From contig JAYNIM010000008.1 in NCBI GenBank assembly GCA_038109055.1, positions 1 to 64,000 of the forward strand: a DNA stretch of 64,000 nt, read 5' to 3'. Source of the stretch: a bacterium (GTDB lineage Bacteria; Margulisbacteria; Marinamargulisbacteria; GCA-2716485; JAYNIM01). This document shows, one piece after another, positions 1-64,000 of this stretch (within the stretch, counting starts at the first letter, position 1; the number at the start of each line of letters is the position of its first letter). The position numbers and the translations under genes are program-made. A model generated the notes under the pieces. That model searched no databases and was not told where the DNA came from. It was given only the letters and a program-made list of their open reading frames with translations.

Positions 1-55
1 GAACCTGCGACCTTCGGGTTATGAGCCCGACAAGCTACCACTGCTCCACCCCGCG
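1..55 (-). tRNA. tRNA-fMet (CAT), initiator; 3' end lies outside the window
   Basis: Reverse complement reads CGCGGGGTGGAGCAGTGGTAGCTTGTCGGGCTCATAACCCGAAGGTCGCAGGTTC: C1, CAT anticodon, three G-C pairs in the anticodon stem. Confidence 0.95.
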
Positions 56-96
56 GCCATGTGAGCATAAGCTTGAAAATAATCAAGAACTTATAA

Positions 97-125
97 AGTA
101 TAACAAGCAGATACAGCTTTGACAA
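97..125 (-). promoter_or_regulatory. sigma70-type promoter of tRNA-fMet
   Basis: Minus strand TTGTCA-17 nt-TATACT with an extended TGn; overlaps a divergent plus-strand TTGACA-18-TAGAGT (119-148) for the esterase gene. Confidence 0.6.
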
Positions 126-163
126 TAATAGTTAAAAATTGCTAGAGTCACAATGTTCAACCT

Positions 164-961
164 ATGAATAATAGCCGCCGTTTTTTTGAAAAAGTACAAG
201 AAAATGAAAAAAAGATTGTGACAAAAGACAGCGCCAAATCTTATTTTTTGCAGCACAAAAACACCAACAATCATATCATTATTCTCGTACATGGCTTTAG
301 TGCGTGTCCGGCAACTTTAAAACCAATCGGGCATTATCTATATGAAAAGGGCAGTGATGTCTATGGCCTGCGTGTAGCGGGGCATGGGACAAGTCTACAA
401 GATTTTGAACAAAAAAACTGGCAAGACTGGGAGCGATCACTCGAAACTATCTATCAAGAATTAAGGCAGCACTATGAACATGTCTCTGTTATTGGATCCT
501 CTATGGGGGCATTATTAAGTCTACGATTGGCGGCAAAATATCCCCTTAAAAAGTTAGTGTGTATGGGGACGTTTTTAAAACCTCAAAACCCCTGGTTTTA
601 CAGTTGTTATCTGCTATCACCGCTAGCCTATCTATGGCCATTTTCGTGGGGGAAAATCCCGAATGGAACAATCCCTGAGCATCGTAGCGGGTTTTGGTAT
701 GAAGAACTACCCCGAAAAAGCATCATCAATTTATTTAGAATCCAGCAAAAAGCGAAAAAATGTATGTCACAGGTAACCATTCCAACACTTGTAGCCCATG
801 CAGCGAATGATACCGTCGCACATCCAGATTCGGCACATAGACTACTCAATGGCCTTAATACGATTCACAAAAAATTACTATGGATTGGAAACGAACATGT
901 CTTTGTGATCGACAAAGATCCAGACATTTACGACGCAATCCGGTATTTTATAACAGACTAG
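164..961 (+). CDS. Alpha/beta-hydrolase, carboxylesterase/monoacylglycerol lipase family
   Basis: LVHGF oxyanion motif, GHGT, GSSMG nucleophile elbow, C-terminal D (NDTVA) and H (NEHVF). Confidence 0.9.
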   Translation: MNNSRRFFEKVQENEKKIVTKDSAKSYFLQHKNTNNHIIILVHGFSACPATLKPIGHYLYEKGSDVYGLRVAGHGTSLQDFEQKNWQDWERSLETIYQELRQHYEHVSVIGSSMGALLSLRLAAKYPLKKLVCMGTFLKPQNPWFYSCYLLSPLAYLWPFSWGKIPNGTIPEHRSGFWYEELPRKSIINLFRIQQKAKKCMSQVTIPTLVAHAANDTVAHPDSAHRLLNGLNTIHKKLLWIGNEHVFVIDKDPDIYDAIRYFITD

Positions 962-2343
962 CAAAGCGAAGATCTATCAAATAGAGCTTCGAGATCGCGG
1001 ATAGTTTTAGGAATAGCCACGCTTAAGTTGCGACAGCCGTTAGACGTAACCAATAAATTATCCTCGATACGAATACCAATACGTTCGTGATAGCGTTGAC
1101 CATCAATGACCATGTCAAAGTTCCCATACAAGCCAGGCTCATTGCTAATACATTCACCAATGCGTAAAGGCCGATTTGCATAATCGCGCCAATAGTCACC
1201 ATCATGGACAGCAGTTTTGATTAAATGACTGACGTTATGGGGAGCATGCTCATAATCGAGCTGGTAGGTTCCTTGATAGCGCGTCATGAGGGAATCTAAA
1301 TGGCGATTCAAATACAGCCAACAGGCCTGATTAATATCCCTTAATAGAGCACCTGGCTTCACCAAACTAGCGACATAGGTCTGAGTTTGTAAAACAAGTT
1401 CATATAAGCAGCGTTGCAAGGGATTAAAACGACCATTAACAGGGATAGTGCGTGAAATGTCCGTTACAATATCAAAGTAGCGCAGTCCAAAGTCCAGTAA
1501 CAATAAGCGATCTTTAGATAAAGGGGCATTATTTTTGTGGTAATGTAAGGTACAGGCGTGATCCCCACAGGCCACAATACTAGGAAAGCTTTTACCCATA
1601 AAACTTTGTTGTTCGAGTGCGCCATTTAGTACACCTGCAATGCCTTGTTCATTTTTATGATAAGGAAGCTGCTTAATGCACTCTTCAAAGCAAAGAGCAG
1701 TTTTTTCCTGCGCCTTAATCGCTAAAGAAAGATCAATATCATCAAATAATAAACGATGTTCCCATTCCAAGTCCTGAATACTACTATAACGTAGATGCAG
1801 GCCTTTTCGCTTAAAATAACGAGATAGGGCTTGTTTAGCCGTGTAATGATGATCTTTCATGATTTTTTGTGGATGAGATGTCGAAAAATGCCACAACAAG
1901 TTTAGCTCTTTGCAATGTGCATCCTGTAAATATTCTGCGACAATCGACCGCATAGAATCCTGTGAATAAATATGAGAAAACCCATAATCTAGAGCCAAGG
2001 CCCTAGCTTGTTCATCATCCTTGTAACAGAGAGAGTCTCCATCCCAACGTGCTTTTTGCTTATCATAGCGAGGTAAAAACAACAAAGACGTACCTGCGTT
2101 CTTAGGATCCAGAAAAAGAGCTATGCCCAGCTGATTGATACCTGTTAAATGTAACAATAGCGGCGATTGTTCCCATCGGCGACCCAGTAAATCCCAAGGG
2201 GTAACCTGCTGTTCAGGTAAGGCATCAAGGCCATTAAGCAAGAGGGGAGCAGAAAGTGCCTTTAAAAAAACATGACGGCGTGCTTGGTAGCGTTGTATCA
2301 AACGCGTAGGATCCACCGACGAAATCAAAAAAGAGGCGCTCAT
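958..2343 (-). CDS. pepP: Xaa-Pro aminopeptidase (M24B), divergent
   Basis: LHYH, LLLDFG..TDISRT, HNVSH..VHD, SNEPG and IRIED metal-ligand motifs; start moved to the ATG at 2343, which overlaps the upstream stop (ATGA). Confidence 0.85.
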   Translation of the reverse strand: MSASFLISSVDPTRLIQRYQARRHVFLKALSAPLLLNGLDALPEQQVTPWDLLGRRWEQSPLLLHLTGINQLGIALFLDPKNAGTSLLFLPRYDKQKARWDGDSLCYKDDEQARALALDYGFSHIYSQDSMRSIVAEYLQDAHCKELNLLWHFSTSHPQKIMKDHHYTAKQALSRYFKRKGLHLRYSSIQDLEWEHRLLFDDIDLSLAIKAQEKTALCFEECIKQLPYHKNEQGIAGVLNGALEQQSFMGKSFPSIVACGDHACTLHYHKNNAPLSKDRLLLLDFGLRYFDIVTDISRTIPVNGRFNPLQRCLYELVLQTQTYVASLVKPGALLRDINQACWLYLNRHLDSLMTRYQGTYQLDYEHAPHNVSHLIKTAVHDGDYWRDYANRPLRIGECISNEPGLYGNFDMVIDGQRYHERIGIRIEDNLLVTSNGCRNLSVAIPKTIRDLEALFDRSSLC

Positions 2344-2918
2344 AAAGATAAAGATACCCCAGAACGTAAGCATTGAAACGGTGTACATCGCAGATCCATG
2401 ACAGTCGAAGGTTGTTGATGCATAGGAAACACATCTTTATAGCAAAAATCAAGTTGGGACAGCAACGTTTCATCCATCTCATTTGGGTCAAGAATGGCAG
2501 GCTGACCGCTGAGATTAACACTGGTCGAAAACAAGGGGTAGTCAACAGCATCCAATAACATATTAAGGGGTAAAAACTCGGGGTAGCGTAAACCAATACT
2601 CCCCATATCATTGATAGATAATAGTGGGTTAGGGTGTGCATCAAAAACAAAGGTCACAGGCCCAGGCCATTGGGTATTGACCAGGGTTGATTGTGCTGAG
2701 CTTAAGGGGGCACAAAGACGCGATATCCAGCCCTTATGAGGAATTAAAGCAAGTAAAGAAGCGTGTTGGGATTTACCTTTAATGGAACGGATTTTTGTCA
2801 ATACAGTCTCATCAAAACGTCCAACAATACCAAACAGGGTGTCACAAGGAAACACCCCTACAGCACCCGCGTTAATCTGAGTAGCAATCGAACGAATATC
2901 CTGGGGTCTAAAAAGCAT
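2340..2918 (-). CDS. tsaC: L-threonylcarbamoyladenylate synthase (Sua5/YrdC/TsaC)
   Basis: FPCDTLFGI, IKGK, WPGPVT, LRYP, STSVNLSG, PSTVMD, LRSG; start taken at MLFRPQ (2918). Confidence 0.85.
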   Translation of the reverse strand: MLFRPQDIRSIATQINAGAVGVFPCDTLFGIVGRFDETVLTKIRSIKGKSQHASLLALIPHKGWISRLCAPLSSAQSTLVNTQWPGPVTFVFDAHPNPLLSINDMGSIGLRYPEFLPLNMLLDAVDYPLFSTSVNLSGQPAILDPNEMDETLLSQLDFCYKDVFPMHQQPSTVMDLRCTPFQCLRSGVSLSL

Positions 2919-4416
2919 CGTTAGTATCGGCCGGAATACACCCCGTAGAAATCTTATAAGAAAGGTCATCCGAAAAGGAATAAAGCTGTCCAAGAGATTG
3001 TTTTGAAGGTAGAGTCTCCAAATCAAAGGAAAAAGGAGCATCAAAATAACGACATTCCGTCAACAAAGCACGGCCAGACACTCCCTTGCCATCACAATGA
3101 ACGCAGTGAGTAGATTCTGAAGAATCTTGACAGAGAGAGGTGGTACAGTGGAGACAACGTGCCGGAACCAAACGCTGAGCAACAATAAGCGTCAGGACCT
3201 GTCCAATCATAAAGGAGTCCAAATCAAAGGATTTTAAGCGAAGCAAGGCACTATAGGTATCGTGAGTGTGTAAACTGGACAAAACCAAATGGCCAGTATG
3301 GGCAGCCTCCAGCGCAATAGCGGCACTTTCTTGGTCTCTCATTTCACCAATCATCATCACATCCGGATCTTGACGCAGCAACGCTTTAAGGCCTTTTACA
3401 AAACTATGCTGAGCGTTTACATTCACTTGGGATTGTCGAACACCCACCAAAGTTTGCTCAATAGGGTCCTCTAAGGTGCTAATAAAACAACGTCGTTCCG
3501 ACTGTAAATGACGTAGGCAAGCATAAAGGGTGCTACTCTTCCCAGAGCCGGTAGGACCCGTGACCAAAATAAGGCCATGTTGACGTTGCAAGCTTCGTTT
3601 TACCCAGGTCAGGGCGGTGGAAGCGAGTCCCAGATCTTTAAGACTGGAGAGGCGAGACTCTGATTCAAAGAAACGAAACGCGATATCTTCACCGTGCTGA
3701 CTAGGTAAGGTCGCAACCCGAATATCGCGATGCCCATATAGTGCCGTAAGCTGGCCATCTTGAGCATATTGGGTAATGGAAATATCCATATTTGACCGTA
3801 ATTTAATCAGTTTTAACAGTTGCTCATCAAGGGGGTTGGGAATATGCCCTAAAGTATTCAACACACCTTCACAGCGAAGTTTAATGTCAGACCCTTGAGG
3901 CTGTCTACATATGTGTAAATCAGAGGCAGCATAACGTTTAGCTTTACACATAAGTTGCTTCAAAATAGACACAGGCGTTTGTTGATCAACAATAATCTCT
4001 CGAAAAAAAGTCAACAGTTCTCGTTCCAAAACTAAAAAAAATACACAAGGTTTCGTATATGCGTGTTGGATAATCGCCGTATTAAATGGATTACTGATAG
4101 CCCAGGCCATGGACTGATCATCCTCATACAAAGGAATAGCCATTCTGTCATATAAATAATCCTCATCAAAGCTATAATAGTGCTCACGATCAATCCATAG
4201 ATGGCAAAGAGAGCTAATCATTAGCTCAGGGAAATATTCCGTGAAAAAAGAGCTAAAAGACGGCAAAGAGAAGTTCCTATGATGTTGTAACTGTCTCCAA
4301 AGTTCAGAATCAGACAAAGAGTCATCAAGTGAATCAGTAACAAGATCACTACGCTGGCTTAAATACGTACGTAAAACAGAATCACAGAGGGGCGTCTGCA
4401 CAGTGGAAGATGCCAT
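2908..4416 (-). CDS. GspE/PilB family secretion or pilus ATPase
   Basis: ASDLHI, QDG, Walker A GPTGSGKSST, TLEDPIE, LRQDPDVMMIGEMRD, TGHLVLSSLH, AQRL, CxxC pairs. Confidence 0.92.
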   Translation of the reverse strand: MASSTVQTPLCDSVLRTYLSQRSDLVTDSLDDSLSDSELWRQLQHHRNFSLPSFSSFFTEYFPELMISSLCHLWIDREHYYSFDEDYLYDRMAIPLYEDDQSMAWAISNPFNTAIIQHAYTKPCVFFLVLERELLTFFREIIVDQQTPVSILKQLMCKAKRYAASDLHICRQPQGSDIKLRCEGVLNTLGHIPNPLDEQLLKLIKLRSNMDISITQYAQDGQLTALYGHRDIRVATLPSQHGEDIAFRFFESESRLSSLKDLGLASTALTWVKRSLQRQHGLILVTGPTGSGKSSTLYACLRHLQSERRCFISTLEDPIEQTLVGVRQSQVNVNAQHSFVKGLKALLRQDPDVMMIGEMRDQESAAIALEAAHTGHLVLSSLHTHDTYSALLRLKSFDLDSFMIGQVLTLIVAQRLVPARCLHCTTSLCQDSSESTHCVHCDGKGVSGRALLTECRYFDAPFSFDLETLPSKQSLGQLYSFSDDLSYKISTGCIPADTNDAF

Positions 4417-4426
4417 AATAGAAAAA

Positions 4427-5467
4427 CTAATCCGACATTAATACTTTTTTCAGAACGTCTATTTCATCTAATGCATGACCAGTTCCCATAGCTACACATT
4501 TTAATGGATCACTGGCAATGGAAACACCAATTTGAGTTTCAACATGAATATGTTTATCCAGACCCATAAGTAGGGCCCCACCACCGGCCAACATAATACC
4601 ACGGTCCATAATATCAGAAGACAATTCAGGAGGCGTTTTTTCCAAGGTTGATCGGATGCCATCAACGATAATACGAATGGGGTCTTTCAGGGCCTCTCTG
4701 ATTTCAGAACAGGTGACAGTGAAGGTCTTGGGTAGCCCAGAAACTAAATCACGACCTTTAACCTCCAAAGACTTGTCTTGCATTTCATAAGCAGAACCTA
4801 GTTGAATTTTAATTTCCTCAGCCGTACGTTCACCAATCAACAAGCGATAATTTTCACGACAATGTGAAATAATAGCTTCATCCATTTCATCGCCTGCAAC
4901 ACGAATCGATTTTGCAACTACAATACCACCTAAGGAAATAACAGCAACCTCTGTGGTACCTCCCCCAATATCAACTATCATACTTCCTGCAGGATCAGAA
5001 ACAGGCAGCCCCGCACCAATGGCAGCTGCCATAGGCTCTTCAATTAAATAGGCTTCTTTGGCTCCAGCAGAATAAGTGGCATCCAATACTGCACGCTTTT
5101 CAACCCCTGTAATACCAGAAGGGATCCCAACAATAATGCGAGGTTTGAAAAGGGAGACACCCTTGCGGTTCAAAGCACGCTTAATAAAAAACTTCAACAT
5201 CGTCTCTGTAATATCAAAGTCGGCAATTACCCCATCTCGCAAAGGCCGAACAGCCACAACATTTCCAGGTGTACGCCCAATCATCCGTTTTGCTTCATTA
5301 CCAACTGCCAAAACCATGTTAGATTTAGTATCCAAGGCTACAACAGAAGGTTCCTGGATTATAACGCCATTTCCCTGGGCAAAAACCAAAGTGTTCGCAG
5401 TACCTAGGTCAATTCCTAGGTCACATTGGAAACGAAGTAAAAGCTTATTAAAATAATTGCCAAACAT
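4427..5467 (-). CDS. mreB: Rod shape-determining actin-like protein MreB
   Basis: [52 protein letters not shown]. Confidence 0.98.
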
Positions 5468-5526
5468 GATACTTCATTGAATAGTAACAGGCTTTAAAAA
5501 ATTAAACAATGTAAAATAATCAAAGT

Positions 5527-6945
5527 CTAATAACGATAATGAGCCGGCTTATAGGGGCCTTCGGGTTTGACAGAAATATAGGCGGCTTGTTCAGGGCTAA
5601 GTGTAGTAAGTTTAACACCCAGTTTATCTAAATGTAGCCGTGCAACTTCTTCATCCAAAGATTTTGACAACATATAAACCCCTATGGGGTAGTCATTTTT
5701 CCATAAATCCAATTGAGCCAAAACTTGATTGGTAAATGAGGTACTCATAACAAAAGAAGAGTGACCAGTTGCACATCCTAAATTAACCAAACGTCCCTCT
5801 GCCAATAAATAAAGACTATTGCCATTAGGTAAAATATATTGATCAACCTGATCCTTAATGTTAATTTTTTGCACACCTTCCAAAGACTCCAAATCAGCAA
5901 CATCAATTTCATTATCAAAGTGCCCAATATTACAAACAATAGCTTGGTCTTTCATCGCCATCATATGTGCAAGAGTAATAATATGGAAATTTCCAGTTGC
6001 CGTCACAAAAATGTCTGCTTTACCAACAACATCTTCAAGAGTTAAAACATCATAGCCTTCCATAGAAGCTTGTAAGGCACAGATAGGATCGATTTCAGTG
6101 ACAATAACCTTTGCGCCAAAATTTCGCATGCTGGCAGCACATCCTTTGCCGACGTCTCCATACCCGCATACAACCACTGTTTTGCCGGCAATCATGACAT
6201 CTGTTGCTCTTTTAATGCCATCAGCTAAAGATTCGCGACAACCGTATAGGTTATCAAATTTAGCTTTAGTGACAGAGTCGTTCACATTAATATGTGGAAA
6301 TAACAATGTTTTGTTTTGTGACATTTGATACAAACGATGTACACCAGTAGTGGTTTCTTCAGAAACACCTTTGATATTTTTAGCAATTCCCTGCCAAAAG
6401 CCCGGAGTTTGAGCATAGGTCTTTTTAAGTAGGTTTTGAACACAACGCTCTTCCTCATTCTGAGTCTTAAGATCGAGAAGGGAAGGATCTCTTTCCGCAA
6501 GAACACCTTGATGAATCAATAAGGTAGCATCTCCACCATCATCAACAATTAAGTCTGGACCCGAACCATCCGGAAAGGTCAAGGCAGAGAGCGTACACTC
6601 CCAGTATTCTTCCAATGTCTCTCCTTTCCAGGCAAAGACAGCGACACCCGATTTCGCAATCGCAGCAGCCGCATGGTCCTGGGTAGAGAAAATATTACAA
6701 CTAGCCCAACGCACGGTAGCACCCAAAGCCACCAATGTTTCGATAAGAATGGCTGTTTGAATTGTCATATGTAAGGAGCCGGATATTTTAACACCTTTTA
6801 AAGGCTGCTCAGAAGAATATTTATCTCTCAGAGCCATTAGGCCGGGCATTTCATGTTCTGAGATGCTGATTTCTTTGCGACCAAAGTCCGCAAGAGAAAG
6901 ATCAGCAATCTTATAATCAGCGTCAGTAGCGACAGATGTGTTCAT
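5527..6945 (-). CDS. ahcY: Adenosylhomocysteinase
   Basis: [56 protein letters not shown]-terminal HYRY; start at 6945 follows an AGGAG RBS. Confidence 0.98.
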
Positions 6946-7036
6946 GAGTTTTTTACTCCTTACCATTTTCACTTATTGTTGCAGGAAATTGAGAAATTAG
7001 CAATAAATTAAAGCTAAATTCAAGAATAAAGAAAGG

Positions 7037-7126
7037 TGGTACCGAGGGCCGGACTTGAACCGGCACGGCCGATTAAGGCCAACGGATTTTAAGTCCGTCG
7101 TGTCTACCAAATTTCACCACCTCGGC
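7037..7126 (-). tRNA. tRNA-Leu (TAA)
   Basis: GCCGAGGTGGTGAAATTTGGTAGACACGACGGACTTAAAATCCGT..long variable arm..GGTTCAAGTCCGGCCCTCGGTACCA; CCA is encoded. Confidence 0.96.
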
Positions 7127-7152
7127 ACAAAAGATAATGTAGGTAGACCTAC

Positions 7153-7181
7153 AATATACACCGTGTAAAATAGAAAAGCAA
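7153..7181 (-). promoter_or_regulatory. sigma70-type promoter of tRNA-Leu (possibly reading into ahcY)
   Basis: TTGCTT-17 nt-TATATT on the minus strand. Confidence 0.55.
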
Positions 7182-7241
7182 AGATTGGTATGACGAATAA
7201 TGAAAAATAGGCAATCAAAAAAACAAATCTAAAAGAGGGCC

Positions 7242-7601
7242 TTACTCGTCTTCAACCGTAGCAATACCAGACTTGAGTAAGTAGAGCCCGCCACGAGAAA
7301 ATTTAAACTCAAGATTATCTAGAGAGTCTGTAATACCAAGTAATGAAAGTAACTCAGCACTGGGGGCATGTTTTTGTTTAGAGGCTTCCACATCTTGCAA
7401 CTTTTTCTTGATGCGACGACGTGTATCTTGAGACGCCAAGGCAGCAGCAAACACTTCGACATTCACAGAGACAATTGAATCAATAGAAATGCCCATAGAT
7501 TGCAACACATTAGGGAAATCAGGGTAAGTCTTCAAGACCTGAGCTAGAGTTGTTTGAGGGTTAGAATTAGGCGGCGTGATCCCGCCTGGGCCAACCCGCA
7601 T
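7242..7601 (-). CDS. Hypothetical protein (119 aa)
   Basis: Clean ORF, TAATG-coupled to the upstream gene; no family recognised. Confidence 0.75.
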   Translation of the reverse strand: MRVGPGGITPPNSNPQTTLAQVLKTYPDFPNVLQSMGISIDSIVSVNVEVFAAALASQDTRRRIKKKLQDVEASKQKHAPSAELLSLLGITDSLDNLEFKFSRGGLYLLKSGIATVEDE

Positions 7602-7918
7602 TAAATAGCTGCTCCCTTCAAACCAACATCAACTGTTACCAAAGACTGATCTTCAGAATTAGTGATAAAATAATTACCAAGTAGAATCATTTTTTCTTTA
7701 TCCTCGGGGCCACCCAGGCGGCCATTAACTTTTATATCTCCAGTCTTTCTATCAAAGACATAGTTGCTGCTTTTTTCAAAAGCAGGCTTGTAATATAGAA
7801 CTATTTTATCTGCACTTTCGGCATAAATAATCTTACTACCGTCTGGTAAAGTTTGCTTATCATCAGAAAACTGAACAATCTTAGCTTCATTTTTACCCAA
7901 TTTACCTTGATTGAACAT
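7601..7918 (-). CDS. Hypothetical protein (105 aa)
   Basis: Clean ORF with a TTGACT-17-TAGCAT promoter just upstream (7928-7956); its 3' end carries a GGAG RBS for the next gene. Confidence 0.75.
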   Translation of the reverse strand: MFNQGKLGKNEAKIVQFSDDKQTLPDGSKIIYAESADKIVLYYKPAFEKSSNYVFDRKTGDIKVNGRLGGPEDKEKMILLGNYFITNSEDQSLVTVDVGLKGAAI

Positions 7919-7967
7919 GACGTTTAAATGCTATACTAAACACAATTAAGAGTCAAATAATACTGTA

Positions 7968-9188
7968 ATGAGTGACGGATATAAGATCAACCAACCAAAA
8001 AAAGCGATAACCGTCATACTGTGTATCGCACTATTTAGTATGTTGAAAGCGTGTAAGCCCAGTGATTATGATCTGCTGATAGAGGCAAATTATCAAAAGA
8101 GGCCTATCAAAGCGTTACAGTTAGCGGAAAAAGTTCTAAAAGATCCCTTTTTAGAAGATCAGGGGAAAACATTTTTAAACCAAAATCAAGAATTAATAGA
8201 AAAAGCGATAGAGAAATGCCAGGAACAGGCAAGTCAGGTATCAACACCACGCTGCGTTCAGAATTGGATAGAGGTGAGAGATGCCCTACAAACATTTAAA
8301 AAAAAAGAGATCACATTTAGCAAAAATAGCTATTATTCCTTAAGGATCAGAAGAGGGTATAAAAAAACATTAGATGCGTTTTGTAATTATCAGCGCAAAT
8401 ATATACAAAAAGCTTGGGATGAAAAGCGATATCGTGCAGTGGTACAACATGGCACTTGGCTGCGTATGTATGAGGGGGAAGAAAACAAAAAATTAAATCA
8501 TATAATTAAAGAAGCAGGGCAGCGTGCCAAACGATATCTATATGTGCACAATATGCATGAGGTGAAGGGGCAGAAAGAAAATACCTATTATCAAGCACAT
8601 CCATTTGGGAAATGGCTTAGAGAAGCCATGCTGCAAAATTTCACGAAAAAAGCATCCTCCTTTATTGACATACAAAAAATAAAGCGTTGGGGAAAATGGA
8701 TCAACAAACAAGTCCCTGCAAAAGAAACAGCCAATTACATTATTGATGGTGTATTTTGGGTTCAAAAAGACAGAGAGCAACTAGATAGGTACGATAACAA
8801 ACAAAGTCTTTTACACGTTAAGATGGATAACACTGATACATGGGTCGAAAATTATTTTAGCTACGACATTTATGAAAAAACCATCACATACGACATTGCG
8901 ATTACAGCAAATATCAGAACGAGAGAAGACGGGGTCATTATAGAAAAAATAGGGATAGCGAAACGCTATCAAAGCACCACGCAATGGCGAACAAATCCGG
9001 ATCCCCCCCATAAAAATAAAGCAACAATAAAATATCCATCCACGTATCTCAACATCCCAGATCAAGAATTCAGTATTAAGGAAGAAAAGCTATTAAGGTT
9101 ATACGCGCAGGAAATATCGGAGGAATTAGTCGATAAAATACGTAAAAAAATAGACAAAGATTTAGATTTTATTGGCAGGGGACGCTAA
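7968..9188 (+). CDS. Hypothetical lipoprotein
   Basis: Basic N-terminus, hydrophobic stretch and LKAC lipobox-like motif; 406-aa ORF. Confidence 0.65.
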   Translation: MSDGYKINQPKKAITVILCIALFSMLKACKPSDYDLLIEANYQKRPIKALQLAEKVLKDPFLEDQGKTFLNQNQELIEKAIEKCQEQASQVSTPRCVQNWIEVRDALQTFKKKEITFSKNSYYSLRIRRGYKKTLDAFCNYQRKYIQKAWDEKRYRAVVQHGTWLRMYEGEENKKLNHIIKEAGQRAKRYLYVHNMHEVKGQKENTYYQAHPFGKWLREAMLQNFTKKASSFIDIQKIKRWGKWINKQVPAKETANYIIDGVFWVQKDREQLDRYDNKQSLLHVKMDNTDTWVENYFSYDIYEKTITYDIAITANIRTREDGVIIEKIGIAKRYQSTTQWRTNPDPPHKNKATIKYPSTYLNIPDQEFSIKEEKLLRLYAQEISEELVDKIRKKIDKDLDFIGRGR

Positions 9189-9265
9189 TAAAAGGGAAAT
9201 TTACAAAATTAACAAGATAAGGTATTATTAAAAGTTACGAAAATTCAAAAAATCAGATAACAAAA

Positions 9266-10477
9266 ATGACACAAAAAAATAAGTTCATTTTATGCCTAGG
9301 CGATGGAATGGCAGACGAGCCTATCGCAAGCTTGAAAAATCAAAGCCCACTACAAGCGGCCTATACACCACATATGGATGCGTTGGTACAGACAGGTAAA
9401 TCGGGGCGTGTTCAAACAGTACAAGAAGGGTTTTATCCAGGTTCAGACGTGGCCAATATGGGTATATTGGGGTACGATCCGAAAGATTATTACACTGGGA
9501 GAGGGCCTATAGAAGCAGCCAGTTTAGGGATCAAAGCGAACAATGATGAAGTCATTTTTCGCTGTAATTTAACCACGATTTCGGGACAAAAAGGCGCAGA
9601 GATCATGCAGTCTTTTACCGCTGATCATATCAGTACAGACGAGGCAGATGCCTTGTTAAAAGCATTAAATAAGACCTTTTTAAAGGAAGGTATCAGATTT
9701 CATACAGGGGTAAGTTACAGGCATATTGTGACCATGCCCAAGACATTTGATACCTTAGAATGTACAGCTCCACACGACATCACAGACAAACCGATATTAC
9801 CAGCATTGCCACAAGGTGATAGCCATGCAGACATGATAAACATCATGGAACGAGCAAGGCAGGTGTTAGTGGAACACCCCATCAACATAAAGCGCAGACA
9901 AAATAATAAATTACCAGCAAATTTTATATGGCCATGGAGTCAGGGGCAAAGCCCCAAATTACCAAGCTTTCAGTCTCGATATGGGTTAAAAGGGGCTATG
10001 ATTACAGCGGTAGATTTATTAAAAGGGCTAGCAAAGCTTTGTGGGATGGAGGCCCCCAATATACCCGGAGCAACAGGGTTTCTCGATACTGACTATCAAG
10101 CGAAAGTAAATACAGCACTACGCTATTTAGAAACAGTGGATTTTGTATATATCCATATAGAAGCACCAGATGAAGCAGGTCACATGGGTGATCCGCAATT
10201 AAAGGTGAAAGCCATAGAAGACTTTGATAAAAAGGTGGTGGGGCCGGTTAGAGAAGCACAAAAAAAAGACGCGGCAATACAAGTCATGTTATTGCCAGAT
10301 CATGCGACCCCGTGTCGTTTAAAAACGCATACACGTGTGGAGGTGCCTGTGGTGTTGGCTGGAAGTTTATTTCAATACAATCACGGGAACTCTTATAGTG
10401 AGAATGGCGTTGCTAATCACTTATGGCAGCACGCAACACCATTGTTATATGAGTTTTTAAATCAATGTCAAAAATAA
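9266..10477 (+). CDS. apgM: Cofactor-independent phosphoglycerate mutase, ApgM type
   Basis: GDGMAD, TPHMD, PGSDVAN catalytic Ser, YTGRGPIEA, HIEAPDEAGH, LPDHATP. Confidence 0.92.
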   Translation: MTQKNKFILCLGDGMADEPIASLKNQSPLQAAYTPHMDALVQTGKSGRVQTVQEGFYPGSDVANMGILGYDPKDYYTGRGPIEAASLGIKANNDEVIFRCNLTTISGQKGAEIMQSFTADHISTDEADALLKALNKTFLKEGIRFHTGVSYRHIVTMPKTFDTLECTAPHDITDKPILPALPQGDSHADMINIMERARQVLVEHPINIKRRQNNKLPANFIWPWSQGQSPKLPSFQSRYGLKGAMITAVDLLKGLAKLCGMEAPNIPGATGFLDTDYQAKVNTALRYLETVDFVYIHIEAPDEAGHMGDPQLKVKAIEDFDKKVVGPVREAQKKDAAIQVMLLPDHATPCRLKTHTRVEVPVVLAGSLFQYNHGNSYSENGVANHLWQHATPLLYEFLNQCQK

Positions 10478-13400
10478 TAAACTATCTATACAAATTCATC
10501 AGAGTTCTTGGTTTAGCGGTAATTATACTAACAGTAGCAACAAGTATAGGGACATTTTTATTTTATCAAACATATATTCCGCAAAAAACAATCAAAGAAG
10601 TCCTAGAGTATCAAATCAGGAAAAAAATTGACCCCAGTTTTAGCATTGGTATCGTGTCAGGAGATTTACTCAAGCATATTGTATTAGAAGATATACAGTG
10701 TGCAGAGCCAAACTCAAATAGACAAAAACCATTTTTAAATATTAAAAAGTTAGTCATTACTTATAACATTTGGGACTTATTTAAAAAAGAAAATGGGGTC
10801 ATTTCCAGTTTAAAAAAAATCGATTGTATAGGGGCTACGATTATAATACGACGGAACCAAGACGGTAAGATTCCTATAGTGTTACAAGAGCCGTCTAGAA
10901 GTAGAAAATTTAAAAACTTTCAAGCAAAAGTAAATGTGACAGATTCAACATGGGTATTTGAAGATGAAAGAGGATTAATACCAAAAAGACAGAAAAAAAC
11001 ATTCAAGGTTCGTGTAGATAAGGTCGATATAGCAGCATTGAAAGACGTAAAAGAAGACACAATAAACATTAAGGCAACAGGGAAACTAACGCATAAAAAA
11101 TTTGTACTGACAGGCAGCATCGACCAAGAAAAACAATTAACTTTTAAGGTAAAAAACATAGATTTAACAAAATTTACAGGATATTTTATCCCCTTTCGAG
11201 GGTATAAACTCAATGAAGGAAAATACGATCTCCTTGGACACATAGGGCCCTTAAACTTAGGGGGACAGCCACTACTAAAAGTAGATATTCGAACTAACTT
11301 AAAAAACATGAAGCTTGATACACCCTTTTTTAAATCAAAATTTCAGCAAACTCAAGGAGAAGTCTTCATCAGTAATACACAACTAATAAAATCAAATCTA
11401 GAGCTAAAGTTTGGACTGGAAAAAGCCAACGATTATTGGAAAAAATTACGCAAAAACAAGGTGATCAATCAAGAAGGGCAACTACAAAACTATCACCAAG
11501 AACAAGTAGCTGCATTACCATTAATTTTAAGAAACGAGCTAAAACAACGAAGATTATATCTTGGCTTAAATGAGATTAAAGCAAACCTAGAAAAATTGCC
11601 TGTAAAAGGCCAAGGATACATTGATTTACTTGGCGCCAAAATTAATCTAAAAATAGAGAGTAACAAGAGCGATATTACCGGATTTAAAGAGGTATTTCCA
11701 TATATCAAAAAATTTAACTATACAGGGGTAGGTGATCTGCGTTGTGACATTGAAGGAAAGCTAAAAAAACCGAATGTGCATGGTCAATTATTTGTTCAGA
11801 AAGGCAGCGTGTTAGGTGCAAGGTGCAAACAGGTAGATATTCATTATCGTATCAAAAATAATCAGCTAGAGTACAAGGTTCCTACAGGAGAATTGATGTC
11901 AAATGCATTAACCGCCAATGGAAAAATTAATTTATTAACAAAACACTTCACCCTAAGTCTCTTAACACAAATAAATGCTAAAAATATAGTAAACAAAGAG
12001 GATGTTATAAAGGGAAAACTAAATATAGAAACAGAGATTAAAGGAGATGGGAGCAGCTTACATGTACACGCTGTCGCGTTACCAGTAAGTGCATCAAGTA
12101 TTCTTCAACAACACATAGATTTTGCTAAAATAGACGCCACATTTTCCCCCTATACAAACTTGTATGATAGCAAGGGGATCATTAGCCTAAATGAGAAACA
12201 AGACACGCTAGTCTTACGAGGAACAGCAATCAATAGCAATCAAATAAATCTAACAATACAAAGTAAAGAAAGTCATCACATAGACACAAATATTCAGGCG
12301 CTAATAGAGACAGATAAACAGTGGCTAAAAGATCCTAAAAAATATACAAAGGTAAAAGGAGAGCTACAAGTTCAAAATGTTCAAATAAAAAATATAAAAT
12401 TAGATCATATGGGTCTGCAAGCAGACTGGGATAAACAGCGCCTAAATATTCATAAAATGATCGCAAATAAAAATGAAAGCAGAGTGATAGTGAACGGCCA
12501 AATTACAAGCAGTAGAAACATCATGTTAAATTTGGAAGAAGGGAGCCGTATCACGATCAGTGATCATCCAGAATTTTGGAAAAGACAAGGGATTTTACAT
12601 GGCAAACTAACGGCCCACGGTAAAATGTATGGTCAATTAGGCGATCTTAAAGGGGAGCTGTGGATCAAGGGTGATACATTCACCAGCCGGTTTATAAATT
12701 TAGACAAATTCAGAGGCCAGTGTCGCTACAGGGGAAGGCGCTTGTTTTTAGACGAATTACGGATACAATATCAAGGTGATATTTATCAGGCATCAGTACA
12801 TATAGATGAGATACCTAAAAATATTCTACACCTAAAAAATCCTATAAAACATATAAACTACAAAGCAAATCTAAATATAAAAGAAGGGGAGATGAAGAAT
12901 TTAATAGGATTATTTGAACAAATTAACTCTGAAACGGAAACAAAAAGTTGGCTTAACAAAATTCAAAAAACAAAAGATAACCCTAAAACTCAACTATTTA
13001 AACTGCAAGACCCTTATGTAAATACAAAAAACTGGGTATTGTTTAATAAAAGTAACAAGAACAGTCTAATTTTTTTTCAAGATATAAATCAATCACAAAA
13101 CCAAACAGAGTCTTTTCAAACTTGGAAACTAAGCAAAAAAATAAAAGGAAAAATAAAGGGGAACATTCAAATAGAATCACAAAAAGAAGTCATTCCTAGT
13201 ATTAATTGTAACGTCACCATTTCTAACGCAAAAATTCTTAAATATCGAGCAGAAAATATCAATGTCAATATAAGAGGTAAAGATCAAAAGTTTAACACAA
13301 TTATCACAATAAAAGATGCGAATATTACAAAGAAAAGAATCAATAAATTAAGAATAAAAGGAGAGCTTCACAATAAAAAAACAATCTTCATACAAGAAAG

Positions 13401-15096
13401 TTTTATACAGGGAGAAAACATAAGCGCAAAGAATTGGATTTTAGGACAAATAGGCTTAACAAAGAACATAGAAACAAAGTTTAAATGGCATTTTCAAGGA
13501 GATGAAATAAATGCCCTATCCTTATTAATACCACATATAGATGCCATAACAAATAAAGGGAAATTCGAACTCAATTTTAAAGGAAATAAAGAAGAAACTA
13601 CGTTAACAGATGGGGTGTTAAATTTTGAAGATTTTAGTCTCAGCCAAAATGGGCATGAGATGAAAATTGCAAATGAAACAGTTTTTATAAACAACAATAA
13701 TATATATGTGCCAAGTTTGAATATACAGGTAATACAAGAGAAAAATCGAAAAAAGCGAAACATATTTCCTTTGCAAGTCAAAGGACGCGCCACACTAAGC
13801 TTACAAAATAATGAGAATGATGGGACAAAAATAATATCAGATCTTGATTTTATGTTGGCAGATATACATAAGAAAATAATCTTATCAAAACTATATAAAG
13901 GAAAAATTTCTATTAAAAATACACGCTTACAAGGAAGGCTAACCCACATGTTACTGGGAAAAAATAAAAAGAAAAAAACCGAATACACACAAAAAGAAAT
14001 GCCCAGACTAAAAGGAAAAATAGAGTTAGAGAAAGGGCTCCTTACCTTAACCAACACCCCCAAAAAAAGAAATTGGCCAAATATAGCTTTAGATATGGAG
14101 TGTCAAATTAACAGAAATATCTATTTAGAGAGTAGCTTTTTAGGAGAAGGCCTGCTAGCGGGATTAACCATAGATTTTGAATTACAGAAAAGCTTAATAC
14201 CGATTAATATAGCGGGAACATTAAACAGGCCCAAATTATACAATAACATTAATTTAGAGGGGGGACATTTAACATTATTAAACACAGAATTTGAATTAAT
14301 ATCACCTGAAGAACAAAAAACATACATAAACATAAGCGGGCGACCTTTCCGAGAAAATAAGGTTATATTTGAGCAAAAAAAAGACAAAGACAGTCTAAAC
14401 ATGCCAAAACTTCAATTAAGAGGATTAGCCATTATAGAAAATGAACAAATAACAACCCAAAACAACATAGAGCTTCCAAAAAAATACACGCACGTATTTA
14501 TGTCAATTCAGGGCGAATTAAATCATTTAGATGAATTTCAATTTGATATTTTTGAAAGCGATGAATATAACAAAGGGACAAAGCAACTATCATTAAAGAA
14601 AAATTACAAAGTTGATAATAAAGATAATAAAGAAAATCAAAATGCACTTTTAACATTACTATTACCCGGACTAAGCTATTTAGACGAAACCCAACAAAAC
14701 AACAAACAAGAGATAATCGAAGAATTTGGCAAGCAGCGTGTAAACCTTATTTTTAGAAAAGGAATTCGACCAGTAGAGAAAAAAATTGCACAAAAAACAG
14801 GGTTAGAAGAACTACATTTAGAATATAACTTAAGTCAAGCATTATTTGAGGGAAACGCTCAAAATATGGGGATTAATATACGTAAAAAAATATACGAAGA
14901 CCGCCTATTTTTAGCGTTAAAAACACAATTAGATTTTGATCCTAAAACCACACAGCAAAATATATTTGAATTATCAGAAGCAGAGTTTAATTATTTTATG
15001 TTAAAAAACTTGTCATTAAATGTGGGGGCACAAAAAGAAAACGACGCAAGAGAATATCAGGCAAAATTTTCATTAAGATACAGCCATGCGTATTAG
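10465..15096 (+). CDS. tamB: TamB/AsmA-like inner-membrane-anchored periplasmic bridge protein
   Basis: N-terminal TM helix, about 1500 aa of beta-rich repeats (GxLxxP motifs), DUF490-like C-terminus, directly upstream of an Omp85 gene. Confidence 0.75.
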   Translation: MSKIINYLYKFIRVLGLAVIILTVATSIGTFLFYQTYIPQKTIKEVLEYQIRKKIDPSFSIGIVSGDLLKHIVLEDIQCAEPNSNRQKPFLNIKKLVITYNIWDLFKKENGVISSLKKIDCIGATIIIRRNQDGKIPIVLQEPSRSRKFKNFQAKVNVTDSTWVFEDERGLIPKRQKKTFKVRVDKVDIAALKDVKEDTINIKATGKLTHKKFVLTGSIDQEKQLTFKVKNIDLTKFTGYFIPFRGYKLNEGKYDLLGHIGPLNLGGQPLLKVDIRTNLKNMKLDTPFFKSKFQQTQGEVFISNTQLIKSNLELKFGLEKANDYWKKLRKNKVINQEGQLQNYHQEQVAALPLILRNELKQRRLYLGLNEIKANLEKLPVKGQGYIDLLGAKINLKIESNKSDITGFKEVFPYIKKFNYTGVGDLRCDIEGKLKKPNVHGQLFVQKGSVLGARCKQVDIHYRIKNNQLEYKVPTGELMSNALTANGKINLLTKHFTLSLLTQINAKNIVNKEDVIKGKLNIETEIKGDGSSLHVHAVALPVSASSILQQHIDFAKIDATFSPYTNLYDSKGIISLNEKQDTLVLRGTAINSNQINLTIQSKESHHIDTNIQALIETDKQWLKDPKKYTKVKGELQVQNVQIKNIKLDHMGLQADWDKQRLNIHKMIANKNESRVIVNGQITSSRNIMLNLEEGSRITISDHPEFWKRQGILHGKLTAHGKMYGQLGDLKGELWIKGDTFTSRFINLDKFRGQCRYRGRRLFLDELRIQYQGDIYQASVHIDEIPKNILHLKNPIKHINYKANLNIKEGEMKNLIGLFEQINSETETKSWLNKIQKTKDNPKTQLFKLQDPYVNTKNWVLFNKSNKNSLIFFQDINQSQNQTESFQTWKLSKKIKGKIKGNIQIESQKEVIPSINCNVTISNAKILKYRAENINVNIRGKDQKFNTIITIKDANITKKRINKLRIKGELHNKKTIFIQESFIQGENISAKNWILGQIGLTKNIETKFKWHFQGDEINALSLLIPHIDAITNKGKFELNFKGNKEETTLTDGVLNFEDFSLSQNGHEMKIANETVFINNNNIYVPSLNIQVIQEKNRKKRNIFPLQVKGRATLSLQNNENDGTKIISDLDFMLADIHKKIILSKLYKGKISIKNTRLQGRLTHMLLGKNKKKKTEYTQKEMPRLKGKIELEKGLLTLTNTPKKRNWPNIALDMECQINRNIYLESSFLGEGLLAGLTIDFELQKSLIPINIAGTLNRPKLYNNINLEGGHLTLLNTEFELISPEEQKTYINISGRPFRENKVIFEQKKDKDSLNMPKLQLRGLAIIENEQITTQNNIELPKKYTHVFMSIQGELNHLDEFQFDIFESDEYNKGTKQLSLKKNYKVDNKDNKENQNALLTLLLPGLSYLDETQQNNKQEIIEEFGKQRVNLIFRKGIRPVEKKIAQKTGLEELHLEYNLSQALFEGNAQNMGINIRKKIYEDRLFLALKTQLDFDPKTTQQNIFELSEAEFNYFMLKNLSLNVGAQKENDAREYQAKFSLRYSHAY

Positions 15097-16789
15097 AAGC
15101 ATCGTATTAATTGCAGTCATCTGTATCCTTGGGAGCACGAAGACAAAAGTCGCCGAAGTGAATCTGAATAAAATAATAGAAGATATTGACTATAAAGGAC
15201 TTAAAACAATCACAAAAGAGCAATTACCAGGTATCAATCAACTAACAATCAAACAAGGTAAAAGAGTAATATCAGAAGATTTAGAAAAAGATATAAAAAA
15301 GTTTTATTTATTAGGGTATTTTTCGGAAATAAATGTGCAAAGTACGATAAAGGGGGCCGGGCAAAAAATTATCTTTAATTTTAAAGAAAATCCGGTAATT
15401 AAAGACATAAAGATAACCCCCAATAAAAAGGGGCCCACATTAAAAAACAAAATAGGGATGCCGTTAAATATCAATTTTGTAAAAAAAGATAAAGAAAAAA
15501 TTGAACAATGGTATAAGGATAAAGGGGTTATTTTTTTTAATATCGAAGATATTTCCTTTAATGATCATATACTCACATTTAGCACTAGAATAGGAAAAGT
15601 AGCAAATATAAAGATAGAAGGGGCCAAAAAAGTAAATAAAGACATTTTATTCAGAGAATTAAAACTCAAAAATGGGGACGTGATAACTCAAAAAAAACTA
15701 GAACAAGCCCGAGAAAGCTTAAGAGCCTTAGGTTATTTCAAGTACGTTAGCGTAGCAAAATTACAGGCATCTGGTGTGCCCAACCAATATGTAATTATAT
15801 TTAACGTACAGGAAAAAAAAAGTAATCGAATTGAATTAGGGATTGAAACGGACGAAGAAGAATTTGTAGGGTTTGTTCAAAATATTTACAATCATGCCTT
15901 TATTGAAAGTGACCGAATAGCAACAAAAATACAAATTGGAAATAGAGACGGCATCCCTAGCATCAAAACATATAATTTAAAATATCAGCAGCCGTGGATT
16001 GCAAATAAAAAAGACATTGCCTTAAGTTTGGAAGCCTGGCTAAATATAAAGCAAGAAGTATTGGCTAGTCAGCGATTATCAACACGTCCAACAATTGTTC
16101 AAGACGAACGTCAAGGTGCCTCAATCATGTTGAGTTTTCCGTTTAAAAAGAAAAAAGTAATTTTTGATACAAAATACAAACGGGAAAAAATATCCCCAAC
16201 ATCAAAAAGCAACTTTACAAGCTACACCTTAAGCGCATTTATCCAGCGGCTTCATTTCAGTAATATTGGACTAAATTTTAATCCCAAAAAAGGACAATAT
16301 TGGCAAATAGCCATAGAAAACGGGGGAGAGATAGGTAGTTTAAATATAGGTGGATTAAAATATTGGCGAGCAGAAACAGAATGGTCAAAATTTTGGCCAT
16401 TATGGGGAGCAACATTAGCTGTTCACGTAGAAGTAAGTATATTTGAATCCTTAGAAACAATAGATACCTTAGAAGTAGAACAATATGTGTTGGGAGGTGG
16501 TTCAACACTAAGGGGGTATAAAGATCAAAGTTATCCATTTGTTGGCAGCCGAAAAATACAGCTCAATGTAGAGTGGCGACGTGACATAAACAAAAAATGG
16601 CAATGGGTAACATTTGTAGATACGGGGAAAGTCATGCAAAGCGGATGGGGCTTTTTTAACCAAGATCCCTATGAAGTAGGTGTTGGACTGGGTATACGGT
16701 ATTTTACTGCCGCAGGACCCTTCCGTTTAGATGTCGGTCACAGCAGCAAAGAAAATTCAATTCATTTTTCTCTAGGCCAGCTATTTTAA
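15086..16789 (+). CDS. Omp85 family (BamA/TamA) outer membrane assembly protein with about 3 POTRA domains
   Basis: Signal peptide, POTRA signatures (LGYFS, KENP, LGYFK), LGGGSTLRGY, GLGIRY, GPFRLD, C-terminal FSLGQLF. Confidence 0.9.
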   Translation: MRIRSIVLIAVICILGSTKTKVAEVNLNKIIEDIDYKGLKTITKEQLPGINQLTIKQGKRVISEDLEKDIKKFYLLGYFSEINVQSTIKGAGQKIIFNFKENPVIKDIKITPNKKGPTLKNKIGMPLNINFVKKDKEKIEQWYKDKGVIFFNIEDISFNDHILTFSTRIGKVANIKIEGAKKVNKDILFRELKLKNGDVITQKKLEQARESLRALGYFKYVSVAKLQASGVPNQYVIIFNVQEKKSNRIELGIETDEEEFVGFVQNIYNHAFIESDRIATKIQIGNRDGIPSIKTYNLKYQQPWIANKKDIALSLEAWLNIKQEVLASQRLSTRPTIVQDERQGASIMLSFPFKKKKVIFDTKYKREKISPTSKSNFTSYTLSAFIQRLHFSNIGLNFNPKKGQYWQIAIENGGEIGSLNIGGLKYWRAETEWSKFWPLWGATLAVHVEVSIFESLETIDTLEVEQYVLGGGSTLRGYKDQSYPFVGSRKIQLNVEWRRDINKKWQWVTFVDTGKVMQSGWGFFNQDPYEVGVGLGIRYFTAAGPFRLDVGHSSKENSIHFSLGQLF

Positions 16790-16892
16790 GCTAGACAGTT
16801 AGGACGATTCTAAAGCAGTCAAAAGAGAGATATAACCAAAAACAAGAATATCAAGAAACGCGACTTAAATAATACCAAGATAGTAACCTTCG

Positions 16893-17702
16893 TCATGAAG
16901 AAGAGTGTGTAAGTAACCACTCATAAACCACATTTTTAGATAAGCCCAATTTTTTAGACAGGGCTAAAATTTGTTTATGTGTGAATCCCAGTGAAAGCAT
17001 ATAGGGTAATAACTCAGAGAGTTTTAACGTGTCAGGCGAAGGTAAATCCAGGACAAAACACCATTCACCTTTAAGAGAAATAGATTGAACTTGCTGGTAA
17101 ACAGATGCAACGGAACCATAAAAAAGACCTTCGTGTAATTTACTTAATTCTTTTGCACAAACCATGCGCTGCTGAGGGTAAAGATTCACAAGAAAAGAAA
17201 GCGTTTTGAGTAATCGCTTTGGACTTTCAAAAAAAACAATAGGTGCCATTGCATGTGAGAGTCGCTGTAAACAATCACGAGCAGCCCGTGTTTGTCGCGG
17301 GAAAAAGCCTCCAAAGACAAAGGTAGAGGCATCAAAACCAGACACAGATAACAACGCTGTAATAGAACAAGCCCCAGGGATAGGGCAAACCGGTATATTC
17401 TGTGCAATACAAGACGACACCAAATAAGCACCAGGATCACTAATAGCAGGGGTTCCTGCATCACTGAGTAAGGCAACATGTTTTTGTTGAGTTAAAAGAG
17501 ACAAGATCTGCGGGCTACCATCACGCTCTTTATGCTGGTCTAAACGTACAAAAGAGGTAGGGGGAATAGAGAGAAGAGTAAAAAGGTGTTGCGCACGACG
17601 CGTATCCTCAGCGGCAACAGCATCAACCTGTTTAAGTGTATCAATTAGGCGCTGGCTACAGTCAGAAATATTACCAATAGGGGTTGCACAAACATACAGC
17701 AA
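16893..17702 (-). CDS. rsmI: 16S rRNA C1402 2'-O-methyltransferase
   Basis: LYVCATPIGN, AEDTR, SDAGTPAISDPG, FESPKR, KELSKLHE, KGE. Confidence 0.95.
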   Translation of the reverse strand: MLYVCATPIGNISDCSQRLIDTLKQVDAVAAEDTRRAQHLFTLLSIPPTSFVRLDQHKERDGSPQILSLLTQQKHVALLSDAGTPAISDPGAYLVSSCIAQNIPVCPIPGACSITALLSVSGFDASTFVFGGFFPRQTRAARDCLQRLSHAMAPIVFFESPKRLLKTLSFLVNLYPQQRMVCAKELSKLHEGLFYGSVASVYQQVQSISLKGEWCFVLDLPSPDTLKLSELLPYMLSLGFTHKQILALSKKLGLSKNVVYEWLLTHSSS

Positions 17703-17704
17703 AG

Positions 17705-18100
17705 CTAGTTTGCTCGACTAAAGGATTGCACAGTTTCATAACGATTTTCGCTAGACAAAACATCCATCAAAACTTTACCTTTATACAATCCACCTTCTTC
17801 AATATTTAGATGATCACCTTTAATATCACCGTACACACGGCCAGTATTACTGATAGTAATTCCTTTTAAGGCCTCAATATTACCAATGACTTCCCCAGAA
17901 ATATAAATCATTTTCGCAATGATACCGCCCTTAACATGACTTTGAGCTCCGATATAGACATCACCTTGAGAAAAAATATTCCCTTCAAAGGAACCTTCTA
18001 TGCGCACAGAACTTTCAGTATTCAAATTGCCAACAAACCGGGTATCTTCTCCAACGATGCTGCTAACAATCGTGTCATCAATTTTTTTCCTACGAACCAT
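17705..18100 (-). CDS. Bactofilin (polymer-forming cytoskeletal protein)
   Basis: Beta-helix repeats SIVGEDTRFVGN..VRIEGSFEGNI..VYGDI..LNIEEGG. Confidence 0.92.
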   Translation of the reverse strand: MVRRKKIDDTIVSSIVGEDTRFVGNLNTESSVRIEGSFEGNIFSQGDVYIGAQSHVKGGIIAKMIYISGEVIGNIEALKGITISNTGRVYGDIKGDHLNIEEGGLYKGKVLMDVLSSENRYETVQSFSRAN

Positions 18101-18109
18101 GAGTAATTT

Positions 18110-19054
18110 TTACCATACCTTTTGGCTTGCTGTAAACATATCCATATCTAAAAAAGGCCTTGGCTTGATTGATTTATGCCAACGTCGAATTTCGTAGTGC
18201 AAATGAGGCCCAGTAGATCGACCTGTCGTACCGACAAACGCAATCACTTCTCCCTTTTTAACAACTTTTGATCGTTTTGCAATTAACAACGAGCAATGGG
18301 CATAAAGTGTACGGTAACCAAAGCCATGATTAACAACGATGGTATTTCCAAAGCCTCTAGCCCAACCAGAAAATTCGACGTTACCATCAGCGGTACATTT
18401 AATAGGAGACCCACTCCTGGAAGCAATATCAATCCCTCGGTGAAATTGGCGTTTGTTACGATGAATAGGATCAGGACGATAACCATAATTAGAAAGCACA
18501 GGTCCGTAAGTTGGCCAAATAGACGGGGTATTAGAAAATCGTTTTTTATAACGAGCTGCCCGTTTAGAAAGGAGCGAAATATGCTTATCTGACGCTTCAG
18601 TCACACGTCTAAGGTAATCAAGTCTTTGTTTAAAGAGACTGGGAGAAACCGAAGATTGTTCGCGTAGTTTCTTATTTCTTTCTTTAAAATTTATCTCTTT
18701 AGAGTTTTTTTTTTTTGAATATCGACCCTTATGTTTTATATCGTCCAATAATAAATTTAATTCATTTTCTTTAGACAATACAATCTCCAGGTCTAAAGCA
18801 AGTTGATCTAAATGATCATTAAATACGGCCATTTGTTTATGCTGCATGGTGACTTTTTGTTTTAACAAGGTATTTTCACGAAAATTAGATTGAGATTTAA
18901 AGACACGATAGCTCATAAATAAAACAAAAGTCGTCAATACAATAAAAAATAAAGCAGAGCAAAAAAAGAGGGGGGGGGAAATTTTAAAACGCCAACTATT
19001 ACCAGAGTGAGGGGGCATAATAATAACAGAAAAGTAAGAGGGTGATTGAGTCAT
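18110..19054 (-). CDS. M23 family peptidoglycan endopeptidase with TM anchor and coiled coil
   Basis: TPSIWP, HRGID, YAH, STGPHLHYE zinc motifs. Confidence 0.93.
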   Translation of the reverse strand: MTQSPSYFSVIIMPPHSGNSWRFKISPPLFFCSALFFIVLTTFVLFMSYRVFKSQSNFRENTLLKQKVTMQHKQMAVFNDHLDQLALDLEIVLSKENELNLLLDDIKHKGRYSKKKNSKEINFKERNKKLREQSSVSPSLFKQRLDYLRRVTEASDKHISLLSKRAARYKKRFSNTPSIWPTYGPVLSNYGYRPDPIHRNKRQFHRGIDIASRSGSPIKCTADGNVEFSGWARGFGNTIVVNHGFGYRTLYAHCSLLIAKRSKVVKKGEVIAFVGTTGRSTGPHLHYEIRRWHKSIKPRPFLDMDMFTASQKVW

Positions 19055-19081
19055 GATAATTAAAGTGTGATCAAAATTTGA

Positions 19082-19155
19082 TCGGGACGACTGGATTTGA
19101 ACCAGCGACCACTAGTACCCCATACTAGTGCGCTACCGGACTGCGCTACGCCCCG
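19082..19155 (-). tRNA. tRNA-Pro (GGG); CCA not encoded
   Basis: CGGGGCGTAGCGCAGTCCGGTAGCGCACTAGTATGGGGTACTAGTGGTCGCTGGTTCAAATCCAGTCGTCCCGA followed by TCA. Confidence 0.93.
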
Positions 19156-19162
19156 TAATAAG

Positions 19163-21007
19163 TCAAGAATGTTGATAAAGCTCCCGAAACTCACTGCCTT
19201 CAATAACTTCTTTTTCAATTAGGAGTTTAGATAGCTGAATCAATTTCTTCTTATTTTTAGTTAAAATATCATTGGCACATTGATAGCAATTATCAATAAT
19301 CTGCTTGATTTCAGTATCGATAAGACTGGAGGTACTATCAGAATAGTCCTTATCAGACTCATTATAATCTTTACCTAAAAAAACATATTCTTTGGTTTTG
19401 CCATATTTACGGGTACCTAATTTTTTACTCATACCATACAAACAAACGTATTTTGTAGCTAATTCAGTTGCTTTTTCAATATCATTAGAGGCGCCCGAGG
19501 TAATACTGCCAAAAATTAAATCTTCAGCAATACGGCCACCCATCAATATTTTAATTTGGTCTTCAATTTCAGACTTAGAAATAAGGTGTTTGTCTTCAAT
19601 GGGTAATTGCAAGGTATACCCCAAGGCCAAACCACGAGGTAAGATACTAATCTTATGTACAGGATCAGCATTAGGTAGTTCAAGTGCAACAATGGCATGC
19701 CCCAACTCATGATAGGCAACAATTTCTTTTTCTTTCGTAGAAATTAATCGTGATTTACGTTCCGGTCCAGCCATCACTCTATCTGTTGCTTCTTCAAATT
19801 CAGAGATAGATACCAAAGGCTTACTGCGACGCGCTGCCAATAAAGCAGATTCATTAACAAGATTCGCTAAATCAGCACCTGTAAAGCCTGGTGTTCGCTT
19901 TGCAATAATCTCAAAATCAACATTTTTTTCAATCTTTTTCCCTTTTGCATGAATAGCTAATATGTTTTTACGACCTTTGACATCTGGCTTATCGACAACA
20001 ATTTGGCGATCAAAGCGACCAGGTCTCAGCAAGGCTGGATCTAAAATATCTGGGCGGTTTGTAGCAGCAATAACAATAACAGTCGCTTTAGGATCAAAGC
20101 CATCCATTTCAACCAAGAGTTGATTTAACGTTTGCTCACGTTCATCATGGCCACCACCTAGACCAGCGCCTCTATGCCGACCAACAGCATCAAGCTCGTC
20201 AACAAAAATAATTGAAGGCTGATTTTTTTGTGCTTGGGAAAAAAGGTCGCGAACTCTAGACGCACCAACCCCCACAAACATTTCAACAAAGTCAGAACCT
20301 GATAAACTAAAAAAAGGAACATCTGCTTCCCCTGCAATAGCCCGTGCTAACAATGTTTTTCCTGTCCCAGGAGGCCCCATCAATAACACTCCTTTAGGGA
20401 TCTTCGCTCCAATATCAATATACTTTTTAGGGGTTTTTAAAAATTCAACAATTTCTTGAACTTCCTCAACAGCTTCATCAACTCCCGCGATATCTTTAAA
20501 TCTGACAGTTTTATCGTTCTTTTCTTTTTTCCAAGAGGAAGCGCGTGATTTTCCAAATGATAGGGCTTGATTATTCATTCCTTGAGCTTGTCTAAAAATA
20601 AAAAACCATAAACCAACAATCAGTAAAAAAGGAAGTAATGCTTGAACAAAAATACCCCAAACCCAACCAGAATCTGATGGATTAACTTTTATACTGACGC
20701 CTTTATCACGCAAGTCACCTATAAAATTAGGATAATCAAGATAATGCGTTTTAAAATGATTTCCATCTTTACTTTTTCCAACAATTAGACGCTCAGCAGG
20801 ACGAACAGATATCTCTGTAATGCTTCCTTTATCAAGCTCTTGCATAAACAAAGAAAAATCAAGACTTATAGGGGCCTTAGGTTCATGCAAATACGTTGTA
20901 ACAATAGAAACACCCATCAAAACAATTAAAAAATACCAGATAAACTGACGCCAATCTTTATTATTCTTCTTTTGTTTTCGAGAAGGTTTTTTTACTTTCA
21001 TATTCAT
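19163..21007 (-). CDS. ftsH: ATP-dependent zinc metalloprotease FtsH
   Basis: Two TMs, [17 protein letters not shown] ([20 protein letters not shown]), HELGH; start is probably 21007 or 21001. Confidence 0.98.
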
Positions 21008-21129
21008 AATTAAACACAATATTAACAAATTCTTAGTCGACTGAACAACTATAAAGACAGGACAAGTATCTGAGAAAAGAAAGCGGTACCAAAATGGGCG
21101 AGTGATAATAAAAATCACACATAATTGGG

Positions 21130-22434
21130 TTAGTTTTGTTGAGACCTTTTACGGCTCAATTTAGGTTTTTCTTTTTCAATCCACGCCAAAATTTGAGAAT
21201 GAGTTATTTCAATACCAACTTCATAGTTATGGATTATATCTGTTACAGAGTATTGTTGACTGAATCTTAAAAAGCAGTTATTGAATTTTTTGAAGTGATC
21301 ACACTTAAGTGTGACATAAAATGTTCTATAATCCCTTCCACGAAGAGGTTGAAAATAATTAATAGCTGCAGAGGTATAAAGCATGTTGTTCCATGTCAAC
21401 CCAATGTTAACGATATCTTTATGAGTATATTTTTCATACTCAACACCAAAGGTGATAAATTTTTCAATGATCATATCCAGACCTAGGACAAGCCCATTTT
21501 GGGTTTCTTGAAGTGAGGAAGCAGGATCAGAAGTAGGGGGGGCATCTAAACTGGAACTTAAAGAATGGGTATAGTAACTGCGATTAAAATAAGAGGGAAT
21601 AAACCCTTTTTTTAAGTGATTCATGGCAATTTTATAACGAATTATTGACCAATAATCACCTTTCAATCCCAGCATGAGCCCGTCTGAACGATCAGTTAAA
21701 TGAACATATTCCATAAAACCCTGTACGAGTTTTCCGTGTAAGTCGAGCTGGACATCAGCGGCATAGGCAGATTGAGCTGGACGTTTTACATGAAGACCAG
21801 AATGTTGGAGATCAACTCCATCATTGTCAGTGAGGAACGAACCTGAAAGTTGAACGTTTAAGGGGCCTAGTTTTCGGTGACTGATGCGTAGGCCTTGAAT
21901 ATTGTGTAAGGTCCACAACACATCCAAACGAAGCTTAGAAAACCAAACATGACCTAGCAGACCCATGTCAGTAATACTATAATCATTAAAAGTGACGCCT
22001 GTATTAAAATGATTCATTAAAAGACCCTGCCCAAAGGTCACATTTGTAAGTTGGCCAGCTAAAAATTCATAATTTCCTGTATCGTTATAGGCCAGATAGC
22101 GCAAATTTAAATAAGATAAATTAAAGCGTGATAGGGCTTGATCGTGAAGAGGCAAGTAAATATTCAGGTCCAAAGTCACCTGCATGGTATCAATAAGAAA
22201 GTGGGGGTGATAGGCAGCTTTAATGTAGCGATAGTTATTAGCAGTAAGGAGACTTAAATCGGCTTTGTTTTTGGGATTAATGACGGTATCTAGAGTATAA
22301 ACAGGTACCGCAAAATAAGGACGTATAAAAAATAGATGAAAAAATAAAAAAAAAGTAAAATAGTGCAGGAATGATATATATCGGAAGATTATTTTCATAG
22401 TAGGATAAACCCATTTAATACAGTCGCTATACAT
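21130..22434 (-). CDS. Hypothetical protein, probable outer-membrane beta-barrel
   Basis: Hydrophobic N-terminal signal, many alternating aromatic beta-strands, motif GQLTNVTFGQGLLMNHF. Confidence 0.55.
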   Translation of the reverse strand: MYSDCIKWVYPTMKIIFRYISFLHYFTFFLFFHLFFIRPYFAVPVYTLDTVINPKNKADLSLLTANNYRYIKAAYHPHFLIDTMQVTLDLNIYLPLHDQALSRFNLSYLNLRYLAYNDTGNYEFLAGQLTNVTFGQGLLMNHFNTGVTFNDYSITDMGLLGHVWFSKLRLDVLWTLHNIQGLRISHRKLGPLNVQLSGSFLTDNDGVDLQHSGLHVKRPAQSAYAADVQLDLHGKLVQGFMEYVHLTDRSDGLMLGLKGDYWSIIRYKIAMNHLKKGFIPSYFNRSYYTHSLSSSLDAPPTSDPASSLQETQNGLVLGLDMIIEKFITFGVEYEKYTHKDIVNIGLTWNNMLYTSAAINYFQPLRGRDYRTFYVTLKCDHFKKFNNCFLRFSQQYSVTDIIHNYEVGIEITHSQILAWIEKEKPKLSRKRSQQN

Positions 22435-22483
22435 AAGAGAGTATGAACGATGCTAGTGATACCTGAACGCATCAAGATCGCGG

Positions 22484-23326
22484 TTAGTATAAACCGTGTA
22501 CCCGTGCACGATCAATGTTTTTTAATTTTGAAATAACGTTTTGCCAAGTTTGTTTTTGATCTGAGCCAATACCCGAAACACAAGCCTGTATGTAGGGTAG
22601 CAGAGGACTCCCAATCGTTTTAGCCAGACAAAGCGCTTGAGTTTCTAAGGCAGGATGTACAAGACTTTTAGCAATAATAGGGTATACATGATCGGCACCT
22701 ATTTGCTCGAAGGCAGCCAGAATAAAAGAGCGGCAGTTCGGTTGTTCATATTTTTTTAATAAAGGTTGAATGGCTTTTTTACTTTTTAATTGACCTAAGT
22801 ACAAAATGGCATGCTGCTCTACCGCAGGTAAATCTAAAACATTAAATAAGATAGCCTCACATTTAAAGGGAGAAATTTTCCAAATAAGGTTCAATAGACG
22901 TTGTTGAACAAAAAAACCATGAGTAGGTAACGAGTCCTTGAGTGCGTCTAAAGCATCTTCTTTACACGTTAAAAGTAAATGATGTGCTACTTTTCTGATC
23001 CCAACTTGAGGATGATCTAAGTGAGTAATCACACAGGGTAGGATACTAGTTGACATGGACTTTAATGCTTTATAGGCTGTTTTTCGTACTTGTGGGTCAG
23101 TATCCAATAGTAATTGAAACAATAGATCAGCACTTTTTTGTAGACATAGCTCACCACAATGTTCAGCCATCACCCAGCGCACCAAGGAATGTGGATGGGT
23201 TAGAGCGTGGATAATATCGGGGTATCTGTCTTTTTGGGTAACAAATTTTAATTCTAACATAGCTTCCCAACATCGCTCCTTGTGTTGAAGTTGGTGGATT
23301 AAATTCTGAAAAGATCGGGCATCCAT
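22484..23326 (-). CDS. HEAT-repeat protein
   Basis: Repeats LTHPHSLVRW, LLDTDPQVRKTA, LDHPQVGIRKVA, LGQLKSKKAIQPL. Confidence 0.8.
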   Translation of the reverse strand: MDARSFQNLIHQLQHKERCWEAMLELKFVTQKDRYPDIIHALTHPHSLVRWVMAEHCGELCLQKSADLLFQLLLDTDPQVRKTAYKALKSMSTSILPCVITHLDHPQVGIRKVAHHLLLTCKEDALDALKDSLPTHGFFVQQRLLNLIWKISPFKCEAILFNVLDLPAVEQHAILYLGQLKSKKAIQPLLKKYEQPNCRSFILAAFEQIGADHVYPIIAKSLVHPALETQALCLAKTIGSPLLPYIQACVSGIGSDQKQTWQNVISKLKNIDRARVHGLY

Positions 23327-23329
23327 AAG

Positions 23330-24688
23330 CTAGGTTTTAAATTGTTGGATAATGTGAGACAAATGAGACAGGAATACGGGTTTTATTTGTATCATTGAGG
23401 GCAGTGTTTTTTTATTTCGTTCCGGAATTAAACAATGAGTAATGCCCAAACGTTGTAATTCTATGAGTCGTTGCTTTAATTGAGGGATAGCACGAATTTC
23501 GCCGCTCAATCCAACCTCCCCAACAGCCGCAACATGTTCTGGAATAACGTGGTTTTTAAGAGAAGATAACAACGCCATACACATGGCTAAGTCTAACGCT
23601 GGTTCACTAATTTTCAGGCCACCAACCACATTAATAAAAATATCCTTATTTCCTAAACGAATACCACAATTTTTTTCTAGGGTAGCGATCATCAAGTTAG
23701 CACGATGAGTATCTACCCCTACAAAATTGCGTTTAGGGGCACCATAGCTAGCGTCTACAGCCAAAGCTTGAACTTCAACCAATAACGAGCGAGAGCCATG
23801 TTCAACAGGCGCAACAACTGTCCCAGGGTGCTTTAAGGTATCTGGGTCAATAAAGTACTGGGAGGAATTAGACAAGGTTGTTAATCCTTTTTGGCCCATT
23901 TCAAAGAGTCCAATTTCATCTGTAGCCGAGTACCGATTTTTATAAGATCGTAAAATGCGATAGCCACGCCGATGTTCACCTTCCAAAAAAAAGATACAAT
24001 CGACCATATGCTCTAAGACTTTAGGGCCAGCCAAGTGACCATCTCTCGTTATATGGCCAATCATAAGCCCAATACTCTGCCTCTTTTTAATGCAAGAGAT
24101 AAAATGATCAGCACAATAGCGAACTTGGGAGACAGTTCCAGGAACAGCATTGAGTTGGCTATGCTGCATGACTTGAATAGAATCAATGACGACTAAATCA
24201 GGATTATGACGGTGAATCTTTGCACATACATGTTCGATATCAGTTTCAATCAATAACAAAATATTGGGGTCTTTCTTGCCCAGACGTTCAGCACGTAGAA
24301 CAATTTGTTGGGCAGATTCTTCACCACTAATATACAGTACTTTTCCACCCTTAGCTGCCACTGCTTGAGCAATATGCATGGTGAGAGTTGATTTTCCAAT
24401 TCCTGGTTCTCCGCCTAGCAACGAAACCGAGGAGGGGACAAACCCACCACCCAAAAGACGATCTAGTTCAGAAATACCAGAAGTTATACGGGGGCTTTCT
24501 TGAGTATCAATATCATCCAAAGGCTGAGCTTCTGAACATTCTTTAGAAGAGTTTTTTTTAGGGAAGGCAGTTTGAGTGAGAGAATTCCATTCCTGACAAT
24601 CATCACACCGGCCCTGCCATTTTCCATAAACACTGCCACAATGTTGGCATACGAATTGTCTATTAGTTTTCTTAAGCTGTGTGGCCAA
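23330..24688 (-). CDS. radA: DNA repair protein RadA/Sms
   Basis: C4 zinc finger, GEPGIGKSTL, IDSIQ, KNRY, Lon-like C-domain GEVGLSGEIR. Confidence 0.97.
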   Translation of the reverse strand: MATQLKKTNRQFVCQHCGSVYGKWQGRCDDCQEWNSLTQTAFPKKNSSKECSEAQPLDDIDTQESPRITSGISELDRLLGGGFVPSSVSLLGGEPGIGKSTLTMHIAQAVAAKGGKVLYISGEESAQQIVLRAERLGKKDPNILLLIETDIEHVCAKIHRHNPDLVVIDSIQVMQHSQLNAVPGTVSQVRYCADHFISCIKKRQSIGLMIGHITRDGHLAGPKVLEHMVDCIFFLEGEHRRGYRILRSYKNRYSATDEIGLFEMGQKGLTTLSNSSQYFIDPDTLKHPGTVVAPVEHGSRSLLVEVQALAVDASYGAPKRNFVGVDTHRANLMIATLEKNCGIRLGNKDIFINVVGGLKISEPALDLAMCMALLSSLKNHVIPEHVAAVGEVGLSGEIRAIPQLKQRLIELQRLGITHCLIPERNKKTLPSMIQIKPVFLSHLSHIIQQFKT

Positions 24689-24694
24689 AGCAAC

Positions 24695-27184
24695 TTAGCC
24701 AGTTGAGGAAAGTTGTTTAGAGTTTTTTGTTTTTGAAATAAGTTTCTTTTTCTCTTTAACAATCTTGAATGCTATGGATTCTTTCCCTTGTTTATTTTTT
24801 TTAACAGAGGCTGTTGCAGACACATTCGACATGAATCCAGCCCCGAGCATATCCTCTGATAGAACATTTTCAAAGTATTCTTGTATCGCACGACGCAAGG
24901 GGCGAGCACCCATTTTAGGATCAAACCCTTTGTCTACCAAAAATGCTTTCACTTTTTCATCATAGGAGATGTTGATATTTTTGACGCTGACACGCTTTTT
25001 TAAATCTTCTAGCATAATACCGATAATTTTAGCCAAGGCGCCTTTGTTTAAGGTATTAAACATCACAACTTCATCAATACGATTTAAAAATTCAGGCTTA
25101 AATTCTTTTTTGAGATCTTCATTAATTTTGTGCCTAATAGACGCATCTTTGTTTTCTTGTGCATGCGCTTCATCTACAAAACCAAAGGCGCTTTCTTGCT
25201 GTAAGTGTTTACTACCAACATTAGACGTCATAATAATGATGCTATTTTTGAAACTAATCTTACGACCATTAGAGTCTGTTAAATGACCATCTTCTAGAAT
25301 TTGCAATAAGATATTGGTGACATCTGGAGACGCCTTTTCCAATTCATCAAACAAAACAACGGAATAGGGCTTTCGTCGAATTTTTTCGGTTAATTGACCG
25401 CCTTCATTAAAACCAACATAACCTGGAGGAGCTCCAATTAATTTTGAGACGGTGTGTTTTTCCATAAATTCAGACATATCAATACGGATCACATTTTCTC
25501 GGTCGCCAAACAAAAAATGAGCTAATTCTTTAGCAAGCTCAGATTTACCGACACCCGACGGGCCAATAAACAGAAACGAACCAGTAGGTCTGTTTGGATC
25601 TTTAAGGCCGACCTTTGAACGCTTGACAGCATTAGCCAAGGTTTTAATGGCAGTGTCTTGCCCAATTAATCTTTTTTTAAGTTCAGAATCCATTTTAGAT
25701 AATTTTTTAACTTCTGTCTGAGTCAGTTTTTGTACGGGAATGCCCGTCCAGTTCGACACAACTTCAGCGATAGTCGAAGCCGTCACTTCTTTTCGTAAGG
25801 CCTCAATTTCTTCTTTAGGGAACTGTTTAGAGTTACGAGTAAGTTGCTTTTGTGTTTCTTTAAGAATTGTTTGCATATCCGTATCATTTTTTTGCTTAGC
25901 AAGGGCCAATTCTTTTTTATTTTCATCCATTTTCTGAACGAGTTGCTTGAGGTCTTTAGAGATTGCGGAAGCCTGCAACATAACCTTTGCTGCAGCTTCA
26001 TCAATGACATCGACAGCTTTATCTGGCAAATGACGCTCCGTAATATAGCGAGAAGACAAAAACACCGCTTCATCAAGTGCAAAATCGCTAATTTTTACTT
26101 TATGAAAATCTTCATATTTTTCACGGATGCCTTTCAAAATCAACAAGGTCTCTTCTTGCGTAGGTTCGTCAACCATCAGTTTTTGAAAGCGGCGCTCGAG
26201 AGCACCATCGCCTTCGATATGTTTGCGATATTCATCCAAAGTAGTGGCACCTACACATTGTAATTCCCCTCTGGCAAGAGCCGGTTTTAACAAATTAGCG
26301 GCATCTAAGCTGCCTTCAGAACCACCGGTGCCAATAATAGTATGTAGTTCATCAATGAATAAAATAATATCACCAGCTTTTCGAGCTTCTTCCATAACTT
26401 TTTTAACACGATCTTCAAACTCACCGCGATACTTAGTTCCGGCAACCATCAGGCCTAAATCCAAGGATACAACACGTTTATGCATGAGTTTTTCAGGAAT
26501 GGTTTGTTTGATGATTTTTTGAGCTAATCCTTCTACAATTGCCGTTTTACCTACACCAGGATCCCCAGTCAATACAGGGTTATTCTTGGTTCTACGAGAT
26601 AAAATCTGGATCATGCGGTCAATTTCTTTACTTCTTCCGATGACAGGATCTAATTTATTATCTCGTGCTAACCAGGTAAGGTCTCGACCAAATAAATCCA
26701 ATGTAGGAGTAGGTGTTTTAGAGACAGGTTTCTGTTGACCAGCGACAGAACCCCCTAATTGATTAAATAAAATATCTTTAAACGACGATACATTGACGCC
26801 AATTTCTGTTAAGACTCTGGCAGCTAAGCTGGTAGGGTCTCTAAAAATAGACAAAAATAAATGCTCTAAATTAACATAATTATGACCCAATTTACGGGCT
26901 TCATCCCAGGCATAGGTCAAGACTTGCTTGGCATGCTGTGTAAAGGGGATGTTTCCATATTCGTTAGAAATCCCTCCATATTCTAATTGTTCTTCAATCG
27001 CAACTTTGATTTGTTCAGACGAAAATCCCAAGTCTTTAAGAATTTTAACTACAACATTATTTTGATCCCCCAAGATACCCAGTAAAATATGCTCTGTTCC
27101 AACATAACTATGCTGAAAACGCTTGGCTTCCTCCTGTGCGATCATAATCGCTTGTATAGCTTTTTCTGTAAATCTTGAAAACAT
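24695..27184 (-). CDS. clpC: ATP-dependent Clp protease ATPase subunit ClpC
   Basis: MFSRFTEKA Clp-N repeats, two AAA modules ([16 protein letters not shown]), [11 protein letters not shown] loop; start at 27184. Confidence 0.97.
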
Positions 27185-27410
27185 AGTTTTATTATATTTC
27201 ATTGCCCTGTGTTGAGCAAGAAACACCTCCATTTAATAGTACCAATAGTGATTGATCTGTTTAAGGATATGCCCACAAATAATAGGACTTAAACATGGAG
27301 AAATAAAATGATAATAGTAGCAAACACGAAGCCCCACGACCATCAAACACGATATACAGGCCTCAACAAATAGTGAGGCCTGTCTGTTATTATTGCTTTC
27401 AGACTGCCTG

Positions 27411-27419
27411 TGCTATACT
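27411..27419 (+). promoter_or_regulatory. Extended -10 promoter (TGCTATACT) of ruvB-hisB-pyrR-like
   Basis: TGnTATACT 26 nt upstream of the ruvB ATG. Confidence 0.55.
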
Positions 27420-27445
27420 TACAGTAAAGAATAAAGTGAAAACAA

Positions 27446-28495
27446 ATGACAGATGAACACAGCGATACGGCCCGATTAGTAGAGGCAGAACTCAACCAAG
27501 AAGACCACAAAGAAAAAGGCCTAAGGCCAAAGACTATTGAGGAGTTTATTGGGCAGCCTATTGTTAAAGAACATTTAACTATTTTTATTCAAGCCGCCAA
27601 ACAACGACAGGAAAGCATCGAGCACCTATTATTTTATGGTCCACCTGGTCTAGGTAAAACGACGTTGGCCAGCATTATCGCTGCTGAGATGCAATCAAAT
27701 TTAAAAACCACGGCTGGCCCTGCGATTGAACGACCTGGTGATTTAGCCTCTATTTTAACCAATTTACAAGAGCATGATATTTTATTCATTGATGAAATTC
27801 ATCGTTTGAATCATCACGTCGAAGAAGTCTTATATTCTGCGATGGAGGATTTTGCTTTAGATATCGTGATTGGGAAAGGACCTGCGGCACGCTCTATACG
27901 CTTAGATTTACCCTCCTTTACGTTAATAGGCGCAACGACAAGAATGGGCTTACTAACCGCGCCACTAAGAGACCGTTTTGGGATTATTGAGCGCTTAAAC
28001 TTTTATGATGCAGAGGACCTTCAAAAAATTATTATCCGTAGTGCGACATTACTAGAGCTAGAAATAGATAGTCAGGCAGCAGCAAACATTGCGACGTGTT
28101 CACGAGGAACACCGCGTATTGCGAATCGTTTGCTCAAACGAGTCAGAGATTGGGCCTTGGTGAAATCAAACGGAAAGATAGGGCCTGAAATTGTTCAAGA
28201 AGCCTTACATGCTTTACATATCGATAGATTAGGTCTGGATGACCTTGATCGTCGCTATTTATCTGCATTAATCAAAAAATTTAAAGGAGGTCCTGTGGGA
28301 CTTGATACCCTAGCAGCTTGTCTTGCTGAAGATGCAAGTTCAATCGAAGACGTCATCGAGCCTTTTTTATTACAATTAGGGTTTATCGAGCGTAGTCCGA
28401 GAGGTCGAAAAGCCTGCAAAGCTGCCTATGAACATATGGACATAGCCTTTGTAAATCAAGAAGCTTTATCAGAGACTAATTTATTTAATCAATGA
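27446..28495 (+). CDS. ruvB: Holliday junction branch migration helicase RuvB
   Basis: [48 protein letters not shown]. Confidence 0.98.
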
Positions 28496-28529
28496 TTACT
28501 CACAAAAGATAAGTAAAGGAGAGAAAGAT

Positions 28530-29117
28530 ATGAAGCGTGAAGCTAAGATAAAACGTAAAACAAACGAAACAGAAATCGATCTATCATTAGCAATAGATGG
28601 ACAGGGAGAAAGCCATATTGAAACAGGTATTGGATTTTTTGACCATATGTTAACACTGTTTAGTAAACATGGTCTTTTTGATCTAGATCTTCGTGTAAAG
28701 GGAGATTTAGAGATCGATGCACATCACAGCGTTGAAGATACAGGGCTTTGTTTAGGGAAGGCGTTTCATGACGCGTTGGGCGATTGTGCTGGAATTCGTC
28801 GTTTTGCCTCTGTACTAATGCCCATGGATGATGCCTTAACGCAATTAGTCATTGATATTAGTAATCGACCATATTTGGCGTTTGATGTTGAGTTTAATGC
28901 GAGTAAAGTGGGGGATTTTGATGTAGAGTTGATGCAAGAGTTTTTTCAGGCTTTTGTGAATAATGCCCGCATAAATTTGCATATTAAATTACTGGCAGGG
29001 CAGAACCAGCATCATGTTATCGAGTCAGGGTTTAAGGCCTTAGGGCTATGTTTAGATCAAGCAACAGGCATAGACCCAAGAAAAAAAGGAGTGCCCTCAA
29101 CCAAAGGTATTTTATGA
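28530..29117 (+). CDS. hisB: Imidazoleglycerol-phosphate dehydratase
   Basis: RKTNET, TGIGFFDHML, DAHHSVED, NQHHVIE, PSTKG. Confidence 0.97.
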   Translation: MKREAKIKRKTNETEIDLSLAIDGQGESHIETGIGFFDHMLTLFSKHGLFDLDLRVKGDLEIDAHHSVEDTGLCLGKAFHDALGDCAGIRRFASVLMPMDDALTQLVIDISNRPYLAFDVEFNASKVGDFDVELMQEFFQAFVNNARINLHIKLLAGQNQHHVIESGFKALGLCLDQATGIDPRKKGVPSTKGIL

Positions 29118-29656
29118 CGGCAAGCAAGGAGTCTGTAAGAACGATCGATATTAATCAAGGTCTAGGTGAGATACAGGCCAATATTCACAAGAAGCATAGG
29201 AAAAAAGACCTAGTTTTATTGGGGGTTAGCGAACATGGTTACTGCTTAGCAAAGCGTTTAGCATCACGTTTAGCCAATGTGTATGAAGATCCAATTCCAG
29301 TAGGACAATTAGCAACAGCCTTATATGTTCCCTATCAATCCCACAAAGAAGACCATATACGGCTTTCTAGTAGTATCGTTCCCTGCTCGTTAAAAAATAA
29401 AAGGGTCATTTTGATCGATACTGTTTTAACATCGGGGCGGACAGTAGCTGCAGCATTAAATGCCTTAAGTGACTATGACGAAGCACAGTGTATTGAACTA
29501 GCAGTATTGCTAGATACACAACAAACAATCTATCCAATTTCAGCCGATTATATATATCAGACCCTTTCGTTACAAGAAGGACAGTATGTTGACTGCAAGC
29601 TTTACGAACTCGATGGAGAAGAAAAGGTGAGTATAAAGACGACACAGAATGTTTAA
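29114..29656 (+). CDS. PyrR-like phosphoribosyltransferase-fold protein, divergent
   Basis: VILIDTVLTSGRTVAAALNAL, IELAVLLD, PISADYI, ELDGEE follow the PyrR pattern; ATGA overlap with hisB. Confidence 0.75.
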   Translation: MTASKESVRTIDINQGLGEIQANIHKKHRKKDLVLLGVSEHGYCLAKRLASRLANVYEDPIPVGQLATALYVPYQSHKEDHIRLSSSIVPCSLKNKRVILIDTVLTSGRTVAAALNALSDYDEAQCIELAVLLDTQQTIYPISADYIYQTLSLQEGQYVDCKLYELDGEEKVSIKTTQNV

Positions 29657-29799
29657 GATCAAATAAAGAAGGGAACTAAATAACATGCTGGGGGAAAAGT
29701 TTCTTCAAAAATTCAATAAATGCAACTTAGGTTGCAGAACTACATCAAACTTTCAAGCAAAGCTTCAATTAACCTCACCTTTTCCCTCGGCAAGTATCA

Positions 29800-30444
29800 T
29801 TATTTTACCCAACTTTTTGCATCTTTCAGAAAAGTTTCTATACCTTTATCTGTGAGTGGATGGGAAAATAATTGACGTAATACGTTAGGCGGAACAGTAA
29901 CAACATCAGCACCTATTTGAGCCGCATCTAAAATGTGAATAGGATTACGAACACTAGCAACCAAGATCTTTGTGTCAAAGGAATAATTGTCATAAATAGT
30001 ACGAATTTCTTCAATCAAGGACATTCCACGATGACTAATATCATCCAAACGCCCAACAAAAGGGCTAATGTAAGTAGCACCAGCTTTAGCAGCTATTAGA
30101 GCCTGAAGAGCTGAAAAAGTAACCGTAACATTGGTTTTAATACCAGATTTACTCAATTCTTGTACAGCAGCCATACCTTCGGCTGTCATGACAATTTTAA
30201 TGACAATGTTTTTTCCCCATTTTTGGTATATAGCGGCTTCTTTAAGCATACCGTCACAGTCTTCAGATAAGGTTTCTACAGAGACAGGGCCGTCGATAAG
30301 ATCAGAAATTTCACGAATTGTTTTTTCGTGATCTTTACCTGCTTTTTTGATCAATGTTGGGTTGGTTGTGACACCATCAACAAGACCCATTTTGTTCATA
30401 GTCTTTATATCATCAATATTAGCCGTGTCTACAAAAAATTCCAT
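29800..30444 (-). CDS. tal: Transaldolase (small Tal/Fsa family)
   Basis: DTAN, GVTTNPTL, GPVSVE (Glu) and SPFVGRLDD (Phe) indicate transaldolase rather than Fsa. Confidence 0.9.
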   Translation of the reverse strand: MEFFVDTANIDDIKTMNKMGLVDGVTTNPTLIKKAGKDHEKTIREISDLIDGPVSVETLSEDCDGMLKEAAIYQKWGKNIVIKIVMTAEGMAAVQELSKSGIKTNVTVTFSALQALIAAKAGATYISPFVGRLDDISHRGMSLIEEIRTIYDNYSFDTKILVASVRNPIHILDAAQIGADVVTVPPNVLRQLFSHPLTDKGIETFLKDAKSWVK

Positions 30445-30560
30445 CTCTATATTTTAGGAAAAATAGAGCTATTTGTCATCCAAGATTTAGCTATAAAGCA
30501 ACGAATTTTTTTATCACATACACCTTTTGTTGAAAAAAGTGGAACTAGTTAAAGGACGTT

Positions 30561-33083
30561 TTACGAAAGTAGCGGCGGTGTTTGTGAATTAGAAGGAGAT
30601 GTTTGATGGTTTTGTGAATCAATAACCTCTTCTTTAACCACTTGCTCGATGCCAATCACTTCATCACGAGGGTCAAGTTTTACAATAATAACCCCCATAG
30701 ATTCACGACGTTGTGTAGAAATTGTTTTTATTTGCTGTCGACACATGGTTCCAGATTTCGTCATGATCATTATTTCATTCTCTTTACTAACAATAACGGC
30801 ATCTTTTACACAGTCATCTTTGAGTGTTTTCCTGAACTTTACACATTTCACACCAATGCCACCACGATTCTGTACTTTAAATTCGGAGACACGGATGTTT
30901 TTACCATAGCCATATTTGGTGATAATAAGTAAGGTTAGTTTTTCTTCATTTGGGTCAATAATATCCATAGAGACCATTTCGTCTTCAGCTTTGATACGTA
31001 TCCCACGTACTCCACGAGAAACACGACCTAGAGGCCTAGACTGTGCTTCATCAAAGCGAATTACCATACCCGAACTTGTAACCATAATAATATCTTTCGA
31101 GCCATTAGTACGACGAACCCACTTTAAGGTATCTCCAGTATCCAAATTAATGGCCATAATAGGTTTGTTTTTAAAATAAGAATAAGCGCTGATTTCCGTT
31201 TTTTTAATAATCCCTTTTTTAGTCCCCATTAAGAGATAATCTGTAGTATCAAAGTTATTAATAGGCATGGCAGTGGTCAGTTGCTCATCATCTTCTAATT
31301 GGAAAAAATGAGAAATAGACAAGCCTTTACCTTGTCGAGAAGCCTCAGGGATTTGATAGACTTTGAATTTAAATACCCGACCTTTAGTCGTAAAGCATAG
31401 CAAAAAGTCATGGGTATTTGTAACAAGAAATTGATCAATCACATCTTCATCACGGGTGGTCATACCAGAAACGCCACGACCACCTCTGCCTTGACTACGA
31501 AACGCATTGATATTCATGCGCTTAATAAACCCTTTTTTAGAAATAACCACCGCAACCTGTTCATTTGGGATTAAATCTTCCATTTCCATCGTATGCACAG
31601 CCCCAATAATTTCTGTACGACGTTGATCACCAAACTTTTCTTTAATAGCGAGTTGTTCGTCTTTAATAATGCCATAGACTCTAGAAGGCGTTGCCAAAAT
31701 ATCCTCTAAGTCACGAATAGTTTCAAGAAGTTGCTGATATTCTTGTTCAATTTTGTCACGTTCTAGGCCAGTTAAACGCTGTAAACGCATCTCCAATATA
31801 GCGGTCGACTGTTTTTCGCTTAAACCATATTGCGCCATCAACTCGGTACGCGCAACATCGGTATCTTTAGCGGCTTTAATAAGGGCAATAATCGCATCTA
31901 TATTTTCTAATGCGATACGTAAACCTTCCAAAATATGCACACGCGCCTTAGCTTTCTTTAGATCATACTGTGTACGACGAGTAATAACTTCTCTTCGATG
32001 TTCGATATAATGACTTAAACACTCTTTCAATGTGAGAGTTTTAGGAATACCCTTAACCAAGGCCACAACATTAGCACCAAAGTTCAATTGTAATGATGTG
32101 TGTTTGAATAATTGATTTAAGACAACATCTTTATTGGCATCTCGTTTAAGTTCAATATAAATACGCAAGCCCTTACGGTCAGACTCATCACGAAGGTCAG
32201 CGATACCTGTGAGTTTTTTATCATTAACCAGATCAGCAATTTTAACGATCAAATTAGCTTTATTGACTTGATAAGGAATTTCATGAACGATGATAGCGTC
32301 TTTTCCTTTTTTCTTAGAGGCTTCAAAAGAAACTTTAGCTCGCATGGTGATACTACCTTTTCCAGTGAGGTAGGCTTTTTTGATACCTTCTGACCCACAA
32401 ATTATGGCTCCTGTTGGAAAATCAGGACCTTTAACATAAGTTAATAGGTCTTCTGGCGGCAAATCAGGATTATCAATAAGTGCACAAATACCATCCGTTA
32501 ACTCAGATAGGTTATGGGGAGGGATGTTTGTTGCCATACCAACAGCAATGCCCGCTGTACCATTAAGTAATAAATTTGGTAAACGAGTAGGTAGAACCGT
32601 AGGTTCTTGCAACGATTCATCAAAGTTTGGGGCAAAATCAACAGTTTCTTTTTCTAAATCGTCCAATAAAGGCATGCTAATTTTAGACATACGTGCCTCG
32701 GTATAACGCATGGCAGCGGCATTATCCCCATCAATGGAGCCATAGTTGCCCTGTCCATCAACAAGCGGGTAACGCAGCGAAAAATCTTGTGCCATACGAA
32801 CCAATGAATCATAAACAGCCGTATCACCATGCGGGTGATAACGCCCCAAAACATCCCCAACAATACGCGCACACTTTTTATAAGGACGACCAGCCATAAA
32901 GCCTGAATTATGCATCGAAAATAAAATACGTCGATGAACAGGTTTTAATCCATCACGCACATCAGGCAAGGCACGACCGACGATGACAGACATCGCATAC
33001 TCAAGGTAAGAGGTTTTCATTTCATCATAAATATTGATTTTTTCGATATCTTCCTCAAATAGGCTAGTCGCTTCGTCGCTCAT
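30561..33083 (-). CDS. gyrA: DNA gyrase subunit A
   Basis: [29 protein letters not shown], GyrA box QGRGGRG. Confidence 0.98.
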
Positions 33084-33092
33084 TCGGTCTCC

Positions 33093-35057
33093 TTATACAT
33101 CAATCCAACGCACATCTTTGGCGTATTTTTCAATAAACGCTTTTCTAGGGTCAACATCAGATCCCATTAATATCGAAAAGATTTCATCTGCCTGTTGGGC
33201 ATCAGCTAAATCAACCTGAAGCATGCTGCGCTTATCAGGATCCATGGTAGTTTCCCAAAGTTGATCTGGGTTCATTTCACCCAAGCCTTTATAACGTTGT
33301 AAAATGACTTTATCCTTTCCGATTTCGGCAAGTTTTTCTTCTAATTCTGTATCATTATACACATAGTGGCGAGCAGCGCCTTTTTTAATTAAATACAAAG
33401 GCGGTTGTGCAATGTACAATGCACCAGCCTCTATAATTTCACGGGCATGTCTAAAAAATAAGGTCAACAACAAGGTTCGGATATGAGCGCCATCGACATC
33501 CGCATCCGTCATAATAACAATTTTGTGATAGCGAAGCCGACTAAGCACATCAAAGGCTTCTTTTGTATCATCTGATTCTTCTTTTTCGTCATTGCTATTC
33601 ATTAAGCCGGACACAGCCGACGGTCCAATAGCCGTAATTAGGGTCCGAATTTCTTCATTCGCTAGAATTTTATCCATACGAGCTTTTTCAACGTTTAAAA
33701 CTTTACCGCGCAAGGGCAAAATAGCTTGAAAATTACGGTCACGCCCCTGCTTAGCAGAGCCACCAGCAGAATCACCCTCAACAATGTAGACTTCACAATT
33801 TGCAGGGTTGCTATCCGAACAATCAGCCAACTTTCCAGGTAGGGTAGTGCTTTCAAGACTTGATTTGCGTCTGACCAGATCTTGAGCTTTACGGGTTGCT
33901 TCACGTACACGCTGAGCGATCAATGCTTTATTAACAATCGCCTTGCCCACCTTTGGATGAGTTTCTAAATAGTCTCCCAGTCCTTGATCTATCAAGGAGT
34001 CAACCAGACCCTTAACTTCAGCATTGCCTAATTTTGTTTTAGTTTGACCTTCAAATTGAGGATCTCTTAATTTGATACTAATGACAGCAGTTAAGCCTTC
34101 GCGTAAGTCAGCGCCCGATAAATTACTTTGATTCCCTTTGATAAGGTCATATTTTTTGGAAAAACTGTTAACCACTCTTGTCAAAGCCGAACGAAATCCA
34201 GAAACATGTGTGCCCCCTTCTTTTGTGCGAATATTATTGGCAAAGGAATATACATTTTCGTCATAATGATCCGAGACATACTGTAAGGCAACTTCAACTT
34301 CGTAGGTGTCACGGGTCTTTTTTAGATATATTGCCGGTGAAAACAAGGCTTCTTTATGCTCGTTCATCTGCTCTACATACGACTGGATACCTCCATCAAA
34401 ACGATAGGTTTGCGTGTAAGGCTCTTCACCACGTAGATCATGAAAATGTATAACAACCCCACGGTTTAAAAAGGCCAGTTCTTTCAAACGATGGTCAATA
34501 ACATCTTTCGTAAATTCAATATCATCAAAAATCTGAGTGTCAGGTAAAAACCGCACTTTAGTTCCAGTGCCATCTATAGAAGGCGGCAAAAAGTCACCGA
34601 CTGCTTTTTTTGGAGTACCTCGAAAATATGTTTGTTTGTAACATTTGTTATCTCGATGAACCTCAACTTCAACCCATTCAGATAAGGCATTAACAACAGA
34701 AATTCCAACGCCATGCAATCCGCCTGAAACCTTGTATCCTTCTCCTTCAAATTTACCCCCAGCATGTAAGGTCGTCATAACGACCTCAACAGCAGGGATG
34801 CCTTTTTCTTTATGTATATCCGTAGGAATGCCCCGGCCATTATCACTTACACTACAAATATTGCCAGGCTCTAAGGTGACATGAACGTCCGTACAGTATC
34901 CAGCCATCGCTTCATCAATGCTATTATCAACAACTTCAAAGATAAGATGGTTAAGCCCCGATTTTCCTGTAGAGCCAATGTACATGCCGGGACGCTTACG
35001 AACGGCTTCTAATCCCTCTAATACCTTAATATGATCGGCTTTATATTCGTTAGTCAT
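33093..35057 (-). CDS. gyrB: DNA gyrase subunit B
   Basis: EAVRKRPGMYIG, GGLHGVG, EGDSAGG, PLRGK, MTDADVDG, YKGLGEMN. Confidence 0.98.
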   Translation of the reverse strand: MTNEYKADHIKVLEGLEAVRKRPGMYIGSTGKSGLNHLIFEVVDNSIDEAMAGYCTDVHVTLEPGNICSVSDNGRGIPTDIHKEKGIPAVEVVMTTLHAGGKFEGEGYKVSGGLHGVGISVVNALSEWVEVEVHRDNKCYKQTYFRGTPKKAVGDFLPPSIDGTGTKVRFLPDTQIFDDIEFTKDVIDHRLKELAFLNRGVVIHFHDLRGEEPYTQTYRFDGGIQSYVEQMNEHKEALFSPAIYLKKTRDTYEVEVALQYVSDHYDENVYSFANNIRTKEGGTHVSGFRSALTRVVNSFSKKYDLIKGNQSNLSGADLREGLTAVISIKLRDPQFEGQTKTKLGNAEVKGLVDSLIDQGLGDYLETHPKVGKAIVNKALIAQRVREATRKAQDLVRRKSSLESTTLPGKLADCSDSNPANCEVYIVEGDSAGGSAKQGRDRNFQAILPLRGKVLNVEKARMDKILANEEIRTLITAIGPSAVSGLMNSNDEKEESDDTKEAFDVLSRLRYHKIVIMTDADVDGAHIRTLLLTLFFRHAREIIEAGALYIAQPPLYLIKKGAARHYVYNDTELEEKLAEIGKDKVILQRYKGLGEMNPDQLWETTMDPDKRSMLQVDLADAQQADEIFSILMGSDVDPRKAFIEKYAKDVRWIDV

Positions 35058-35168
35058 ATAATTTTTTTTTATTCATTTAAAAGTCTAGCATAGCACAAAG
35101 CTAAAATAATGCATAGACGATATAAGAAATAAAGCGACATGTATGGCATCATTGATAAGCAAGCAGGG

Positions 35169-35384
35169 CTAAATTGAGGGGGCACCGCCACCTACAAAAT
35201 GCACAATTTCCAAAACATCGCCATCCTTCACAGAAAGGGATTTGAACATGTTTTTTTGATGCCAGGTTCCATTAAGTTCAACGGATACCTGCAGCGGATT
35301 CAGATTGAAATGGGTTAAAACAGAATGGACAGAGGTCTGCTCTAAAGAAAGTGTATGAGAATGGCCATTAATAACAAGCTTCAT
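35169..35384 (-). CDS. thiS: Sulfur carrier protein ThiS with C-terminal extension
   Basis: MKLVING..VELNG..DGDVLEIVHFVGGG followed by APSI; ATGA-coupled to lepB. Confidence 0.85.
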   Translation of the reverse strand: MKLVINGHSHTLSLEQTSVHSVLTHFNLNPLQVSVELNGTWHQKNMFKSLSVKDGDVLEIVHFVGGGAPSI

Positions 35385-35962
35385 CGAAGAATACGCATGT
35401 GTTTAAAGGGCCAAAACGTGTACCAAGCTTTACCAACAAGATCATCTTCTGGAACAAAGCCCCAAACACGAGAATCGGCAGAATGAGCACGGTTATCACC
35501 TAAGACAAAATAATGCCCATCAGGAACTTCAACGGGGCCATAATAGCTGTAATCCCTTTTTACCAGAACACCTGGCAAAATCAATTGCTTGCCGTTAATA
35601 AAAACTATCCCTTTTTCCAACATGACAGTTTCCCCAGGTAGGCCAATACAGCGCTTTACATATTCCTTTTTATCTTTATAGGGGGATTTAAATACCACAA
35701 TATCACCACGATTAGGGGACGACCAATAGTAGGGGAGTTTATTAACAAAGAGCCGGTCTCGTATCTGTAGCGTAGGAATCATAGACCCCGTGGGAATTAA
35801 CGATGTTTGGATGGCAACTGCACGAATAAATAATGCGGCAACCAAGGCAACCAAGAGAGCTTCAGCTAAGTCGAACAGATGATAAACAGCCTTTCTTTTT
35901 GTTTTTAGGCTATTTTTATAATGTTTCCAACGATGTATATTTTTTCGAATAAGTGCTATCAT
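35381..35962 (-). CDS. lepB: Signal peptidase I
   Basis: TM, IPTGSMIPTL (Ser), YVKRCIGLPGE (Lys), GDNRAHSADSR. Confidence 0.95.
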   Translation of the reverse strand: MIALIRKNIHRWKHYKNSLKTKRKAVYHLFDLAEALLVALVAALFIRAVAIQTSLIPTGSMIPTLQIRDRLFVNKLPYYWSSPNRGDIVVFKSPYKDKKEYVKRCIGLPGETVMLEKGIVFINGKQLILPGVLVKRDYSYYGPVEVPDGHYFVLGDNRAHSADSRVWGFVPEDDLVGKAWYTFWPFKHMRILR

Positions 35963-36012
35963 AACGATGAAATTTTTAATATAAACTAGCATGTTTACAC
36001 AAGTTCGTCGAA

Positions 36013-37293
36013 ATGATTTCTAAACTTTGCATATTTGAAGATCAAAAATATCAAGACCTTGCCCCATTAAATTTTGTAAGGGCCTGTTATGATTTACGCA
36101 CAGGCTTTGATACATTATTTGATAAAATAAAAGCCCCTTTTCCAGATGCAACCTTAAGTTGTTTTTGTCGGCCAGAAATTCAAGCCTTTGTAGCGAAAGA
36201 ACATCCGAATACCTTTATTAATAAATTGAATAAAGGGAGTGATTGTTTATTTATAAATGGACGCATTTTAATGGATTCTATCCTTGAAGAGTCTATCAAA
36301 AATATTGATACCAGCCAAAATGCATTACTCACATATCAAGGCCAGGTTATAGCTGTATTTGCAAGAGGCGATGAGTTGGAATTCATGGAGATGGCCTTAA
36401 AGAGCCCCATTGTGTCATCTGAAATCATTGCTCACTTTAGGAAAAAGGCAATATGCAAAGAATTGTCTCACTGCAGATTAATTCAATGGCCCTGGGACCT
36501 CATTTATTTTAATGCCCAAACAATCGGAAATGATTTTAAACGCTATAATCAACCAGGCATTATCAAAGGAAAAGTATGCCCTTTTACAGCGATTTATAAC
36601 GAAAATCAAGTATTTATAGACCAGGATGCCTATGTGGAAGATTTTGTTGTGCTAGATGCAAGAAAAGGCCCTATTTTCATCTGCAAAGGGGCGCAGATAT
36701 TAGCTCATACCCGGATTGAAGGGCCTGCATATATAGGTAATAATACCCACGTCATAGCCGGACAAATCACAGCAAGTAGTATTGGGCCTGATTGCAAAAT
36801 TGCCGGGGAAGTCAGCCATTGTGTATTTCAACGTTTTTCTAACAAAGCCCATAATGGCTTTCTTGGGCATTCATTTGTTGGAGAATGGGTTAATTTAGGG
36901 GCAAATACATGTACGTCAAATTTAAAGGCAAATTACAAAAATATAAAAGTGACGAAGGAGCTAAAAGAAACAAACACAGGGCTACAATTTTTAGGGGCTA
37001 TTATAGCAGACCATGTAAAGACAAGTATTAACACAATGCTAAATACAGGCAGCATGATCAGTTTTGCTGCAACGCTTTTAGATACAGGTTTTCATAGCAA
37101 ATATGTGGCGCCTTTTTCCTGGGGAAAAGCGAACAACTACGAATTAATTAAACTAAACTCTTTCTTAGAAACTGCATCATTAATGATGCAACGTCGGGGA
37201 GAGACTTTAAGCGAAGCCCAAAGTGACTGTCTATCTAAACTTCATGAAGAAGCTAAGAACAAATTAACATATAAGCATGTATTAAAAGCATGA
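36013..37293 (+). CDS. GlmU-related putative sugar nucleotidyltransferase with hexapeptide-repeat domain
   Basis: FED..LAPL..LRTG, INGR, WDL, GPAYIG, NKAHNGFLGHSFVGEWVNLGA, MMQRR. Confidence 0.85.
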   Translation: MISKLCIFEDQKYQDLAPLNFVRACYDLRTGFDTLFDKIKAPFPDATLSCFCRPEIQAFVAKEHPNTFINKLNKGSDCLFINGRILMDSILEESIKNIDTSQNALLTYQGQVIAVFARGDELEFMEMALKSPIVSSEIIAHFRKKAICKELSHCRLIQWPWDLIYFNAQTIGNDFKRYNQPGIIKGKVCPFTAIYNENQVFIDQDAYVEDFVVLDARKGPIFICKGAQILAHTRIEGPAYIGNNTHVIAGQITASSIGPDCKIAGEVSHCVFQRFSNKAHNGFLGHSFVGEWVNLGANTCTSNLKANYKNIKVTKELKETNTGLQFLGAIIADHVKTSINTMLNTGSMISFAATLLDTGFHSKYVAPFSWGKANNYELIKLNSFLETASLMMQRRGETLSEAQSDCLSKLHEEAKNKLTYKHVLKA

Positions 37294-38831
37294 GCCTCTT
37301 TGCTACCTTACAACAAAGCAGATTCCAGGAACAATTAAAAAAATACAACACTCAGAAAGCAAAACTTTGTCATCTATTAACGCCACAAAGGTTAAGTAAA
37401 TATGTCATCTATAATCGTTACCTGGCATATTATTATGCCACGAATCAGATAGAGACAGAGAGTCTACAATTATTTCAAGAAATCACAGATGAATTACAGG
37501 TAATCCCCCGCTACCAGGCCTTGCTCTCAGGACAACGCAGTAACATCAGTGAAAATCGTCAGGTAAATCATCACAAAACCCGATCACAAGACCGAGGGTT
37601 TTACGGCGAACAACAAGCACGAATAGCCGATTTTGCAAAAAAAGTTCATCAAGGAAAGATCCACGCCCCGTCTGGAAAGCCATTTAAGCATCTTATCTTA
37701 ATAGGGATTGGCGGCTCGTATTTATCTGTCGAAGCTTTTTATGAAGCCTTAAACGTCTATGCGGTTGCAACAGACTTACACTGTAAACTAACCATAGATT
37801 TTGTGGCCAATATTGATCCCTTGGATCTCGCAGTAAAATTACAAGAGCGCCCTTTTGATCAAACATTGTTTCTGGTAATTTCTAAGAGTGGAAGTACGCA
37901 GGAAATTGCCGAAAATATCACCGCCTTAGAAACAGCAGCCCAAAAACAAAACATCGATCAAGAGACCTTAGCAGAACAATCAATATGTGTCACCTGTGAA
38001 GGAAGCCCACTTGATAATCCTGCCCGATTTTGCCAACGATTTTACATAGATGATGCGATTGGTGGCCGGTATTCGCTGACCTCAGCTGTAGGGATATTGC
38101 CCTTAAGCTTACGTTTTGGTAGTAGCTGTGTCGAGGCCATATTAACAGGTGCCTTTAGTATGGATAAGGCAGCTAAAAATCCTGATATTACGCAAAATAT
38201 GGCGCTTTTAGATGCCTTTATTGGGATATGGGAACATAGTTTTTTAGGGTATCAAAGTAAAGCCATTATTCCTTACAGTACGGCATTACATCGATTTCCG
38301 GCACATTTACAACAACTCATATGTGAAAGCAATGGCAAGTCTGTCTTAGCGACAAGCGAAGCTTTAGCCTACACAGGGAGCCCTCTCATTTTTGGTGAGC
38401 CCGGTACCCAAGCTCAGCATTCATTTTTTCAACAGCTGCATCAAGGGAAGGAGATTGTCCCTATTCAATTTATCGGCTTTAAAGAAACACTTTTGGAAAC
38501 AAGCGCTGCCAAAGAGGCTCATCAAAAATTAAACACCAACATGTTAGCGCAAATGATGGCCTTAGCCTTAGGAAAGGAAAGTGAGGACCCCAATCAGCAT
38601 TTTCCGGGAAATAGACCTAGTACCCTCCTGCTAGGACGCACACTAAGTCCAGAAGCCTTGGGCGCCATGTTAGCCTTTTATGAAAACAAAACCATGTTCG
38701 AAGGGTTTTTACTCGGCATAAACAGTTTTGATCAGCCAGGCGTCCAATTAGGCAAGAAATTATGCCAACGATTTTTAGAGGAGGAAGACTTAAATCCTTT
38801 AGAAAAAGGCTTTTGTAACCTGCTTGAGTAG
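37290..38831 (+). CDS. pgi: Glucose-6-phosphate isomerase
   Basis: IGIGGS, SKSGST, IGGRYS, QQLICESNGK, QHSFFQ, NSFDQPGVQLGK. Confidence 0.96.
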   Translation: MSLFATLQQSRFQEQLKKYNTQKAKLCHLLTPQRLSKYVIYNRYLAYYYATNQIETESLQLFQEITDELQVIPRYQALLSGQRSNISENRQVNHHKTRSQDRGFYGEQQARIADFAKKVHQGKIHAPSGKPFKHLILIGIGGSYLSVEAFYEALNVYAVATDLHCKLTIDFVANIDPLDLAVKLQERPFDQTLFLVISKSGSTQEIAENITALETAAQKQNIDQETLAEQSICVTCEGSPLDNPARFCQRFYIDDAIGGRYSLTSAVGILPLSLRFGSSCVEAILTGAFSMDKAAKNPDITQNMALLDAFIGIWEHSFLGYQSKAIIPYSTALHRFPAHLQQLICESNGKSVLATSEALAYTGSPLIFGEPGTQAQHSFFQQLHQGKEIVPIQFIGFKETLLETSAAKEAHQKLNTNMLAQMMALALGKESEDPNQHFPGNRPSTLLLGRTLSPEALGAMLAFYENKTMFEGFLLGINSFDQPGVQLGKKLCQRFLEEEDLNPLEKGFCNLLE

Positions 38832-39003
38832 TTGCAAAGCAGAACCTCTGTTATCAGGACACTAAGACGGATAACAGACAAGCCTAAGGAACAAGGTGGA
38901 AATGATATAAATATACCTATGAAGAATAGGTAAGTCAGCCAAGATCTAAAAACAAATAAAGTAGAGAATAAATTAGCATGAGAACATGCGGTGAAAGAAT
39001 CAC

Positions 39004-39090
39004 TGGTGGAGGGAGCTGGATTCGAACCAACGTAGAGATAAACTCGGCAGATTTACAGTCTGCTGCGATTGACCGCTCCGCCATCCCTCC
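39004..39090 (-). tRNA. tRNA-Tyr (GTA)
   Basis: GGAGGGATGGCGGAGCGGTCAATCGCAGCAGACTGTAAATCTGC..GGTTCGAATCCAGCTCCCTCCACCA. Confidence 0.96.
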
Positions 39091-39123
39091 AAAGAGATGG
39101 TGCATCAAAAATGCACTGATACA

Positions 39124-39152
39124 AGCCTACGAATCTTCCAGAAAACTGTCAA
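39124..39152 (-). promoter_or_regulatory. sigma70-type promoter of tRNA-Tyr
   Basis: TTGACA-17 nt-TAGGCT. Confidence 0.6.
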
Positions 39153-39195
39153 TATTCCGACCTATAAAAATTAAAAAGAACAGTAATGAAACGAC

Positions 39196-39966
39196 TTAAG
39201 TCTTAATTCGAATTCCTTTTGCCAACATCCAATAGCAAAGACCGAACATCACACAGACCATGACCGAGAGCGTAAACAAGGCAGGGCGAACAGGAATATC
39301 ACTAATCCCTAAAAAGGCATAACGAAGCAGGTTGACCAAATATAAAATAGGGTTAAATAAAGATAATTTTTGCCAAAAAGGAGGCAGCATCGAAATAGAA
39401 TAAAAGACACCTCCTAAATACGTGAACGGCGTTAAGACAAAGCTGGGGATCAGCGCAATATCGTCAAAGCGATTGGCAAAAATCCCAGTAAAAAGCCCAA
39501 AAAGAGAAAAGAGTAAGGCTGTTAAGCTGATACAAAGAATCATTAAGCTAAAATCATAGATAGCAAGGGGGACAAATAGTAGGGAAACTGTTGTAACAAG
39601 CGTGGCGACTAATATGCCACGGACAAACCCCCCACTCACATAGCCCAAAAGGATGATCAGGGGATGTAAGGGTGCAACCAAAAGCTCTTCGATACTTTTT
39701 TGGAATTTAGAGGTAAAAAAAGTGGAAGCAACATTGCTAAACGAATTCGATACAATGGCCAGCATAATCAAACCAGGCAAGAGAAAGGCCATATATGAAA
39801 CCTCCATAAACGGCGCAATACGATCCCCAATAAAGCTACCAAAGATCAAGAAATACAAGGTAATATTGACGACAGACGATAGCAGGGTCTGTGTCCAAAT
39901 ACGAAAAATACGGACGATTTCTTTTTTCATTAAGGTAAACAAGCCACACAATTGTATCTGAATCAT
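39196..39966 (-). CDS. ABC-2 transporter permease (YadH-like)
   Basis: KEIVRIFRIWTQTL, EELLVAP, LTPFTYLGGVFYSI, NPILY; six TM segments. Confidence 0.92.
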   Translation of the reverse strand: MIQIQLCGLFTLMKKEIVRIFRIWTQTLLSSVVNITLYFLIFGSFIGDRIAPFMEVSYMAFLLPGLIMLAIVSNSFSNVASTFFTSKFQKSIEELLVAPLHPLIILLGYVSGGFVRGILVATLVTTVSLLFVPLAIYDFSLMILCISLTALLFSLFGLFTGIFANRFDDIALIPSFVLTPFTYLGGVFYSISMLPPFWQKLSLFNPILYLVNLLRYAFLGISDIPVRPALFTLSVMVCVMFGLCYWMLAKGIRIKT

Positions 39967-40883
39967 GGGGTCACCAAATTTAAAAAGAGTTCCTCGAGAC
40001 GATTTGCGGTGTTTTGAGTACGAATAACCCGAATATTTTGCTGGTTTAAGGCCAAAATAAGATCACCTAAAGCTTGCCCACGTCCCAAACGAACTTTGAG
40101 TTGCTGATTAGACACAATACTAATGTCAAAGTCGGGAAGAACCGGTGATGGATCAAAGGGCTGACAAAAAAGGAGTAATGTTTCTTGTTTTAAACTGTCT
40201 AGTAAGGTAGTTGTCGGGCCAGTTTCAAGTACTTCTCCTTTATCCATAATCGCGAGATGTTTACAAAGTTTTTCAGCTTCTTCAAGGTAGTGGGTGGTTA
40301 AAATAATACTTAAGCCTTGCTCGTTTAACTCTTGCAAGAACTCCCATAATAAATGTCGAATAGAGATATCGACACCAGCTGTAGGTTCATCCAAGATAAG
40401 CAATTTAGGGGCAACCACCAAGGCCCGTACTATCATCAAACGACGCTTGAGGCCACCAGACAAGGTGCCTGCAGGCTGATTGCGTTTGTCCCACAAACCA
40501 AGTTTTTTTAAATAAATATTGGCCCGTTCTTTAGCCAGGCCCTGAGGAACCCCATAATAACCCGCATGATTACAAATTATCTGCATACAGGGCTCGAAAA
40601 TACTAAAATTAAATTCTTGAGGAACCACTCCCAAAAAACGACGAGCAGCCAAAGGCTCTGTATCTACATCAATACCAAAGGTACGAACAGTCCCTGCACT
40701 TTTCGTGATCAACCCACATAAAATACCAATCAGGGTTGATTTTCCAGCACCATTAGGCCCCAATAAACCAAAAAAACTACCTTGCTCAATCGTTAAATCA
40801 ATTTTGCTAAGGGCCACAGTGCGATTTTGGTAGATCTTATGCAGGCCCTGAATATCAACCGCAATAGGGGGGGCGGTTGTCAT
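39963..40883 (-). CDS. ABC transporter ATP-binding protein (YadG-like)
   Basis: GPNGAGKST, VPQEFNF, LSGGLKRR, ILDEPTAGVD, TTHYLEEAE; start at 40883 or 40922. Confidence 0.93.
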   Translation of the reverse strand: MTTAPPIAVDIQGLHKIYQNRTVALSKIDLTIEQGSFFGLLGPNGAGKSTLIGILCGLITKSAGTVRTFGIDVDTEPLAARRFLGVVPQEFNFSIFEPCMQIICNHAGYYGVPQGLAKERANIYLKKLGLWDKRNQPAGTLSGGLKRRLMIVRALVVAPKLLILDEPTAGVDISIRHLLWEFLQELNEQGLSIILTTHYLEEAEKLCKHLAIMDKGEVLETGPTTTLLDSLKQETLLLFCQPFDPSPVLPDFDISIVSNQQLKVRLGRGQALGDLILALNQQNIRVIRTQNTANRLEELFLNLVTP

Positions 40884-40972
40884 AGTTGATGAGGGGGGAA
40901 ACAACGGTTTGTAAAACGACACATATACTTTTATCCTTTAAATTAAACTAAAGAGTAAGGTAAAGTAGAAAG

Positions 40973-41935
40973 ATGGGCAAGTTTTTTATCATTTACGGAG
41001 ACGAACCTTTTTTTATTGAGCAAGAGGTTCAAGCAGTAAAGTCGGCGTATAGCTCTGAACAAGTAGAGGTCATGGAATCACAGGTGCCCTTATCACACTT
41101 ATACCAAAATGTGGCCTCAGACAGCTTGTTTGGAGCCCGCAAATTAATTGTGATCAACAATCCTTGGTTTCTGTTAAAAAAAACAGAGGAAAAACAATTA
41201 ACGATGCTGTGGGAAACCTTAGAAACACTCAAAACGGTGGACCACGCCTTGTTACTATATTGCAATGGCAATATTGATCAGCGTCTCAAGCAGGTCAAAA
41301 CTATCTGCAAATATGCAGACGTAAAAATCTGTAAGGGGTTTAAAGCCTGGGAACAAGGGAAACTATTGGCATGGATCAAACAACAGTTACAAAAAGCTGG
41401 CAAACAGGTCACGCAGGAGGCCTTGCTGGCATTAGAACATACGGGAGGCGTTCATTTACAACATGTCGCAAAAGAGTGTGAAAAACTTTGCATATATGTG
41501 GGTGAAAAAGCAAAGATTGAACTTGCAGATGTACAAGCCGCTTGTTCAGGATCGGCGGCAACTGTGTTTAAATTCAACGAAGCATTTCAACAAGCAAATT
41601 ACCAACAAAGCATGGAGTTGGTGCATAGCTTACTTGAACAAGGAGAAGATCCTGTTCGATTGATTGGGTTGATGGCCAGTAATTTTCGCTTTTATTTACA
41701 CGCACTTAGCCTCATCAATGAAAAGAAATCTACTGCAGAGATTGCCAAAGAGTTACAAAAAAATAGCTACTATTTGCAAAAGGTACTTCCGGCAATCAAA
41801 AAAGGCTTTACAATCGAAACATTAAAACAATCGATCATTCACTTAGCAACGCTAGATTTTCAGATTAAATCAGGCCAAATAGCCGCAAAACGAGCTGTTT
41901 ATCTGGCCATTAGCGGACTTTCTGGTCCATCATGA
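40973..41935 (+). CDS. holA: DNA polymerase III subunit delta
   Basis: IYGDEPFFI, SLFGARKL, KECEKL, VFKFNEA, GEDP, DFQIKSG. Confidence 0.88.
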   Translation: MGKFFIIYGDEPFFIEQEVQAVKSAYSSEQVEVMESQVPLSHLYQNVASDSLFGARKLIVINNPWFLLKKTEEKQLTMLWETLETLKTVDHALLLYCNGNIDQRLKQVKTICKYADVKICKGFKAWEQGKLLAWIKQQLQKAGKQVTQEALLALEHTGGVHLQHVAKECEKLCIYVGEKAKIELADVQAACSGSAATVFKFNEAFQQANYQQSMELVHSLLEQGEDPVRLIGLMASNFRFYLHALSLINEKKSTAEIAKELQKNSYYLQKVLPAIKKGFTIETLKQSIIHLATLDFQIKSGQIAAKRAVYLAISGLSGPS

Positions 41936-42781
41936 GACCCATTCTAGCGAGGAATAGCCAAAGAAAGAGGCAACAGAAAGAGCTTTTTCCGCCTGGGAAA
42001 GCGATTTTTTATCAGCTCCTTTAAGATGATATAAATCAGAAATATTCATAAAATCAACACTCATGATGCCAGGGTTTTGATACGAATAGTGAACACGAGA
42101 GGACCAGTTTTTGATATGGCAGACATACACCGGTTTTTTATGGGAAAGATGCTGATCAATGAAGGGGAAAAGTGATTTAGAGACCTGGAAATGGTCACGA
42201 TAAACTGGATGATGCAGGCCTTCGTTCGCATAGGCATAGGTAAGATATCCCGAACTTAACAACTGGGAGAGTCGGGATTGCTGTTGTTTGAAGCGTTGAT
42301 CAGGAAAGCTCACCCAAGATAAGGGCCAAGAGATATGCAGGCAACAGATATTCAACAGACCAAAGGTGCGCATAAAGCCAGCAGGTCGAGGAATAAGGAT
42401 CAATTGTGGAAAATGGGCAAACAAAAACAAGGCTTGCCAGGGATCTTCTCGAAGCCCCAATATAAGGCTGCCAGGAGGTAAAGGAGGGATTTTTGTGTTG
42501 TGTTTAAGCGTTCTAATGCCTCGACAATACAACAAAAAACGACATTGCCATTGCAACAAAACAGCCAGAGCTCGCTTTGTCATAGACGGTAAGAGCAAGA
42601 GAAAGGGACAAAGGCATAAAAAAGACACATAAAACAAAAAACAAACAACAGCAACGACAAAAAGCAAACGCAAACCAAAGAAAGAACGTTGTTGAACAGC
42701 ATCATAATGCCTAATCGCATGCTGTAATTTTACCTGGTGATGGGCCCGTTCACGCTGCCAGTCTGGTGGATAGTCTGACAT
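41930..42781 (-). CDS. Membrane protein with a degenerate PlsC/LPLAT-like acyltransferase fold
   Basis: N-terminal TM, then spacing typical of LPLAT blocks (GIRT..PPGSLIL; YANEG for FPEG; KPVYVCHI), but no HxxxxD. Confidence 0.5.
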   Translation of the reverse strand: MSDYPPDWQRERAHHQVKLQHAIRHYDAVQQRSFFGLRLLFVVAVVCFLFYVSFLCLCPFLLLLPSMTKRALAVLLQWQCRFLLYCRGIRTLKHNTKIPPLPPGSLILGLREDPWQALFLFAHFPQLILIPRPAGFMRTFGLLNICCLHISWPLSWVSFPDQRFKQQQSRLSQLLSSGYLTYAYANEGLHHPVYRDHFQVSKSLFPFIDQHLSHKKPVYVCHIKNWSSRVHYSYQNPGIMSVDFMNISDLYHLKGADKKSLSQAEKALSVASFFGYSSLEWVS

Positions 42782-43315
42782 CTAAATCTCAAGTCCTTGT
42801 GCCTGATCTGACACAATTTTACCTTCGCGAAGCGTTAATTTATTTAGGTTCGTTTGACGATGTTTTAAGTGGGGCGTATTCGCACTGGGTTTAGAAGAGG
42901 TCGTTTGAGGAGATTGAGAGAGTTTGTTATCCACCGAGGGGGCCTTCTTTTTGAGAGTATGTCGCTGTGGCGTGGTTGAGCGAACTTGTATCGAACTAGA
43001 AGATAACGAATCAGATGGGGCTGAGGAGGAAGAAGGCCTAGAGGGCCTAGACAGAGGTTTAGGGGGTGTTTTGGGAGGAGAGGTAGGTACAGAAGGAGAT
43101 GGAGGATCAGAAGGGGGCTGAGACCTAGCGGGTGTAACAGAGGGAGGCTTAGGGGGTGAGATAAGTTGATCTGCGTCAAAGGGCACTTCAACATAGGGCT
43201 GAGACAGCCGGCGTTGAGCATCACGCAAAAAGTGTTTTAATGGCACAAATAGTTGTTGTTGTAGCACCTGCCCTAAACTAGAGGTGGAGGCGTCATCTGC
43301 TGCATCCTTAGACAT
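42782..43315 (-). CDS. Pro/Ser-rich, largely disordered hypothetical protein
   Basis: 177-aa ORF tightly packed between neighbours (0-3 nt gaps). Confidence 0.65.
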   Translation of the reverse strand: MSKDAADDASTSSLGQVLQQQLFVPLKHFLRDAQRRLSQPYVEVPFDADQLISPPKPPSVTPARSQPPSDPPSPSVPTSPPKTPPKPLSRPSRPSSSSAPSDSLSSSSIQVRSTTPQRHTLKKKAPSVDNKLSQSPQTTSSKPSANTPHLKHRQTNLNKLTLREGKIVSDQAQGLEI

Positions 43316-43318
43316 GGT

Positions 43319-43633
43319 TTAGTGCTCGTCACGTGGAGACGAATCAGCTGTTTTAGGAGGGTTGTTTTGAGCATCATTGCTGGATTGTTGCTTTTGCAAA
43401 TCACTGGCAATATCCATAAGGTTTTTTAAATTACTGTGGAGCATGTCTCGATTTTTTTCCATTTCTTCAAAGAGCTGAGAGCTGCGTTTTTGAGACGCAT
43501 TCAGTTGTTTAAGGGCTTCTCTTTCATTGGCTTTTAAACGACGGGCACGCAACACGTCACGCACAACAACATAGAGGCAAAGGCAACAAAAAAGTCCAAT
43601 CAATACCTTATAATTAAATAATAATGTCATCAT
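43319..43633 (-). CDS. Small single-TM coiled-coil hypothetical protein
   Basis: N-terminal TM, heptad-rich helix, AGGAG RBS upstream. Confidence 0.7.
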   Translation of the reverse strand: MMTLLFNYKVLIGLFCCLCLYVVVRDVLRARRLKANEREALKQLNASQKRSSQLFEEMEKNRDMLHSNLKNLMDIASDLQKQQSSNDAQNNPPKTADSSPRDEH

Positions 43634-43666
43634 CCTATACTCCTTAATACCACAAATACAGACATT

Positions 43667-46600
43667 TTACACCGTATTTTTTTGGGGGGCCTTTTTTTTA
43701 GAAGACCTACCAACATAATATGTTTTGATCTGATGTTTTGAAGCCGAATCTAAGAAAGGTAAAAGCAAGGTCAATAAGCGCTGAAAATCTTGGGGCTGTT
43801 GCTGAGACCGAGGTTGAGTCATATGCTGAGTAAGAGTCGCTTGAAATGTCGAAGAAAGAACAGGGTCTATTTCTAATAAGCTCTGCCATAATGTATGAAA
43901 AAAAGACTGATGTTTGAAATGACCTTGTGATAACAAACGTTGTAAAATAATCAAAGCTTCAGGTACCTTGGTATCCAGCATCTGGTCTAAATGTCGGACA
44001 AACGCAGAGACAAAGTCCGGATCTCTCAAGGCATGATGAAAGAGTTTCTTTTGGGTAATAGACAAGCCCTGACTCCGAGAGAAACGAAGCATCCAAGTAG
44101 AGGTATCAATAAAGGAGTTATCATCCGGAGAAGGGGAAGGCGGCAATTCCGCAGAGGAGAACGGGACTGACTCTGTAACAGAGGCCCACTGACATCCTAA
44201 GGCCAAATACAGCTCAGGCACATCATCCAAAGGTATCGACGCGGTTTTTGATTGTTCAATAACAAGCGCAGGAAGATGTGCATATTGTGGATTAAGTAAG
44301 GCCATATCTAACAACGCTTTCTTTAACGATGGCGAACGAAATGCCATAAACCACGACTTGGCAGGGAGAGATGACGCTGTTTTGCAGAGAGCCTGAGAAA
44401 AACAGGTGTTTAATCCTTCTTGAGAATCAAAAAGCAGGAACAAGGCCTGGCTATGACGGGGGTCTTGCAAAATAAGATCCAGCAATGACGAACAGTGCTC
44501 AGCCGGCAATTTTTGGCAAGCACTGGCAAAAACAACCGCTTTATCGGTGTGTTGAGTAAAGCGTAGCAAAAAACATAATTGAGCAAGCAGTAAAGGGCCT
44601 GATGTGTGACAACGACCATGGTGACAGTCTTGAAGTGTTTGGGAGAGGTGGGTATCTAAATCAGAGATATCATGACGTTTCTGCTGAACAAAACGCAAAC
44701 ATGTTTGGCGCAACGTAGGATCCAGAAGCACTAAGAAACCCAATAAGGTCTCTGTATCAATCGAAAGGAGTACAGGGAACAACTGCCAGTCACGAACAGA
44801 AAGCCCCGGCTGAGCTTGGTTAAGAAATAAAGCTGTTTTTAAGAAGCCTATCGCAGTAGGCTGAGAGGTATAATAAGACTGAAGAGCTGGAAGTAAACAG
44901 TGTGCAGGAAGATGGCCTTGTCCTGAATCACAATAGGCCAATAATAACTGAGCATCATCCAAGGGCAAGGCAGCGGCTATCGCAGCGGGATAAGGTTTGG
45001 AGGGATCAACGAACCCAATACAACGCAATAAATCAGGCAAGGAGATACTTGGGATCGCTAGTAACATGGTAAACAAGGCACTTCTTTGCAGCGCTGTCCC
45101 TCGGGAGAAAGCCCAATGAAAAGGGTGTTGAAATCCTTTGGAATCATAGCTAAACAAAGTAGATAGCAATTGCGAAAGAGCCTCTGAGTCAGACGCAATG
45201 GTGTGAGACCCCAAGGCAAATAGTAATAACTGCTTCGACAAGGATCGCCAAATAGACTCTAAGGTATGGCCTAGCTCTTGTTGCATGAAATGCTGACGCA
45301 ACAAGTGATCAAACAAGGTCCAAAGCTGAAAAACATAGGCAAAGGTAAAGCAAGGTCGGCGAGTGAGAACATTCGCGACGTCTTTATCAACACTAAGGCG
45401 AAAACGTGCTTCATAAGGGCGCAATAAAGAGAGGAGCTCCTTTAAATGAGAGAGCCCCAATGTAGGAGTGGAAACCGTATCCAAGCCAGAAAGTGCCAAG
45501 GCATCAATACGGTTAAATTGGTCATGAGTTTGAGAAGAAAAATAGCCGGTCATGCGGGTTAGGGCATGACGAAAACGCGAAAAAGCTGGCAGCAAATGCA
45601 GGCCATCAGGAGGATGCTGAGAAAAGAGAGAGACCCAGCGCTCTTGCTGGTCACGAAGTAAATGCAAACGTTGACAAAGCGAGCGAAGATGGAGGCCAAA
45701 AGAAGCAGCCAAGGACTGCAGGGGAGCATGTTGCTGCAAAACACCTTCATGCAAACGCGCGGTAGGATAGGAAGAGGCATTAATATAGCCCTCTTTTTTC
45801 AGCGATTTAAAGAGCGATCGACACGAAGAAGCCGCCAAGGGCTGTCCCGTATCAAGACGTAAGTAGTGAAACAGCGAGGCAGAAATACGGCCATGAAAGG
45901 AGGTGAAAACAGAAGTAAACAAGGTGGAGTCCAAGAGCCACAAGGCCCAAAGCATGGTCAATCGATGACGTTGATCCATACGACGAGCCAAGATCATCAT
46001 GAGCCAGTGGTCAGGCGTTGGTGTATGTAAACAAGACAAAATTGCAACGGCATGACGCAGTAAAGGTTGAAGCTGATCAGTGATAGAGGAGGGTAAGAGA
46101 TCAAAAAGGTCCTGATAGAGTTTATGATGAGGAAAGTGAGCACAGGCCAGACAAAATTGAACAAAGTAACGGGGGTGATAATAGAGGCCCTTAACCAATA
46201 ACTCGGGACACGTCATCAGAAAGGTAGGGATACGCGCCAAGTGTTTTTTGTCTTGAAAAACAGACCAGGGCTGTTCTAAAACGGATTCAAGTTGAGAACG
46301 GGTACGGCAATGGGTATATAACTGTTTCAGTAAGGCCGCATCGATCTCTGGCAGTAAAGACGTCAAGGTAGAAAACTCAAGCTCAGATAAGCTCCCTAAA
46401 AAGGCTAACCAACATCCAGAAGCCTGCCATAAGCGAAGAAGCGAGGGCTGGGTATCTAGTCGCGCGGTGATGACAGTGTGCAACCCCGTCCCGAAGAGAT
46501 CTTCCTGAAAAGCGTAGCAACGTTGCAAAGAGACCTGCAAGCGGCGATTTGTGAGGCAAGGATCGCTTGCTTCGTAGAATACGGCCATCGCATGACAGGC

Positions 46601-49600
46601 CGCAAGCCAGAACGGTCGTTGTGCCAACTCAGTCAAAGGCTGAGAAAGTAGCGCCAGAAAGTCCGTATCAGATTGCGACAAGGCGTCAGAAACAAAGGCA
46701 TGATCACCGGCCAAAGTATAGAGCCGCTGCAACACCTGCAAGCTACGTTGACTATGATAAGCCGTCAGGTCAAAACGAAGCGAGCCAGACAAGGTGACAG
46801 AAGAATGGCCCTGCAACCAAACCTGAAGCTGAGAGAGTGGTGTTACATACAATAAATAGACATGCAACAAAGCAGATTGCTGGGGCCATTGAGAGACAAC
46901 ATAGGCAACTTCGAGCAGCGAAAAGAGCGAGGCTAACGAGGGGTCAACACAGCTTAAGGAAAAACAGTCTTCGATCAGCTGACGTTGCAAGGTGCCAGGG
47001 GGGGAATCGGGCGTCAAACTCTCTAAGGCCAACAAGGCTTTGGGGCGACCCATATCGTTAAAACGAGAGAGCAGCGCTTTAACAACCAACGCATACACCG
47101 ATTCAAAACAGGCCATGGCATCCTCCGAAAGAGAGGCAAAACTGAGATCGACTAAGGCTGCAACAAGATCTTCAGACAAGGAAGAGGGGGCAAGTTGTAG
47201 AGGGGCTAGGTCAACACGATCATCAAACAAGAGATCCTCATCCTCCGTATCCTCACTAGACGAATGGCTCTCACGCTGCTGAGCCTTTGGATGGGGGGTA
47301 TTCGGATCATCATCGTCAATAGAATCAAGATTATCTGAAAGATGAGACAGTTTTGAGCGGAGAGTAGGCGATAAAAATTGGGTATAAGCAGTACGTAAAG
47401 TAGCGGTTGCCTCATCCTGCTCCATAAAGTGATTAATATCAAATTGTGGCAAAATATGAGGCGAGCTAGGATTTGCCACAATAGAGTCTAGAGAAGCGGC
47501 AATCGCAAAGGTATTAATAGCGACGTCACCTGGATCTTTAGGTTCTTTAATATATTTTTGTATTAATTTCTCAATTCGCTTTGACTCAGCTTTATCCAGA
47601 GAGGAAAAATGTTTTTGAAACTTTTTTATATAGGCTTGGGCATGTGAAACAATCTTAGAAGCAACAGCAGGGTCTTTTGCATCATCGCTTTCAGCAAATT
47701 TTTCAGCATATTCCTGGGCTAAATTCTCTACAGCAAAAGCCATCGATTCAGCTACAGGAGCCCCAGGAACAGGCGCACTTCCATCTGTACTAACTGCTTG
47801 AGCAGAAGTCGGAGTAGTTTGAGGCCCAAGAGCAGCCAAAGCTACAGGACCCTGAGTTTGAGACCCAGCAACAGCCATAGTTCCAGGACCCTGAGTATTT
47901 TGAGACCCAGCAACAGCCATAGTTCCAGGACCCTGAGTATTTTGAGGCCCAGCAACAGCCATAGTTCCAGGACCCTGAGTATTTTGAGGCCCAGCAACAG
48001 CCAGGCCACCAGCATTACCTGCTGGATTAGGAGAATCTGGGGCTTGTTTTTTATAAGGCTCCATACGCAAGACAAGTTGATCCCTTTTGAATAAATCGAC
48101 TTCATCTTTATCTTTTTTTCTAAGAACCTCATAGGCCTCATCTTCAGTGTCAAAATCCTCAAAACCAGATAGCTGAGCAATGTCGGCATTAAAGGCAAGA
48201 CTATCTCCTCTGAGAACATGGCCCAAAAAGCGCTTCGTTTCATCCCTAAGAATACCCCCGCCTCCTTGGTCATTAAGGTTTTTGACCCCTTCCAGGATCC
48301 TTTCTTTCGTTTGTTTATCTAAAATAGCAAAGTCTTTCTTAAGCGAAATTAAGGCATTTAAGGCCCGTTTTTCTTCGATAATAGTTTGAGGGCTTCCGGG
48401 GTCGCCAGAGGCATACTGCATTTGCCCCCACATATAGCCAATAAATTCGCGGGCCAAGACGCTAGCATTGACTGAGTCATCAGCGCGTCGCTGTAGACTT
48501 TTAAGAAACGATGAAGGGTGATCCGTCAAATGTGTCGTTTGTTCTGAGGGTAAACGAGATAGATAAGCAGGATTCTCACGGTCATCCTCATCAGCAACCT
48601 CTAATCGAGCTTGAGTGAGTTGGTCAAATAGCTGAGAAGCTATCGGATCTTTAGCCTTTCTAGTACGAAATGTGAATCCCTTTTTAGTTCCTTCAAAATC
48701 GATGCCCACTTTCTTTTTTCGTAAGGCTTCAATATGGTCATCATATAGGGCGAGTCCTTGTTTTGAATCAGAGCTATGCAACAATTTGAGGGCCTTTTTA
48801 GGGTTTATGGAGCTCGTCCCCCCCGCACCCATCTGCCAGTTAAGTTGGCTTTTATTCAAGCTTAACATTGAATACGCTAAGCCAATATCTTCAAAGCTAA
48901 GCGTGTCAGAGTCAAAGGAAGGCTCATCTGTCGCGCCAAGGGCATTCAGGACATTTGCGATGTTGTTAGACAAAGTTGAATCAAGGGGATTAGAAAGGCC
49001 AGTAGAGCCAAGAATTTGTACAAGATTCTGTGATGTCGTATTCCCAGATAAAAAGTTGGCTACATCGTTCTTGTTAAAACTGCCTTGACTTAGACCCTCC
49101 CGAAGTTTCTTAAAAATAGTAGAGTCATCTGATTTAAGTTTCAGCAACTCTTCCAAGGTAGTTTCTAAGCCGCCTTCATCGCTATCACCTGATAGTTCTT
49201 TCAACTTAGAAACCAAGGACCCATCATCGTCCTCAAATGTATGCGCACTCCCTGTTTGTAAGACATCTCCCAAAATTTGACGCGCTTCTTTTGAGCGAAA
49301 ATACTTGGAAGAAGACGAATCAGCATAGTCCCGATAGGCGTCATAGCTCTGTGTAAGTTTCTGTACCATCTCACGTCTTTCCTTCAATCCTGTGAGTCCT
49401 TTCGAAAACCCACCCTTACCCTTAGAGTCTTTTCCAAAACCGTGAATTGCCGTCTCAAATTGAGCAATAGAATCTTTAATAGAGGCCGTCGTTGAGTTAG
49501 CGTTAGCATGCTTAGCAGCTAATTGGACCGCATGTTTGCGAACCTCAGCAGCGGAGGTTTTAGGATCAATAAAGCCAACCAGTTGCGCCATGAGTGTATC

Positions 49601-52600
49601 CTCTGCATTCTTGTCAGGGAGTATAGAAGTAAGGCCTTGTTTTTGCTCATCTGAAAGCTTAGTACCCCCGCTAAGAAGCGCCTCTCGTTTGCCAGGATCT
49701 GTAGCATCTCTAGCAATTTTAAGACCATAGCGCAAGATACCATGAATCTCTTTTTTGCTTTTGTGAGATTGAATAGCCGCCGTTAAGCCAAGTTTATCAA
49801 AGATCTGCGAAAGTCCTTCAGCCGCATCTTGTTTTATATCATCAGATGTTGTTGTTGAAGGGACATCCCCCAAAGCCATTAATACCCTCAGTTCTTGAGA
49901 TGTAGGAGCCTTATTTTGACCATCTGTATCATCAAAATGGTCACTGACTGTTGTCTTGATGTTCTTAATATTCGCAAAAGTTGCAATTCCAGCCATATCC
50001 CCCACCTCAGCCGAAGGCTCATAAGCAGAGCCATGCTGTAAAATATGTCTACGGTCGTCTTTTTCAGTCCTCACAGCCTCTTTAAGGATGTCTTGAGGGT
50101 CAGTGGGGTTAGGGTCAGTCATAGGCCAAGCATGGCGTGTCATGCCCGTAAGCCCAACAAATCCATCTTTCAATAAGGCCTGACTGTCCTTAGTGTGAGA
50201 AGAATTATTTACCAAAACGTCCAGAAAGGCAGTAAGATAAACCCAGTTATGGGGGAATATTAGTTTGATAAGACTTACGGGTAAAGACAGACTTAATAAC
50301 ACCCTTCTTAGTAGATTGAAAGGTTTGTTAGTAGGAATATCGGTTACAAGCCAGTTATGCATGTTTGTAAACGTTCGACCAATAGTAGAATTACTCCATT
50401 TTTGTCCAACTTTAAAAGAAAGATCCTTAGCGTCTCGGGACAAACGTGATTCTATGAATGGAGACGACAGAATATCTCCCAGGCCACCAATAATGTGACT
50501 TGTAACATCACCGACTTTTGCGGTCGTAGAATCTGGTTTAGGGTTTATCTTAGATGAGATATAGGATAAAACTTCACCTGGTACAGAAACTGGAAGAGAG
50601 GCCGCCGCCAAAATGCCATTCAGAAGCATACGTTTCTTTTTGTGACGTTTTTTGACAGCATTAACAGCATTTTCTTTTTCTTTTTCTTTTTCCCTTTTAA
50701 TAAATACTTCTTTATAAATAGAGTCTAAGAGTGGGATATCAGTATTTGGTTTATTTTGTCTAAAATCATCAGCAGCCATCCCATATCTAGTTGCATCATC
50801 AGCAAATTTATTTTGTTGGGACGTGTTTAAGTCCTGGAATTCCAAACGAATTTCACTCGCTTTTTCTGGGTTAGTCTTTTTTTCCCATTCCTCAGCAAAT
50901 TTCTCCTCAAGTTCAGCATCACTAGGATGAAAGAGGGCCTTTTGATCAGAAGGCATCTTATCAAGATCATTGATGGGATCCAAATTAGCAAGTTTCTTCG
51001 CATGCTCCTTAACTTCTTGGGGGGTCATAAGGGCACTTTTACCATCAACCCCCATTTTTTGTGCCAGTGCACGTGTGAGCGGATTAATAAAGGGCGTCTC
51101 ACCCTTATTCCAGTCATCTTCCTGGCCATCTGCAAAGAGAATATTGTTTAAATTTTTGTCATGCATAATATCAAGACGGCGTAATTTTTTTTTCTTCTTA
51201 TCTAATAAAAGGAAGGGAATAGCGCGTAATGTATTAACAAAAACAGCGGCTGTTGTAGACGTAGGGCTTGTTTTATTAAGGTAACGCTTGAGTAGAAATC
51301 TTTCGAAAACCTTTTGCATGAAATGTTGTAATGAGAGACTAATGTCAGTGGAAAACATACCTTGAAGAGCTTTCTGTTCTTTTAATAGTTCTTTTCGGAT
51401 CTGAACATTTCCTTTCATAAGGTCGGCCTCAAACATCAAGTTTTCCATATCAGCAGTGGGCAGTTGATCACCTGAGATGCCTCCAGCATCTCCAAGATCA
51501 GACCCATCTTGAAACATATCTTCCGAATCAAAGGAACTTTGAAGAGCCCCTTCAGACTTAGCAAGATTACCCAATATTCGTGCGATGAATAGTTGCAAAA
51601 ACCCTGTATTTTCCGAAAAGCCCTGCGGGAACACGAGTTTATTAAAGATGAATTTAAGTTTTCGTGCAGAATTATTGGAGCTAAAAAGATTATTCTTGAA
51701 TTTCAACTTGAATTTAATTCGCAGCCATTTTTTACTAAGAGCAGCCGTGGCTTTTTTTCCCTGCGAGGACGACATAACACGACCCCCAAACGCCTTAAGA
51801 CCTAAGACCCCCATTTTTGTGACAAATTCAAAAACAATAGAACGAATATCATTCACAGCACGGTCGCGAGACTCTTTAAGTTGTTCTAGCTTAGCGGTTA
51901 AACGATCAAGTTTTCGTGATAACAAAGATTGAAAAGCTCCCATGCCCTTTTTTGACATTGAAAAAGCATTACCTATCACAGCACCTTGGCCAGCAACATC
52001 ACTAGCACTTGCTAGCGTTTGCATGGCGCTGTCAAAAATATCCATGACCATGGTGGCACGGTTTTTCTGTTTCTTGAGTTCTAATCGTTTCTTAATAAGG
52101 GCCCCACGGTTGATAATGGTGGTTCCCATAGAAGACGTTTTAATCAATTGTGCGTCATTAAGCTTAGTCTCAACCGTGCTGCCTCCCACATTTTTAACAA
52201 TATTAGAGGCACGAAGTCCGTCATCTTTTTCTCGGTTTAAGGCAGCATTTTTCTTTTTATCGTCAGTGTCGGATACGTCGTCAGTAGAGGCAGCCAATGT
52301 ATCATCAACAGGAAAAAAATCAGTGAGTAAATTAGAGTGTTTAGAAGAAGCAGCATCACGAAGACTAAAAAAACGATACAAGCCCACAACAGCTGTAGCA
52401 ACTGTTTTAATCCCCTTAACCACTCGCTGGGCCGAGATTAACTTTTCTAATTTATCTTTCATGGAGGTTTTGGTTTCGGCTGTAGCACCAACAGCCGAAG
52501 CAATAACATAAGAACTAATAGCGGCAAGGTACACAGTATCAACAGCCGTCTCAAGGGTGAGGGTGGTTTTTGTGGTCAAATAATCATTATAAAGCTGTAC

Positions 52601-55600
52601 TTGTGCTGAAAGCTCCTCAACAAATGCAGAGGATAATGCTTGTTGAACCTGAGAATACGCATCAAGGGCCTGCATGGCTTGTTGCATAACACCTTGACTG
52701 GAGCGATTTTCAACGCCTGAAAAGTCTCTTATGACCTTATCAACAGATTTGCGCAGGGTGTCTGTATACATGTTAATCAACTGAAATAACTTTAAACGTT
52801 GAAGATAATCAACATTCATTTTTTCATCCATAAGGGCAAGGTTTTCAAAATTAAGCTGGGAAAAATTAAGAGCAAAATCAAACAAAGCACTCCCGTCAGT
52901 ATCATATTGAGACTCAATAGACCCATCATAAGCACGGACATCATTTTTAGTAGAATCAAAAATGCCAGTCTTAAACGTTTGTGAAGAGTTCTCAAAACGA
53001 CCAGAGCGATTAATAAAGTTAGGCTGACCCTCTTCAAGAGGTTCCAAGGAACGAAAGGTGCCAAAATTAGGGACATAGGACCCAGAGTTTGAGTCGCTTA
53101 TAAAATTATTACGAGTAGCACGGCTAGTAAGTGCGGGATAGTAAAAGGGGTCCGCAGAAACAGAGCGTGAAAAAAGTTCATCATAATTACTATCCCCATT
53201 ATTGCCATTAATATTAGGTTGAGATAAGGCACGAAGATTGTCCATGCTTTGAGTATGAAGACCGTTAAAGAAAGGGGTAGAGTCTGAAGTGTGATGATGA
53301 AAAAGGCTTAAAAAATCACGGGCGTGATAATGACGCTGCCCCTCATCAGACAAAGTGGCAGATTGACCATCAGAAGATATATCTAAATCTCTAAGCGCAT
53401 AGCTGGGTAAAAACGTATGAGGTGACGAGACCGAATTCAAGCGACTTTGATTAGGGTGGGAGGGTGAATTATACAAGGGCTCATTGTATTCATCATAAAA
53501 ATGATGGCCAGGATTACCTTGATAAAGCTCCATATCAAAAGCAGAGCTTTGGGTACGACGCCAATCAGCCAAGGTATTCATACGTTCATCAATACGCGGT
53601 TGTTCAAAATAGGTTGTACGCAGGTCAGAATAAGGTTGGGAATGAGAAAGGGGGCTTTCTACTAAATCTAAAATTAAGTCTTGGGCCTCTAAGCGTTTTT
53701 TTGCGCGCATCCAAGGAATGGGTGAAATATACGCGGCAGGCCCTGTATTTAAAATTTGTCTTAGGGCATAAAGGGATAAGGAAAAGTCAAGCATCGATTC
53801 CGAAAAGTCATAATATTTTTTTCTAATAGTTTTATTAACATCGACATTATGTTTAAAGGCAGTAATGAGCGTATCTAATTCAGATTTAAAGGTATCTTTA
53901 AGCGAGGTTTCAAAGCTAACAAGGGTAGAAAAGGCCTGTTGTAAACCATCGCGAAGTTGATCTAGAGAACTGAGAGTTAATTGATGCCTCGAACTAGTTT
54001 TAGCAAATAATTGTAAAATAGAAGCAGTTGTATTGCTAAGTGTTTCAAGGTAATGCATCCAAATATTAAAATACATCTCTAATCCCTGCATACCTCTAAA
54101 ATGGCTTTGTTCAATCATAGAAAGAGCTAAGGAATTTTTTGTAAAACCACCGCTACCCGTAGGAAGTAGGAGCGGAAGTTTTTGCGTTTCCTGCCTACCT
54201 GGGAAGGCATGCTCCAGATGTGGAATACGATAGTCAAGTAAGGCATTATTGTCATCTCCGGCAAACCCTGTACCAGTAGGCAGCGTTTCTATGCGACCAG
54301 CAGCCAATCGACGAAGAGCAATACGAGTATCATCCAGATGAAAGTAGGATTTTGCTAAAAAATCTTGACTGAGCCTATTCTTAGCAGAAGGGGTTCCATC
54401 AAAAAACAAAGAATTACGGCGATAATCAAGCTTAGGATACTGACCTAAGAGCAAATCAGTACGCGCAGCTAGGCTGCCATTGAGACGATTAGTCATCCAA
54501 AATTGATCAGGCGTAGCTTCATTAGACCCTTGATAAATAGAGTTGTCAAAAGGCTTATGTCGAGAATCATAGGGAGCATTATTATGATTGGCAGCAGAAA
54601 AAGAAGGAGAAAAATTAGTTAAGGAGTCAACACCATAAAATCCACCACCACGGCCAAGTGAAACTCGTGCGAGATCGTCTTCTTGGTCGTATAAAGGTGA
54701 CCACTTATTTTTAGGAAACAATACGGGGTAGTATTGCAGGAGATAAGGTGTTTGATAACGATAAAAGGTTTTATGAATATTATATTCTTTTTCATCAAAG
54801 GCACGATCAACGATACCAGACCCTACACGCCAAAAAACAGGGAAACTGAATTGCTTGGGAATAGGGGGAGGCGACCCAGGGGCGGACCATGCCTTACTTG
54901 CAACCTCTAGTGCGGTAGCTAAGCCTTGTGCAATGCCAAAATTAGTAATAGCCACAGTTGATTTCGTTATATTTAATGTCTGTTCAAGATTGTTTAAATA
55001 ATACTCTTGTTGATGTTTAATTAACGTATTAATCGCCTCTTTATAATCTTTGAACTGATCATTTAATTTCTCGAGAGTCTGGTTGGCAAGGGAAAATTCA
55101 GCCATAAAGCGGGAGGACATAATTTTATTAACCGTCGTTTTTACCGGACGTGACTGAGCTCCAGCAGCCTGAGCAATCCCTGCAGCAGCATCCAGTTGAT
55201 ACTGTTGGATAGCGGATAACGAAATAAACAAAAGATTTAAAAAACGTTCATAGGCATTTAATTTATCTAAAAGATCCACATACCAAAACGAATTCATATC
55301 AATAAAGGGGCTTGTACGAGTTGCCTCAGATGGAACGAGAAGTTGAGAGATACTACCAAGATCAGTCACAGAACTAATACCATTTTGGATTTGATCTAGA
55401 ATTGACGCAACAATAGAAGAATCTTCTGAAAGAACATCTTCAGCATCAATATCATTACTTTTACCAAGAATGTCTTTCGCAGAAGTACCGGGCGTATATA
55501 TCACATCAGATCGCATAGCCCCACGTTGATGACGCATAAAAAGCCTGCCGCTATCATCTTGGCCTGCACGGATACGGTCATCACGCATTTGAGGGTGAAA

Positions 55601-58600
55601 AAGGCGATAGGGTGTCGAAGCGCTTGGGTTGGAGGCAACAGCAGCTAAGTTGCCAGATAAGTCTGGTAACTGAAACGAGCCAGTAGAAAAGTCAATATTT
55701 TGGGTATCAATACGATCATACTCAAAATTAGCCACAAAACGTTGAATGGGCGCCATATCTGACGACGTATTAAAGGGATTAACCGCATCAAGTGCCGTAT
55801 TAAAGGTGGTTCTAAAAGAATCAAAAGCAGGAAAAAAATGTTCCAGATTAAAGTGTCTTACTTTATTGCCCTCAAAATCTTGGGTATAACGGCTGGTGGT
55901 AAAATCTTCTTGTGACCAAAAGGCATCATCAGGTTTGCCATCTTGCAAATTGTCCGAACCATACAAAGGATCTCGTTGCAATCGACCATTTGAATACTGA
56001 AAGGTAGACCCAGGATCAGCTAAAAGTTGGTCGCTACGATCCCTTAAAGCATGATCAAGAGACGGAATAAGTTTATCTGTATAACTATCAGACCTAAGAG
56101 TAGAGTTGTCTTGGTAAGAAAGCCGCGATTTTTGGTGAATGCGAGTCATGAAATTCGTGAAATAGGCATAGATAAAGGTCATGTTTTTTTCGGTATTTTC
56201 AGTGACTAATTTTTGTAAATGAACTCGATACTCTGCACGGGTCTTTTCAAAACCAACCCCCAAGCCATCCAATAGGTCTGTTGTTGCACCATAAATAAAA
56301 TTGGCAGCCATTTCTGCATAATTGAGATCATCACCTTCATTTTCAAATTCAACACGTGCATATTGATCAATTCTTAACTCAGCCAGTTGATGCATGACGT
56401 CATTAATAGATTTAACAGACTCAAAGATTTGGTTTCGAAGAGTTGTAAATGTCGTATTTATTTTTTGTGTTAAAGCAGAAATAGTGTTATTTAAGCCTTG
56501 AAGTATTTTTTCTTTTTCAGCGGTATCAGCACGTTTTTGAGGATCTCCAGCTGCTGCAGCTGGAATATTGGCGACGGCATCCTCCATAGTCGTAATAAAA
56601 TCACTGGCTAAGGCAACAACCATTTCGACACGTGTCAATGCATCACGGATCTCAGTTCCAAGTTTATCCAATGGATGATCAAAATAGCCGTCAGAGCTAG
56701 GCCCAATATCTTTAAAACTAAGCAATTGAATATAATCATCCATCTCATCACTGTCATAGGTGTCAACTTCACCAGCGCCAGAAATTTTATCGGTGGTTGA
56801 GGGTCCTTTAAAATATTTTAAATTGACATTAAAGAAGGTATAGTTCCCAAAAAGATCCGTTTGTCCTTTGGATTTAAGATACGCATAATAGGTTTTATCT
56901 AAGCGAATCATAAATCGGCTCTTATTATTTTTTAAAATACTATGCAAGCCATGAAGCAAGGCAGAGCGTTCGTTGGCAGATAATCCCGATGAGGGAAAAA
57001 TAGCATTCAATCGGGTAGCATCATCATCAAAAATATAATAATGAGAGCTATTATCAACCTTTGTGATAAAGCCATGTTGGATAAGATCAGCCATTAAATT
57101 AGCTTCGCCTGTTATCCCTAAGTCTTGACGCAACAAAGAAAGTTTTTCTTCTAAATCAACTGATTTTAACTTCGTGATATAATCTCCGCCACTAGAGTCA
57201 GGGTCAGGATTATCTGCGGAGGATGTTTGAAGAGCGGAAGCAGGTGGAGTAAGCGCCGCCAGAGCATCATTAAGCGCAGCTAATTCTTGAACCAATTGCC
57301 TAAATTGGGTTATTTCAGTGATTAATGTTTGTGCATTCGCCGGTAATTGAGCAAAAGACGCCAAGTCGAACATATCAGGGTGACTCGATAAAAAGTGAGT
57401 CATGTCACTCACAAGCGCAGTTAGATTTGTTTGCCACGTTTGAGCACTCTCTAAATCATTAACGGTTGAACCTGAGTTTTCAAAGGAGTTTAAAGATGGA
57501 AGCGCATAAAAAGTACCATTATTAAAGCGTATCCCTCTGGGGCTATCTTGATAATCAACAAATTGATAAATCCCTTGTTGACTCTCACGACTAACAACAC
57601 TCAAAACACTTGAAATAAGCGTCTGAATACTGGTATTTGAGCTTTCAATAGCAGCCTCTTTATCACGAATTTCTGTAAGTTTTGCTTGATAAGCCGTCAA
57701 ATCAGTTGTGGATGAAGAAGCGACCGCGGCTGTCGAGGGATCTTCATCTGCATCAATATACTGTTTATATAAAAGATATTCTGTATAACTGACAAAGTCA
57801 TACATATACGAGCGGCTATTTCCTTTAGTTTCAATATGAGGCATTCGAAAAACCTCGGCCCAGTCTTTATTAAAAACAGCGGCCTCTACATTAGCGCCCG
57901 CTTGAAAAAGATGGTCGTGTAAACTAAATTGCGGGTCATTAGGATCGTAATGATAGAGAGAACTAATAGGGGTGGTATCTTGAAGTCGATTGGGAGAGTG
58001 GCCAGCGAGTATAGAGGCATTAGGGGTAGCCCCAAAATTAACAGATTCACCAGCAAAGCCTAGGCCATATGCAGTATGAAAGTTTGCCGCAATTTCTTGA
58101 CGTTGTTCAAAATGCTGGTCATTAAACACAAAAACAGTATCAAAATCATTGTCAGAGCGAGGCTCTAAGCCCTTGCCCAAACTAGGATCTAGGACATACT
58201 GGGCCTCAGGAAGGTTTAAAAACACCAACATATGGCCCTGAGGACCATCAGACGTTTGTGCGTAACCTGCAGCAAGTTGAACCATGCGACGACTTTGGTC
58301 GAAGGAAATCCCTTTATAATCCTCTAAAACATGCAACAGTAACGAGGCCTGAACAATAGCTAAATCTTCACAGTCCCCCTGTTGTGTCGCAAACGTTTCA
58401 CCGATAGATTGCCAATGATCTGTTGAGCCAAGTGCATGAGTCGAGGTCTCAGAGACATAGCGAAAGCGTTTTTGAACGTAATTAAGCAATTTAACAGAGA
58501 GTTCTTCAATCGACATCCCAGCACTAAGCTGGCCACTCTCAAAAAGCTGCCGAACAGTGTCCCGAATATGCCCATCCTGACTATTAACCAAATATTGCTG

Positions 58601-59092
58601 TTTACGAAAGGCCCAAGCCCGAGGGGATAAGGTTGTTTCAAACGAGGATTTAAGAGAGTCCCAAGGAGCAAGGTCACGCTGTTGTTGGATTGTCATCTGT
58701 TCAAGACAGGCAAGAAGTCGGTTTTGGGTGGCAATATCAATATCGAGTGAAGAAAGAGAATCCGCCTGAGAAACAAAAAAACGTTTGAGGGCAGCAAGGG
58801 TAGTAGGCGGTAAAGGGTCTGCCGAGGCCAGAGTTGTTAAGGCTGTTTTAATGCCATCACGATTCATGTCATCATCAAAAGACAAGGCCTCAAGTTGCGA
58901 GGCCAAAGACTTTAAGGTATTGGACAAGTCAGGAGCAAGATCATAGTGTTTTGGCGCTAAGGTATCAGATGAAGGGGTGGTCTGAGGAAAAGGAATAGGG
59001 GAAACAGGACGATTATTCTGATCGGGTGTAGACAACTCAAGCGAGTCGTCTTCAGGTTGCGCGATAAACGATGAGTCAATATGTAATGCCAT
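43667..59092 (-). CDS. Giant 5141-aa protein with an N-terminal transglutaminase-like (LapG/BTLCP-type) cysteine protease domain
   Basis: Uninterrupted 15.4-kb ORF; FRYVSE..DHWQSIGETF..GDCEDLA (C241), GHMLV (H287), YVLDP (D302); remainder mostly helical and unassigned. Confidence 0.85.
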   Translation of the reverse strand: MALHIDSSFIAQPEDDSLELSTPDQNNRPVSPIPFPQTTPSSDTLAPKHYDLAPDLSNTLKSLASQLEALSFDDDMNRDGIKTALTTLASADPLPPTTLAALKRFFVSQADSLSSLDIDIATQNRLLACLEQMTIQQQRDLAPWDSLKSSFETTLSPRAWAFRKQQYLVNSQDGHIRDTVRQLFESGQLSAGMSIEELSVKLLNYVQKRFRYVSETSTHALGSTDHWQSIGETFATQQGDCEDLAIVQASLLLHVLEDYKGISFDQSRRMVQLAAGYAQTSDGPQGHMLVFLNLPEAQYVLDPSLGKGLEPRSDNDFDTVFVFNDQHFEQRQEIAANFHTAYGLGFAGESVNFGATPNASILAGHSPNRLQDTTPISSLYHYDPNDPQFSLHDHLFQAGANVEAAVFNKDWAEVFRMPHIETKGNSRSYMYDFVSYTEYLLYKQYIDADEDPSTAAVASSSTTDLTAYQAKLTEIRDKEAAIESSNTSIQTLISSVLSVVSRESQQGIYQFVDYQDSPRGIRFNNGTFYALPSLNSFENSGSTVNDLESAQTWQTNLTALVSDMTHFLSSHPDMFDLASFAQLPANAQTLITEITQFRQLVQELAALNDALAALTPPASALQTSSADNPDPDSSGGDYITKLKSVDLEEKLSLLRQDLGITGEANLMADLIQHGFITKVDNSSHYYIFDDDATRLNAIFPSSGLSANERSALLHGLHSILKNNKSRFMIRLDKTYYAYLKSKGQTDLFGNYTFFNVNLKYFKGPSTTDKISGAGEVDTYDSDEMDDYIQLLSFKDIGPSSDGYFDHPLDKLGTEIRDALTRVEMVVALASDFITTMEDAVANIPAAAAGDPQKRADTAEKEKILQGLNNTISALTQKINTTFTTLRNQIFESVKSINDVMHQLAELRIDQYARVEFENEGDDLNYAEMAANFIYGATTDLLDGLGVGFEKTRAEYRVHLQKLVTENTEKNMTFIYAYFTNFMTRIHQKSRLSYQDNSTLRSDSYTDKLIPSLDHALRDRSDQLLADPGSTFQYSNGRLQRDPLYGSDNLQDGKPDDAFWSQEDFTTSRYTQDFEGNKVRHFNLEHFFPAFDSFRTTFNTALDAVNPFNTSSDMAPIQRFVANFEYDRIDTQNIDFSTGSFQLPDLSGNLAAVASNPSASTPYRLFHPQMRDDRIRAGQDDSGRLFMRHQRGAMRSDVIYTPGTSAKDILGKSNDIDAEDVLSEDSSIVASILDQIQNGISSVTDLGSISQLLVPSEATRTSPFIDMNSFWYVDLLDKLNAYERFLNLLFISLSAIQQYQLDAAAGIAQAAGAQSRPVKTTVNKIMSSRFMAEFSLANQTLEKLNDQFKDYKEAINTLIKHQQEYYLNNLEQTLNITKSTVAITNFGIAQGLATALEVASKAWSAPGSPPPIPKQFSFPVFWRVGSGIVDRAFDEKEYNIHKTFYRYQTPYLLQYYPVLFPKNKWSPLYDQEDDLARVSLGRGGGFYGVDSLTNFSPSFSAANHNNAPYDSRHKPFDNSIYQGSNEATPDQFWMTNRLNGSLAARTDLLLGQYPKLDYRRNSLFFDGTPSAKNRLSQDFLAKSYFHLDDTRIALRRLAAGRIETLPTGTGFAGDDNNALLDYRIPHLEHAFPGRQETQKLPLLLPTGSGGFTKNSLALSMIEQSHFRGMQGLEMYFNIWMHYLETLSNTTASILQLFAKTSSRHQLTLSSLDQLRDGLQQAFSTLVSFETSLKDTFKSELDTLITAFKHNVDVNKTIRKKYYDFSESMLDFSLSLYALRQILNTGPAAYISPIPWMRAKKRLEAQDLILDLVESPLSHSQPYSDLRTTYFEQPRIDERMNTLADWRRTQSSAFDMELYQGNPGHHFYDEYNEPLYNSPSHPNQSRLNSVSSPHTFLPSYALRDLDISSDGQSATLSDEGQRHYHARDFLSLFHHHTSDSTPFFNGLHTQSMDNLRALSQPNINGNNGDSNYDELFSRSVSADPFYYPALTSRATRNNFISDSNSGSYVPNFGTFRSLEPLEEGQPNFINRSGRFENSSQTFKTGIFDSTKNDVRAYDGSIESQYDTDGSALFDFALNFSQLNFENLALMDEKMNVDYLQRLKLFQLINMYTDTLRKSVDKVIRDFSGVENRSSQGVMQQAMQALDAYSQVQQALSSAFVEELSAQVQLYNDYLTTKTTLTLETAVDTVYLAAISSYVIASAVGATAETKTSMKDKLEKLISAQRVVKGIKTVATAVVGLYRFFSLRDAASSKHSNLLTDFFPVDDTLAASTDDVSDTDDKKKNAALNREKDDGLRASNIVKNVGGSTVETKLNDAQLIKTSSMGTTIINRGALIKKRLELKKQKNRATMVMDIFDSAMQTLASASDVAGQGAVIGNAFSMSKKGMGAFQSLLSRKLDRLTAKLEQLKESRDRAVNDIRSIVFEFVTKMGVLGLKAFGGRVMSSSQGKKATAALSKKWLRIKFKLKFKNNLFSSNNSARKLKFIFNKLVFPQGFSENTGFLQLFIARILGNLAKSEGALQSSFDSEDMFQDGSDLGDAGGISGDQLPTADMENLMFEADLMKGNVQIRKELLKEQKALQGMFSTDISLSLQHFMQKVFERFLLKRYLNKTSPTSTTAAVFVNTLRAIPFLLLDKKKKKLRRLDIMHDKNLNNILFADGQEDDWNKGETPFINPLTRALAQKMGVDGKSALMTPQEVKEHAKKLANLDPINDLDKMPSDQKALFHPSDAELEEKFAEEWEKKTNPEKASEIRLEFQDLNTSQQNKFADDATRYGMAADDFRQNKPNTDIPLLDSIYKEVFIKREKEKEKENAVNAVKKRHKKKRMLLNGILAAASLPVSVPGEVLSYISSKINPKPDSTTAKVGDVTSHIIGGLGDILSSPFIESRLSRDAKDLSFKVGQKWSNSTIGRTFTNMHNWLVTDIPTNKPFNLLRRVLLSLSLPVSLIKLIFPHNWVYLTAFLDVLVNNSSHTKDSQALLKDGFVGLTGMTRHAWPMTDPNPTDPQDILKEAVRTEKDDRRHILQHGSAYEPSAEVGDMAGIATFANIKNIKTTVSDHFDDTDGQNKAPTSQELRVLMALGDVPSTTTSDDIKQDAAEGLSQIFDKLGLTAAIQSHKSKKEIHGILRYGLKIARDATDPGKREALLSGGTKLSDEQKQGLTSILPDKNAEDTLMAQLVGFIDPKTSAAEVRKHAVQLAAKHANANSTTASIKDSIAQFETAIHGFGKDSKGKGGFSKGLTGLKERREMVQKLTQSYDAYRDYADSSSSKYFRSKEARQILGDVLQTGSAHTFEDDDGSLVSKLKELSGDSDEGGLETTLEELLKLKSDDSTIFKKLREGLSQGSFNKNDVANFLSGNTTSQNLVQILGSTGLSNPLDSTLSNNIANVLNALGATDEPSFDSDTLSFEDIGLAYSMLSLNKSQLNWQMGAGGTSSINPKKALKLLHSSDSKQGLALYDDHIEALRKKKVGIDFEGTKKGFTFRTRKAKDPIASQLFDQLTQARLEVADEDDRENPAYLSRLPSEQTTHLTDHPSSFLKSLQRRADDSVNASVLAREFIGYMWGQMQYASGDPGSPQTIIEEKRALNALISLKKDFAILDKQTKERILEGVKNLNDQGGGGILRDETKRFLGHVLRGDSLAFNADIAQLSGFEDFDTEDEAYEVLRKKDKDEVDLFKRDQLVLRMEPYKKQAPDSPNPAGNAGGLAVAGPQNTQGPGTMAVAGPQNTQGPGTMAVAGSQNTQGPGTMAVAGSQTQGPVALAALGPQTTPTSAQAVSTDGSAPVPGAPVAESMAFAVENLAQEYAEKFAESDDAKDPAVASKIVSHAQAYIKKFQKHFSSLDKAESKRIEKLIQKYIKEPKDPGDVAINTFAIAASLDSIVANPSSPHILPQFDINHFMEQDEATATLRTAYTQFLSPTLRSKLSHLSDNLDSIDDDDPNTPHPKAQQRESHSSSEDTEDEDLLFDDRVDLAPLQLAPSSLSEDLVAALVDLSFASLSEDAMACFESVYALVVKALLSRFNDMGRPKALLALESLTPDSPPGTLQRQLIEDCFSLSCVDPSLASLFSLLEVAYVVSQWPQQSALLHVYLLYVTPLSQLQVWLQGHSSVTLSGSLRFDLTAYHSQRSLQVLQRLYTLAGDHAFVSDALSQSDTDFLALLSQPLTELAQRPFWLAACHAMAVFYEASDPCLTNRRLQVSLQRCYAFQEDLFGTGLHTVITARLDTQPSLLRLWQASGCWLAFLGSLSELEFSTLTSLLPEIDAALLKQLYTHCRTRSQLESVLEQPWSVFQDKKHLARIPTFLMTCPELLVKGLYYHPRYFVQFCLACAHFPHHKLYQDLFDLLPSSITDQLQPLLRHAVAILSCLHTPTPDHWLMMILARRMDQRHRLTMLWALWLLDSTLFTSVFTSFHGRISASLFHYLRLDTGQPLAASSCRSLFKSLKKEGYINASSYPTARLHEGVLQQHAPLQSLAASFGLHLRSLCQRLHLLRDQQERWVSLFSQHPPDGLHLLPAFSRFRHALTRMTGYFSSQTHDQFNRIDALALSGLDTVSTPTLGLSHLKELLSLLRPYEARFRLSVDKDVANVLTRRPCFTFAYVFQLWTLFDHLLRQHFMQQELGHTLESIWRSLSKQLLLFALGSHTIASDSEALSQLLSTLFSYDSKGFQHPFHWAFSRGTALQRSALFTMLLAIPSISLPDLLRCIGFVDPSKPYPAAIAAALPLDDAQLLLAYCDSGQGHLPAHCLLPALQSYYTSQPTAIGFLKTALFLNQAQPGLSVRDWQLFPVLLSIDTETLLGFLVLLDPTLRQTCLRFVQQKRHDISDLDTHLSQTLQDCHHGRCHTSGPLLLAQLCFLLRFTQHTDKAVVFASACQKLPAEHCSSLLDLILQDPRHSQALFLLFDSQEGLNTCFSQALCKTASSLPAKSWFMAFRSPSLKKALLDMALLNPQYAHLPALVIEQSKTASIPLDDVPELYLALGCQWASVTESVPFSSAELPPSPSPDDNSFIDTSTWMLRFSRSQGLSITQKKLFHHALRDPDFVSAFVRHLDQMLDTKVPEALIILQRLLSQGHFKHQSFFHTLWQSLLEIDPVLSSTFQATLTQHMTQPRSQQQPQDFQRLLTLLLPFLDSASKHQIKTYYVGRSSKKKAPQKNTV
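47846..48001 (-). repeat. Coding tandem repeat, 42-bp unit, 3 full copies plus one partial (AVAG[P/S]QNTQGPGTM)
   Basis: Near-identical direct repeats of tgagRcccagcaacagccatagttccaggaccctgagtattt with no spacers. Confidence 0.95.
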
Positions 59093-59119
59093 AAGTTAGT
59101 CTTTTGATCCTTGTGGGGT

Positions 59120-59146
59120 ATATCGAAGAATACGGCATAAAACTTG
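59120..59146 (-). promoter_or_regulatory. sigma-28 (FliA/SigD)-like promoter upstream of the giant gene
   Basis: Minus strand CAAG(TTTT)-N15-TTCGATAT against the consensus TAAA-N15-GCCGATAA/T. Confidence 0.5.
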
Positions 59147-59183
59147 TATCAAAACGGAGCTAAACGAAAAAAAGAAAACGAAA

Positions 59184-59747
59184 TTAAGAAAGATTGAGCT
59201 TTTTTTCTTTATCCGCCTGAAAGGTATTAATACATGCATCGCCAAAATAGTGACGTAGCTCTTTTTCATGAGGCAGACTCAAACACGTCAATAAATAGGG
59301 CTGAATTTTACTAAAACCACGCGCGTTAATACAGTACCAAAAACGCGAGTGTATAGCGGGAGGATGCTGCTCTAGGGCGGCAAGTAAGACGGGGGAAACA
59401 TCATAGGGGCTATGGATCAGTCCTGCTTGAATCAAGGCAATATAGTCAGCCTTTTCACTACGGGCTAGTAAGGTAACTAAAAAATTCTGAGGGGTATAAT
59501 GATGAACAGTCGCCAAGGTTGCAATACACAAGGTCTGAGCCAAGGTTGGAAAGGAATCAAAACGAGCACAGAGCTCAGGCAGTACAGAGGCCTGTTTATG
59601 ACACAATATCTGAAGCGCCAAGCTAAGTTCTGCAGCAGAAGCATCTGATTGCAAGGTCTCAAACAAAAACTGGATGTCAGGCGCTTCTAACAAAAAACCA
59701 TCCAAACAGCGTTCCTCAAGCAACAGTAAACGGGTTAATATGTCCAT
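59184..59747 (-). CDS. Hypothetical all-helical, HEAT-like protein
   Basis: 187-aa Leu-rich helical pairs; extended -10 TGCTATACT 10 nt upstream. Confidence 0.6.
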   Translation of the reverse strand: MDILTRLLLLEERCLDGFLLEAPDIQFLFETLQSDASAAELSLALQILCHKQASVLPELCARFDSFPTLAQTLCIATLATVHHYTPQNFLVTLLARSEKADYIALIQAGLIHSPYDVSPVLLAALEQHPPAIHSRFWYCINARGFSKIQPYLLTCLSLPHEKELRHYFGDACINTFQADKEKKLNLS

Positions 59748-59810
59748 GCTATAGCAAAGTATAGCATGGTCATCAGTTCAGGGGTTATCTGCGGGTTTTG
59801 TATTTAATAC

Positions 59811-62800
59811 CTAAGCAAATTGTCTCTGAATATAAGCTCGTCTTGAACGAGCTGCCGTGACAAGGCGTTTGGGAGCGGTATAAGGGGATATATCTTGAAT
59901 ATGAGGAAGGGGTAACCCTGTATGAGAAGAAAAGGAGTGCCCTGATCCAGGGTACGAAACTACCTGTTCGTGTGTAGGAAAAGGATGTGTGCCTGTATAG
60001 GTAGACCATCTTGAAGGGGTTTTCGGGACAGGGCGGCGGGGAAAACGAACGACTGGGGGATAAGAATACCCACTATCAATTTTTCGACGACGGAGGGCTG
60101 CTGGTTGACGAGGCATTGAACAAGGAGGTAGAGAAGGAGCTGATGGAAATGCTGGTAAAGGACGTGTAGATCTGAAAGCGGGACGGTGGTCAAGATGACC
60201 CGCAGCAAAATCTGGGCTAGAAGGGGTTGAAAAGACCGAAGAACCTTCAGAGGCATCAGAACCATCAGAGAGATACCCTGCAGTAGTGTTTAAACATGGG
60301 TTAAGGTAGCCTTGTTTTCTTTCAGACTCAGCCAGCTGCTCACAGACGGCCCGTCCATCCAAATCAGGATTTTGTATTAATTTATCCCAAAGTTTAACAC
60401 AAGTAGAAGCATTTGGGCGCTTTTCAGGTCTTTGTCGAAGACAGGCAAAACAAAACTCTTGAGCCGCTTTTTCTAAGTAATTAGAAACAGGTCTTCTAGA
60501 AATGTCATTAACTAAGGCCGCATGGAACTCTTCAGGAGTGGGGCGATAGCGAATGTCACCGAAGTGGGTCTGAATAAATTGGGCTGTTAACTCACTAGGG
60601 TGTTGTTTTTCGCAGTCGAAAAAAAATGGAAATTGTGTGCCAGTCACAAGCTCATAAATACTCAGGCCCAATGCATAGATATCAGCCTCCTTGCGTGGCG
60701 CCATCTCGTCTTTTCTACTGGGTTCGGGGCCAGTGAGTGATGACCGGGTATATCCAGCATAATGACGACCATTTAACTGCAAAGATGAAGCGCCAAAGTC
60801 AATAAACTGGACCTTGCCAGTAGTAGGATCTTGCATGATATTTTCAGATTTTATATCACCATGAACAATGTTTTTTGCATGAAGGTCTGCCATGGACGCC
60901 AGAAGAGTTTTTACCTGAGACGAAAGGTGAATATTTGGTAGCTTATTTTTCTCTTTAAGCACCATATACAGTTCTTCACTGTCAGTGCGATAAACAGCTA
61001 GGACATCGTCCGGATTAGCCTGACATGTTGCCAAAATCTCAATTAAAGCCTCTTCATACGTACACTCTCGATGAGTATGATTTCCTGCAGTGACTCTTTT
61101 TAAAATACAAGAGTCTTCTAACCTCTGACTAATGATTTGGGCATTTTTACCCTCAAACTGATAAACACCAGGCGCGAGTTTGTTTGAATAGCTCTTAACC
61201 TCCTGTATATTTGTAATAGTTTGAAAAGGAATCTTAAGGTTATCGATCATTCGTTGAAATTGACGATTGATCATATCTGAACCATGCTGATGAGCAGGAC
61301 AAGACTTAGCTATTGGACGCTGAGGATGAACCTCATAGCGACCAGGGTGCACGGAATGTGTGGGCGGATGATCCAATCTACGCTCAACAGTTCTGTGCGT
61401 ATCTACCCCTGTACGCTGAGAAGCGTATCCAGACCAAGGGGGTGCTGCACTACGACGCCCAGCTCTACGATGGGGCACTTCGCGTTCATAGGGATGGCCC
61501 CCAAATTCACGATATTTATGGCGAGCATGAGCATGACGATCAGCTGAGATAACACAGGCAAGCTCGGAGTTATCACTAGACCTGTGTGTATTATCTTTAA
61601 AAGAAGATTGTAAGGCCTGAATACTTTCCTGAAAGTTATCTAATAGTTTGGTAACCGTTTCGTGGTTTTCGTCATCCAAATCAGTCCGAAATATAGCCGA
61701 TAAGTGTTGAGTCACGGTGTCACTGTCTAATGTTTGATCCAATAGTTGATCAAACAGGGTATAAAAGTCCGCCTTAGAAGCCTCAACAATAATTTGGACA
61801 GAAAGAGGGTTCGTCATACGAGAAAAGGGGAGAATTAAATTAGCTAACAAGGTTCGTTTATAGATGTGGAATAAATCGTTATAATTCTTTGTTTTGGCGT
61901 CTAATTGGGCAGAATCCGAAAGATCATGACAATAATAGGTCTTGAGTGTACCAGGGGTTTGCTGCGCATTTCTTGGGATACTAAAACGACCTTCAAGTTG
62001 TTTTAATTGATGGGGGGATAGCGCCATTTCTCCAGCGTAGAATCCGAGGCCACCCTGGGCATGATTGACTTGCCAATCAGTCCCACGTCCTATCTGGGAG
62101 AGAGTACCAACAATCACATTGGGACGCAGTAAGCCCTCTTCTACAAGTTTAGCATCAGCATCATTATGCAAGGTGCCTTGATATAAAAAAGACCCTTTTA
62201 GTTGAGAATGTAGAGCTTTTGCTCGCTCTAGGGTATCAGTGGCAACCAAGATGGGTCTAGTAGAACGTTTATGTTTCTCTTTCTCTTTCTCAATGGCTGA
62301 GATAACAGCCTGATCAGGATTGGAACATTGTTTGTGAGTAGTCTTAATATCTGACACTTCTCTAGGAGGAATAACAATATTGGTCGTCCTAGGAGAAAGA
62401 AGCTTTTGCATGACCTGTTGCGACCCTGCTTCTATACAAGATGAGTCAGTTGGGTCAGAGAAAGCGGTTGCAGAGATGCCTATCATTGAGTTAAATTGTT
62501 TCGCCATCTCAACATAAGGAACAGTCACTCCCCGTAAGGAAGGAGCTTTAGGCGTTATTCCATACTGACATAAGAGAAGCCCATGAGTAATACCAGACAT
62601 ATAAGTCCCTTCAGAATAGCGGCCATCAGGCTTCATAGGGATTAAATCAAAACCGAGGCTATTTTCTAGCTCTCTATCATTTAAATCCTTAAGTTTACCC
62701 TCAAGTTCTCCATAAGCAGATTGTAGCGTTTCTTTGGTATAAGGAAATCCAAATTGGTTCATTTCGCAAACAAATTTTTCAGTGACCTGACTGACGGTTT

Positions 62801-64000
62801 CAGGCGAAGACGATGGGTTTATAGCCTGATACCACTCACAGTCCCTAAACTCTTTTAATAATTGTTCAAGATCATCTCTATCCTGTACAGGCTGAGCATG
62901 TCGGTTCATACATTCTATTAAGACCTGTGGCGCAGATTCTTGAATATAGTAGTCTCTATTTTCAACGAAGGCACCTGAAAAAACTTGCTTTGCTTGATGT
63001 TCTAAAGATTTAATATAAGCATTAACCGTTTCCCAATCAGATATCCCACAAGCGGCTGATAGATACCGTCTGATAGCTGATTTAATCTGAGGAGAAAAGG
63101 TAGGAGAGCGTTCAGCATGAATCTGCTCTATAATGTTGATGAGTGAGTCCGAGTCTTTGCGCTTTTCAGAGGAATAAGCACATTGATAGATGTCTGAACT
63201 ATAGATCTCATCACATTCATCAATCAACGCATCAAATTGACGGATATCAAATACATCTTGTTTAGAATCAAGAGAACGTAGCTGTTCAAAAGCAAGTTCC
63301 GTAAATGTCGTATAATTAATCATAGATTGATGATAATCAGAATTAAAGGAAGCAGGTATCTGGAGTGTCTTAAATAGGGATTCAACACTTTTGAACCCTT
63401 GTTGAGCTAAGGGTAAGTGAGTTGTAATAACAACCACTTTTTGGCCCATCATTGCTTTAATAGCTGCTATAACAGCAAAGCAAAGTGTTTTCCCTTGGGC
63501 GGTATCCATTTGAACATTCATTAAGGACTTGTGGTTCTTGGGATCAAGTTGAGCGGTCAATGTCAGCCATACCATCGCAATTTGATTGATATGAAGTGGT
63601 TTACCAAGACTAGAGGCGGCTGCAGCATAAGCCTTTTGTAAATTGTGAAAAAGATCCTGATGTTTAGGCCTGATTTGACTTGGAGATTGAGGAGACGCAG
63701 ATTGAAGATGAGAGATAACATCCTTTAGTTCCTTTATAGAATCTTCAGATAAAGGCGACTTAATGTCTTTATTAGCCTTAGCAAGACGAGCGAAAAATTT
63801 AGACTTGTCAAAAGAAGCGTGAGCTGATGATGAAGATGCGCGAGACATTGCAGATGTCGCCCTAGTCAAGAGAGAGGATGGACCTGCAGAAGAAACGGGA
63901 ATTTGTTCCGGAGACCAGTGGACCTGTTTTCTGAAAGGATGAGATGCCGCAGAAGCAGCCGATGACCTAGAACCGTGTCCAATACGGGGTAAAAAATGCT
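59811..64000 (-). CDS. SecA-like DEAD ATPase fused to a Hanks-type Ser/Thr kinase; 5' end lies outside the window
   Basis: SecA motifs in order (QMDTAQGKT, INYTT..LAFEQLR, LIDECD, GISATA, RPILV, GRGTD, QLEGR), then ILKR, HGDIKSEN, IDFG, GPE, ADIYALG, RP; no in-frame stop between 63870 and 64000. Confidence 0.85.
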   Translation of the reverse strand, partial: HFLPRIGHGSRSSAASAASHPFRKQVHWSPEQIPVSSAGPSSLLTRATSAMSRASSSSAHASFDKSKFFARLAKANKDIKSPLSEDSIKELKDVISHLQSASPQSPSQIRPKHQDLFHNLQKAYAAAASSLGKPLHINQIAMVWLTLTAQLDPKNHKSLMNVQMDTAQGKTLCFAVIAAIKAMMGQKVVVITTHLPLAQQGFKSVESLFKTLQIPASFNSDYHQSMINYTTFTELAFEQLRSLDSKQDVFDIRQFDALIDECDEIYSSDIYQCAYSSEKRKDSDSLINIIEQIHAERSPTFSPQIKSAIRRYLSAACGISDWETVNAYIKSLEHQAKQVFSGAFVENRDYYIQESAPQVLIECMNRHAQPVQDRDDLEQLLKEFRDCEWYQAINPSSSPETVSQVTEKFVCEMNQFGFPYTKETLQSAYGELEGKLKDLNDRELENSLGFDLIPMKPDGRYSEGTYMSGITHGLLLCQYGITPKAPSLRGVTVPYVEMAKQFNSMIGISATAFSDPTDSSCIEAGSQQVMQKLLSPRTTNIVIPPREVSDIKTTHKQCSNPDQAVISAIEKEKEKHKRSTRPILVATDTLERAKALHSQLKGSFLYQGTLHNDADAKLVEEGLLRPNVIVGTLSQIGRGTDWQVNHAQGGLGFYAGEMALSPHQLKQLEGRFSIPRNAQQTPGTLKTYYCHDLSDSAQLDAKTKNYNDLFHIYKRTLLANLILPFSRMTNPLSVQIIVEASKADFYTLFDQLLDQTLDSDTVTQHLSAIFRTDLDDENHETVTKLLDNFQESIQALQSSFKDNTHRSSDNSELACVISADRHAHARHKYREFGGHPYEREVPHRRAGRRSAAPPWSGYASQRTGVDTHRTVERRLDHPPTHSVHPGRYEVHPQRPIAKSCPAHQHGSDMINRQFQRMIDNLKIPFQTITNIQEVKSYSNKLAPGVYQFEGKNAQIISQRLEDSCILKRVTAGNHTHRECTYEEALIEILATCQANPDDVLAVYRTDSEELYMVLKEKNKLPNIHLSSQVKTLLASMADLHAKNIVHGDIKSENIMQDPTTGKVQFIDFGASSLQLNGRHYAGYTRSSLTGPEPSRKDEMAPRKEADIYALGLSIYELVTGTQFPFFFDCEKQHPSELTAQFIQTHFGDIRYRPTPEEFHAALVNDISRRPVSNYLEKAAQEFCFACLRQRPEKRPNASTCVKLWDKLIQNPDLDGRAVCEQLAESERKQGYLNPCLNTTAGYLSDGSDASEGSSVFSTPSSPDFAAGHLDHRPAFRSTRPLPAFPSAPSLPPCSMPRQPAALRRRKIDSGYSYPPVVRFPRRPVPKTPSRWSTYTGTHPFPTHEQVVSYPGSGHSFSSHTGLPLPHIQDISPYTAPKRLVTAARSRRAYIQRQFA

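Follow-up and report, generated by a model that had tools for sequence, protein, structure and literature searches.

The hook-basal body of Buchnera presumably secretes. According to the available part of PMC8109811, it is a flagellar basal body without a filament, and it represents a reduction in one endosymbiont. The myxococcal 'needleless' T3SS* is an early-branching, secretin-less type III system that serves contact killing (accessible portions of PMC3459982 and PMC12075869) and, in the accessible portion of PMC3459982, is listed as lacking FlgBCDEK, FliEG, FlgH, MotAB and SctF. In that same portion, the ancestor inferred by Abby and Rocha had SctF but lacked a secretin, the needleless myxococcal form being the only one known to them. 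How a flagellum gave rise to an injectisome is a long-standing question. The predicted machine described here belongs to uncultured Margulisbacteria; this phylum is sister to the cyanobacteria, and one of the members described so far lives as an intracellular symbiont in Trichoplax. Like the Buchnera structure it is a flagellar basal body without a filament, but it spans the phylum, with an FlhA clade of its own and additional outer parts; like the myxococcal T3SS* it is early-branching and secretin-less, but rod and rings are retained and a needle-like gene is present. No description of such a system was found in the literature. The Termititenax genome paper reportedly may mention partial flagellar genes. 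The main text of PMC6349859 contains neither 'flagell' nor 'secretion'.

The window, i.e., the whole stretch of DNA analysed, comprises 64,000 nucleotides of one contig (JAYNIM010000008.1, here C8), and a check of reading frames and coordinates bore out the six minus-strand ORFs with gaps of 63, 91, 33, 3 and 0 nt that had been described in it (Table 1), the last of which overlaps the convergent holA by 6 nt. We put at roughly 60% the probability that one of their products, a giant protein, and its conserved neighbours form the outer parts of a flagellin-less, flagellum-type export machine that delivers proteins on contact. The initial annotation had proposed exported proteins acting on another cell; because the genome holds a complete flagellar-type export apparatus and the linkage is conserved, this is probably right, by a non-Sec route, but the unit was wrongly drawn, as the SecA-kinase gene lies outside the conserved locus and key partners (C8:72214-79533) lie outside the window.

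Table 1. Features of the locus and of the partner operon on the same contig.
Feature	Position	Strand	Remarks
Giant gene, 5141 aa	43667..59092	(-)	class-wide family, members 2,000-7,800 aa
LapG/BTLCP-type transglutaminase-like cysteine protease domain, giant aa 150-345	58058..58645	(-)	triad Cys241-His287-Asp302
Five homologous helical repeats R1-R5, giant aa 800-2445	51758..56695	(-)	from profile comparison
Hypervariable tail, giant aa 2701-5141	43667..50992	(-)	without relatives in the fetched loci or own proteome
HEAT-like protein, 187 aa	59184..59747	(-)	directly upstream of giant
Coiled-coil protein, 104 aa, one membrane helix	43319..43633	(-)	downstream of giant in 12/19 stretches covering the giant's end
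Pro/Ser-rich protein, 177 aa	42782..43315	(-)	positional counterpart of ~210-aa gene in relatives
Membrane-associated protein, 283 aa, no recognised family	41930..42781	(-)	conserved, 7/19 stretches covering the giant's end
SecA-like helicase + Hanks-type kinase fusion	59811..64000, on to C8:64619	(-)	1602 aa; Pfam
S1, needle-like small protein	C8:79123-79533	(-)	partner operon
S2, small helical-hairpin protein	C8:78552-79070	(-)	partner operon
Three unknown proteins, 876, 273 and 596 aa	C8:73074-78528	(-)	partner operon
Short FlgE-like hook, 287 aa	C8:72214-73077	(-)	partner operon

The N-terminal domain of the giant is class-wide: it is present in 46 of the 61 genomes, and in 18 when only the 23 of high quality are counted, in frames mostly of 2,000-7,700 aa where contigs allow. 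In relatives, where the giant follows the HEAT-like gene, its back-to-back neighbour is an operon formed by S1, S2 and a short FlgE-like hook; here this operon lies 12 kb upstream of the giant. The HEAT-like gene was found at most 3 kb upstream of the giant in 19 of 36 stretches and S1/S2 near it in 16 of 36 (10/17 among stretches covering 8 kb upstream), counts that lean upward because position guided the choice of genes for the locus profiles. The giant is present in 36 of the 37 S1-positive genomes and S1 is absent from 14 of the 15 giant-negative ones, all of these being kin and not independent. Two genomes tie the locus physically to export genes: in G027 the HEAT-like gene and S1 operon begin ~4 kb past the FlhA-sigma operon, and in G058 the short hook gene leads a FliN-FliP-FlhA operon. 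Counting against the machine reading, neither giant nor S1 was found in five nearly complete, FlhA-positive genomes (G015, G016, G020, G055 and G060). A protease-domain match beside FlhA (G057:C25) was rejected as linkage, since the matching protein has only 380 aa and its FlhA neighbour is the flagellar copy. A ~300-aa gene that lies 3' of the giant in relatives was found neither fused into the window's giant nor beside it.

The idea that S1 is a needle subunit preceded its ESM Atlas score, in which S1 of G009 reached 0.92 (195/256 features), with PF09392 in 23 of 30 matches. The needle idea is also favoured by the predicted hairpin fold of S1 and by its tandem copies in G019 and G035. The resemblance to type III needle subunits in ESM Atlas was, however, not confirmed by HMM or fold searches: neither S1 nor S2 matched PDB sequences or NCBIfam, no needle model being matched by S1; in a local HMM test, AscF ranked only 13th among 934; and the Foldseek top 50 held no needle structure, a hairpin being a weakly informative query.

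As first described, the giant has no Sec signal peptide, its N-terminus lacking a hydrophobic core, and the cysteine protease domain assigned to it was confirmed and sharpened to the transglutaminase-like LapG/BTLCP type. This domain matches PDB 4fgo (E 2.5e-8), is recognised as Transglut_core in 22 of 27 family members, and combines the transglutaminase-like fold with the Cys-His-Asp triad, of which Cys241 and His287 are invariant and Asp302 nearly so in 27 aligned sequences. Fold family and triad are shared with LapG/BTLCP proteases (PDB 4fgo, 4u65), the former of which we take to represent LapG-type proteins, but in the present family it forms the N-terminal part, devoid of a signal peptide, of a very long protein. 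Each repeat consists of a long helix, a Gly turn and a second long helix, to which R2-R4 add a hydrophobic Ala/Gly/Pro-rich segment; their homology is evident from hhalign probabilities of 84-96% in seven of ten pairs, against 0.1-0.5% for the protease as control. Profiles detected these repeats where a BLAST of the giant against itself had not. The hydrophobic segments are conserved and hairpin-like, R2 and R3 of the window's own giant being only mildly hydrophobic. The ESM Atlas leads for the repeats were SctE, colicin and HBL at 0.75-0.78, where shuffled sequences reach 0.8 a third of the time; no significant match to the translocators SctE/SctB emerged from sequence, HMM or fold searches, and a model of R4-R5 (pLDDT 58) had no Foldseek match at E 0.001, the best VIA match (Z 8.0) amounting to generic helices. 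The repeats may nevertheless be translocator-like, and the giant looks more like a conserved structural or translocator part than like a variable effector.

From these parts we infer an undescribed, flagellum-derived machine for contact secretion, with the giant as its translocator-like tip polyprotein. S1 would polymerise into a needle that sits on the rod and the short hook and through which the signal-less giant would leave, possibly chaperoned by the HEAT-like protein; R2-R4 might then insert into the target membrane like tandem SctE/SctB translocators, the LapG-like protease might cleave the polyprotein itself or target surface proteins, and the variable tail could set target specificity. 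An unlikely alternative is that the exported giant stays tethered to the surface as an adhesin or serves as an enzyme that cuts the envelope, with LapA/LapG-like release, no injection, and the repeats serving as a helical stalk. The protease's nearest solved relatives, presumably LapG-type, would suit such a role, as would repeats that fold as long helices without a pore match. Giant genes of other phyla are, moreover, tied to prey cell-wall attack in the accessible part of 10.1101/2023.11.21.568195. Opposed to it are the conserved hydrophobic hairpin-like segments of R2-R4, the needle-like subunits, the many signal-less Ser/Pro-rich proteins of the genome, and Pfam, which on the two halves of the giant gave three weak matches only and no adhesin domains.

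The export apparatus of the predicted contact-secretion machine is encoded in the source genome (93% complete), bearing out the expectation of non-Sec export machinery. Its export gate FliPQR, FlhA and FlhB, together with FliH-FliI-FliJ, FliF, FliE, FliN, the rod FlgBCFG, the L/P rings FlgH and FlgI, FlgA and sigma-28-like genes, are those of a flagellum and supply its MS ring, rod, rings and export apparatus; as flagellar-type homologues, they also supply the T3SS core SctRSTUV, SctN, SctJ and SctQ. Unlike in a flagellum, flagellin/FlgL, FlgK, FlgD and chemoreceptors (MCP) were not found in this genome, the hook has only 287 aa, and the FliG beside FliF has N and M domains without the FliG_C torque domain. 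With injectisomes the machine shares the gate, an ATPase complex, a needle-like small subunit, the lack of flagellin and an FlhA that groups with SctV, but the rod, L/P rings, FlgA, FliE and short hook are kept, the role of translocators would fall to the five repeats of a single protease-bearing giant, and no secretin was found at the machine loci, the genome's three secretins all lying in PilMNOPQ-type operons. Of the 61 genomes, 55 encode FlhA (23/23 of high quality) and two encode flagellin; one of these two (G057) holds an additional FlhA, which falls among the flagellar sequences.

FlhA trees placed the Margulisbacteria lineage beside all injectisome SctV, outside that clade and as its sister (support 97/96; 89 under C20), an alternative placement not being rejected (p 0.06); in a 24-row FlhB tree, Margulisbacteria and flagellar FlhB shared a group whose branching was not resolved, and FlhA scored 769 bits with the flagellar and 656 with the injectisome model. 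The best 120 FlhA matches listed were all at least 75% identical, and no FlhA was found in a 13-genome sample around G069 or in viral contigs. The machine may represent a still-living stage on the way from the flagellum to the bacterial injection needle. We offer only tentatively the fuller proposal that Margulisbacteria keep a stem-injectisome, sister of all non-flagellar type III systems, with an SctF-type needle, a flagellar rod and L/P rings across the outer membrane, and a self-cleaving five-repeat giant polyprotein as translocon. If true, a phylum-wide system that combines a needle-like subunit with a short hook, rod and rings would open the transition from flagellum to injectisome to testing, suggest a host- or prey-contact lifestyle, and explain the wealth of uncharacterised huge proteins in Margulisbacteria (PMC11573180).

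The same genes could instead belong to a highly diverged rotary flagellum, in which an S1 filament replaces flagellin, a MotAB-FliG module drives rotation and the giant serves as a cap or as a sticky protein of the surface; rod, L/P rings and hook-like gene would be its bearings, and SctF resembles FliC/FlgL in the accessible portion of Abby and Rocha (PMC3459982). The genome does hold three MotA/MotB loci with FliF-like and FliG_C genes, separate from the basal-body operon, and MotB_plug occurs in 43 of 61 genomes, but MotB was not found in eight of the 23 high-quality genomes, all FlhA-positive. Together with the torque-less FliG, the negative searches for FlgK, FlgD and MCP, and the separate FlhA of genomes with real flagella, this makes a rotary function improbable.

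That the SecA-kinase, HEAT-like, giant and small genes act jointly and without the flagellar-type machine as a single unit, as their tight co-orientation and the Ser/Pro-rich starts of both large proteins might suggest, is very improbable and already largely refuted, the SecA-like part being a singleton among the scored candidates, found in one of 61 genomes and none of the 36 giant-bearing stretches, for which reason we do not count the gene to the conserved locus. Gene neighbourhoods in relatives upheld the giant's links to the HEAT-like gene and S1/S2 and left the SecA-kinase unlinked. This gene, which starts beyond the window, is a one-genome insertion, likely an effector and likely one among many lineage-specific cargo proteins that is a neighbour by chance. 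Its product is not a full SecA: SecA_DEAD (E 7e-10) and weak P-loop matches are followed by the kinase, with no scaffold or wing domains found, and the Hanks kinase assignment is borne out by Pkinase (E 1e-22).

Among the smaller genes, the HEAT label draws weak support from alphaRep (E 0.004) but none from Pfam. The 283-aa product had been read as a dead PlsC-type acyltransferase; neither it nor seven relatives matched Pfam, PDB sequences gave no match either, and the gene is intact and conserved. Of two supposed small membrane proteins, the 104-aa one fits, but the 177-aa one has no membrane segment. The low-complexity N-termini reported for both large proteins are real, their Ser/Pro/Thr-rich starts ranking 11 (giant) and 24 (SecA-kinase) among 935 proteins.

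Margulisbacteria encode a flagellum-type export machine that is a new form within the type III family. Besides the genes tabulated below, the source genome (G000; 1.8 Mb, 93% complete) has a FliI/SctN ATPase gene flanked by two candidate partners, which from their position we take to be FliH-like and FliJ-like; flagellin/FlgL, FlgK, FlgD and MCP genes were not found there, and among the 61 genomes compared FlhA occurs in 55 and flagellin in 2. Unlike the flagellum, the machine thus comes without filament genes that could be found; unlike the injectisome (non-flagellar type III), it has no secretin of its own, those of G000 sitting in pilus-type operons, and its FlhA lies outside the clade of SctV, the injectisome counterpart. 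By these features it belongs to neither, but it likely works like an injectisome. It may still rotate: the genome, which lacks flagellin, has three separate MotA/MotB loci (C2:122379-127259, C2:149192-152051 and C1:38152-42006), each with FliF-like and/or FliG_C-bearing genes and sometimes a FliM-like gene, and these possibly form a distinct rotary machine.

Features of the export machine and giant's locus in G000 (C, contig; C8 carries the window)
Feature	Position
FlhA, FlhB, FliPQR, FliN, FliM-like	C2:188-197 kb
FliF, FliE, FlgBCFG, FlgAHI, sigma-28-like	C1:511-521 kb
Left operon (short hook to S1)	C8:72214-79533
Short FlgE-like (hook-like) gene	C8:72214-73077
S2, small helical hairpin	C8:78552-79070
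S1, small helical hairpin, candidate needle	C8:79123-79533

In FlhA trees of 32 and 38 rows, the second without three long rows of the first and several closely related ones, the Margulisbacteria clade and all SctV fall on one side of a branch (support 95, 99, 97/96, and 89 under C20), with thin flagellar sampling, Chlamydia missing, and myxobacterial and alphaproteobacterial rows labelled from tree position rather than gene context. The clade includes the FlhA of G060, which is identical to a WOR-1 protein; the flagellar copies of G057 and G078 fall outside it. Because a topology that joins the Margulisbacteria clade to Bacillota, to Chloroflexota and to the flagellar copies of Margulisbacteria themselves was not rejected (p 0.062), and the FlhB tree does not separate Margulisbacteria from flagellar FlhB, a putative sister relation to SctV is a lead, not a result.

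The 5141-aa protein of the window (the giant) matches 46 of the 61 genomes over its first 1000 residues, its named relatives being Marinamargulisbacteria and Termititenax. Of 36 giant-bearing stretches from these 46, 19 have a HEAT-like gene no more than 3 kb upstream, and 16 have S1/S2 genes (10 of 17 where 8 kb upstream were covered); among 19 stretches covering the giant's end, 12 have the membrane-helix gene (TM) and seven the 283-aa family, all counts leaning upward because the profiles were built from the very loci counted. Most often the genes run short FlgE, 590, 85, 275, 330-900, S2, S1 and then, divergently, HEAT, giant, ~300, TM, ~210, ~270. Only ~4 kb separate the HEAT gene and S1 operon of G027 from its FlhA operon, and in G058 a hook-like gene heads the FlhA operon, which ties the locus to the export machine. 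Neither the giant nor S1 turned up in FlhA-positive G015, G016, G020, G055 and G060, which counts against the mechanism proposed below; the outer module must either have diverged strongly or be missing from part of the group. By language-model features (G009 copy as query) S1 is similar to SctF needles, and it is predicted to fold as a hairpin; four other tests (PDB sequences, NCBIfam, local HMM, Foldseek) did not confirm the likeness. S1 occurs in three tandem copies in G019 and G035. The halves of the G000 locus are separated by a block, presumably nusA-infB-rbfA, whose 651-aa gene (C8:67573-69528) we take to be translation initiation factor 2-like, though short for one.

The protease proposed for the giant was recovered at residues 150-345 as LapG/BTLCP-type with an intact triad, followed by five repeats in the same order in 22 relatives (those used for profile building); in remoter relatives the protease domain is present twice and the repeats match less strongly. 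The repeats are mutually homologous (hhalign 84-96% for seven of ten pairs; R1 versus R3-R5, 19-41%; versus the protease, <1%). Hydrophobic segments mark R2-R4 (mean best 19-residue score 1.45-1.61, versus 0.88-1.08 for R1, R5 and the protease), and R4-R5 are predicted (pLDDT 58) to form a long helix, turn, long helix and hydrophobic helix. The R4-R5 repeats are a narrow family: in a search of 1.84 billion proteins their profile matched 45, of which 31 are at least 2,000 aa long. Sequence, profile and fold searches gave no significant match to known translocators, and the ESM Atlas only weak pore-former leads. None of the fetched loci holds a relative of the last 2,440 residues; large ORFs (1,300-2,600 aa) of no recognised kind downstream in the giant's operon (G022:C35:32805-40661, G025:C41:18796-24291, G046:C8:10411-14259) suggest that a gene of its own can encode the variable tail. 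Two regions (G019:C20, G034:C49) carry two giant paralogues, each with two transglutaminase-like domains. Giant-type protease domains also occur in short or medium proteins of other classes (G057:C25:9990-11132, G057:C3:119134-122085, L117), one adjoining a flagellar FlhA.

Given the observed gene content, linkage and domain anatomy, we propose, with a probability of roughly 0.6, that S1 would build a needle on the rod and short hook, that the machine would export the signal-less giant, whose repeats would insert into a membrane and whose protease would process the giant itself or cut a target, and that proteins such as the SecA-kinase may serve as cargo. Possible targets are protists, animal cells and other bacteria. 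No description of this system was found in the literature covered, including parts of PMC3459982, 10.1101/568287, PMC6349859, 10.1101/521922, PMC11573180, 10.1101/2023.11.21.568195, PMC8109811 and PMC12075869; supplements and the Termititenax genome paper, outside this scope, may bear on novelty.

The giant's block comprises six ORFs whose coordinates bear out gaps of 63, 91, 33, 3 and 0 nt, between convergent holA and a divergent gene, presumably purC-like. Domain searches recovered the SecA_DEAD and Hanks kinase domains of the SecA-kinase fusion, but its gene (1602 aa) starts 619 nt past the window's end; it was found in none of the 36 giant-bearing stretches, its SecA-like part occurs in one of 61 genomes, and it is a singleton among candidates scored in a large protein set. 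Of the small membrane proteins in the initial annotation, one membrane helix stood, and the 283-aa "dead acyltransferase" drew no support from domain-family or structure-sequence searches. Many other large signal-less ORFs of G000 have Ser/Pro/Arg-rich starts (C5:43032-57257, C5:1-11307, C1:185151-194195, C1:636630-643676, C11:6881-13768 and others), a candidate cargo repertoire. Further along C8, a transporter gene and a large ORF running past the contig end (C8:90387-94865; 11387-15865 of fetched stretch L002) are presumably a two-partner secretion pair, ShlB-like and haemagglutinin-like.
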